Notes: a model not told the origin generated them from the sequence alone. A stretch of 58,639 bases of DNA from Malacoraja senta (GCA_038087875.1 JAXLNO010001824.1:1-58639), one strand, 5' to 3'; counted from the first letter of the stretch, positions 1-58,639 are shown. Program-made: numbers and translations.

Positions 1-129
1 GTGTCGGTTGAGAGATGAATGTTGGCAGCGCAGCCGGCGGCACCGCCAATTAAATAGCAAAGTGGGGTCTTTCTTTAGGGTGAGAGGCCGGGCACCGCCT
101 GGGATTGTTGGAAGGCAGCTCCCGCAAAA

Positions 130-220
130 CTGACGCGCTCCCTCAGAACCGCACTGCGATCCCAGCCCAGTTTCTGCTCAGGGATCTGGAGTGGGAAGTG
201 AACCCAAATTGCACTGACCC
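130..220 (-). repeat. Old SINE-like fragment (Deu/SacSINE-like) upstream of V exons
   Basis: The block gcgctccctcagtaccgcactg...ggagtgggaagtgaaccc recurs about 200 bp upstream of V1, V2 and V3 (about 2635, 6965, 23520, 26750, 31120, 51375, 58035); family call from recalled similarity. Confidence 0.5.
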
Positions 221-412
221 GCGGACAGAACATTGACACAACTGGTACAATAACAGCACTGTCTGCACTTCAGACCGGAGACATTGGTCGTGAAGCAATA
301 TGACACATTATGGAACGTTTTACGTTTTCTTTCATGTAATCTTCAAAATGTATCAATTAGCATTAAACAGTTAATTTGCTCTCCATCTGAAAGTTTCTCC
401 GCTCAGTTTCAG

Positions 413-727
413 GTGCAGTGTGGGCAAAGTGGGAAGTAAAAGGAGTTGTGGGAAGAGAGATCACAATCGATTATCACTATGCAGCAGAGTACCGCTCACA
501 CACAAAATACTGGTGCCGTGGGAGGAGTCGACCGTGTAGAGTTTTAGTGGAAACAAATGGGCAACACGGACGGAGTGGAAGAGTGTCAATCACAGATAAC
601 CTGGCACGAGGACTATTTACTGTGACTGTGGAGGATCTTCACTCTGAAGATACAGGATGGTACAGCTGTGGAATTACAACATCAGCCGACCATCCAATAT
701 TTAACGTTTTACTCGAAGTATCTGACG
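413..727 (+). CDS. Gene A exon V1, CD300/pIgR-type Ig V domain (B-strand Cys replaced by Tyr)
   Basis: tttcag|GTGCAGTG acceptor, GAC G|gtatgt donor, 315 nt, phase 1-1; KYWCRGRSRPC and DTGWYSC motifs; reads ITIDYHY where B and C read ITIDCHY. Confidence 0.92.
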
Positions 728-760
728 GTATGTTTCGCAGCGAATGACTTGACGTCTCCA

Positions 761-1012
761 GCAGAAAGACAATACAGGATTACAATCGATCCTCTTACAG
801 TGCATAGATACATGAAAAGGAAATTACGTTTAGTGTAAGGTGAATCCAGCAAAGTCCGATCAAGGGTAGTCCGAGGGTCATCAAAGAGATAGATAGTTCC
901 GCACTGCTCTCTGGAAGTGGTAGGATGATTCAGATGCCTGACAACAGCTGTGAAGTAATTGTCCCCGAATCAGGCGGTGTGCGTGTTCACGCTAGTAACG
1001 CTCTCCGGTAAG
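761..1012. repeat. Interspersed repeat fragment, probably a reverse-oriented LINE 3' end
   Basis: Homologous to 22735-23035, 24875-25125, 50590-50890 and 52725-52975; internally deleted versions at about 6665, 30830 and 57735. Confidence 0.55.
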
Positions 1013-1015
1013 GGA

Positions 1016-1917
1016 CCTGGAGGTGGGTGGTGAGTGGGCGAGTGGTGAGTGGGTGAGTGGTTGGGTTAGTGGGCAGATGCATGGCAGATGAAGTTTAATG
1101 TGGATAAATGTGAGTTTATCCACTTTAGTAGCAAAATCAGGAAGGCAGATTATTATCTGAATGTTGTCAGGTTGGGAAAAGGGGAAGTACAAAGAGATCT
1201 GGGGGTCCTTGTTCACCACTCACTGAAAGTAAGCATGCAGGTACAGCAGGCAGTGAAGAAAGCTAGTGGCATGTTGACCTTAATAACAAGAGGAGTTGAG
1301 TACAGGAGCAAAGAGGTCCTTCTGCAGTTGTACATGGCCCCAGTGAGACCACACCTGGATTATTGTTTGCAGTTTTGATCTCCAAATTTGAGGAAGGACC
1401 TTCTTGCTATCGAGGGAGTGCAGTGTATGTTGAGGGAGTGCAACAAGGTTAATTCCCGGGATGGCGGGACTGTCATCTGTTGATTGAATGGTGCGGCTGC
1501 GCTTGTATACTCTGGAATTTAGAAGGATGAGATGGGATCTTATTGAAAAATATAAGATTATTAAGGGATTGGACACGCAAGAGGCAGGAAACATTTTCCC
1601 GATATTAAGAATAATGGATAGGCAATTTACAACGGACATGAGGAAAAACGTTTTCACCCAGAGAGTTGTGAATCTGTGGAATTATCTGCCTCAGAAGGCA
1701 GTGGAGGCCGATTCACTGGATGCATTCAAAAGAGAGTTAGATAGAGCGCTTTGGGCTAGCGGAATCAAGGGGTATGGGGAAAGGCAGGAACGGGGTACTG
1801 ATTGTGGATGATCAGCCATGAACACATTCAATGGCGGTGCTGGCTCGAAGGGCTGAATGGCCTACTCCTGCACCTATTGCCTATGTATCTATGTATCTAT
1901 TTATCTATGTAAGTATC
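1016..1917 (+). mobile_element. CR1/HER1 LINE 3' fragment, V1-V2 intron of A
   Basis: Translates to WADAWQMKFNVDKC..QVQQAVKKA..VRPHLDYC; (TATGTATC)n tail; copies at about 25130-26030 and 52980-53804. Confidence 0.9.
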
Positions 1918-2914
1918 TACAGTTCCTTGTGTCTCCACCTCTCATATTGAAAAGCAAGACCAATCAAAAATTGAGCAAGAGAACACTATTCCCGTTAGAG
2001 TAACTGGGCGCAGTGGTTTCCTGATGATTGTTATCGGGTGTTACATTTGTATTTGAAGTGAACCCTACTGATGTTAACGACTCACGAATAGATTTAGGTT
2101 CTGTTGAGATAAGGAAATAAAAGAGAATTAAAGATTGACAAAAAAATGCTGGATTAACTCAGCGAGACAGGCTGCATCCCTGGAGAGAAGGAATGGGTAA
2201 CGTTTCTGGTCTGAGCATGGGTCTCGACCCGAAACGTCAGAGCGAGAGAGTTAGATGGAGCTCTAAAAGATAGCGGCGCTATGGGATATGGTGAGAAGGT
2301 AGGAACGGGGTACTGATTGTGGATAATCAGCCATGATCATAGTGAATGTCGGTCCTGGCTCGAAGGGCCGAATGGCCTACTCCTACCACTGTTGTCTCTT
2401 ATCTCTTGACCAGCTTTATTGTAACCCGTCTGTCCTCCGTTCTCAGTCAGGGCTATGTAAAAGCAGTGGCGGCGGTGAATGCCTAAACACGGGTCCGGCC
2501 AGTGTCGGTTGAGAGATGAATGTTGGCAGCGTAGCCGGCGGCACCGCCAATGAAATAGCAAAGTGAGGTATTTCTGTAGGGTGAGAGGCGGGGCACCGCC
2601 TGGGATTGTTGAAAGGCAGCTCCTGCAACACTGCCGCGCTCCCTCAGTACCGCACTGCGATCCCAGCCCAGTTTCTGCTCAGGGATCTGGAGTGGGGAAG
2701 TGAACCCTAATTATACTGACCCGGCGACAGAACACTGACACAACAGGTACAATAACAGCACTGCCTGCACTTCAGACCGGAGACATTGGCCGTGAAGCAA
2801 TATGACACATCGTGGAACGATTTAAGTTTTCTTTCATGTAATCTTCAAAATGTATCTATTTCCATTAAACAGTTCATTTGCTCTCCATCTGAAAGTTTCT
2901 CCCCTCCATTTCAG

Positions 2915-3196
2915 CTGCAGTGTGGGGAGAGACGTATGTAAGAGGAGTTGTGGGAAGAGCGATCACAATCTATTGTCACTATGCAGCAGAGTACCGCTCA
3001 CACACAAAATACTGGTGCCGTGTGCAGAGTCGCCAATGTACAGATATGGTGGAAACAATCACAGATAACCCGGCACGAGGAATATTTACTTTGACTGTGG
3101 AGGATCTTCACTCTGGAGATACAGGATGGTACAGGTGTGGAATTACAACATCTAACGGCCGTCCAATGTTAAACGTAGAACTCCAAGTATTTGACG
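2915..3196 (+). CDS. Gene A exon V2, Ig V domain with in-frame 33-nt deletion
   Basis: tttcag|CTGCAGTG acceptor, G|gtacgt donor, 282 nt; lacks the 11 residues NGQ(H/Q)GRSGR(V/M)S present in B and C. Confidence 0.9.
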
Positions 3197-3396
3197 GTAC
3201 GTTTTGCAGCGATTGACTTGACGTCTCCACTGAAATGCCTGATCCATGTTTTCTCCGGGAAGGGTCAGGGCAGCACGAATATCCCGAGACTCCGCAGCAG
3301 TGCAGAGACCTGCGGGCAGCGGGCGGGGGTCGGGAAACCGCACTCATTTTGCTCTCACCCTGTGCGGGGTCTGCCCCATTGAGCAGCCACCCACTT

Positions 3397-4818
3397 AGAA
3401 ACATAGAAACATAGAACATAGGTGCAGGAGGAGGCCATTCGGCCCTTCGAGCCAGCACCGACATTCATTGCGATCATGGCTGATCGTCCCCAATCAATAA
3501 CCTGTGCCTGCCTTCTCCCCATATCCCTTGATTCCACTAGACCCTGGAGCACTATCTGACTCTCTCTTAAATCCATCCAGTGATTTGGCCTCCACTGTCC
3601 TCTGTGGCAGGGAATGCCACTAATTCACAACTCTCTGGCTGAAAACGTTTTTTCTCACCTCAGTCTTAAATGGCCTCCCCTTTATTCTAAGACTGTGGCC
3701 CCTGGTTCTGGACTCGCCCAACATTGGCAACATTTTTCCTGCATCTAGCTTGTCTAGTCCTTTTATAATTTTATGTGTTTCTATAAGATGCCCCCTCATC
3801 CTTCTAAACCCCAGTGAATAAAAACCTAGTCTTTTCAATCTTTACTCATAAGACAGACCCGCCATCCCAGGGATCAATCTCGTGAACCTATGCTCCACTG
3901 CCTCAATCACAAGGATGTCCTTCCACAAATTAGGAGACCAAAACTGTACGCAATACTCCAGATGTGGTCTTTCCAGAGCCCTATACAACTGCAGAAGAAC
4001 CTCTCTACTCCTATACTCTTGTTATTAAGGCCAACATTCCATTAGCTTTCTTCACTGCAAGCCAACTTTCAGTGACCGTTGTACAAGGACACCCAGGTCT
4101 CGCTGCACTCCCCCTTACCTAACCTAACCCAGTTGTGATAATAATCTGCCCCCTTGTTTTTGCCACCAAAGTGGATAACCTCACATTTATCTATATTATA
4201 CTGCCACGCATCTGCCCACTCGGTCAACCTGTCCAGGTCACCCTGCAACCTCCTAACATCCTCTTCACAGTTCACACTGCCATCCAGCATTGTGTCATCC
4301 GCAAACTTGCTAGTGTTGCTCCTAATTCCCTCTTCCAAATCATTAATATATATGGTAAACAGTTGCGGCCCCAACACCGAGTCTTGCGGCACTCCACTCG
4401 CCAATGCCTGCCATTCTGAAAAGGACCCGTTCACTCCTACTCTTTACTTCCTGTCTGCCAACCATTTTCTATCCACGTCAACACCCTACCCCCAATACCA
4501 ATCGCTCTAATTTTAGTCACCAGTCTCTCGGGCGGGTCCTTATCAAAGGCTTTCTGAAAGTCTAGATATACTACATCCACTGGCACCCCTTCATCCATTT
4601 TACATGTCACATCCTCAAAAAAATCCAGAAGATTAGTCAAGCATGATTTTCATAGAAAACATAAATCCATGCTGACTTGGACTAATCCTTTTACTGCTGT
4701 CGAAATGCCCCATTATTACCTCTTTAATAATTGACACCAGCATCTTTCCCACCACCGAAGTCAGGTTAACTGGTCTATAATTCCCCGTTTTTTCTATCGA
4801 TCCTTTTTTGAAAAGTGG
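3397..4818 (-). mobile_element. CR1/HER1 LINE RT fragment, V2-V3 intron of A
   Basis: Minus-strand ORFs with VYLDFQKAFD, GVPQ.SVLGP and KFADDT; (AGAAACAT)n tail. Confidence 0.92.
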
Positions 4819-4989
4819 AATTTAACTTCTCATTCACTTCACTTTTCACTTCAAGTGGAATGCTCAGCACATTTCCCTTCCTCTGAACTGTATGAAATGT
4901 CACCCTGTCAGAAGTTTGCATTCCGACTCAAAATAATAATCCGACAGATCAGTGAGAAACAAGTGTTGCTCGCGGTCTGAATACCCCCA

Positions 4990-6110
4990 GAGTTTTTTAA
5001 AAATCAGTCCCCAGAGCTCAATAGACTGCGATCAGTCCTCCCGGGGTAGGCGATCCCGCTTCCCGCCCCCACCTCAGGGACCAGTCATTCCCTCCCAAAC
5101 CCCGCGCTCTCTCTCTCTCCCTCTGCCCCGTCAATGCGCCTCCATCCCCAGCAGCCACTGTCCACCCACCGCCCGGCAGTCAGCCAACCTCTCCACCCGG
5201 ACATTTCCCCGGTGTTAAGCAGAATAAACTCATCTTTCACCCCATCAGCCGTCGCACACAACACATAATCCTCCAACATTTTCGCCACCTCCAACGGGAT
5301 CCCACTACTAGACACATCTTTCCATCTCCACCGCTTTCTGCTTTCCGAAGAGACCGTAACTCACTGGTCAACGTCCATCCTCCCCCCCAAAAAAAAACCC
5401 ATCCCCTCCCCAAGTACCTTCCCCGACAACTGCAGGAGATAGATCACCTGTCTCGATACCTCCTTCCTCTACTCCGTCCAAGGTCTCCAACAATCTTTTC
5501 GGGTGAGGATTGACTAGCATCTCCTCAAGCTCACCTACTACATCCGCTGTTCCAGGTGTGATCTACTATATATCGGCTAGACCAAGCGCAGACTCGTCGA
5601 TCGTTTCGCTGAATAACTCCGCTCAGTCTGCTTCGGCCGACGCTACTTCCCGATTGCTAAACACTTTAATTCCCCCTCCCATCCCCAAACTCAACTTTCT
5701 GTCCTGGACCTCCTCCACTATCCAACGTAAATAGGAGGAAAAGCACCTGGGCAACTTACAACCCATCGGTTTGAATATTGACTTCTCTAACTTCAAGGAA
5801 CCCTTGCTTTACTCCTGTCCCCATCCCGCCACCATCCTAGCTCTCCAATTAGTTGCACAGTCAAACTGATTTTCTTTCACTTATTGTATGCCTCGTTGTC
5901 ACCGTCCCTTCAGCTCACAATGATCCATTGTCCATTTTCTTTTCACCTTTGATCACTTGTTTTCACACCTTACCTTTCCATTTATCTTCTGTCTCCCTGT
6001 CCCATGATTCTCAGGCTGAAGATGGGTCTCGACACGAAACGTCACCCATTCCTTCTTTCGAGAGATGCTGCCTGCTCCGTTGCGTTACTCCAGAATTTTG
6101 TGTCTATCTT
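4990..6110 (+). mobile_element. Penelope-like element fragment downstream of V2 (A)
   Basis: Degenerate GIY-YIG region (..YIG.TKRRL.DRFAE) and the tail gaagatgggtctcgacacgaaacgtcacccattcc..gagatgctgcctg; copies at about 29165-30275 and 56065-57180. Confidence 0.8.
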
Positions 6111-7240
6111 AAAGGGATCGTAATTCGTTTTCCACAGCAGAGATGGTTAAGTGTGTGTAGACATGTAATGGGGGAAATGGAACTCGGTGCATTGTGGTGA
6201 TGGATCTGAAATCCCACTTGAATATCTAGACAATGTTCGTAGTTTAACCACTGTTGACACATGGTCGAAATACATCCTGATGATAAATGAAAGGCTTAAA
6301 ATAGCGAATGAATTTGAAGCAGATACTGCAAGACACCTGGACCGAAGGCGAGAGGTTCCAACGTCATCAGTAAGTTAATTCTACACTTTTAAAATGTGTT
6401 TACCAAGGAGGTGGAAGTCAGGATTGTGGACTCATTGTGTCAGTTCAAACATTCCCAGCATTTGTCCGGCTCAACTCTGTCGCAAACCCAACAATCCCCC
6501 GGAGTCTGAGACTGAACCACTGTCCTCGCTCTATCCACCCACCCCAACTCTCTCTCCATCCTCTCTCGGATCCGCGGCCCAGTCGTGCTGAATTGTCCAG
6601 GGCGAGCCGGGGTCATTGGGAATAAAACCTGTCCCAGATGAGCAGCGGGTCATTGGGCTCACAATTCAGTTTAGTTTATTGTCACGAGTACCGAGGTACA
6701 GTGAATCTGGCGGTGTGTGTTTTCACGCTAGTAGCGCTCTCCAGCAAGGGACCCGCTTTATTGTAACCCGTCCGTACTCTGTCCTCAGGCAGGGCGTTGT
6801 AAACACAGTGGCTGCGGTGAATTTCTAAACACGGGTCCGGCCCAGTGTCGGTTGAGAGATGAATGCTGGCAGCGCCGACACTGAAATAGCAAAGTGAGGT
6901 ATTTCTGTAGGGTGAGAGGCCGGGCACCGCCTGGGATTGTTGAAAGGCAGCTCCTGCAACATTGCCGCGCTCCCTCAGTACCGCACTGCGATCCCAGCCC
7001 AGTTTCTGCGCAGGGATCTGGAGTGGGAAGTGAACCCTAATTGTACTGACCCGGGGACAGAACACTGACACAACTTGTACAATAACAGCACTGCCTGCAC
7101 TTCAGACCGGAGACATTGGCCGTGAAGCAAAATGACACATCGTGGAACGATTATGTTTTTCATGTAATCTTCAAAATGTATATATTTCCATTAAATAGTT
7201 CATTTGCTCTCCATCTGAAAGTTTTTCCCCTCCCTTTCAG

Positions 7241-7555
7241 CTGCAGTGTGGGGAGAGAGGAATTTAACAGGAGTTGTGGGAAGAGCCATCACAATCGATT
7301 GTCACTATGCAGCAGAGTACCGCTCACAGGCTAAATACTGGTGCCGTGGGCAGAGTCGCCAATGTACAGATATGGTGGAAACAAATGGGCAACACGGACG
7401 GAGTGGAAGAGTGTCAATCACCGATATACCGGCACTAAGAATATTTACTATGACTGTGGAAGATCTTCACTCTGGAGATACAGGATGGTACAGCTGTCGA
7501 ATCACAGCACCTGCCGACCATTCAATGTTTAACGTATATGTCCAAGTATCTGACG
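7241..7555 (+). CDS. Gene A exon V3, Ig V domain
   Basis: ctttcag|CTGCAG acceptor, G|gtacga donor, 315 nt open; DC, KYWC-x6-C and DTGWYSC motifs; NLT sequon. Confidence 0.92.
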
Positions 7556-7914
7556 GTACGATTCGCAGCGATTGACTTAATGTCTCCACTGAAAAGCCTG
7601 ATCCATGTTTTCTCCGGGAAGGGTCAGGGCAGCACCGATATCTCGAGGCTCCGCAGCAGTGCAGAGGCCTGCGGGGAGCGGGCGAGGGTCGGGAAACTCC
7701 ACTCATGTTTGCTCTCACCCAGTGCGGGTTCTGTCCCATTGAGCGGCCACCCACTTCAAGACACTCAACACATTTCCCTGCCTCTGAATTGTATGAAATA
7801 TCACCCTGTCAGAGGTTTGCATTCCGACTCAAACTAATAATCCGACAGATCAGTGAGAAACAAGTGTTGCTCGCCGTCTGAATACCCGGAGAATCATAAA
7901 CAGGGAATCAGTCC

Positions 7915-9035
7915 CCAGAGCTCCACAGACTGCGTTCAGTCCTCCCGGGGCAGGCCAGTCCGCTTCCCGCCCCCACCTTAGGAATCAGTCACTCCCTCCC
8001 CACCCCGTGCACTCTCTCTCTCTCCCTCTGCCCAGTAAATGCGCCCCCACTGCCAGCAGCCATTGTCCACCCACCGCCCGGCAGCCAGCCAGCCTCTCCT
8101 CCCGGACATTTCCCCGTTCGTAAGCAGAATAAACTCATCTTTCGCCCCATCAGCCGTCGCGCACAGCATATATTCCTCCGACATTTGCGCCACCTACAAC
8201 GGGATGCCACAACTAGTCACATCTTTCCATCTCCATCGCTTTTTGCGTTCCCTCCGCAACTCCCTGGTCAACTCGTCCTCCCCCCCCCCTCCCCCCGTCC
8301 CCAGGTACCTTCCCCTACAACTGCAGGAGATGCAACACCAGTCACTATATATCCCCCTTTACTCCGTCCATGGGCCTCAACAGTCTTTTCGGGTGAGGCA
8401 GAGGTTCACTTGCATCTCCTCTAACCTCATCTACTCTATCCGCTGTTCCAGATGTGAACAAGCGGATATAGTAGATGGGAGACCAAGCGCAGACTCGGCG
8501 ATCGTTTCGCTGAACAACTCCGCTCAGTCTGCCTCGGCCTACGCTACATCCCGATTGCTAAACACTTTTATTCCCCCTCCCATTCCCAAACTGATCTTTC
8601 CGTCCTGGACCTCCTCCAGTGTCAGAGTGAGGCCAAAGGCAAATTGGAAAAACCGCGCCTCTTATTTCGCTTGGGCAGCTTACAACCCAGCGGTTTGAAT
8701 ATTGACATCTCGAACTTCAAGTAACCCTTGCTTTACTCCTTTCCATCCCGCCCCCATCCGAAACCTCCAATTAGATTCACCTGATAATATTTTACTGATT
8801 GTATGCCTCGTTGTCACCTTCCCTTCAGCTGACAATGATTCATTCTACATTTCCCTTTAACATTGTCACCTTTGATCACTTGTTTTAACATCTTACCCTT
8901 CCATTTCTCTTCTGTCACCCAGAACATGACTGTCAGGCTGGAGAAGGGTCTCGATCCGAAACTTCACCCACTCCTTCTCTCGAGAGATGCTGCCTGCTCC
9001 GCTGAGTTTCCCCAGCATTTTGTGTCTCTCTTAAA
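7915..9035 (+). mobile_element. Penelope-like element fragment downstream of V3 (A)
   Basis: FTCISSNLIYSIRCSRC motif; same insertion context as the post-V2 copy; also at about 32065-33195. Confidence 0.8.
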
Positions 9036-9969
9036 GCGATCGTAATTAGTTTTCGCGATTAAATTACAAGGCATTGAATTGTGTTTTTGGCACGCTGGTC
9101 TTCATCAGTGAGAACATTCAGAATATAATTTGAGATAATATGCTTCAGACGTGCAGATGTTCAGTCCACACTTTGGGAACTGTGTTCAGCTTCAGTCACT
9201 CAGCTCCAAGAAAAGTTGAGATGGACAGCGTGAAGAAAGGTTTTAGGGCGACGTTGCCTGGACAGGATGGGATTGACGCAGGGAGCGATTGGACAAACTC
9301 AGACTTCATTCCTTAGTGTGGAAATGATTGAGAGAGGAACTTATAGAAATGTAACAATCACGAGAAGCATGTTCATTTTCCCACGATGTGTGGAATCAAA
9401 AAGTGGAGGACAGAGGTAATGGGAACTATTTAAAGAGGAAGGAATAGTAAGGTGCAATTGACCGTAATGGCATGTTTTGTACAGATGAGTGGCCGAAGCT
9501 GAACACAATTCGCACAAGTTCGACCTCAACAACATATGTACAACTGAAACATAACATCCAACATATGTTCTGAGGGACAACTTTTTCCACACATTGGGTA
9601 ATATGTACATGGAACCTGCTGCCAGGGGAAGTTGTTGAGGCAGTTAGAATAGCAGCGTTTAAAATAATTTTTGGATATTTGCGTAGATTGGGATCATTGC
9701 GAGTGATAAATGAGAAACGCGGACATATGGAAATGTCATAGAAAGACATGTTGGTCGGCATTAATGAGCTGTTGTGATGGGCATCTTTCGGTTCTCTATA
9801 ACTCTAACCGTCTTCGGTTTCTGCGCTTCGCACACTCCCAGAGATGTAGATGAGCCGGTGAGGTATCAACCGGACGGTTCGGGCTGAGATAAAGTGCTGC
9901 TGAGATTTAGCAAGTTTTTGGTTTTTAACAATTCATACAGGTGACTGAATATTTGCTCCATTCCCACAG

Positions 9970-10290
9970 AACCCATGTCTGCTCCTGTGCTCAGTTATCT
10001 GTCAGCAGCAAATGCCTCACGTCTTGGAGGCTCAGTGTCAGTGTCCTGTGAGTCTCTCCGTGGATCCCTTCCCATCCATTACACATGGTTTGAGAAGGAC
10101 GAGCATTGGGTTTCTACGATCTTGAAAGGCAATCAACTGGATCTGAGTTGTGAAATCCTCAGAGGTGAACACCTTCGATATTACTGCACAGCCGCAAATA
10201 ATCGTGGGACAAAATCCAGTGAAATAGTCAAGGTGAAAGTCTTCAAAGGAGCAGGAACGTGCAGTTATGTGACAGAAATGAACAATGCAG
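9970..10290 (+). CDS. Gene A exon C2a, C2-type Ig domain
   Basis: ttcccacag|AACCCATG acceptor, GCAG|gtgagt donor, 321 nt, phase 1-1; EPMSAPVL..VSC..YTW..YYCTAANNRG. Confidence 0.9.
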
Positions 10291-11542
10291 GTGAGTGTTC
10301 CTCTCGTGTCCCTGAACCTGCTGCTATTCACCTTGTGGTGATGTTCATGGATTTCTTGTTATTTGTGGACGGCATCATTGCAGCCACCGTGAGCTCATGG
10401 TGTAAAATGCGAGAGTTTGTTTGGGGGACTGGCAAACAATTGCCCGTAGCTTCCACCATGGAGGTGTTGAGCAATTTCAGCAAAGGAGAGAAAGACATGC
10501 ACTTGTCACAAAGCGTTGAGTGCACTCCATCGAATTTCTGCCTTCTGCCTTAAAAATGGCGCTTGGCTGCCGCTTAAGGTCTCACAGTCACTTTGAGACA
10601 TTGAAAGCAACCAAATGCATTCTGTTTGGATCCGCCATCATTTACAATCAAGGATGTACAATTTCATGATCATGTTCATGATTTTAACTGTTAATTTGTG
10701 TTAAACTCCAGTAATATCACTAAATTAAATTGTAATCTACTTGGCCGTCACTCCATCAAGTATAACCCTTACTTTTGTCAAAGAGAATTTTGAAATGAAC
10801 TCCCATTAGGTGTGGAGACGTTCAGATTGGAAGTCCAGAATAGAGTGTGAATGGTTTACATCAGAGAGACCAAGCTTATACAATGCCAGCGTTTCTTAAA
10901 CTATTTCAGTGCCATTCACCCTTGAGTCTTTATTACAAGATTTAATTCACCCTCCACAAAATATTCTTATGTTTTTTTGGTTATTATCATCTTATTTTCA
11001 CTTGTGCATAATTTTATATAGAATTTATTTTCTCACATGAGCAAAAAACATGAATTAACTCATTCACCCCAAAATAATTTCATTCGCCCTTGGGTAAACC
11101 ATTCATCAGTTTAAGAAGCACTGGCCGAGGCTACAATTTCGACGAACACTTGTGTTTGGTCTGTCATGACCCAGAGTCGTACTTGATTGACACCCCGTTG
11201 ATGCAGAGCAGCAGCAGTTTGCACCATCTGCACGATGCACTGCAGCAACTCACCAAGACTCCCAAGACATTACCTTCCAATTGCAACAGGCTCCGTGTTC
11301 AATGCATCATTCTTCACCATTCACACCCAAATTAGCTGGGAAGCGCTTTGGAACGACTTGTGCAGATGGTGAGGGACGGTGTACAGTATCTGTCTCTCAT
11401 CGCAATCTAGGTGGAATTCAACAGAGTTAAGAAAATCATTGGGCGGACGCCCCTGTATACATTGATGTATACTATAATGTATATGTTTGTGAAAGGCTAA
11501 TTTTGCTCTTCAATCTATGAAAGAATTTTCCTTCAGTTTCAG

Positions 11543-11854
11543 GTGCACTGTGGGCAGAGAGCGAAGTACGAGGGGTTGTGGGAAGAGCGATCTCAATCGA
11601 TTGTCACTATGCAGCAGTGTACCGCTCACACACAAAATACTGGTGCCCTGGGACAAGTCGCCAGTGTACACATATAGTGGAAACAAATGGGAAACAAGGA
11701 CAGAGCTGAAGAGTGTCAATCACAGATAACCCGGCACGAGGAATATTTACTGTGACTGTGGAGGATCTTCACTCTGGAGATACAGGATGGTACAGATGTG
11801 GAATTATTGCACCTGGCGAACCAACATTTAAAGAACATCTCCAAGTATCTGAAG
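11543..11854 (+). pseudogene. Gene A exon V4, Ig V domain with premature stop
   Basis: tttcag|GTGCACTG acceptor, GAAG|gtaggt donor, 312 nt; TGA at 11707-11709 where B has GGA. Confidence 0.9.
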
Positions 11855-12136
11855 GTAGGTTTCTCAGTGAGTGACTTCATGTCTCGACTTTGGCATCTGC
11901 ATAAAACATTTGTTGGGTCACATATGGGAGTCTGGTGCACAGTTCTGGTCGCCGCTTTATAAAACAAAAGATGTGAAAGGTTTGGAGAGGTTACAGAAAA
12001 ATGTCACCCGGATATTTAGTTGTAGGTTACAAATGCAACATGGAAATGGATCCTTCGGCCCACCGAGTCCACACCGACTAGCGATCACCGGTCACACTGG
12101 TTCTATGTTATTCCAGTTTCCCATTCGCTCCCTACA

Positions 12137-12281
12137 CACAATTCTACAATACCGCCATTCTCACACCTCATTAGTGCAACATTATCACTATCAACAATTT
12201 TATACAAGGAAATTAAAAAGTTGTTGATAATGATACTGTTGCACTAATGAAGTGTTTGAATGTTGGTATTGTAGAATTGTG
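12137..12281. repeat. Imperfect 145-bp palindrome with about 65-bp arms (also about 36767-36911)
   Basis: Left arm cacaattctacaatacc..cattagtgcaaca.tatca.tatcaacaa pairs with ttgttgataatgatactgttgcactaatg..ggtattgtagaattgtg. Confidence 0.85.
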
Positions 12282-12399
12282 GCAGAGTTTCAGATTAAAA
12301 GAAGATTAACTGCAGATGCTGGAAATATAAAACAAAGCTAGATGGTGCTGCTGTGTATTGGTGCAGTGGCAGACATGGTAGTTCTGCCAGCTGGGTGGA

Positions 12400-12900
12400 T
12401 GGAGAGACACAGAGATTTTCAAATCTGTTAAATTGTGAGGAGAAGGTACAGGGAAGACTTACAAGGATGTTGCGAGGGATTGAGCAGATTAGGACTTTAT
12501 TTCTTGGAGCACAAGAGGATGAGGGATGATCTTATGGCAGGTAAAAAATCATGCGAGGAATAGATCGAGTTAATACACAGCCTTTTGCTCAGAGTAGGGG
12601 AATCGAGAACCGGAGGACATGGTTTTAATATGAGGGGGGAATGATTTAACAGGAACCTGGGGAGTAACGTTTTTACACAATGATTGGTAGGCACATGAAA
12701 CGAACTGCCAACAGAAGTAGTTATGGCAGGTACTATCGTAACATTTAATAAAATATTGGACATGTACATGAATATGATATGTTTAGTGGGTTAAGGGCCA
12801 AGAAAGGGCAGGTGGAACTAGTGTAGATTGGGCGTGTTGGTCAGCGAGGGCAAGTTAGACCGAAGGGCCTGTTTCTATGCTGTATGACTCTATGATTATA
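12400..12900 (+). mobile_element. Degenerate LINE 3' fragment, V4-C2b intron (also about 37050-37550)
   Basis: Decayed LGLYSLE.RRMRGDL-like and SRTGGH-like sequence, with the tail gggccgaagggcctgtttc..tgtatgactctatgat. Confidence 0.6.
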
Positions 12901-13021
12901 TGTAGATGGATGGGTCAGATTCCAAAATGGCGGCTCTGGCTAAGATACATGGTGGATATTGGCGAGTGTTTGATTTTCAGATGTTCACTCAGTTGTCTGA
13001 CTGTTTGCTCCTTTCCCACAG

Positions 13022-13342
13022 ACCCCGTGTCTGTTCCTGTGCTTGGATTTCTGTCACCAGCCAATGTCTCCTGTCTCGGGGGCTCAGTGACAGTGTCCTG
13101 TGAGTCGGTCAGTGGATCCCTTCCCATTAGCTACACATGGTATGAAAAGACCCCATCTGTGGATTCAAAGATCTCAGACCAAAATGCCTTGGATCTGCAT
13201 TGTCAATCATTCAAACACCAGCACCATCAATATTATTGCACAGCCTCCAATAATAATGGAACTAAATCCAGTGAAATGGTCAACGTGTCCATCTCCAGCA
13301 GTGACGTGCCCTGCAGTTTTCTAGTGAAAATCAACGGCACTG
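13022..13342 (+). CDS. Gene A exon C2b, C2-type Ig domain
   Basis: ttcccacag|ACCCCGTG acceptor, ACTG|gtaagt donor, 321 nt; DPVSVPVL..VSC..YTW..YYCTASNNNG. Confidence 0.92.
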
Positions 13343-14098
13343 GTAAGTAGTGGGGGGGAATGAGGAGAAGAAGGGGAAGTGCGGGTGGGGGGTTCATCAG
13401 ATTACAAGTGATAGAAGCAGAAATAGACCATTCAATCATGGCTGATCTATCTTCCCCATTCTCCTGCTTTCTCCTCATAACGTCCGTCACCCTGAAATCC
13501 CTGCACGTTATTTAATTAATTTATCAAGATTAATATATGGAATTATGGCTCATTTGTCAGTACTTGGTTGTTGGGCTCCAGAAATAGAATTCCTAGTGCT
13601 GGTGTAGGCTAACATCCTGTATAGAATTGTCTCTTCCATTTACACAGCTTTAAACTAGGTTTGCAGTGACATCAGTCCATGCACATTCACTTTCCCACCA
13701 CATGATCCACACACAGATATGGTAAGGGATCAGACATTATCAGTAAATGTGGCCACAGTTAAATCCTTGACGACGGTATCCCATTTACCAGCACCTCGTC
13801 CATTGCAGCAATTCAGGTACCTCCACCTTCTGGGTTTAAAAATATGTCTTGATACCCTTGAAACATCCTGCTCCTTAACTTAACCATGTGTTCTCCACAT
13901 TTACACATATCTGTCGTGCAACATTTCCCAAAAATCCACTGTCTATGCAGCTCAGAGTTTTTGCACACCTGTAATTGGTTTCCCCTTCCTCACCTGTCCT
14001 GCATGGAATTTTATAAAAAACCCTATCCAACCCCTCCCCATAACTGCAATGTTTCATCCCAAGCAACACTTCTCACAAGTCTCAAGTGAAATTGCACC

Positions 14099-14452
14099 CT
14101 TTAGATTAGTTTGTGGATACAGCGTGGAAACAAGCTCTTCAACCCACTCGGTGCACACCGTCCAGTATTCACCAGTACACTAGTTCCATGGAGACCATTT
14201 TCAAAGCCAATGAACCGGCAAACGTGCACGACTTTGTAATGCGGGGGGGGAGGGGGAGGGGGAGGGGGGGAGGGGGGGAGGAGGGGAGGGGGGAGGGGGG
14301 GAGGGGGGGGAGGGGGGGGAGGGGGACAGGAGCACTTGGAGAAAACCCACACGGTCACAGGGAGGTGGTAAAAATTCCGTACATCCGTAGTCAGGATCGA
14401 ACCCGGGTCTCTGGCGTTGTAAGGCAGCAACTCTACCGCTGCGCTACTGTGC
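14099..14452 (-). mobile_element. tRNA-derived V-SINE (HE1-like) with internal G-tract (also about 38751-39068)
   Basis: Reverse of the tRNA-like head: ggatcgaacccgggtctctggcgttgtaaggcagcaactctaccgctgcg. Confidence 0.8.
14243..14325 (+). repeat. G-rich low-complexity tract
   Basis: About 83 nt of G runs broken by single A residues; shorter in B (about 38894-38941). Confidence 0.9.
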
Positions 14453-14645
14453 CGTCGACACCTGGCGCCAGAGTTGTTACCAGCCCGCCTGCTTGTCGTA
14501 ACATCTCCCATTTACTCAACTCACACTGAAGAAACATTATCCTGTCTGTTAAGCCTATCAACTACTTACATCGGAAAACCATACTCCTTTGTTCAACTGC
14601 AAGTGAAAAGCAGTGAAACTGACTTTTATTTCCTTGTTCCAACAG

Positions 14646-14694
14646 GTCATGAATATTCTTGTGAAAATTCGATAACATCCAATTACTCTGCAAG
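14646..14694 (+). CDS. Gene A linker exon (GHEYSCENSITSNYSA)
   Basis: ttgttccaacag| acceptor with pyrimidine tract, AG|gtaaac donor, 49 nt, phase 1 to 2, which bridges C2b (phase 1) to the TM exon (phase 2); open in A and B. Confidence 0.7.
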
Positions 14695-14825
14695 GTAAAC
14701 CACTTTATTTCCAATGGAAGTTACAATATAGTAATTGCTGGTGTTTTGGTTGGGAATGCTTTATTTGGGAGAAATTTGTGCCTGCCTTTCACTAGCATTA
14801 AATGCCCTGAGAGTATTGATCTGAA

Positions 14826-15185
14826 TGCACAGTGGCACAGCCGATAGAATCACAGCCTCACAACACCACGACCCTGGTTCATTAGGTGCTGTCTGTGCGT
14901 GGTCTGCATGTTTTGCCTTTTATTGTGTTGGTTTCATTTAAGTGCTCCAGTTTCCTCCCAGCTCCCAAAGATGTGCCAGTTGTAAATTGCCCCGTGTGTA
15001 CAGGACAGCGGTTGAATCTGTGGATAGGGGATGGGGCGGGGAGGGAGGGAGGGTGTTGGACGGTAGTGCTAGTTGATGAGAAAGTGGGGAAAATAAAAAT
15101 GGGATTGACAGAGGATCCGTGTGAATGTAGTTGACTGTCGGCACAGGCCAGAAGGCCAAATGGCCTGTTTCAATACTGTGTTTCT
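14826..15185 (+). mobile_element. Older V-SINE copy (also about 39445-39800)
   Basis: gtgctccagtttcctcccagctcccaaagatgtg V-core-like block with a LINE-type tail. Confidence 0.65.
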
Positions 15186-17006
15186 CCATGGGTCTTTGAT
15201 CCAATGAAACCAAATATCGAAGCATAATCAAATTTTGTACGTCCAGCCATGATCACATTGAATGGCGGTGCTGGCTCAAAGGGCCGAATGGCCTACCCCT
15301 GCACCTCTTGTCTATTGTCTATTGTCTATTGTTTCAAGCCTGACACCAAATATAAATGTATCTCTTAAATATTCGTTAATAATATGTATATAACTTGCAA
15401 ACCAATTATTAGTTAACTCTTCAGAAGGGGAATTACACTGGGTTTACATCTCATTGTGTTGTGTACGTGCTTGGATGATAAGAACAAGTTCTTCCATTTG
15501 CTGCTTTTCAGAGAGCGCTTCCTGCAGTATTCACCATGACTTTTCCTTCACTAACCTCATCCCATGCTATGAGATGAATATAGTTGCCAAACCCAAGTCT
15601 TGCAGTTTAGCTTGGTTGAGACTTGCTCTGGTGTGGTGCTGATAGGTAAATGCATTATGAATTATGGGCTAAGACACCCCCCTTGATATCACTTATGGCA
15701 ACACCTTGCCATTGATGGGGCACGCACCAACAATTCGCTGGCGCAGAATGTGAGAAAAGTCTTGAATCAGACCGAATACAGCGAACTGAGTTAACTCAAT
15801 CAATCAATCAATCAATCAACCGTTATTGTCATTTTAAACATTTCACACATAAATAAAAACAATAAAAACACTCCAAAATAATAATAATCAATAAATAAAT
15901 AAATAAATAAAACAATCCAGTCCCTGATAAAAACAATACGAATAGCTAAAAAGTGCAGGTAAAAAAACAGCAACATTAAAATACAAGTAAAAACATTCAT
16001 AAATAACTGACGCTCCCTTACACATTGAATCTTGAAAACATTGTTTTTTTAAATTATCCCTGAATATTCCATCATAATACAGTCATGAAAGTGGGAACAC
16101 TTTGTTATTTATCTTGTTACAATTGAAATAGGTCTGGCTTTCTATCACACTCTTGCGATAGGAAATAAGAATATTAATAAAACGCACGCCGCTATGAGCG
16201 AACCTTTAACCGATTTTTCGAACACACACCATCCACACACCTACCGCGTTAATCCAAGTAATATCGAGAGGGCGAGATTAAGCATTAACATTTTTAATTT
16301 ATTTTATTACTTGGCCTCATCCGTTTCCATATTTATTGTCCCACCTCCCTTCCACCATTAGAATTGATCCCTTTTAATTAATCTATCCATATGGATTTTA
16401 TTATAATCTTCCTTGCAGCTGCATTTTCTTTCTTCCAGGGTATTACACTGTTCTTTGTATCTTTCACACATCCACAGTGTTCCCTTTCCCGTGACTCCCA
16501 GTCTGAAGAAGGGTCTCGACCCGAAACGTCACACATGGGGTCATGCAGCAAAGATTCGGTGGCGCAGAAAGTGAGAAACCAGCCTTGAATTCAACCGAAT
16601 ACACCGAACTGTCTTAAATGACGCTCCCTTACACATTGAACCTTGAAACCTCTCCCGCTGTGTTTCTCCAGCATTGCGTGTCTATCTACTCTGTAGTCAC
16701 TGAATTCACTGCTCCATCTGCTGACTTATTTCTCTGTCTTCTCCGAATCCATTTAACCGTCTAATCTCTGATACCCAGTATTGTAGATATGCTCCAGCAA
16801 AGAGGTCAGTAATTGGTGATCATAGGTTGCCCCCCCCCCCCCCCCCAGTCCAACACCCGTTCTTTCTCCAAGATGATCTCCATTGGCTCTGCTGCTTCGC
16901 CCCGCTCCACTTCACTAAGATTATAAAGCAAATAACAGGTAAATGTTTCAAAGATAAATCGTCACGTTTCCTCCCATTGATTCTGTATCTCTTGCCCTTT
17001 GCCCAG

Positions 17007-17097
17007 TTACATCTCATGGAATGTGGGGCGCTGGTTGTTCTTTCTCCTGCTTGTGCTCTGGAGTATCTCAACCGCGGTGTTCACAAGAAGCTCTAAG
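17007..17097 (+). CDS. Gene A transmembrane exon with Arg (SYISWNVGRWLFFLLLVLWSISTAVFTRSSK)
   Basis: ttgccctttgcccag| acceptor, AAG|gtaggt donor, 91 nt, phase 2 to 0; hydrophobic stretch followed by basic residues. Confidence 0.85.
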
Positions 17098-17715
17098 GTA
17101 GGTTTTATTATCATCATGTTCATAAATTATAGGAGCACAATTGGTCCATTCAGCCCATTATATATAATCCGCCCCCAATCACGACTATTCTAGCCTTCGC
17201 TCCCGATCCATCCTCCTGCCTTCACCCCATAACCCTTGACATCCTTATTTAAGAGGAATATGAAAATCTCCGGCTTAAAAATATCAATTGATTTGGATAG
17301 GTACAAAAATACTGGAGTAACTCAGCGGGACAGGCAGTATCTCCGGAGTGGATTGATATGGCCTCCACAGCCTCCTATGGTAATGAAATCCATTGATTCA
17401 CCACCCTCTGCCCAAAACAATCCATTCTCTTCGCCGAATGTATCCAAACGGTTTCCATTAATGCTTTCAGATATCCTGTCCATTGATATAAACAAAAGTC
17501 GTGCACGTTTTCATAACCTGAAGTTAAACCAAATCACTATGTAGATGATATCATGTGGTTTTGTCAGGTTGTACGTGTGCTGGGTGGATTTCTGTGCGCG
17601 GTGTGGATTCGTTGGGGTCCATCTTCCAGACAGCCATGTGTTGGGGGTGGTCGGGTCAAATAAAGCGTGGTTCCCACTGTCAGTGAGTCTGATGACTTCA
17701 CATTGTCTTTTGCAG

Positions 17716-17763
17716 AGACGCGATGAATCAGAACCTCGCCACTCGACACACGAATTAGAATGA
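17716..17763 (+). CDS. Gene A terminal cytoplasmic exon (RRDESEPRHSTHELE*)
   Basis: tgtcttttgcag| acceptor, phase 0 matching the TM donor, TGA at 17761-17763; same peptide in B. Confidence 0.7.
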   Translation, partial: RRDESEPRHSTHELE

Positions 17764-18146
17764 AGACTCCTAGCTTGCACCAACAGTGAGGGAATTCTGC
17801 ACCGCGATGAAATATTTATGCATCATCCTGCTTTGTCAACTGATACCAATTGGACGAATATATGTATCTTGCAATTCACCGAACGGTTTCATGAAAGTGA
17901 CTTCAAAGCAATGTTCCAAACTTTCCAAACCATATCTGTTTCCAAAACTCATTTACCACACTGGTCTTAATGTTTGTCACCTCTTCCAAGGTTTCTTTCA
18001 TCACCTTCGAACTATTGTTTTAACCTCTGCGTGGTTTCTGCTGCTCAAAAGTCTTATACCCTGTTAAAATATATTATATGCATTCAACTTCCTGGAAAAA
18101 AATGTTTTCGCTGAGAAATGAATAATTATGCATCAGGATGCTTCTT

Positions 18147-18169
18147 AATAAATTTTTGTTGTCAATAAA
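18147..18169 (+). terminator. Candidate polyadenylation signals of gene A
   Basis: AATAAA at 18147-18152 and 18164-18169 followed by a GT/T-rich tract, about 390 nt after the stop. Confidence 0.5.
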
Positions 18170-18540
18170 TGGTTTGTCTAATTTGTTTTGTTTAGACTGT
18201 AAATTTAGTGTTGAAGAACAGACTGAAATCAGATTGCTGGAGATTTCTCCTGTTGCCAAACGTTAAAGGCGTTAAGGAATGGCAATGATTAATCTTTCAG
18301 ACCATGCTATCCCATCAGAACAAAACTCCAGATGCTGGTTTAAACTGAAGATAGACATAAATTGCTGGGGTAACTCAGAGTGACAGGCGGCATCTGTGGA
18401 TATATGAGGTAAGTTTAGGCGGACTCAGCGGCGGTATTCAACGAATTGATCGCCGATCCTGCGCTTGTTCTCGCTTCTCGGCGATCGTTTCGCTGAACAG
18501 CTCCGCTCAGTCCGCCTAAACCTACCTGACATCCCGGTCA

Positions 18541-18880
18541 ATAGACAATAGACAATAGACAATAGGTGCAGGAGTAGGCCATTTGGCCCTTCGAGCCAGC
18601 ACCTCCATTCAATGTGATCATGGCTGATCATCCCCAATCAGTACCCCGTTCCAGCCTTCTCCCTATATCCCCTGACTCCGCAATTTTTAAAAGCCCTATC
18701 TATCTCTCTCTTGAAAGCATCCAGAGAACCTGCCTCCACCGCCCTCTGAGGCATAGAATTCCACAGACTCACCACTCTCTGTGAGAAAAAGTGTTTCCTC
18801 GTCTCCGTTCTAAATGGCTTACTCCTTATTCTTAAACTATCGCTCCTGGTTCTGAACTCCCCGAATATCGGGAACACGTT
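18541..18880 (-). mobile_element. CR1/HER1 3' end
   Basis: (ATAGACA)n tail; minus ORF RTRSDSLRIR..FFSQRVVSLWNS. Confidence 0.85.
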
Positions 18881-18882
18881 TC

Positions 18883-19365
18883 GCTAAACAGTTTAACTCC
18901 CCCTCCCATTCCCACACTGACATTTCTATCCTGGGCATCCTCCATTGTCAGAGTGAGTCCCAGCGCAAATAGGAGGAACAGCACCTGATATTTCGCTAGG
19001 GCAGCTTACACCCCAGCGGTGTGAACATTGACTTCTCTAACTTCAAGTAACCCTTGCTTTCCCTCTCAATCCAGCCCCCCAATTACCAGCTCTCCGATCA
19101 GTCTGACAGTCTCCGACTACATTTTACCTCTCATTGCTTTGTTGTTACCTTCTCCCAGCTAACAATGATCTATTCTACATTTTCCTTGAGCTTCACCCCC
19201 TTTGTCCCGTTTTCACTCCTTACAATTCCTAATCTAATTATTTCCACCTCCCTTGACTTCAGTCTGAATAAGGGTCTCGACCCGAAACTTCACCCATTCC
19301 TTTCATCCATAGATGCTACCTGTCCCAATGAGATACTCCAGCAATGTTGTACAACAATATTTTTT
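18883..19365 (+). mobile_element. Penelope-like 3' fragment
   Basis: EEQHLIFR.G...PSG.NIDFSNF-like sequence and the gggtctcgacccgaaac tail. Confidence 0.75.
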
Positions 19366-19571
19366 TGATTAAATGATTGAAAGAAACAGCATGGATACTG
19401 ACCATTTGGCCCACCGAGCCCACGTCAACCAGACATCAACCCTTTCACACTGGTTCTATATCACCCCACGTTCGCGTCTTTTGAGTACAGTAATGTTGAT
19501 AAACGTTTTATTGCTGCAACGAGTTATTCATTTTGTCCACCGTACAAAAGAGTTAATGGACTATAAATAAT

Positions 19572-19895
19572 GGCCAAGGTGGCGCAACGGTAGAGTTGCT
19601 GCCTTACAACGCTTGCAGTGCGGGAGACCCAGGTTCGATCCCGACTACGGGAACTGTGTGTACGGAGTTTGTACGCTCTACCGTGACCGCGTGATTTTTC
19701 TCCCAGATCTTCGATTTCCTCCCACACTACAAAGACGTACAGGTTTGTAGGTTAATTGGCTTGCTATAAATGTAAATTGTCCACAGTGTGTGTGGGATAG
19801 CGTTATTGTGCGGGGATCGCTGGTCAGTGTGGCCTCGGTGAGCCGAAGGGCCTGTTTCCGCGCTGTATCTCCAAACTAAACTAAACTAAACTAAA
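19572..19895 (+). mobile_element. Near full-length V-SINE (HE1-like)
   Basis: tRNA-like head with A and B boxes (ggtggcgcaacggtagag..ggttcgatcc), V-core, (CTAAA)n tail. Confidence 0.88.
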
Positions 19896-22041
19896 TTAGT
19901 GGAAAGTCTATTCTTGTGCCGAACAAAATGGTTGAGTTGCAGCTTGCAAAGCGCGGGGTGTGAAACTGCAAATACATTGTGTTGCTTTCTTCAGTCTGAC
20001 TTGTGACTGTAACCCCGCCCATGAAAGAACTATGAAGGATGTTGTTTGAATATAAGAAATGGTGACCTGCAATAACGGAGTAACCACCATAAAGTTCCGA
20101 AAGAGTCAAGGATTGCTTTGGGTAAAATGTCCCACTGACAAAGATAAATATTATCCACACAGTAAGCGGGGAGACGAGGAAATGAGACCAGAGGCTGCTT
20201 TGAACTCATAAACCCCCATGTTAGGGATATCCGAGGAGTGCTGAATAGCCAGAGGTACTTGCAGATTATGTGGTCACATTGATGCTGCCTGGCCCCTTTC
20301 AACTCGAGCTTGTTTATGGTCTAATGGGAGGAATGAACTTGAATTGGATCTTTACCCCACTGCAGGACATCCCAAAGTGCCTCATAGATAGTGAGAGGTA
20401 AACAGTCTGAGATGCGACAGATAGACATAAAATACTGGAACAACTCAGCGGGATAGGCAGCATCACAGCAGGGAAAGAACGGGTGACATTTCGGGTCGAT
20501 GCCACTATTGTGTTTAGTGATGGGTACTGGCTTGCAATGTACTTTAATCTAATATGTTCAAACAGTCATTTATTTCTTTACACTGAATTGTTCTGCAGTG
20601 CTGACACTTTGCTCGCGCTGCTGAAAAAAGGGTGTGTAGATACGTAACTCTGAACCGCATCTTGCGAGCAGCTCGCTGTAAAACTGTTTGCTGAGCAGTG
20701 TTTGCAGTAGTCATGGGTCAAAGGCAAATGTAGACAGAATTAAATTGTTTTGCTGCATCGTCCGTTCCTCTCTGCAGTGTTTTTAGGTGGGCAAGTATAC
20801 AGGAAATAGCTCCCAACAAAAGATCCTTTACTGAGGGTCGCCAACGCTCAGCTAACACCGGTGGCGGACTCATCAGTGTGTTACACCCATACTACGTGAT
20901 ACACAACATTGCCACAGATGTACACAACCAGAATAAACGGCACTGTTCCATTGAAAGTGACACACCAGAACGATAGACGGCAGCAGATATTAGGTTATAT
21001 TATAATGCAACTAGTTGCCTACAGAATGAAATCGTTGCAAGCAGATGTATAAAATCAGCCAATGGAATGTACACGAACACAACCCTGATAATGTATTCGC
21101 TCTGCATTGTAAAGAAGACAAGTTAATAATTCAATTCGCCGTGCATATTCTACCTTGCTTTAACTTCACTAAGTGTATCACTTCGCCCTTGTTGAGTTAC
21201 ATTACACATGTCAGTTACATTCCACATCCCGCTTTCCCAGCTGATCTCCATCCTGTGGTAATTCTAGACAAACTTCTTCACAGTCCTCCAGACCGTTAAT
21301 TTTCTATTTTCAAAATGTGAATACCATGACAATAGTGTTTCAAATTTGAATTGAAGAGTTGAAGCAGAGAGGAGAGGGTCAAACTCCAATTAACCTCAGC
21401 TGATTTCAGATGAAAATCCCCTACTTCCTAACGCCAGCTTCCTGTTTTGCCCCTTGTCAACAGTAATAAGCAAAAACAAAAGTTCCAATTATTATATTTT
21501 TGATCTGCCGGTCCACTTACAAAATCATCAAGAGGGAATGATCGGGAAGTGTACACATCTTAGACGTTTCTACAATTCTAAATCGTCATATTTTATCCAA
21601 TGTATCATTGTTTACATGAAGGGGCCCGACCCGAAACGTCACCTAACCATTTTCTCCAGAGGTGCTGCCTGGCCCGCAGAGTTCCTTATGAATTTTTTTG
21701 TCTGTCATTATTTCCTCCACTGTTCAGTGTTAACAGACTCTGAGTACAGAGATAATCGCCGCTGCATCCTAACGGATACATCACACTTGACGAAGTGGTT
21801 GAAGCAGCTGCAATAACAACATGTAACGAGCACTTGGACAGTTCCACGTATGGGGAAGGTTTGGGGAGTTTCGGGTTGAACGTGGGAAAATCTGACTAAC
21901 TTAGATGAGCACATTGGTCTAACGCGTTGGGGAGAAGGGCCTGTTTCCGTGACGTATGACTGTGATCATCCGACCCAACCATTTGTTAAATATAACCCTG
22001 ATCCTTTCACACTGTAACGTGTCGAGCTGCTGCTGGCTCGC

Positions 22042-22048
22042 TGTGGTT
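22042..22048 (+). promoter_or_regulatory. Possible RUNX site about 120 bp upstream of the leader ATG (also 49897-49903)
   Basis: TGTGGTT consensus match in B and C; motif match only. Confidence 0.2.
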
Positions 22049-22168
22049 CACGATCTGAAGTCCTGTTCCCTTCTTCGTCGTTGCTATTCGAGAGATGAGG
22101 TTGTATCTGAGAGCTACGAGCTGAGCGACAGACTGACAAGTGCTGACCTCGTCACTGTGGATAAAACA

Positions 22169-22205
22169 ATGTGGATTCCCATTCTTCTCATCTCCTCGCT
22201 GCCGG
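22169..22205 (+). CDS. Gene B signal-peptide exon (MWIPILLISSLP-G)
   Basis: aaaacaATG with A at -3, hydrophobic 12-mer, CCG G|gtgagt phase-1 donor; joins V1 as MWIPILLISSLPGAVWA. Confidence 0.88.
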
Positions 22206-23134
22206 GTGAGTGAAAGCCAGATCCTGATATTCCAATGATCAATGTTATTTGGCGTCCCATGCACCCTTTTCACAGCAGAGATAGTTAAGTATGTGTAGAC
22301 ATGTAATGGGGGAGGTGCAACTCAGTGCATTGTGGTGATGGATCTGAAATCACATTTGAATATCTAGACTATGTTCGTAGTTTAATCACTGTTGGCACTT
22401 GGTCTAATAGCATCCTGATGATAGTTTATAGGCATAAAATAGCAAATGAATTTGGAGCAGATACTCCAAGATACCTGGACCGGACATAGGTTGCAGCATC
22501 ACCAGGAAGTTAATTCTACACTTTTGAAATGTGTTTACAACTTAGGGGGGAGTCGGGATTGTGGACTCATTGTGTCAGTTCAAATATTCCCTGCATTTGT
22601 CCAACTCAACTCTGTCGCAAACCCAACAATCCCCCGGAGTCTGAGACTGAACCACTGTCCTCGCCCTATCCACCTACCCCCAACTCTCTCTCCATCCTCT
22701 TTCCAATCCGCAACCAAGTCGCGCTGAAATGCAAGTTCAGTTTATTGTCACGTGTACCGAGGTACAGTGAAAAGCTTTTTCTTGCGTGCTAACCAGCCAG
22801 ATACATGATTATAATCGATCCTCTTACAGTGCATAGATACATGAAAGGGAAATAAAGTTTAGTGTAAGGTAAAGCCAGCGAAGTCCGATCAAGGGTAGTC
22901 CGAGGGTCTCCAAAGAGGTAGATAGTTCAGCACTGCTCTCTGGTTGTGGTAGGATGATTCCGATGTCTGAGTACAACTGCGAAGGAACTGTCCCCGAATC
23001 TGGCGGTGTGCGTTTTCACGCTAATAACGCTCTCCGATAATGTACCCGCTTTATTGTAGTTCGTCCGTCCTCTGTGTCCTCAGTCAGGGCTTTGTAAAGG
23101 CAGTGGCGGCGGTGAATGTCTAAACACGGGTCCG

Positions 23135-23382
23135 CCTTTCCGCGGCCGGGTGGGACTACAGGGGTACCAGGCGCTGTTCGCGGGCACCTGGGGGATTTCC
23201 GGGACATCTGGGCACCGCCTGGGGTTGAATACATCCTTGACAAGTATTGTAACATAGTTGTATAGTTGTTTATTTCGTTTATTTGTTTCTCTTGTATTAT
23301 GGTGGTGGGTTCTGTTTTGTTTTATTGTATCGTAAGTATTATTTTCAATAATTAAATTAATTATTTGATAATATTTTTTAAA
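23135..23382 (+). mobile_element. Short 5'-truncated L1/Tx1-type insertion with 13-bp TSD in intron 1 (also about 50990-51236)
   Basis: TSD AAACACGGGTCCG at 23122-23134 and 23383-23395; residual DFRDIWAPPGVEYILDK..* frame, then AT-rich 3' UTR and A tail. Confidence 0.75.
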
Positions 23383-23745
23383 AAACACGGGTCCGGCCCA
23401 GTGTCGGTTGAGAGATGAATGTTGGCAGCGCAGCCGGCGGCACCGCCAATTAAATAGCAAAGTGGGTGCTATTTAATTAAATAGCCTGTGATTGTTGGAA
23501 GGCAGCTCCTGCAACACTGCCGCGCTCCCTCAGAACCGCACTGCGATCCCAGCCCAGTTTCTGCTCAGGGATCTGGAGTGGGAAGTGAACCCAAATTGTA
23601 CTGACCCGCGGACAGAACATTGACACAACTGGTACAATAACAGCACTGTCTGCACTTCAGACCGGAGACATTGGTCGTGAAGCAATATGACACATTATGG
23701 AACGTTTTACGTTTTCTTTCATGTAATCTTCAAAATGTATCAATT

Positions 23746-24456
23746 CTGGGTAAATATTTTTAGTATAATATCTAAAGTGACCAGCACACAAGTGGACCCG
23801 GATCCAAAATTTATAATACTCGGAACATCAGAATTAAATCAAACATTTACAACAACACAAAGAAACTTTATTGATTATAGTATAATAACAGGAAAAAATT
23901 TAATTCTAAAATTTTGGAAAGGCCCTACGGCCCCCACAATCAAAATGTGGATTATAGAAATGACGGTGACCTTAAACGTGGAAAGAATCAGATTTTCCCT
24001 GTTGGACAAACAGGAATTATTCGTTGGAACATGGTCTCCCTTTATTGATTATTTAAAGGGTCAGAATGGTTCAGCACGGGAACCTGACTAATGCTCGGGC
24101 TAAAGAATGGATGAAATGTTATACTCTGAAATGTACGAATATATCTCGAATTAAGTTTTTTATTTTAATAATTTTTTCCATTCTTCTTTAACTATCTTTC
24201 TCTTTTTTTTTTTTGTTTTTTGTTTTGTTTTTTGGTTTTTTTGTTTGTTTTTTTCTCTTTTTCTTCTCTCTCTTTTCTTTCTTTACTTCATCTATCTTTT
24301 TAGTTCTATCTAGTTAAAAAAAAAAAAAAAAAAGACAAAAGGTATTGGAGACAATGTAATAATAATGGATAATATTATCAATTCAAAAATGTAAGCCTGT
24401 AATGATGTTAATAGGTTATGTACTTATCTCCAATAAAAAATATTTTCCAAAAAAAA
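23746..24456 (+). mobile_element. 5'-truncated L1 (ORF2 C-terminus and 3' UTR) in intron 1 of B
   Basis: 15-bp TSD CAAAATGTATCAATT (23731-23745 and 24457-24471); LILKFWK..W motif; AATAAA plus A tail; empty site in A at 345-359. Confidence 0.93.
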
Positions 24457-24525
24457 CAAAATGTATCAATTACCATTAAACAGTTAATTTGCTCTCCATC
24501 TGAAAGTTTCTCCGCTCAGTTTCAG

Positions 24526-24840
24526 GTGCAGTGTGGGCAAAGTGGGAAGTAAAAGGAGTTGTGGGAAGAGAGATCACAATCGATTGTCACTATGCAGCAG
24601 AGTACCGCTCACACACAAAATACTGGTGCCGTGGGAGGAGTCGATCGTGTAGAGTTTTAGTGGAAACAAATGGGCAACACGGACGGAGTGGAAGAGTGTC
24701 AATCACAGATAACCCGGCTCGAGGAATATTTACTGTGACTGTGGAGGATCTTCACTCTGAAGATACAGGATGGTACAGCTGTGGAATTTCAACATCAGCC
24801 GACCATCCAATATTTAACGTTTTACTCGAAGTATCTGACG
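24526..24840 (+). CDS. Gene B exon V1
   Basis: 315 nt, open, all four Cys and the core Trp present, GT-AG sites intact. Confidence 0.93.
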
Positions 24841-27025
24841 GTATGTTTCGCAGCGAATGACTTGACGTCTCCAGCAGAAAGACAATACAGGATTACAATC
24901 GATCCTCTTACAGTGCATAGATACATGAAAAGGAAATTACGTTTAGTGTAAGGCGAATCCAGCAAAGTCCGATCAAGGGTAGTCCGAGGGTCATCAAAGA
25001 GATAGATAGTTCCGCACTACTCTCTGGATGTGGTAGGATGATTCAGATGCCTGACAACAGCTGTGAAGAAATTGTCCCCGAATCTGGCGGTGTGCGTGTT
25101 CACGCTAGTAACGCTCTCCGGTAAGGGACCTGGAGGTGGGTGGTGAGTGGGCGAGTGGTGAGTGGGTGAGTGGTTGGGTGAGTGGGCAGATGCATGGCAG
25201 ATGAAGTTTAATGTGGATAAATGTGAGTTTATCCACTTTAGTAGCAAAATCAGGAAGGCAGATTATTATCTGAATGTTGTCAGGTTGGGAGAAGGGGAAG
25301 TACAAAGAGATCTGGGGGTCCTTGTTCATCACTCACTGAAAGTAAGCATGCAGGTACAGCAGGCAGTGAAGAAAGCTAGTGGCATGTTGACCTTAATAAC
25401 AAGAGGAGTTGAGTACAGGAGCAAAGAAGTCCTTCTGCAGTTGTACATGGCCCCAGTGAGACCACACCTGGATTATTGTTTGCAGTTTTGATCTCCAAAT
25501 TTGAGGAAGGACCTTCTTGCTATCGAGGGAGTGCAGTGTATGTTGAGGGAGTGCAACAAGGTTAATTCCCGGGATGGCGGGACTGTCATCTGTTGATTGA
25601 ATGGTGCGGCTGCGCTTGTATACTCAGGAATTTAGAAGGATGAGATGGGATCTTATTGAAAAATATAAGATTATTAAGGGATTGGACACGCGAGAGGCAG
25701 GAAACATTTTCCCGATATTAAGAATATTGGATAGGCCATTTAGAACGGAGATGAGGAAAAACGTTTTCACCCAGAGAGTTGTGAATCTGTGGAATTATCT
25801 GCCTCAGAAGGCAGTGGAGGCCGATTCACTGGATGCATCCAAAGAGAGTTAGATAGAGCGCTTTGGGCTAGCGGAATCAAGGGGTATGGGGAAAGGCAGG
25901 AACGGGGTACTGATTGTGGATGATCAGCCATGAACACATTGAATAGCGGTGCTGGCTCGAAGGGCTGAATGGCCTACACCTGCACTTATTGCCTATGTAT
26001 CTATGTATCTCTTTATCTATGTCTGTATCTACAGTTCCTTGTGTCTCCACCTCTGATATTGAAAAGCAAGACCAATCAAATATTCAGCAAGAGAACACTA
26101 TACCCGTTAGAGTAACTGGGCGCAGAGGTTTCCTGATGATTGTTATCGGGTATTACATTTGTATTTGAAGTGAACCCTACTGATGTTAACGACTCACGAA
26201 TAGATTTAGGTTCTGTTGAGATAAGGAAATAAAGGACAATTAAAGATAGACAAAAAAATGCTGGATTAACTCAGCGAGACAGGCAGCATCGCTGGAGAGA
26301 ATGAATGGGTAACGTTTCGGGTCTGAGCATGGGTCTCGACCCGAAACGTCAGAGCGAGAGAGTTAGATGGAGCTCTAAAAGATAGCGGCGCCATGGGATA
26401 TGGTGAGAAGGTATGAACGGGGTACTGATTGTGGATAATCAGCCATGGTCATAGTGAATGTCGGTGCTGGCTCGAAGGGCCGAATGGCCTACTCCTACAC
26501 CTATTGTCTCTTATTTCTTTACCCGCTTTATTGTAATCCGTCCGTCCTCTGTTCTCAGTCAGGGCTATGTAAAAGCAGTGGCGGCGGTGAATGCCTAAAC
26601 ACGGGTCCGGCTCAGTGTCGGTTGAGAGATGAATGTTGGCAGCGTAGCCGGCGGCACCGCCAATGAAATAGCAAAGTGAGGTATTTAGCAGGGTGAGAGG
26701 CCGGGCACCGCCTGGGATTGTTGAAAGGCAGCTCCTGCAACACTGCCGCGCTCCCTCAGTACCGCACTGCGATCCCAGCCCAGTTTCTGCTCAGGGATCT
26801 GGAGTAGGAAGTGAACCCTAATTGTACTGACCAGGGGACAGAACACTGACACAACAGGTACAATAACAGCACTGCCTGCACTTCAGACCGGAGACATTGG
26901 CCGTGAAGCAATATGACACATCATGGAACGATTTAAGTTTTCTTTCATGTAATCTTCAAAATGTATCTATTTCCATTAAACAGTTCATTTGCTCTCCATC
27001 TGAAAGTTTCTCCCCTCCATTTCAG

Positions 27026-27340
27026 CTGCAGTGTGGGGAGAGACGTATGTAAGAGGAGTTGTGGCAAGAGCGATCACAATCGATTGCCACTATGCAGCAG
27101 AGTACCGCTCACACACAAAATACTGGTGCCGTGTGCAGAGTCGCCAATGTACGGATGTGGTGGAAACAAATGGGCAACAAGGACGGAGTGGAAGAGTGTC
27201 AATCACCGATAACCCGGCACGAGGAATATTTACTTTGACTGTGGAGGATCTTCACTCTGGAGATACAGGATGGTACAGGTGTGGAATTACTACATCTAAC
27301 GGCCGTCCAATGTTAAACGTAGAACTCGAAGTATCTGACG
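27026..27340 (+). CDS. Gene B exon V2
   Basis: 315 nt, open, motifs and splice sites intact. Confidence 0.93.
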
Positions 27341-27540
27341 GTACGTTTCGCAGCGATTGACTTGTCGTCTCCACTGAAGTGCCTGATCAATGTTTTCTCC
27401 GGGAAGGGTCAGGGCAGCACCGATATCCCGAGGCTCGGCAGCAGTGCAGAGACCTGTGGGGAGCGGGCGGGGGTCGGGAAACCGCACTCATTTTGCTCTC
27501 AAACTGTGCGGGGTCTGCCCCATTGAGCGGCCACCCACTT

Positions 27541-28971
27541 AGAAACATAGAAACATAGAAAATAGGTGCAGGAGAAGGCCATTCGGCCCTTCGAGCCAGC
27601 ACCGCCATTCATTGCCATCATGGCTGATCGTCCCCAATCAATAACCTATGCATGCCTTCTCCCCATATCCCTTGATTCCACTACACCCTGGAGCTCTATC
27701 TGACTCTCTCTTAAATCCATCCAGTGATTTGGCCTCCACTGTCCTCTGTGGCAGTGAATGCCACAAATTCACAACTCTCTGGGTGAAAACGTTTTTTCTC
27801 ACCTCTGTCTTAAATGGCCTCCCCTTTATTCTAAGACTGTGGCCCCTGGTTCTGGACTCGCCCAACATTGGGAACACTTTTCCTGCATCTAGCTTGTCTA
27901 GTTCTTTTATAATTGTATGTGTTTCTATAAGATCCCCTCTCATCCTTCTAAACTCCAGTGAATACAAGCCTAGTCTTTTCAATCTCTCCTCATAAGACAG
28001 ACCCGCCATCCCAGGGATCAATCTCGTGAACCTATGCTGCACTGCCTCAATCACAAGGATGTCCTTCCACAATTAGGAGACCAAAACTGTACGCAATATT
28101 CCAGATGTGGTCTTTCCAGAGCCCTATACAACTGCAGAAGAACCTCTCTACTATATTGAAATCCTCTTGTTATGAAGGCCAAAATTCCATTAGCTTTCTT
28201 CACTGCCTGCTGTACCTGCAAGCCAACTTTCAGTGACCAATGTACAAGGAAATCCAGGTCTCGCTGCGCCACCCCCTTACCTAACCTAACCCCGTTGTGA
28301 TAATAATCTGCCGCCTTGTTTTTGCCACCAAAGTGGATAACCTCACATTTATCTATATTATACTTCCACGCATCTGCCCACTCACTCAACCTGTCCTGGT
28401 CACCCTGCAACCTCCTAACATCCTCTTCACAGTTCACACTGCCATCCAGCTTTGTGTCATCCGCAAACTTGCTAGTGTTGCTCCTAATTCCCTCTTCCAA
28501 ATCATTAATATATATGGTAAACAGTTGCGGCCCAAACACCGAGCCTTGCGGCACTCCACTCGCCACTGCCTGCCATTCTGAAAAGGACCCGTTCACTCCT
28601 ACTCTTTACTTCCTGTCTGCCAACCAATTTTCTATCCACGTCAACACCCTACCCCCAATACCAATCGCTCTAATTTAAGTCACCAGTCTCTCGGGCGGGT
28701 CCTTATCAAAGGGTTTCTGAAAGTCTAGATATACTACATCCACTGGCACCACTTCATCCATTTTACTTGTCACATCTTCAAAAAATCCAGAAGATTAGTC
28801 AAGCATGATTTTCATAAATCCATGCTGACTTGGACTAATCCTTTTACTGTTATCGAAATGCCCCATTATTACCACTTTAATAATTGACACCAGCATCTTT
28901 CCCACCACCGAAGTCAGGCTAACTGGTCTATAATTCCCCGTTTTTTCTATCGCTCCTTTTTTGAAAAGTGG
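27541..28971 (-). mobile_element. CR1/HER1 RT fragment, V2-V3 intron of B
   Basis: Orthologous to 3397-4818; RT ORFs 28051-28596 and 27638-28072. Confidence 0.92.
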
Positions 28972-31394
28972 AATTTAACTTCTCATTCACTTCACTTTTC
29001 ACTTAAAGTGGAATGCTCAGCACATTTCCCTTCCTCTGAACTGTATGAAATGTCACCCTGTCAGAAGTTTGCATTTCGACTCAAACTAATAATCCGACAG
29101 ATCAGTGAGAAACAAGTGTTGCTCGCGGTCTGAATACCCCGAGAGTTTAAAAAAATCAGTCCCCAGAGCTCAATAGACTGCGATCAGTCCTCCCGTGGTA
29201 GGCCATCCCGCTTCCCGCCCCCACCTCAGGGATCAGTCATTCCCTCCCAAACCCCGCGCTCTCTCTCTCTCCCTCTGCCCCATCAATGCGCCCCCATCTC
29301 CAGCAGCCACCGTCCACCCACCGCCCGGCAGTCAGCCAACCTCTCCACCCGGACATTTCCCCGGTGTTAAGCAGAATAAACTCATCTTTCACCCCATCAG
29401 CCGTCGCACACAACACATAATCCTCCAACATTTTCGCCACCTCCAACGGGATCCCACTACTAGACACATCTTTCCATCTCCACCGCTATCTGCTTTCCGA
29501 AGAGACCGTTCCTTCCGTAACTCCCTGGTCAACGTCCATCCCCCCCCCCCCCCAAAAAAAACCATCCTCTCCCCAAGTACCTTCCCCGACAACTGCAGGA
29601 GATAGATCACCTGTCTCGATACCTCCTTCCTCTACTCCGTCCAAGGTCTCCAACAATCTTTGCGGGTGAGGATTGACTAGCATCTCCTCCAAGCTCACCT
29701 ACTACATCCGCTGTTCCAGGTGTGAACTACTGTATATCGGCGAGACCAAGCGCAGACTCGTCGATCGTTTCGCTGATTAACTCCGCTCAGTCTGCTTCGG
29801 CCGACGCTACTTCCCGATTGCTAAACACTTTAATTCCCCCTCCCATCCCCAAACTCAACTTTCTGTCCTGGACCTCCTCCACTATCCAACGTAAATAGGA
29901 GGAAAAGCACCTGGGAAACTTACAACCCATCGGTTTGAATATTGACTTCTCTAACTTCAAGGAACCCTTGCTTTACTCCTGTCCCCATCCCGCCACCATC
30001 CTAGCTCTCCAGTTAGTTGCACAGTCAAACTGATTTTATTTTACTTATTGTATGCCTCGTTGTCACCTTCCCTTCAGCTCACAATGATCCATTGTCCATT
30101 TTCTTTTCACCTTTGATCACTTGTTTTCACACCTTACCTTTCCATTTATCTTCTGTCTCCCTGTCCCATGATTCTCAGGCTGAAGATGGGTCTCGACAGG
30201 AAACGTCACCCATTCCGTCTTTCGAGAGATGCTGCCTGCTCCGTTGCGTTACTCCAGCATTTTGTGTCTATCTTAAAGGGATCGTAATTCGTTTTCCACA
30301 GCAGAGATGGTTAAGTGTGTGTAGACATGTAATGGGGGAAATGGAACTCAGTGCATTGTGGTGCTGGATCTGAAATCACACTTGAATATCTACACAATGT
30401 TCGTAGTTTAACCACTGTTGACACATGGTCGAAATACATCCTGACGATAAATGAAAGGCTTAAAATAGCGAATAAATTTGAAGCAGATACTGCAAGACAC
30501 CTGGACCGAAGGCGAGAGGTTCCAACGTCATCTGGAAGTTAATTCTACACTTTTAAAATGTGTTTACCAAGGAGGTGGAAGTCAGGATTGTGGACTCATT
30601 GTGTCAGTTCAAACATTCCCTGCATTTGTCCAACTCAACTCTGTCGCAAACCCAACAATTCCCCGGAGTCTGAGACTGAACCACTGTCCTCGCTCTATCC
30701 ACCCACCCCCAACTCTCTCCCATCCTCTCTCGGATCCGTGGCCCAGTCGTGCTGAATTGTCCATGGCGAGCCGGGGTCATTGGGAATAAATCCTGTCCCA
30801 GATGAGCAGCGGGACATTGGGCTCACAATTCAGTTTAGTTTATTATCACGAGTACCGAGGTACAGTGAATCTGGCGATGTGCGTTTTCACGCTAGTAACG
30901 CTCTCCAGTAAGGACCCGCTTTATTGTAACCCGTCCGTACTCAGTCAGGGGGTTGTAAAGGCAGTGGCTGCGGTGAATTTCTAAACACGGGTCCGGCCCA
31001 GTGTCGGTTGAGAGATGAATGTTGGCAGCGCCGAAACTGATATAGCAAAATGGGGTCTTTCTGAAGGGGATAGGCCGGGTATCGCCTGGGATTGTTGATA
31101 GGCAGCCCCTGCAACACTGCCGCGCTCCCTCAGTGCCGCACTGCGATCCCAGCCCACTTTCTGCTGAGGGATCTGGAGTGAGAAGTGAACCCAAATTGTA
31201 CTGACCAGGGGACAGAACACTGACACAACTGATACAATAACAGCACTGCCGCACTTCATACCGGATACATTGGTCGTGAAGCAATATGACACATCATGGA
31301 ACGATTATGTTTTTCATGTAATCTTCAAAATGTATCTATTACCATTAAACAGTTCATTTGCTCTCCATCTGAAAGTTTTTCCCCTCCATTTCAG

Positions 31395-31709
31395 CTGCAG
31401 TATGGGGAGAGAGGAATGTAACAGGTGTTGTGGGAAGAGCGATCACAATCGATTGTCACTATGCAGCAGATTACCGCTCAAACACAAAATACTGGTGCCG
31501 TGGGTGGAGTCGCCAATGTACAGATATGGTGGAAACAAATGGGCAACACGGACGGAGTGGAAGAGTGTCAATCACAGATATATCGGCACTAAGAATATTT
31601 ACTGTGACTGTGGAAGATCTTCACTCTGGAGATACAGGATGGTACAGGTGTGGAATCACAGCATCCACCGAACATCCATTGTTTCCCGTATATCTCCAGG
31701 TATCTGACG
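31395..31709 (+). CDS. Gene B exon V3 (divergent)
   Basis: 315 nt, open, tttcag| and |gtacgt; 16 aa differences from V3 of gene A. Confidence 0.93.
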
Positions 31710-34133
31710 GTACGTTTCGCAGCGATTGGCTTCATGTCTCCACTGAAATGCCTGATCCATGTTTTCTCCGGGAAGGGTCAGGGCAGCACCGATATCCCGA
31801 GGCTCCGCAGCAGGGCAGAGACCTCCGGGGAGCGGGCGGGGGTCGGGAAACCCCACTCATGTTTGCTCGCACCCAGTGCGGGCTCTGTCCCACTGAGCGG
31901 CCACCCACTTCAAGACACTCAACACATTTCCCTGCCTCTGAATTGTATGAAATATCACCCTGTCAGAGGTTTGCATTCCGACAAACTAATAACCCGACAG
32001 ATCAGTGAGAAACAAGTATTGCTCGCCGTCTGAATACCCGGAGAATGATAAACAGGGAATCAGTCCACAGAGCTCAACAGACTGCGTTCAGTCCTCCCGG
32101 GGCAGGCCAGCCCGCTTCCCGCCCCCACCTCAGGGATCAGTCACTCCCTCCCCATCCCGCACACTCTCTCTCTCCCTCTGCCCCGTCAATGCGTCCCCAC
32201 TGCCAGCAGCCATTGTCCACCCATCGCCCGCCAGCCAGCCAGCCTCTCCTCCCGGACATTTCCCCGGTCGTAAGCAGAATAAACTCATCTTTCGCCCCAT
32301 CAGCCGTCGCACACAGCATATAATCCTCCGACATTTGCGCCACCTACAATGGGATGCCACAACTAGCCACATCTTTCTATCTCCATCGCTTTCTGCGTTC
32401 CCTCCGCAACTCCCTGGTCAACTCGTCCTCACCCCCACCCCACTCCCCACCCCCCACCCCCGTCCCGTTACCTTCCCCTACAACTGCGGGAGATGCAACA
32501 CCAGTCACTATATATCCCCCCTCTACTCCGTCCATGGGCCTCAACAGTCTTTTCGGGTGAGGCAGAGGATTCCTTGCATCTCCTCTAACCTCATCTACTC
32601 TATCCGCTGTTCCAGATGTGAACAAGCGGATATAGTAGATGGGAGACCAAGCGCAGACTCGGCGATCGTTACGCTGAACAACTCCGCTCAGTCTGCCTCG
32701 GCCTACGCTACATCCCGATTGCTAAACACTTTTATTCCCCCTCCCATTCCCAAACTGATCTTTCCGTCCTGGACCTCCTCCAGTGTCAGAGTGAGGCCGA
32801 AGGCAAATTGGAAAAACAGCGCCTCATATTTCGCTTGGGCAGCTTACAACCCAGCGGTTTGAATATTGACATCTCGAACTTCAAGTAACCCTTGCTTTAC
32901 TCCTTTCCATCCCGCGCCCATCCGAAACCTCCAATTAGATTCACCTTATAATATTTTACTGATTGTATGCCTCGTTGTCACCTTCCCTTCAGCTGACAAT
33001 GATTCATTCTACATTTCCCTTTAACATTGTCACCTTTGATCACTTGTTTTAACATCTTACCCTTCCATTTCTCTTCTGTCACCCAGAACATGACTGTCAG
33101 GCTGGAGAAGGGTCTCGATCCGAAACTTCACGCACTCCTTCTCTCGAGAGATGCAGCCTGCTCCGCTGAGTTCCCCCAGCATTTTGTGTCTCTCTTAAAG
33201 CGATCGTAATTAGTTTTCGCGATTAAATTACAAGGCATTGAATTGTGTTTTTGGCACGCTTGTCTTCATCAGTGAGAACATTCAGAATATAATTTGAGAT
33301 AATATGCTTCAGACGTGCAGATGTTCAGTCCACACTTTGGGAATTGTGTTCAGCTTCAATCACTCAGCTCCAAGAAAAGTTGAGATGGACAGCGAGCAGA
33401 AAGGTTTAAGGGCGACGTTGCCTGGACAGGATGGGATTGACGCAGGGAGCGATTGGACAAACTCAGACTTCATTCCTTAGTGTGGAAATGATTGAGAGAG
33501 GAACTTATAGAAATGTAACAATCACGAGAAGCATGTTCATTTTCCCACGATGTGTGGAATCAAAAAGTGGAGGACAGAGGTAATGGGAACTATTTAAAGA
33601 GGAAGGAATAGTAAGGTGCAATTGACCGTAATTGCATGTTTTGTACAGCTGAGTGGCGGAAGCTGAACACAATTCGCACAAGTTCGACCTGAACAACATA
33701 TGTACAACTGAAACATAACATCCAACATATGTTCTGAGGGACAACATTTTCCACACATTGGGTAATATGTACATGGAACCTGCTGCCAGGGGAAGTTGTT
33801 GAGGCAGTTAAAATAGCAGCGTTTAAAATAAATTTTGGATATTTGCGTAGATTGGGATCATTGCGAGTGATAAATGAGAAACGCGGACATATGGAAATGT
33901 CATAGAAAGACATGTTGGTCGGCATTAATGAGCTGTTGTGATGGGCATCTTTCGGTTCTCTATAACTCTAACCTTCTTCGGTTTCTGCGCTTCGCACACT
34001 CCCAGAGATGTAGAGGAGCCGGTGAGGTATCAACCGGACGGCTCGGGCTGAGATAAAGTGCTGCTGAGATTTAGCAAGTGTTTGGTTTTTAACAATTCAT
34101 ACAGGTGACTGAATATTTGCTCCATTCCCACAG

Positions 34134-34453
34134 AAACCATGTCTGCTCCTGTGCTCAGTTATCTGTCAGCAGCAAATTCCTCACGTCTTGGAGGCTCAGT
34201 GTCATTGTCCTGTGAGTCTCTCCGTGGATCCCTTCCCATCCATTACACATGGTTTGAGAAAACGAGCATTGGGTTTCTACGATCTTGAAAGGCAATCAAC
34301 TGGATCTGAGTTGTGAAATCCTCAGAGGTGAACACCTTCGATATTACTGCACAGCCGCAAATAATCGTGAGACAAAATCCAGTGAAATAGTCAAGGTGAA
34401 AGTCTTCAAAGGAGCAGGAACGTGCAGTTATGTGACAGAAATGAACAGTGCAG
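34134..34453 (+). pseudogene. Gene B exon C2a with -1 frameshift
   Basis: 320 nt versus 321 in A; GAGAAAACG versus GAGAAGGACG gives TGA at 34286-34288; splice sites intact. Confidence 0.88.
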
Positions 34454-34820
34454 GTGAGTGTTCCTCTCGTGTCCCTGAACCTGCTGCTATTCACCTTGTG
34501 GTGATGTTCATGGATTTCTTGTTATTTGCAGACGGCATCATTGCAGCCACCGTGAGCTCATGGTGTAAAATGCGAGAGTTTGTTTGGGGGACTGGCAAAT
34601 AATTGCCCGTTGCTTCCACCATGGAGGTGTTGAGCAATTTCAGCAAAGGAGAGAAAGACATGCACTTGTCACAAAGGGTTGAGTGCACTCCATCAAATGT
34701 CTGCCTTCTGCCTTAAAAATGCCGCTTGGCTGCCGCTTAAGGTCTCACAGTCACTTTGAGACATTGAAAGCAACCAAATGCATCCTGTTTGGATCCGCCA
34801 TCATTTACAATCAAGGATGT

Positions 34821-35276
34821 GAGACCAAGCGGAGGCTTGGCGATCGTTTCGTCGAACACCTCCGGTCGGTCCGCAATAACCAACCTGAACTCCCGGTGGC
34901 TCAGCACTTCAACTCCCCCTCCCATTCCGTATCTGACCTCTCTGTCCTGGGTCTCCTCCATGGCCACAGCGAGCAACACCGTAAATTGGAGGAAATGCAC
35001 CTCATATTCCGCTTGGGCAGTCTACATCCTGGTGGCCTGAACGTTGAATTCTCCCAATTCTGCAAGCCCTGGCTGTCCCCTCCCCTTCATCAGCCATCTG
35101 GTTGTCTCCTCCCCTCCCCCAGCCCTCGGGCTCCTCCTCCGCCTTTTCCTTTTTTCCTTTCTTCTCCCCACCCCCTATCAGTCTGAAGAAGGGTTTCGGC
35201 CCGAAACGTTACCTATTTCCTTCGCTCCATAGATGCAGCTGCACCCGCTGAGTTTCTCCAGCATTTTTGTGTACCT
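34821..35276 (+). mobile_element. B-specific Penelope GIY-YIG/3' fragment
   Basis: ETKRRLGDRFVEHLRSVRNNQPELPVAQHFN; flanked by ATGT; empty site in A near 10654-10657. Confidence 0.88.
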
Positions 35277-36172
35277 ATGTACAATTTCATGATCATGTTC
35301 ATGATTTTAACTCTGTTAATTTGTGTGAATCACTGGAATTCCAGTAATCTCACAAAATTTAGGTGGAGTCACTTGGCCGTCACTCCATCAAGTATAACCC
35401 TTACTTTTGTCAAAGATAATTTTGAAATGAACTCCCAGTAGGCGTGGAGACGTTCAGATTGGAAGTCCAGAATAGAGTGTGAATGGTTTACATCAGAGAC
35501 ACCAAGCTTATACAATGCCAGCGTTTCTTAAACTATTTCAGTGCCATTAACCCTTGAGTCTTTATTACAAGATTTAATTCACCCTCCACAAAATATTCTT
35601 ATGTTTTTTTGGTTATTATCATCTTATTTTCACGTGTGCATAATTTTATATATAATTTATTTTGTCACATGAGCAAAAAACATGAATTAACTCATTCACC
35701 CCAAAATAATTTCATTCGCCCTTGGGTAAACCATTCATCAGTTTAAGAAGCACTGGCCGAGGCTACAATTTCGCCGAACACTTGTGTTTGGTCTGTCATG
35801 ACCCAGAGTCGTACTTGATAGACACCCCGTTGATGCAGAGCAGCAGCAGTTTGCACCATCTGCACGATGCACTGCAGCAACTCACCAAGACTCCCAAGAC
35901 ATTACCTTCCAATTGCAACAGGCTCCGTGTTCAATGCATCATTATTCACCATTCACACCCACATTGGCTGGGAAGCGCTTTGGAACGATGTGCAGATGGT
36001 GAGGGACGGTGTACAGTATCTGTCTCTCATCGCAATCTAGGTGGAATTCAACAGAGTTAAGAAAATCATTGGGCGGACTCCCCTGTATATATTGATGTAT
36101 ACTATAATGTATATGTTTGTGAAAGACTAATTTTGCTCTTCAATCTATGAAAGAATTTTCCTTCAGTTTCAG

Positions 36173-36484
36173 GTGCACTGTGGGCAGAGAGCGAAGTACG
36201 AGGGGTTGTGGGAAGAGCGATCTCAATCGATTGTCACTATGCAGCAGTGTACCGCTCACACACAAAATGCAGGTGCCCTGGGACAAGTCGCCAATGTACA
36301 CATATAGTGGAAACAAATGGGAAACATGGACAGAGCGGAAGAGTGTCAATCACAGATAACCCGGCACGAGGAATATTTACTGTGACTGTGGAGGATCTTC
36401 ACTCTGGAGTTACAGGATGGTACAGATGTGGAATTATTACACCTGGCGAACCAACATTTAAAGTACATCTCCAAGTATCTGAAG
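36173..36484 (+). CDS. Gene B exon V4, open but degenerate
   Basis: 312 nt, open; KYWC changed to KCRC and GDTG to GVTG. Confidence 0.85.
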
Positions 36485-37673
36485 GTAGGTTTCTCAGTGA
36501 GTGACTTCATGTCTCGACTTTGGCATCTGCATAAAACATTTGTTGGGTCACATATGGGAGCCTGGTGCACAGTTCTGGTCGCCGCTTTATAAAACAAAAG
36601 ATGTGAAAGGTTTGGAGAGGTTACAGAAAAATGTCACCGGGATATTTAGTTGTAGGTTACAAATGCAACATGGAAATGGATCCTTCGGCCCACCGAGTCC
36701 ACACCGACTAGCAATCACCGGTCACACTAGTTCTATGTTATTCCACTTTCCCATTCGCTCCCTACACATAATTCTACAATACCGCCATTCACACACCTCA
36801 TTAGTGCAACATTATCACTATCAACAATTGTATACAAGGAAATTTAAAAGTTGTTGATAATGATACTGTTGCACTAATGAAGTGTTTGAATGTTGGTATT
36901 GTAGAATTGTGGCAGAGTTTCAGATTAAAAGAAGATTAACTGCAGATGCTGGAAATATAAAACAAAGACAGATGGTGCTGCTGTGTGTTGGTGCAGTGGC
37001 AGACATGGTAGTTCTGCCAGCTGGGTGGATGGAGAGACACAGAGATGTTCAAATCTGTTAAATTGTGAGGAGAAGGTACAGGGAAGACTTACAAGGATGT
37101 TGCGATGACTTGACACTCAGGGAGGGATTGAGCAGATTAGGACTTTATTTCTTGGAGCGCAGGAGGATGAGGGATGATCTTATGGCAGGTAAAAAATCAT
37201 GCGAGGAATAGATCGAGTTAATACACAGCCTTTTGCTCAGAGTAGGGAAATCGAGAACCGGAGGACATGGTTTTAATATGAGGGGGGAATGATTTAACAG
37301 GAACCTGGGGAGTAACGTTTTTACACAAAGGTTGGTAGGCACATGAAACGAACTGCCAACAGAAGTAGTTATGGCAGGTACTATCGTAACATTTAATAAA
37401 ATATTGGACATGTACATGAATATGAAATGTTTAGTGGGTTAAGGGCCAAGAAAGGGCAGGTGGAACTAGTGTACATTGGGCGTGTTGGTCAGCACGGGCA
37501 AGTTAGACCGAAGAGCCTGTTTCTATGTTGTATGACTCTATGATTCTATGTAGATGGATGGGTCAGATTCCAAAATGGCGGCTCTGGCTAAGATACAGAG
37601 ATGGTGGATATTGGTGAGTGTTTGATTTTCAGATGTTCACTCAGTTGTCTGACTGTTTGCTCCTTTCCCACAG

Positions 37674-37994
37674 ACCCCGTGTCTGTTCCTGTGCTTGGAT
37701 TTCTGTCACCAGCCAATGTCTCCTGTCTCGGGGGCTCAGTGACAGTGTCATGTGAGTCGGTCAGCGGATCACCGCCCATTAGCTACAGCTGGTATGAAAA
37801 GACCCCATCTGTGGATTCAAAGATCTCAGACCAAAATGCCCTGGATCTGCATTGTCAATCATTCAAACACCAGCACCATCAATATTATTGCACAGCCTCC
37901 AATAATAATGGAACAAAATCCAGTGAAATGGTCAACGTGTCCATCTCCAGCAGTGACGTGCCCTGCAGTTTTCTAGTGAAAATCAACGGCACTG
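37674..37994 (+). CDS. Gene B exon C2b
   Basis: 321 nt, open, only 2 aa differences from A. Confidence 0.92.
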
Positions 37995-39261
37995 GTAAGT
38001 AGTGGGGGGAATGAGGAGAAGAAGGGGAAGTGCGGGTGGGGGGTTCATCAGATTACAAGTGATAGAAGCAGAAATAGACCATTCAATCATGGCTGATCTA
38101 TCTTCCCCATTCTCCTGCTTTCTCCTCATAACCTCCGTCACCCTGAAATCCCTGCACGTTATTTAATTAATTTATCAAGATTAATATATGGAATTATGGC
38201 TCATTTGTCAGTACTTGGTTGTTGGGTTCCAGAAATAGAATCCCTAGTGTTGGTGTAGGCTAGCATCCTGTATAGAGTTCCCTCTTGCATTTACACAGCT
38301 TTAAACTAGGTTTGCAGTGACATCAGTCCAAGCACATTCACTTTCCCACCACATGATCCATACACAGATATGGTAAGGGTTCAGACATTATCAGTAAATG
38401 TGGCCACAGTTAAATCCTTGACGACGGTATCCCATTTACCAGCACCTCGTCCATTGCAGCAATTCAGGTACCTCCACCTTCTGGGTTTAAAAATATTTCT
38501 TGATACCCTTGAAACATCCTGCTCCTTAACTTAACCATGTGTTCTCCACATTTACACATATCTGTCGTGCAACATTTCCCAAAAATCCACTGTCTATGCA
38601 GCTCAGAGCTTTTGCACACCTGTAATTGGTTTCCCCTTCCTCACCTGTCCTGCATGGAATTTTATAAAAAACCCTATCCAACCCCTCCCCATAACTGCAA
38701 TGTTTCATCCCAAGCAACACTTCTCACAAGTCTCAAGTGAAATTGCACCCTTTAGATTAGTTTATGGATACAGCGTGGAAACAGGCTCTTCGACCCACTC
38801 GGTGCACACCGTCCAGTATTCACCAGTACACTAGTTCCATGGAGACCATTTACAAAGCCAATGAACTGGCAAACGTGCACGACTTTGTAATGCAGGGGGG
38901 GGAGGGGGGAGGGGGGATGGGGAGGGGGGAGGTGGAGGGGGACAGGAGCACTTGGAGAACACCCACACGGTCACAGGGAGGTGGTAAAAATTCCGTACAT
39001 CCGTATTCAGGATCGAACCCGGGTCTCTGGCGTTGTAAGGCAGCAAGTCTACCGCTGCGCCACTGTGCCGTCTACACCTGGCGCCAGAGTTTTTACCAGC
39101 CCGCCTGCTTGTCGTAACATCTCCCATTTACTCAACCCACACTGAAGAAACATTATCCTGTCTTTTAAGCCTATCAACTACTCACATCGGAAAACCATAC
39201 TCCTTTGTTCAACTGCAAGTGAAAAACAGTGAAACTGACTTTTATTTCTTTGTTCCAACAG

Positions 39262-39310
39262 GTCATGAATATTCTTGTGAAAATTCGATAACATCCAATA
39301 ACTCTGCAAG
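39262..39310 (+). CDS. Gene B linker exon (GHEYSCENSITSNNSA)
   Basis: 49 nt, same splice sites as A. Confidence 0.7.
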
Positions 39311-40606
39311 GTAAACCACTCTGTTTCCAGTGGAAGTTACACTATAGTAATTGCTGGTGTTTTGGTTGGGAATGCTTTATTTGGGAGAAATTTGTGCCTG
39401 CCTTTCACTGGCATTAAATGCCCTGAGAGTATTGATCTGAATGCACAGTGGCACAGCCGATAGAATCACAGCCTCACAACGCCACGACCCTGGTTCATTA
39501 GGTGCTGTCTGTGCGTGGTCTGCATGTTTTGCCTTTTATTGTGTTGGTTTAATTTAAGTGCTCCAGTTTCCTCCCAGCTCCCAAAGATGTGCCAGTTGTA
39601 AATTGCCCCGTGTGTACAGGACAGCGGTTTAATCTGTGGATAGGGGATGGGGTGGGGAGGGAGGGAGGGTGTTGGACGGTAGTGGTAGTTGATGAAAAAG
39701 TGGGGAAAATAAAAATGGCATTGACAGAGGATCCGTGTGAATGTAGTTGACTGTCGGCACAGACCAGAAGGGCCAAATGGCCTGTTTCTATACTGTGTTT
39801 CTCCATGGGTCTTTGATCCAATGAAACCAAAAATCGAAGCATAATCAAACTCTGTACGTCCAGCCATGATCACATTGAATGGCGGTGCTGGCTCAAAGGG
39901 CCGAATGGCCTACCCCTGCACCTCTTGTCTATTGTCTATTGTCTATTGTTTCAAGCCTGACACCAAATATAAATGTATCTCTTAAATATGCGTTAATAAT
40001 ATGTATTTAACTTGCAAACCAATTATTAGTTAACTCTTCAGAAGGGGGATTACACTGGGTTTACATCTCATTGTGTTGTGTACATGCTTGGATGATAAGA
40101 ACAAGTTCTTCCATTTGCTGCTTTTCAGAGAGCGCTCCCTGCAGTATTCACCATGACTTCTCTTTCACTAACCTCATCCCATGCTGTGAGATGAATATAG
40201 TTGCCAAACCCAAGTCTTGCAGTTTAGCTTGGTTGAGACTTGCTCTGGTGTGGTGCTGATAGGTAAATGCATTATGAATTATGGGCTAAGACACCCCCCT
40301 TGATATCACTTGTGGCAATGGGGTCACGCACCAAAAATTCGCTGGCACAGAATGTGAGAAAAGTCTTGAATCAGACCGAATATAGCGAACTGAGTTAACT
40401 CAATCAATCAATCAATCAATCAACCGTTATCGTCATTTTAAACATTTCACACATAAAAAAAACCAATAAAAACACTCCAAAAATAATAATAATAAATAAA
40501 TAAATAAATAAATAAAAAATCCAGTCCCTGATAAAAACAATACGAATAGCTAAAAATTGCAGGTAAAAAAACAGCAACATTAAAATACAAGTAAAAACAT
40601 TCATAA

Positions 40607-43360
40607 TAATTTTATGATAAACTTATGATAAACTAATACCAAGATTACAAAAAATGTACCAATACGCTTTTAAAAAACGAATACTACCTGATACATTAGC
40701 GGAATCAACGATTACATTAATACCTAAGAAAAATAAAGATTTAGAAGAACCTGGTTCATATAGAGCTATAGCATTGTTAAACACAGATCAAAAAATATTA
40801 GCGAAAACATTAGCTAGAAGATTAAGTAAATACATTAGTAAATTAATAAACCCAGATCAGACAGGGTTTATCCCTAAGACGAGATACTCTTCTAATAATA
40901 TGAGACGTCTACTCAACATAATGCACTCACACAAATCTGAAGATCAAGAATTATCAATTATTTCGCTGGATGCTGAAAAAGCATTTGATCAAGTAGAATG
41001 GAATTATATGGATAAAGTATTACAAAAATTTCAACTGGGAGAGAATTTTATTTTATGGATTAAGTTACTATATAACAAACCTACAGCTAGAATACTAACT
41101 AATAACATATTATCCTCGAAATTTCAACTATCAAGGGGAAATAGACAAGGATGCTCATTATCACCACAGCTGTTTGCTCTCATTATTGAACCGCTAGCAG
41201 AAAAAATTAGAATACACCCTGATATTCATGGATATAATACTAAAGACTCATATAATAAAATATCTTTACACGCGGATGATATATTACTGTATATTACAAA
41301 ACCACAAATCACTATACCAAATATATTAAATTTAATTGAAGACTTTGGATCTTTTTCTGGATATAGAATAAATTGGAATAAAAGTGAAATTATGTCAATA
41401 AAACCGAAAGATTCAACACATCTTTTAAAATTCCCTTTTAAAATAGCTACAGAAAAATTTAAATATTTGGGAATCGAAATTACCAGAACATATCAAGGTA
41501 TGTTCAGGGCAAATTTTGACCCCCTACTTAATAAATTTAATACACTAATTAAATTCTGGAAAACGCTCCCGATGTCTTTAATAGGTCGAATAAACGCAAT
41601 AAAAATGATCTTTTTACCACAAATTTTATACCTATTTCAATCAATTCCTATATACTTACCTAAGAAGTTTTTAAAAAAACTCGACTCAGATATCACTAAT
41701 TTTATATGGGACTATAAATCACATAGAATACAAAAAACTCATCTGAATAAACCTAAAGTATTGGGGGGTTTAGCACTACCTAATTTTATGTATTATTATT
41801 GGTCAGTAAATATTAAAAACATGATTCAACTGATGGATAACTCCGCCCAGCAAGTAGACTGGATTGTAATGGAGAAAGAGGATTGCTCCTCTACAAACAT
41901 TGGAGCGATCCTCCTCTCTCCAATGAAACTGAATAACATAAATTATTATAAGAACCCCATTATTCATAGTACAATCCGTATTTGGAAACAAATAAAACAA
42001 AATTTAAAATTAAGAAATGTATCACTTTTATTACCTATAGTCAATAATCCTTCGTTTAGTCCTTCTATTATAGATAAAGCTTATACACAATGGGATAGAC
42101 TAGGAATTCAAACGCTTGGTGACTTGTATGAAACTGGAAAATTACTTTCATTTCAACAATTACAAATAAAATATAAACTCGGAAATAATCAATATTTTAA
42201 ATATTTTCAAATATGCGACTATTTGAAAAAATATACAAAAGATCATTATAATAACCCAGTAGATGTATTGGACGAGGCAATGCAGATAAAAGCGGAATCA
42301 GCAAACTTAATATCATATTTGTATAATATTATTTTAAATGTACAAATACCACCTACGGAGGGTATCAGAAGAGACTGGGAACAAGAGTTAGCTATTAAAA
42401 TTTCAAAGGAAAGTTGGAATGAATACTTATTAAACGTGCATAAATGCTCGATTAATGTAAGACACACTTTAATACAATTTAAAATTTTACATAGATTATA
42501 TTATTCGAAAACTAAAATTCATAAAATTTTCCCAAACGTATCATCTATTTGTGATAAATGTCAATCCCAAGAAGCTACTATAGCGCACTCATTCGTCTTC
42601 TGTACAAAAATTCAAAAATTTTGGAATGAAATTTTTGAAATCTTTACAAAGTTATTTAAAACAAGACTGATACCCAAAGCAGAATGGATTATCTTCGGAA
42701 TAACGGAAGATGATCCAGAACTAAATGTGTTTCAAAAGAAATTAATGGACTATGGGTTAATAACTGGAAAAAAGCTAATTCTAAAATTTTGGAAGAAGGC
42801 TCCAATACCAACTATAAATATGTGGATTTCAAATATGTTTGAAACATTACACCTAGAAGAGATAAGACTCCTCCTAGCAGGTAAACCAGATCACTTCCAC
42901 CTGACGTGGTCTGCATTTATAGAATTATTACAAACATAGGGTGCAAAATTACTTTAAAAAATATAAAAAAATTGAGGTCAGGTAAGGGGGGATGATAGTT
43001 GAAGAGTTGGTATGTCCTATTTACGTAATGCTTAAAAAAACATTTGTTTTTCTTTTTTTTTTTTTTTTTCCTCTCTCTCTTTCTCTTTTTTTTCCTAGGG
43101 CCTATTTCTTAACTCTTTTTCTTTTGTTTTTAATTTCGCTCTTATAGGGTCTTCGTCCTTTTTTGTTGTTACATTTTCTACACTTTTCTACACTTTCACT
43201 TTTTCCTTCACTTTCTTCTTTCTTTCAATCTTTTCCTTTTCTAGTGTAAAAAAATAAATAAAGGGAGTACATTAATTGTAAGAAGATACAAATGACGAGT
43301 ATTAATGTATGTGGTTGTAATGTAATGTACTTCTAATAAATAAAAATAAAAAAAATAATA
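40607..43360 (+). mobile_element. B-specific young 5'-truncated L1 with a 761-aa uninterrupted ORF2 fragment (40654-42939)
   Basis: RT motifs PGSYRAIALL, QTGF, SLDAEKAFD, RQGCSLSP and HADD; C-terminal C-x2-C..H..C; AATAAA and A tail; 14-bp TSD AAAAACATTCATAA; empty site in A near 15989-16002. Confidence 0.95.
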
Positions 43361-44369
43361 AAAAACATTCATAAATAACTGACGCTCCCTTACACATTGA
43401 ATCTTGAAAACATTGTTTTTTTAAATTATCCCTGAATATTCCATCATAATACAGTCATGAAAGTGGGAACACTTTGTTATTTATCTTGTTACAATTGAAA
43501 TAGGTCTGGCTTTCTATCACACTCTTGCGATAGGAAATAAGAATATTAATAAAAGGCACGCCGTTATGAGCGAACCTTTAACCGATTTTTCGAACACACA
43601 CCATCCACACACCTACCGCGTTAATCCAAGTAATATCGAGGGGGCGAGATTAAGCATTAACATTTTTAATTTATTTTATTACTTGGCCTCATCCGTTTCC
43701 ATATTTATTGTCCCACCTCCCTTCCACCATTAGAATTGATCCCTTTTAATTAATCTATCCATATGGATTTTATTATAATCTCCTTGCAGCTGCAGTTTCT
43801 TTCTTCCAGGGTATTACACTGTTCTTTGTATCATTCACACATCCACAGTTTCCCTTTCCCGTGACTCCCAGTCTGAAGAAGGGTCTCGACCCGAAACGTC
43901 ACACGTGGGGTCATGCAGCAAAGATTCGGTGGCGCAGAAAGTGAGAAAACAGCCTTGAATTCAACCGAATACAGCGAACTGTGTTAACTGACGCTCCCTT
44001 ACACATTGAACCTTGAAACCTCTCCCGCTGTGTTTCTCCAGCATTGTGTGTCTATCTACTCTGTAGTCACTGAATTCACTGCTCCATCTACTGACTTATT
44101 TCTCTGTCTTCTCCGAATCCATTTAACCGTCTAATCTCTGATACCCAGTCTTATAGATATGCTCCAGCAATGAGGTCAGTAATTGGTGATCATAGGTTGC
44201 CCCCCCCCCAGTCCAACACCCGTTCTTTATCCAAGATGATCTCCATTGGCTCTACTGCTTCGCCCCGCTCCACTTCACTAAGATTATGAAGCAAATAACA
44301 GGTAAATGTTTCAAAGATAAATCGTCTCGTTTCCTCCCATTGATTCTGTATCTCTTGCCCTTTGCCCAG

Positions 44370-44460
44370 TTACATCTCATGGAAAGTGGGGCGCTGGCTG
44401 TTCTTTCTCCTGCTTGCGATCTGGAGTATCTCAACCGCGGTGTTCACAAGAAGCTCTAAG
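44370..44460 (+). CDS. Gene B transmembrane exon (SYISWKVGRWLFFLLLAIWSISTAVFTRSSK)
   Basis: gcccag| acceptor, AAG|gtaagt consensus donor; Arg kept and Lys gained. Confidence 0.85.
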
Positions 44461-44702
44461 GTAAGTTTTATTAGCATCATGTTCATAAATTATAGGAGCA
44501 GAATTGGTCCAATCAGCCCATTATATATAATCCGCCCCCAATCACGACTATTCTAGCCTTCGCTCCCGATCCATCCTCCTGCCTTCACCCCATAACCCTT
44601 GACATCCTTATTTATAAGAAATATGAAAATCTCCGGCTTAAAAATATCAATTGATTTGGATATGTACTAAAATACTGAACTCAGCGGGACAGGCAGTATC
44701 TC

Positions 44703-47700
44703 TGTCCCGCTAATAGGTAGCAAGGTGAAAAGTAAAAGAGGCAGGCAGACAAATCCAGGGCAAAAATCAAAAAGAGCCACTTTTCAACATAATTGTATAA
44801 GGGGTAAGACCGTTGTAAAAACAAGCCTGAAGGCTTTGTGTCTTAATGCAAGGAGCATTCGTAATAAGGTGGATGAGTTGAACGTGCAGATAGCAATTAA
44901 TGATTATGATATAGTTGGGATCACGGAGACATGGCTCCAGGGTGACCAAGGCTGGGAGCTGAACATCCAGGGATATTCAATATTCAGGAGGGATAGAGAG
45001 AAAGGAAAAGGAGGTGGGGTAGCGTTGCTGGTTAGAGAGGAGAGTAACGCAGTGGAAAGGAAGGACATTAGCTTGGAGGATGTGGAATCGGTATGGGTAG
45101 AGCTGCGAAACACTGAGGGCAGAAAAGGCTGGTGGGTGTTGTGTACAGGCCACCTAGCAGTAGTAGTGAAGTTGGGGATGGCATCAAACAGGAAATTAGA
45201 AATGCGTGCAACAAAGGCAAAACAGTTATAATGGGTGACTTCAATCTACATATAGATTGGGTGAATCAAATTGGCAGGGGTGCTGAGGAAGAGGATTTCT
45301 TGGAATGTATGCGGGATAGTTATCTAAACCAACATGTAGAGGCACCAACGAGAGAGCAGGCTATTCTAGACTCGGTATTGAGTAATGAGGAAGGGTTAGT
45401 TAGCAGTCTTGTTGTGCATGCCCCCTTGGGCAAGAGTGACCATAATATGGTTGAGTTCTTCATTAGGATGGAGAGTGACATTGTTAATTCAGAAACAACG
45501 GTTCTGAACTTAAAGAAAGGTAACTTTGAGGGTATGAGACATGAATTGGCCAAGATTGACTGGCAATTAGTTCTAAAAGGGTTGACGGTGGATATGCAAT
45601 GGAAGGCATTTAAAGACTGCATGGATGAACTACAAAAATTGTTCATCCCAGTTTGGCAAAAGAATAAATCAGGGAAGGTAGTGCATCCGTGGATAACAAG
45701 GGAAATCAGGGATAGTATCAAAGCAAAAGATGATGCGTACAAATTAGCCAGAAAAAGCAGCATACCAGAGGACTGGGAGAAATTCAGAGACCAGCAGAGG
45801 AGGACAAAGGGCTTAATTAGGAAACGGAAAATAGATTATGAAAGGAAACTGGCAGGGAACATAAAAACTGACTGCAAAGGTTTTTATAGATATGTGAAGA
45901 GAAAGAGATTAGTTAAAACAAATGTAGGTCCCTTGCAGTCAGAAACAGATGAATTGATCATGGGGAACAAGGATATGGCGGACCAATTGAATAACTACTT
46001 TGGTTCCGTCTTCACTAAGACATAAATAATCTGCCGGAAATAGCAGGGGGCCGCGGGTCAAAGGAGATGGAGGAACTGAGTGAAATCCAGGTTAGTCGGG
46101 AAGTGGTGTTAGGTAAATTGAATGGATTAAAGGCCGATAAATCACCAGGGCCAGATAGGCTGCATCCCAGAGTACTTAAGGAAGTAGCTCCAGAAATAGT
46201 GGATGCATTAGTGATAATATTTCAAAACTCTTTAGATTCTGGAGTAGTTCCTGAGTATTGGAGGGTAGCAAACGTAACCCCACTTTTTAAGAAGGGAGGG
46301 AGAGAGAAAACGGGGAATTACAGACCATTTAGTGTAACATCGGTAGTGGGGAAACTGCTAGAGTCTGTTATTAAAGATGGGATAGCAGCACATTTGGAAA
46401 GTGGTGAAATCATTGGACAAAGTCAGCATGGATTTACGAAAGGTAAATCGTGTCTGACGAATCTTATAGAATTTTTCGAGGATGTAACTAGTAGAGTGGA
46501 TAGGGGAGAACCAGCGGATGTGTTGTATCTGGACTTTCAGAAGGCTTTCGACAAGGTACCACATAAGAGATTAGGATACAAACTTAAATCACACGGTATT
46601 GGGGGTTCAGTACTGATGTGGATAGAGAACTGGCTGGCAAACAGGAAGCAAAGAGTAGGAGTAAACGGGTCCTTTTCACAATGGCAGGCAGTGACTAGTG
46701 GGGTACCGCAAGGCTCAGTGCTGGGACCCCAGCTATTTACAATTTATATTAATGATCTGGACGAGGGAATTGAAAGCAACATCTCCAAGTTTGCGGATGA
46801 CACTAAGCTGGGGGGCAGTGTTAGATGTGAGGAGGATGCTAGGAGACTGCAAGGTGACTTGGATAGGCTGGGTGAGTGGGCAAATGTTTGGCAGATGCAG
46901 TATAATGTGGATAAATGTGAGGTTATCCACTTTGTTGGCAAAAACCGGAAGGCAGACTATTATCTAAATGGTGGCCGATTAGGAAATGGGGAGATGCAGC
47001 GAGACCTGGGTGTCATGGTACACCAGTCATTGAAAGTAGGCATGCAGGTGCAGCAGGCAGTGAATAAAGCGAATGGTATGTTGGCCTTCATAGCAAGAGT
47101 ATTTGAGTATAGGAGCAGGGAGGTTCTACTGCAGTTGTACAGGGTCTTGGTGAGACCACACCTGGAGTATTGCGTACAGTTTTGGTCTCCAAATCTGAGG
47201 AAGGACATTATAGCCATAGAGGGAGTGCAGAGAAGGTTCACCAGACTGATTCCTGGGATGTCGGGACTTTCATATGAAGAAAGACTGGATAGACGGCTTA
47301 TATTCGCTAGAATTTAGGAGATTGAGAGGGGATCTCATAGAAACGTACAAAATTCTTATGGGGTTGGACAGGCTAGATGCAGGAAAATTGTTCCCGATGT
47401 TGGGGAAGTCCAGGACAAGGGGTCACAGCTTAAGGATAAGGGGGAAATCCTTTAAGACCGAGATGAGGAAACACTTTTTTACACAGAGAGTGGTGAATCT
47501 CTGGAACTCTCTGCCACAGAGGGTAGTTGAGGCCAGTTCATTGGCTATATTTAAGAGGGAGTTAGATGTGGCCCTTGTGGTTAAGGGGATCAGGGGGTAT
47601 GGAGAGAAGGCAGGTACGGGATACTGAGTTGGATGATCAGCCATGTTCATATTGAATGGCGGTGCAGGCTCGAAGGGCCGAATGGCCTACTCCTGCACAT

Positions 47701-47725
47701 ATTTTCTATGTATCTATGTAGCTAT
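44703..47725 (+). mobile_element. B-specific CR1/HER1 LINE with near-complete ORF2 (APE endonuclease and RT), frameshifted
   Basis: LNARSIRNK, GDFN, SDH, LDFQKAFD and FADD motifs over four ORF pieces; (CTATGTAT)n tail; 7-bp TSD GTATCTC; empty site in A near 17336-17342. Confidence 0.95.
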
Positions 47726-48104
47726 GTATCTCCGGAGTGAATTGATTTGGCCTCCGCAGCCTCCTATGGTAATGAAATCCATTGATTCACCACCCTCTGC
47801 CCAAAACAATCAATTCTCTTCGCCGAATGTATCCAAACGGTTTTCATTAATGCTTTCAAATATCCTGTCCATTGATAGAAACAAAAATCGTGCACGTTTT
47901 CATAACCTGAAGTTAAACCAAATCACTATGTAGATGATATCATGTGGTTTTGTCAGGTTGTACGTGTGCTGGGTGGATTTCTGTGCGCGGTGTGGATTCG
48001 TTGGGGTCCATCTTCCAGACAGCCATGTGTTGGGGGTGGTCGGGTCAAATAAAGCGTGGTTCCCACTGTCAGTGAGTCTGATGACTTCACATTGTCTTTT
48101 GCAG

Positions 48105-48152
48105 AGACGCGATGAATCAGAACCTCGCCACTCGACACACGAATTAGAATGA
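48105..48152 (+). CDS. Gene B terminal cytoplasmic exon (RRDESEPRHSTHELE*)
   Basis: ttttgcag| acceptor, same peptide as A. Confidence 0.7.
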   Translation, partial: RRDESEPRHSTHELE

Positions 48153-48506
48153 AGTCTCCTAGCTTGCACCATCAATGAGTGAATTCTGCACCGCGATGAA
48201 ATATTTATGCATCATCCTGCTTTGTCAACTGATATCAATTGGACAGAATATACGTCTCTTGCAATTCAACGAACGATTTCATGAAAGTGACTTCAAAGCA
48301 ATGTTCCAAACTTTCTAAACCATATCTGTTTCCAAAACTCATTTACCGCACTGGTCTTAATGTTTGTCACCTCTTCCAAGGTTTCTTTCATCACCTTCGA
48401 ACTATTGTTTTAACCTCTGCGTGGTTTCTGCTGCTCAAAAGTCTTATACTCTGTTAAAATATGTTATATGCATTCAACTTCCTGGAAAAAAATGTTTTCG
48501 CTGATA

Positions 48507-48542
48507 AATAAATAATTATGCATCAGGATGCTTCTTAATAAA
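48507..48542 (+). terminator. Candidate polyadenylation signals of gene B
   Basis: AATAAA at 48507-48512 (B-specific) and 48537-48542. Confidence 0.45.
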
Positions 48543-50023
48543 TTTTTGAGAAGTGTTTGCAGTAGTCATGGGTCAAAGGCGAATGTAGACAGAATTCAAT
48601 TGTTTTGCTGCATCGTCGGTTCCTCTCTGCAGTGTTTTAGGTGGGCAAGTATACAGGAAATAGCTCCTAACAAAAGATCCTTTACTGAGGATCACCAACG
48701 CTCAGCTAACACCAGTGGCGGACTCATCAGTGTATTACACCCATACCACGTGATACACAACATTGCCACAGATTTACACAACCCGAATAAACGGCACTGT
48801 TCCACTGAAAGTGACACACCAGAACGATAGACGGCAGCAGATATTAGGTTATATTATAATGCAACTAGTTGCCTACAGAATGAAATCGTTGCAAGCAGAT
48901 GTACAAAGTCAGCCAATGGAATGAACATGAACACAACTCTGATAATGTATTCGCTCTGCATTGTAAAGAAGACAAGTTAATAATTCAATTCGCCGTGCAT
49001 ATTCTACCTTGCTTTAACTTCACTAAGTGTATCACTTCGCCCTTGTTGAGTTACATTACACATGTCAGTTACATTCCACATCCCGCTTTCCCAGCTGATC
49101 TCCATCCTGTGGTAATTCTAGACAAACTTCTTCACAGTCCTCCAGACCGTTAATTTTCTATTTTCAAAACGTGAATACCATGACAATAGTGTTTCAAATT
49201 TGAATTGAAGAGTTGAATCAGAGAGGAGAGGGTCAAACTCCAATTAACCTCAGCTGATTTCAGATGAAAATCCCCTACGTCCTAACGCCAGCTTCCTGTT
49301 TTACCCCTTGTCAACAGTAATAAGCAAAAACAAAAGTTCCAATTATTATATTTTTGATCTGCCGGTCCACTTACAAAATCATCAAGAGGGAATGATCCGG
49401 AAGTGTACACATCTTAGACGTTTCTACAATTCTAAATCATGTCATATTTTATCCAATGTATCATTGTTTACATGAAGGGGCCCGACCCAAAACGTCACCT
49501 AACCATTTTCTCCAGAGGTGCTGCCTGGCCCGCAGAGTTCCTTATGAATTTTTTTGTCTATCATTATTCCCACCACTGTTCAGTGTTAACAGACTCTGAG
49601 TACAGAGATAATCGCCGCTGCATCCTAACGGATACATCATACCTGACGAAGTGGTTGAGGCAGCTGCAATAACAACATCTAACGAGCATTGGACAGGTCC
49701 AAGTATGGGGAAGGTTTGGGGAGTTTCGGGTTGAACGTGGGAAAATCTGACTAACTTAGATGAGCACATTGGTCTAACGCGTTGGGGAGAATGGCCTGTT
49801 TCCGTGACGTATGACTGTGATCATCCGACCCAACCATTTGTTAAATATAACCCTGATCCTTTCACACTGTAACGTGTCGAGCTGCTGCTGGCTCGCTGTG
49901 GTTCACGATCTGAAGTCCTGTTCCCTTCTTCGTCGTTGCTATTCGAGAGATGCGGTTGTATCTGAGAGCTACGAGCTGAGCGACAGACTGACAAGTACTG
50001 ACCTCGTCACTGTGGATAAAACA

Positions 50024-50060
50024 ATGTGGATTCCCATTCTTCTCATCTCCTCGCTGCCGG
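50024..50060 (+). CDS. Gene C signal-peptide exon (MWIPILLISSLP-G)
   Basis: Same sequence as the gene B leader, |gtgagt donor. Confidence 0.88.
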
Positions 50061-51599
50061 GTGAGTGAAAGCCAGATCCTGATATTCCAATGATCAATGT
50101 TATTTGGCGTCCCATGCACCCTTTTCACAGCAGAGATAGTTAAGTATGTGTAGACATGTAATGGGGGAGGTGCAACTCAGTGCATTGTGGTGATGGATCT
50201 GAAATCACATTTGAATATCTAGACTGTGTTCGTACTTTAACCACTGTTGACACTTGGTCTAATTGCATCCTGATGATAGTTTATAGGCATAAAATAGCAA
50301 ATGAATTTAGAGCAGATAATCCAAGATACCTGGACCGGACATAGGTTGCAGCATCACCAGGAAGTTAATTCTACACTTTTAAAATGTGTTTACAACTGAG
50401 GGGGGAGTCGGGATTGTGGACTCATTGTGTCAGTTCAAATAGTCCCTGCATTTGTCCAACTCAACTCTGTCGCAAACCCAACAATCCCCCGGAGTCTGAG
50501 ACTGAACCACTGTCCTCGCTCTATCCACCTACCCCCAACTCTCTCTCCATCCTCTTTCCAATCCGCAACCCAGTCGCGCTGAAATGCAAGTTCAGTTTAT
50601 TGTCACGTGTACCGAGGTACAGTGAAAAGCTTTTTCTTGCGTGCTAACCAGCCAGATACATGATTATAATCGATCCTCTTACAGTGCATAGATACATGAA
50701 AGGGAAATAAAGTTTAGTGTAAGGTAAAGCCAGCGAAGTCCGATCAAGGGTAGTCCGAGGGTCTCCAAAGAGGTAGATAGTTCAGCACTGCTCTCTGGTT
50801 GTGGTAGGATGATTCCGATGTCTGAGTACAACTGCGAAGGAACTGTCCCCGAATCTGGCGGTGTGCGTTTTCACGTTAGTAACGCTCTCCGGTAATGTAC
50901 CCGCTTTATTGTAGTTCGTCCGTCCTCTGTGTCCTCAGTCAGGGCTTTGTAAAGGCAGTGGCGGCGGTGAATGTCTAAACACGGGTCCGCCTTTCCGCGG
51001 CCGGGTGGGACTACAGGGGTACCAGGCGCTGTCCGCGGGCACCTGGGGGATTTCCAGGACATCTGGGCACCGCCTGGGGTTGAATACATCCTTGACAAGT
51101 ATTGTAACATAGTTGTATAGTTGTTTATTCCGTTTATTTGTTTCTCTTGTATTATGGTGGTGGGTTCTGTTTTGTTTTATTGTATCGTAAATATTATTTT
51201 CAATAATTAAATAAATTATTTGATAATATTTAAAAAAAACACGGGTCCGGCCCAGTGTCGGTTGAGAGATGAATGTTGGCAGCGCAGCCGGCGGCACCGC
51301 CAATTAAATAGCAAAGTGGGTGCTATTTAATTAAATAGCCTGTGATTGTTGGAAGGCAGCTCCTGCAACACTGCCGCGCTCCCTCAGAACCGCACTGCGA
51401 TCCCAGCCCAGTTTCTGCTCAGGGATCTGGAGTGGGAAGTGAACCCAAATTGTACTGACCCGCGGACAGAACATTGACACAACTGGTACAATAACAGCAC
51501 TGTCTGCACTTCAGACCGGAGACATTGGTCGTGAAGCAATATGACACATTATGGAACGTTTTACGTTTTCTTTCATGTAATCTTCAAAATGTATCAATT

Positions 51600-52306
51600 C
51601 TGGGTAAATATTTTTAGTATAATATCTAAAGTGACCAGCACACAAGTGGACCCCGATCCAAAATTTATAATACTCGGAACATCAGAATTAAATCAAACAT
51701 TTACAACAACACAAAGAAACGTTATTGATTATAGTATAATAACAGGGAAAAAATTAATTCTAAAATTTTGGAAAGGCCCTACGGCCCCCACAATCAAAAT
51801 GTGGATTATAGAAATGACGGAGACCTTAAACGAGGAAAGAATCAGATTTTCCCTGTTGGACAAACAGGAATTATTCGTTGGAACATGGTCTCCCTTTATT
51901 GATGATTTAAAAGGTCAGAATGGTTCAGCACGGGAACATGACTAATGCTCGGGCTAAAGAATGGATGAAATGTTATACTCTGAAATGTACGAATATATCT
52001 CGAATGAAGTTTTTTATTTTAATAATTTTTTCCATTCTTCTTTAACTATCTTTCTCTTTTTTTTTGTTTTGTTTTTTTGTTGTTGTTTTTTTTGTTTGTT
52101 TTTTTCTCTTTTTCTTCTCTCTCTTTTCTTTCTTTAGTTCATCTATCTTTTTAGTTCTATCTAGTTTTTTTTTTAATTTAAAAGACAAAAGGTATTGGAG
52201 ACAATGTAATAATAATGGATAATATTATCAATTTAAAAATGTAAGACTGTAATGATGTTAATAGGTTATGTACTTATGTCCAATAAAAAATATTTTCAAA
52301 AAAAAA
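51600..52306 (+). mobile_element. Orthologous L1 3' fragment in intron 1 of C
   Basis: Same 15-bp TSD and position as in B. Confidence 0.93.
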
Positions 52307-52375
52307 CAAAATGTATCAATTACCATTAAACAGTTAATTTGCTCTCCATCTGAAAGTTTCTCCGCTCAGTTTCAG

Positions 52376-52690
52376 GTGCAGTGTGGGCAAAGTGGGAAGT
52401 AAAAGGAGTTGTGGGAAGAGAGATCACAATCGATTGTCACTATGCAGCAGAGTACCGCTCACACACAAAATACTGGTGCCGTGGGAGGAGTCGACCGTGT
52501 AGAGTTTTAGTGGAAACAAATGGGCAACACGGACGGAGTGGAAGAGTGTCAATCACAGATAACCCGGCACGAGGAATATTTACTGTGACTGTGGAGGATC
52601 TTCACTCTGAAGATACAGGATGGTACAGCTGTGGAATTACAACATCAGCCGACCATCCAATATTTAACGTTTTACTCGAAGTATCTGACG
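52376..52690 (+). CDS. Gene C exon V1
   Basis: 315 nt, open, motifs and splice sites intact. Confidence 0.93.
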
Positions 52691-53920
52691 GTATGTTTCG
52701 CAGTGAATGACTTGACGTCTCCAGCAGAAAGACAATACAGGATTCCAATCGACCCTCTTACAGTGCATAGATACATGAAAAGGAAATTACGTTTAGTGTA
52801 AGGCGAATCCAGCAAAGTCCGATCAAGGGTAGTCCGAGGGTCATCAAAGAGATAGATAGTTCCGCACTACTCTCTGGATGTGGTAGGATGATTCAGATGC
52901 CTGACAAGAGCTGTGAAGAAATTGTCCCCGAATCTGGCGGTGTGCGTGTTTACGCTAGTAACGCTCTCTGGTAAGGGACCTGGAGGTGGGTGGTGAGTGG
53001 GCGAGTGGTGAGTGGGTGAGTGGTTGGGTGAGTTGGGCAGATGCATGGCAGATGAAGTTTAATGTGGATAAATGTGAGTTTATCCACTTTAGTAGCAAAA
53101 TCAGGAAGGCAGATTATTATCTGAATGTTGTCAGGTTGGGAAAAGGGGAAGTACAAAGAGATCTGGGGGTCATTGTTCATCACTCACTGAAAGTAAGCAT
53201 GCAGGTACAGCAGGCAGTGAAGAAAGCTAGTGGCATGTTGACCGTAATAACAAGAGGAGTTGAGTACAGGAGCAAAGAGGTCCTTCTGCAGTTGTACATG
53301 GCCCCAGTGAGACCACACCTGGATTATTGTTTGCAGTTTTGATCTCCAAATTTGAGGAAGGACCTTCTTGCTATCGAGGGAGTGCAGTGTATGTTGAGGG
53401 AGTGCAACAAGGTTAATTCCCGGGATGGCGGGACTGTCATGTGTTGATTGAATGGTGCGGCTGCGCTTGTATACTCTGGAATTTAGAAGGATGAGATGGG
53501 ATCTTATTGAAAAATATAAGATTATTAAGGGATTGGACACGCGAGAGGCAGGAAACATTGTCCCGATATTAAGAATAATGGATAGGCCATTTAGAACGGA
53601 GATGAGGAAAAACTTTTTCACGCAGAGAGTTGTGAATCTGTGGAATTATCTGCCTCAGAAGGCAGTGGAGGCCGATTCACTGGATGCATTCAAAAGAGAG
53701 TTAGATAGAGCGCTTTGGGCTAGCGGAATCAAGGGGTATGGGGAAAGGCAGGAACGGGTTACTGATTCTGGATGATCAGCCATGAACACATTGAATGGCG
53801 GTGCAATATGACACATCATGGAACGATTTAAGTTTTCTTGCATGTTTTCTTCAAAATGTATCTATTTCCATTAAAAAGTTCATTTGTTCTCCATCTGAAA
53901 GTTTCTCCCCTCCATTTCAG

Positions 53921-54235
53921 CTGCAGTGTGGGGAGAGACGTATGTAAGAGGAGTTGTGGGAAGAGCGATCACAATCTATTGTCAATATGAAGCAGAGTAT
54001 CGCTCACACACAAAATACTGGTGCCGTGTGCAGAATCGCCAATGTACAGATATGGTGGAAACAAATGGGCAACACGGACGGAGTGGAAGAATGTCAATCA
54101 CAGATAACTCGGCACGAGGAATATTTACTTTGACTGTGGAGGATCTTCACTCTGGAGATACAGGATGGTACAGGTGTGGAATTACAACATCTAACGGCCG
54201 TTCAATGTTAAACGTAGAACTCCAAGTATCTGACG
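53921..54235 (+). CDS. Gene C exon V2
   Basis: 315 nt, open, motifs and splice sites intact. Confidence 0.93.
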
Positions 54236-54435
54236 GTACGTTTCTCAGCGATTGACTTGTCGTCTCCACTGAAAAGCCTGATCTATGTTTTCTCCGGGAA
54301 GGGTCAGGGCAGCACCGATATCCCGAGGCTCCGCAGCAGTGCAGAGCCATGCGGGGAGCGGGCGCGGGTCGGGAAACCGCACTCATTTTGCTCTCACCCT
54401 GAGCGGGCTCTGCCCCACTGAGCCGCCACCCACTT

Positions 54436-55875
54436 AGAAACATAGAAACATAGAAAATAGGTGCAGGAGGAGGCCATTCGGCCCTTCGAGCCAGCACCAC
54501 CATTCATTGCGATCATGGCTGATCGTCCCCAATCAATAACCTGTGCCTGCCTTCTCCCCATATCCCTTGATTCCACTAGACCCTGGAGCTCTATCTGACT
54601 CTCTCTTAAATCCATCCAGTGATTTGGCCTCCACTGCCCTCTGTGGCAGGGAATGCACAAATTCACAACACTCTGGGTGAAAACGTTTTTTCTCACCTCA
54701 GTCTTAAATGGCCTCCCCTTTATTCTAAGACTGTGGCCCCTGGATCTGGACTCGCCCAACATTGGGAACATTTTTCCTGCATCTAGCTTGTCCAGTCCTT
54801 TTATAATGTTATGTGTTTCTATAAGATCCCCCCTCATCCTTCTAAACTCCAGCGAATACAAGCCTAGTCTTTTCAATCTTTCCTCATAAGACAGTCCCGC
54901 CATCCCAGGGATCAATCTCGTGAACCTATGCTGCACTGCCTCAATCACAAGGATGTCCTTCCACAAATTAGGAGACCAAAACTGTACGCAATACTCCAGA
55001 TGTGGTCTTTCCAGAGCCCTATACAACTGCAGAAGAACCTCTGTACTCCTATACTGAAATTCTCTTGTTATGAAGGCCAACATTCCATTAGCTTTCTTCA
55101 CTGCCTGCTGTACCTGCAAGCCAACTTTCAGTGACCGGTGTACAAGGACACCCAGGTCTCGCTGCGCCTCCCCCTTACCTAACCTAACCCCGTTGTGATA
55201 ATAATCTGCCCCCTTGTTTTTGCCACCAAAGTGGATAACCTCACATTTATCTATATTATACTGCCACGCATCTGCCCACTCACTCAACCTGTCCTGGTCA
55301 TCCTGCAACCTGCTAACATCCTCTTCATAGTTCACACTGCCATCCAGCTTTGTGTCATCCGCAAACTTGCTAGTGTTGCTCCTAATTCCCTCTTCCAAAT
55401 CATTAATATATATGGTAAACAGTTGCGGCCCCAACACCGAGCCTTGCGGCACTCCATTCGCCACTGCCTGCCATTCTGAAAAGAACCCGTTCACTCCTAC
55501 TCTTTACTTCCTGTCTGCCAACCAATCTTCTATCCACGTCAACACCCTACCCCCAATACCATGCGCTCTAATTGTAGTCACCAGTCTCCCGGGCGGGTCT
55601 TTATCAAAGGCTTTCTGAAAGTCTAGATACACTACATGCACTGTCTCCCCTTCATCCATTTTACTTGTCACATCCTCAAAATAATCCAGAAGATTAGTCA
55701 AGCATGATTTTCCTTTCATAAATCCATGCTGACTTGGACTAATACTTTTACTGCTATCCAAATGCCCCATTATTACCTCTTTAATAATTGACACCAGCAT
55801 CTTTCCCACCACCGAAGTCAGGCTAACTGGTCTGTAATTCCCCGTTTTCTCTCTCGCTCCTTTTTTGAAAAGTGG
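54436..55875 (-). mobile_element. CR1/HER1 RT fragment, V2-V3 intron of C
   Basis: 366-aa minus ORF 54394-55494 plus 55504-55812. Confidence 0.92.
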
Positions 55876-58310
55876 AATTTAACTTCTCTTTCACTTCACT
55901 TTTCACTTCAAGTGGAATGCTCAGCACATTTCCCTTCCTCTGAACTGTATGAAATGTCACCCTGTCAGAAGTTTGCATTCCGACTCAAAATAATAATCCG
56001 ACAGATCAGTGAGAAACAAGTGTTGCTCGCGGTCTGAATACCCCGAGAGTTTTTAAAAAATCAGTCCCCAGAGCTCAATAGACTGCGATCAGTCCTCCCG
56101 GGGTAGGCCATCCCGCTTCCCGCCCCCACCTCAGGGACCAGTCATTCCCTCCCAAACCCCGCGCTCTCTCTCTCTCCCTCTGCCCGTCAATGCGCCCCCA
56201 TCCCCAGCAGCCACTGTCCACCCACCGCCCGGCAGTCAGCCAACCTCTCCACCCGGACATTTCCCCGGTGTTAAGCAGAATAAACTCATCTTTCACCCCA
56301 TCAGCCGTCGCACACAACACATAATCCTCCAACATTTTCGCCACCTGCAACGGGATCCCACTACTAGACACATCTTTCCATCTCCACCGCTTTCGGCTTT
56401 CCGAAGAGACCGTTCCTTCCGTAACTCCCTGGTCAACGTCCATCCTTCCCCCCAAAAAAAACCCCATCCCCTCTCCAAGTACCTTCCCCGACAACTGCAG
56501 GAGATAGATCACCTGTCTCGATACCTCCTTCCTCTACTCCGTCCCAAGGTCTCCAACAATCTTTTCGGGTGAGGATTGACTAGCATCTCCTCCAAGCTCA
56601 CCTACTACATCCGCTGTTCCAGGTGTGAACTACTATATATCGGCTAGACCAAGCGCAGACTTGTCGATCGTTTCGCTGAATAACTCCGCTCAGTCTGCTT
56701 CGGCCGACGCTACTTCCCGATTGCTAAACACTTTAATTCCCCCTCCCATCCCCAAACTCAACTTTCTGTCCTGGACCTCCTCCACTATCCAAAGTAAATA
56801 GGAGGAAAAGCACCTGGGAAACTTACAACCCATCGGTTTGAATATTGACTTCTCTAACTTCAAGGAACCCTTTCTTTACTCCCGTCCCCATCCCGCCACC
56901 ATCCTAGCTCTCCAGTTAGTTGCACAGTCAAACTGATTTTATTTTACTTATTGTATGCCTCGTTGTCACCTTCCCTTCAGCTCACAATGATCCATTGTCC
57001 ATTTTCTTTTCACCTTTGATCACTTGTTTTCACACCTTACCTGTCCATTTATCTTCTGTCTCCCTGTCCCATGATTCTCAGGCTGAAGATGGGTCTCGAC
57101 ACGAAACGTCACCCATTCCTTCTTTCGAGAGATGCTGCCTGCTCCGTTGCGTTACTCCAGAATTTTGTGTCTATCTTAAAGGGATCGTAAATTCGTTTTC
57201 CACAGCAGAGATGGTTAAGTATGTGTAGACATGTAAAGGGGGAAATGGAACTCAGTGCATTGTGGTGATGGATCTGAAATCACACTTGAATATCTACACA
57301 ATGTTCGTAGTTTAACCACTGTTGACACATGGTCGAATTGCATCCTGATGATAAATGAAAGGCTTTAAATAGCGAATGAATTTGAAGCGGATACTGCAAG
57401 ACACCTGGACCGAAGGCGAGAGGTTCCAACGTCATCTGGAAGTTAATTCTACACTTTTAAAAATGTGTTTACCAAGGAGGTGGAAGTCAGGATTGTGGAC
57501 TCATTGTGTCAGTTCAAACATTCCCAGCATTTGTCCGGCTCAACTCTGTCGCAAACCCAACAATTCCCCGGAGTCTGAGACTGAACCACTGTCCTCGCTC
57601 TATACACCCACCCCAACTCTCTCTCCATCATCTCTCCAATCCGCGGCCCAGCCGTGCTGAATTTTCCAGGGCGAGCCGGGGTCATTGGGAATAAAACCTG
57701 TCCCAGATGAGCAGCGGGACATTGGGCTCACAATTCAGTTTAGTTTATTGTCACGAGTACCGAGGTACAGTGAATCTGGCGGTGTGTGTTTTCACGCTAG
57801 TAGCGCTCTCCAGCAAGGGACCCGCTTTATTTTAACCGGTCCGTACTCTGTCCTCAGTCAGGGCGTTGTAAAGACAGTGGCTGCGGTGAATTTCTAAACA
57901 CGGGTCCGGCCCAGTGTCGGTTGAGAGATGAATGCTGGCAGCGCCGACACTGAAATAGCAAAGTGGGGGTATTTCTGTGGGTTGAGAGGCCGGGCACCGC
58001 CTGGGATTGTTGAAAGGCAGCTCCTGCAACACTGCCGCGCTCCCTCAGTACCGCACTGCGATCCCAGCCCAGTTTCTGCGCAGGGATCTGGAGTGGGAAG
58101 TGAACCCTAATGGTACTGACCCGGGGACAGAACACTGACACAACTGGTACAATAACAGCACTGCCTGCACTTCAGACCGGAGACATTGGCCGTGAAGCAA
58201 AATGACACATCATGGAACGATTATGTTTTTCATGTAATCTTCAAAATGTATATATTTCCATTAAACAGTTCATTTGCTCTCCATCTGAAAGTTTTTCCCC
58301 TCCCTTTCAG

Positions 58311-58626
58311 CTGCAGTGTGGGGAGAGAGGAATTTAACAGGAGTTGTGGGAAGAGCCATCACAATCGATTGTCACTATGCAGCAGAGTTCCGCTCACAGG
58401 CTAAATACTGGTGCCGTGGGCAGAGTCGCCAATGTACAGATATGGTGGAAACAAATGGGCAACACGGACGGAGTGGAAGAGTGTCAATCACCGATATACC
58501 GGCACTAAGAATATTTACTATGACTGTGGAAGATCTTCACTCTGGAGATACAGGATGGTACAGCTGTGGAATCACAGCACCTGCCGACCATTTCAATGTT
58601 TAACGTATATCTCCAAGTATCTGACG
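58311..58626 (+). pseudogene. Gene C exon V3 with +1 frameshift near the 3' end (possible sequencing error)
   Basis: 316 nt; GACCATTTCAATG versus GACCATTCAATG in A gives TAA at 58601-58603. Confidence 0.7.
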
Positions 58627-58639
58627 GTACGTTTCGCAG

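Follow-up and report, generated by a model that had tools for sequence, protein, structure and literature searches.

The window analysed here, the whole of the unplaced 58.6-kb contig C1824 of the skate Malacoraja senta, is very probably a piece of an array of modular domain immune-type receptor (MDIR) genes, in which units of about 24 kb would each encode a ten-exon, six-Ig receptor of the activating type belonging to a paired system, the copies in the window being non-working. According to self-BLAST the window consists of three tandem head-to-tail units that are 95-98% identical to one another with the introns counted. Exon mapping gave the order per unit as leader, V1, V2, V3, C2a, V4, C2b, Cys linker, Arg-bearing transmembrane (TM) exon and a tail exon of 15 aa, and the V1 exon of copy A begins exactly at position 413, where the first-pass annotation starts. 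These results bear out the first-pass annotation, which had read the sequence as three head-to-tail paralogs of the layout VVV-C2-V-C2 and had estimated 707 aa for an intact product: the spliced length is 2124 nt, or 707 aa. The layout thus stands, but the proviso of intactness does not, as all three window copies are lesioned or truncated.

Apart from the first and the last, all mapped exons lie between AG and GT splice sites; the leader has no need of an acceptor, and the tail exon closes with its stop codon. Every Ig exon is of phase 1-1, and the KYWC-x6-C motif was found in V1-V3. The linker exon of 49 nt encodes GHEYSCENSITSNYSA and is entered in phase 1 and left in phase 2; the TM exon of 91 nt encodes SYISWNVGRWLFFLLLVLWSISTAVFTRSSK, with the arginine close to the outer end of the span. 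The tail exon encodes RRDESEPRHSTHELE followed by a stop; the whole cytoplasmic tail (TRSSK + RRDESEPRHSTHELE) measures about 20 aa and contains no signalling motif.

Table 1. Units, exons and insertions in the window (units delimited by self-BLAST), and six-Ig genes on scaffold C5.
Feature	Position	Strand	Remarks
Copy A unit	344-24456
Copy A V1	413..727	+	pIgR/CD300-type V; canonical first Cys -> Tyr (IDYHY)
Copy A V2	2915..3196	+	33-bp in-frame deletion, loses NGQxGRSGRVS (11 aa)
Copy A V3	7241..7555	+	open
Copy A C2a	9970..10290	+	FCRL5-like C2; open
Copy A V4	11543..11854	+	in-frame TGA (GQS*RVS)
Copy A C2b	13022..13342	+	open
Copy A Cys linker	14646..14694	+	GHEYSCENSITSNYSA
Copy A TM	17007..17097	+	SYISWNVGRWLFFLLLVLWSISTAVFTRSSK
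Copy A tail	17716..17763	+	RRDESEPRHSTHELE + stop
Copy B leader	22169..22205	+	MWIPILLISSLP(G)
Copy B unit	24457-52306		longer through two LINE insertions
Copy B V1	24526..24840	+	open
Copy B V2	27026..27340	+	open
Copy B V3	31395..31709	+	open
Copy B C2a	34134..34453	+	1-bp deletion: frameshift, 6 stops downstream
Copy B V4	36173..36484	+	open; KYWC -> KCRC
Copy B C2b	37674..37994	+	open
Copy B linker	39262..39310	+
LINE insertion 1	40609..43361	+	AT-rich; linker-TM intron of copy B, not in copy A; open RT ORF of 761 aa (40654-42939)
Copy B TM	44370..44460	+	SYISWKVGRWLFFLLLAIWSISTAVFTRSSK
LINE insertion 2	44702..47726	+	TM-tail intron of copy B; endonuclease + RT, ORFs broken
Copy B tail	48105..48152	+
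Copy C leader	50024..50060	+
Copy C unit	52307 to contig end
Copy C V1	52376..52690	+	open
Copy C V2	53921..54235	+	open
Copy C V3	58311..58626	+	1-bp insertion
Intact ORF 1	C5 1477318-1495906		707 aa, same six-Ig layout
Intact ORF 2	C5 1500271-1518462		707 aa, same six-Ig layout
Intact ORF 3	C5 1561582-1580260		707 aa, same six-Ig layout
Inhibitory-type gene	C5 1522827-1550774		six-Ig; uncharged TM, ITIM-type tail
Inhibitory-type gene	C5 1584624-1609274		six-Ig; uncharged TM, ITIM-type tail

There is no working gene among the three window copies as assembled (Table 1). Copy A is without a leader exon because the contig starts there, and the in-frame TGA of its V4 exon is present in no other copy among those 12 of the 30 genomic loci taken that cover V4. 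The KCRC change in V4 of copy B removes the invariant tryptophan. As assembled, copies A and B are pseudogenes, or at best genes in which the damaged exons are skipped. The remainder of copy C falls past the contig end; by sequence comparison, this copy is a near-allele, cut short, of a gene that is intact on scaffold C5.

The V-V-V-C2-V-C2 order is nevertheless real at the genome level, where intact ORFs on scaffold C5 encode it. In the annotated part of this scaffold (1.44-1.64 Mb), three paralogues have all ten exons open, canonical splice sites and a spliced length of 2124 nt. Exons of the window share 95-100% identity with those of the intact paralogue that was compared with the published MDIRs. 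Interleaved with these Arg-TM genes along C5 are at least two six-Ig genes with ITIM-type tails (linker LEYSCE; TM RITYIVASGV..FFWY; tail exons ITYAVV, VLYADV and TIYASV). At the nucleotide level their ectodomain exons are 91-100% identical to those of the window for V1-V4 and C2a, and about 94% for C2b. The Arg-TM gene at 1500271 and the ITIM-tail gene at 1522827, for example, have the same six-exon order, and the V1 of each is at least 98.8% identical to a window V1. Near-identical ectodomains are therefore found on either a basic TM with a short tail or an ITIM tail, and from its gene sequences we regard the locus as a paired activating/inhibitory array.

We propose that each MDIR unit would encode a type I membrane protein with a short signal peptide, three V domains of the pIgR-D1/CD300 type, an FCRL-type C2 domain, a fourth V and a second C2, continued on the membrane side by the Cys linker, a TM with a conserved arginine (W-x-V-G-R-W) and the motif-free tail. 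This form would be the activating-type half of the paired system, and its C5 partner would present the same six-domain ectodomain on a TM that lacks charge and is followed by a tail bearing ITIM/ITSM-like tyrosines. The ectodomains of both forms may bind one shared ligand, upon which the Arg-TM form would pass on its signal through an associated acidic-TM ITAM adaptor, and phosphatases would be drawn to the ITIM form. A multivalent sensor of lipid, Ig or pathogens, as put forward at first reading, would be a candidate role. Against the pairing with an adaptor, only one strong TCR_zetazeta-type exon was found in the genome scan (C5:19864556), and in a published survey cartilaginous fish are reported to lack the FcR gamma chain (PMC4016189).

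The identity of the domains was assessed with Pfam and by a search of the PDB. Pfam placed each of the four V exons in V-set (E between 4e-8 and 2e-14) and the C2 exons in Ig_C17orf99, Ig_2 or Ig_3. V1 aligned best, and over its full length, with D1 of pIgR, including the HT(K/R)KYWC segment (whole-chain E 1.3e-60), and also matched CD300f/CLM-1 (E 5e-20), while C2a matched FCRL5 in 5 stretches (E 1.7e-38). A skate origin is supported by the best protein matches, which come from Amblyraja, Rhinoraja, Leucoraja and Rostroraja, and the GRW motif of the TM is kept in 8 proteins from batoid species. RefSeq names these relatives pIgR-like or FCRL5-like.

The closest published relatives are MDIRs. 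MDIR5 of Rostroraja (Raja) eglanteria (UniProt A0S0F..) is 77% identical to the intact six-domain protein over 497 aa (residues 213-707) and shares its V-C2-V-C2 core; its linker GHEYSCENPITSSYSA, Arg-bearing TM SYISWKVGRWLLF... and short tail KRDESEPRHSAHELQ are near-identical as well. MDIR5 has four Ig domains, to which the six-domain gene adds two N-terminal V domains. MDIR3 is 73% identical to an intact C5 paralogue over 577 aa (residues 107-679). Together with the Amblyraja radiata "pIgR-like" XP models (699-774 aa), which like MDIR3 have the order V-V-C2-V-C2 and which as a group are 73-77% identical to the six-domain gene, it has the type of linker, TM and tail common to the ITIM-bearing partners on C5; these proteins are short of one V domain, and in the window copies the Arg-TM and short tail take the place of their ITIM tail. 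Both MDIR5 and MDIR3 are said to have been published by Cannon et al. in 2006 (Immunogenetics 58:362). Like the MDIRs, the six-domain genes combine V and C2 modules in variable number (here four V-set and two C2) and belong to a multigene family with charged-TM and ITIM members. Membership in the MDIR family with CD300/pIgR-type V and C2 domains, as had been suggested at first reading, is supported by these identities and by the Pfam and PDB matches.

The same annotation had called the architecture distinct and possibly undescribed. The order V-V-V-C2-V-C2 was indeed not found in the deposited MDIR2 (V-C2), MDIR3 and MDIR5 or in 265 database relatives; layouts seen among relatives are V-C, V-C-V-C, V-V-C-V-C and (V-C)3-6. 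It does not constitute a distinct class, however: it is MDIR5 extended at the N-terminus by two more V exons, and the family is known to vary in domain number. Judged by sequence, the six-domain gene is no new kind of receptor but the known MDIR family in an unlisted domain arrangement. The abstract of the MDIR paper reportedly gives one to six Ig domains for MDIRs, so the six-domain form may already be described. An assignment of V4-C2b to a separate gene was rejected: the stretch from C2a to V4 contains neither a leader nor a terminal exon, and the same V-C2-V-C2 modules are joined in the cDNA-derived MDIR3 and MDIR5 proteins.

How far can the contig and its gene map be taken at face value? 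The window is a mosaic with respect to C5: positions 27669-58639 match C5:1454963-1485929 at 99.2%, and the first 27 kb are best matched by other units. Assembly chimerism is therefore possible, and the contig, which is unplaced in its entirety, could be a by-product of assembly (a haplotig, or a chimera collapsed from the C5 array), in which case some of the lesions and the order of the copies would be absent in the animal. The frameshift in V3 of copy C fits this reading, as it is situated some 50 bp short of the contig end and is absent from the 99.2%-identical C5 counterpart. On the other hand, C5 shares both the C2a frameshift and the KCRC change of copy B, and C1977 and C4994 share the frameshift; the window contains no N runs, and the divergence of 2-5% among its copies is evenly spread rather than clustered. 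We take the assembly reading to be possible, though on balance we doubt it. Somewhat less plausible, and in our view unlikely, is that the six-domain order is a map of the gene and not of the protein, with alternative splicing yielding mature receptors of fewer domains (MDIR5-like, V-C2-V-C2, or MDIR3-like, V-V-C2-V-C2) and skipping the damaged exons of copies A and B. With all Ig exons in phase 1-1, any skip would preserve the frame; the sole cDNA-derived relatives found carry 2, 4 or 5 Ig domains; and RefSeq models of other skates omit the linker exon and take the TM exon in a different frame, as VTSHGKWGAGCSFSCL, which indicates that the gene models, or splicing itself, are variable. Ten open exons in each of three C5 paralogues would, however, be unexpected if V1 or V2 were never used, and the smaller forms of Amblyraja come from genes with fewer exons (neighbouring genes are V-V-C2 and V-C2), not from skipping.

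A different question is whether the genes correspond, by true orthology or in function, to pIgR or Fc receptors, which bind or transport immunoglobulin, rather than regulators in the style of CD300 or LILR. The alignment of V1 with pIgR D1, the match of C2a with FCRL5 and the RefSeq names all point in this direction, and the V domains resemble those of mammalian and teleost pIgR down to the second C-C' disulfide (WC-x6-C). pIgR, however, consists of V-type domains only, among them a D1 that binds polymeric Ig, has an uncharged TM and a long tail carrying sorting and transcytosis signals, and is single-copy in mammals, whereas here two FCRL-type C2 domains are interposed, the tail is short and free of sorting signals, the TM contains an arginine, and dozens of copies in paired Arg-TM and ITIM forms follow the pattern of regulatory paired receptors. 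We consider this identification quite improbable. The CD300/CMRF35 family shares the V-domain type and the tandem cluster of paired charged-TM activating and ITIM inhibitory members, but a CD300 protein carries a single V domain, with two disulfides and set on a stalk, and lacks C2 domains, compared to six Ig domains here. FCRL5 and its family share the C2 type, the modular multi-domain ectodomain and, in the inhibitory relatives, ITIM-type tails; FCRL ectodomains consist solely of C2/I domains and lack V domains of the pIgR/CD300 type, and four of the six domains here are V-set. Membership of pIgR, CD300 or FCRL proper was accordingly rejected on domain make-up, tail and TM.

Could six-domain MDIRs nevertheless be the missing receptors for IgM and IgW of cartilaginous fish? 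Surveys describe these animals as being without pIgR, FcRL and the FcR gamma chain (PMC4016189; PMC13337447), and recent reviews ask how they opsonise and secrete antibody. A paired array of exactly those two domain types, pIgR-D1-like V and FCRL5-like C2, on Arg-TM and ITIM forms is an obvious candidate receptor for skate IgM and IgW, and the triple V head might provide multivalent binding of polymeric Ig. We regard this idea as a long shot. The locus in the window makes it concrete and testable, though its copies are broken.

The MDIR family has been known since 2006, and the six-domain layout adds one more arrangement of known modules; the array itself clearly illustrates exon shuffling and birth-and-death evolution in a jawed vertebrate whose lineage branched off early. 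Birth-and-death duplication had been proposed from the window and is upheld by at least 16 near-identical units, by the frameshifted C2a copy at 5 places in the assembly, and by relic fragments. At least 80 C2-like exon matches were found genome-wide, mostly at C5 1.10-1.75 Mb, with others on contigs C1219, C1977 and C4994. The family may gain and lose Ig exons freely because all are of phase 1-1, and the V-V-V head would have arisen by duplication of a V exon with its upstream intron; self-BLAST gave identities of 86-91% among V1, V2 and V3, in the exons as well as in the introns upstream of them. In a tree each V type pairs with its own Amblyraja orthologue. Pairwise pN/pS among the paralogues, based on small counts and non-independent copies, is 1.5 for V1, 1.2 for C2a and 1.1 for V4, and 0.7, 0.6 and 0.2 for V2, V3 and C2b, respectively.

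V-V-V-C2-V-C2 is a new domain arrangement within the known family of modular domain immune-type receptors (MDIR) of skate, as judged against 265 database relatives. An exhaustive HMMER search with V1 and two word-index searches returned elasmobranch proteins named 'polymeric immunoglobulin receptor-like', 'Fc receptor-like protein 5' or 'CMRF35-like', and MDIR2, MDIR3 and MDIR5, already published for Rostroraja eglanteria, were among them. Residues 213-707 of the intact 707-aa protein align with MDIR5 (501 aa, V-C2-V-C2) at 77% identity, and the linker, Arg-bearing transmembrane (TM) segment and tail are the same in both; for MDIR3 (701 aa, V-V-C2-V-C2, with an ITIM tail) the figure is 73%, over residues 107-679. 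Thus, the window gene is MDIR5 with two extra N-terminal V domains; put otherwise, it adds one V domain to the ectodomain of MDIR3 and sets this on the stem of MDIR5. We classed the domains in every one of the 265 relatives by HMMs made from the window's own exons and obtained the layouts V-C, V-C-V-C (the commonest containing C2), V-V-C-V-C and (V-C)3-6, with V-V-V-C in one stingray protein and V-V-V-C-V-C in none. The first-pass annotation had proposed a distinct, possibly undescribed MDIR-type architecture: the domain order indeed recurs in none of these relatives, but the family itself, matched by the elasmobranch proteins and MDIRs alike, is a known one. The 2006 MDIR paper by Cannon et al. 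reportedly described this family, its modular domain number, its activating and inhibitory forms and its likeness to pIgR, CD300, TREM and FcR, and its abstract is said to give 'one to six' domains. In related genomes the family is annotated already.

In a tree of V domains, the membrane-proximal ones common to all skates form a well-supported clade that includes V4. V1, V2 and V3 each stand beside a different Amblyraja V domain, and therefore these three V types are older than Malacoraja senta; the V exons and their upstream introns still share 86-91% identity with one another. The Amblyraja radiata locus behind one RefSeq model holds two smaller genes, V-V-C2-linker-TM-tail and V-C2-TM-tail, and domain number in this species is set per gene by exon gain and loss. 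The RefSeq model XP_032898097.1 (402 aa; CM021389.1, 33368766-33416552) seemingly fuses exons from two adjoining MDIR genes. The model skips the 49-nt linker exon and hence translates the TM exon in the wrong frame (VTSHGKWGAGCSFSCL), an ending that two Leucoraja models share.

The ten-exon gene was deduced from reading frames and splice sites, with AG/GT sites at every internal exon and phase 1-1 throughout the Ig exons. The linker exon moves the phase from 1 to 2, and therefore the TM exon is read in frame and yields a hydrophobic span. The spliced total of 2124 nt encodes 707 aa, exactly the length estimated in the first-pass annotation, whose start at 413 is the first base of the V1 exon of copy A. 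The predicted product is a type I protein whose six Ig domains are followed by a membrane-proximal Cys and a TM segment with an Arg close to its outer edge; the tail of about 20 aa is free of motifs. This Arg lies within a W-x-V-G-R-W motif, which is found again in eight batoid proteins.

Table. Gene units, exons, genes on scaffold C5 and intronic repeats (window positions unless prefixed C5)
Feature	Location	Strand	Size, sequence or remark
Copy A	344-24456		unit, self-comparison
Copy B	24457-52306		unit, self-comparison
Copy C	52307 to end of contig		unit, self-comparison
Leader exon			37 nt, MWIPILLISSLP(G)
V1, V2, V3 exons			315 nt each
C2a exon			321 nt
V4 exon			312 nt
C2b exon			321 nt
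Linker exon			49 nt, GHEYSCENSITSNYSA
TM exon			91 nt, SYISWNVGRWLFFLLLVLWSISTAVFTRSSK
Tail exon			RRDESEPRHSTHELE + stop
Intact gene	C5:1477318-1495906		ten exons open and canonical, 707 aa
Intact gene	C5:1500271-1518462		ten exons open and canonical, 707 aa
Intact gene	C5:1561582-1580260		ten exons open and canonical, 707 aa
Six-Ig gene	C5:1522827-1550774		other C-terminal end (ITIM-type)
Six-Ig gene	C5:1584624-1609274		other C-terminal end (ITIM-type)
Relic	C5:1557631-1558199		partial V4-like exon without acceptor site, then tail exon RRDESEAGHSTHELQ
Relic	C5:1615845-1616412		partial V4-like exon without acceptor site, then tail exon RRDESEAGHSTHELQ
AT-rich block, LINE insertion	40609-43361		31% GC
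ORF in this LINE	40654-42939	+	761 aa, uninterrupted
Second LINE family	44702-47726	+	Exo_endo_phos_2 + RVT_1, broken ORFs
Second LINE family, copies	27545-28971, 54440-55875, 3401-4818 (-)		
Dispersed intronic repeat	4863-6132, 7764-9054, 29016-30296, 31918-33218, 55920-57200		~1.3 kb
GC-rich simple repeat	14100-14530, 38760-39130		C2b-linker intron

Pfam assigns V-set to all four V exons (E 2e-14 to 4e-8) and Ig_C17orf99, Ig_2 or Ig_3 to the C2 exons. Among solved structures, pIgR domain 1 ranks first for V1, with an end-to-end alignment that takes in the HT(K/R)KYWC-x6-C segment bearing the second disulfide; CD300f/CLM-1, CD300a, NKp44, TREM2 and FcmuR come next. C2a matches FCRL5 first (E 1.7e-38 over five stretches), then FCRL4 and CD22. 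The receptor therefore joins pIgR/CD300-type V modules to FCRL-type C2 modules.

The window is one entire unplaced contig, C1824 (58,639 bp), and is free of N runs. According to a self-comparison, it consists of three units in head-to-tail order that are 95-98% identical in both exons and introns; two LINE insertions (Table) with reverse-transcriptase and endonuclease domains account for the greater length of copy B. In the source assembly (1.94 Gb, 6182 contigs), positions 27669-58639 match C5:1454963-1485929 on the main MDIR-bearing scaffold at 99.2% across 31 kb, and the first 27 kb find their best match in other C5 units. This contig represents a haplotype of different structure or, alternatively, an assembly that is in part chimeric. 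Copy A is without a leader because the contig begins upstream of V1. Its V1 no longer has the canonical first Cys (IDYHY), its V2 has an in-frame deletion of 33 bp, and its V4 contains an in-frame TGA that is absent from every other V4-covering locus among the 30 fetched. In copy B, V4 reads KCRC for KYWC, and a 1-bp deletion in C2a creates six stops; this frameshift is genuine rather than a read error, since five places in the assembly, C5 included, carry it. In copy C the leader, V1 and V2 are open, and V3 carries a 1-bp insertion about 50 bp short of the contig end, past which the remainder of the gene lies. Since the V3 counterpart on C5 is open in a region 99.2% alike, this insertion may be a contig-end error.

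With C2a as the query, at least 80 exon matches were found genome-wide, the majority on C5 between 1.10 and 1.75 Mb and others on contigs C1219, C1977 and C4994. We annotated 200 kb (C5:1,440,001-1,640,000) using the window's exons. Besides the three intact genes, this stretch contains at least two six-Ig genes of the ITIM type, whose linker (LEYSCETSKRTNYSS) is unlike that of the Arg-TM genes, whose TM (RITYIVASGV..LLILIIAFFWY) bears no charged residue within its hydrophobic stretch, and whose tail exons contain ITYAVV, VLYADV and TIYASV, in keeping with ITIM or ITSM patterns. A third one, starting at C5:1619721, shares the six Ig exons and the ITIM-type linker and continues past the fetched region. 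Because the same six Ig exons occur with two kinds of C-terminal end, the locus is a paired activating/inhibitory array whose ectodomains are nearly identical; only the Arg-TM type is present in the window. One relic lies downstream of each ITIM-type gene and looks like the remains of a deleted activating gene, and such fragments, together with the pseudogenes, fit birth-and-death evolution.

Paired receptors of the immunoglobulin superfamily include KIR, LILR, PIR, CD300 and the Arg-TM receptors of the FcalphaRI/OSCAR type. By analogy with their general behaviour, the Arg-TM form would require an ITAM adaptor with an acidic TM segment to reach the surface and signal, the ITIM form would counteract it, and both would recognise one shared ligand; the linker Cys may make a disulfide-linked dimer. 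Candidate ligands are polymeric Ig or phospholipid, going by the V type, and Ig, going by the C2 type. The only strong exon of the TCR_zetazeta family in the genome (C5:19864556-19864642, +, 58 bits) lies on the same scaffold as the array, about 18 Mb off, and could encode a CD3-zeta or FcR-gamma-like adaptor. The FcR gamma chain is missing in cartilaginous fish according to a survey (PMC4016189). Reviews up to 2026 still state that these fish are without pIgR and FcRL genes, and treat as an open question how they carry out Fc-dependent functions (PMC13337447, citing PMC4016189). The MDIR family is made of precisely the pIgR and FcRL domain types and is a directly testable locus for such functions.

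The 761-aa ORF in copy B contains RVT_1 and a weak, sub-threshold zf-RVT match. Its LINE is also present in the 99%-identical C5 counterpart and is absent from copy A, and therefore may be a young element. Copies of the second LINE family are 77-79% identical to one another and occupy several introns in all three units. Each gene unit has two copies of the dispersed repeat, one behind V2 and one behind V3; the copies are 81-82% identical, and their Pro-rich ORF has no Pfam match. The repeat in the C2b-linker intron gives poly-Pro on one strand, and Gly/Arg/Glu runs on the opposite one.
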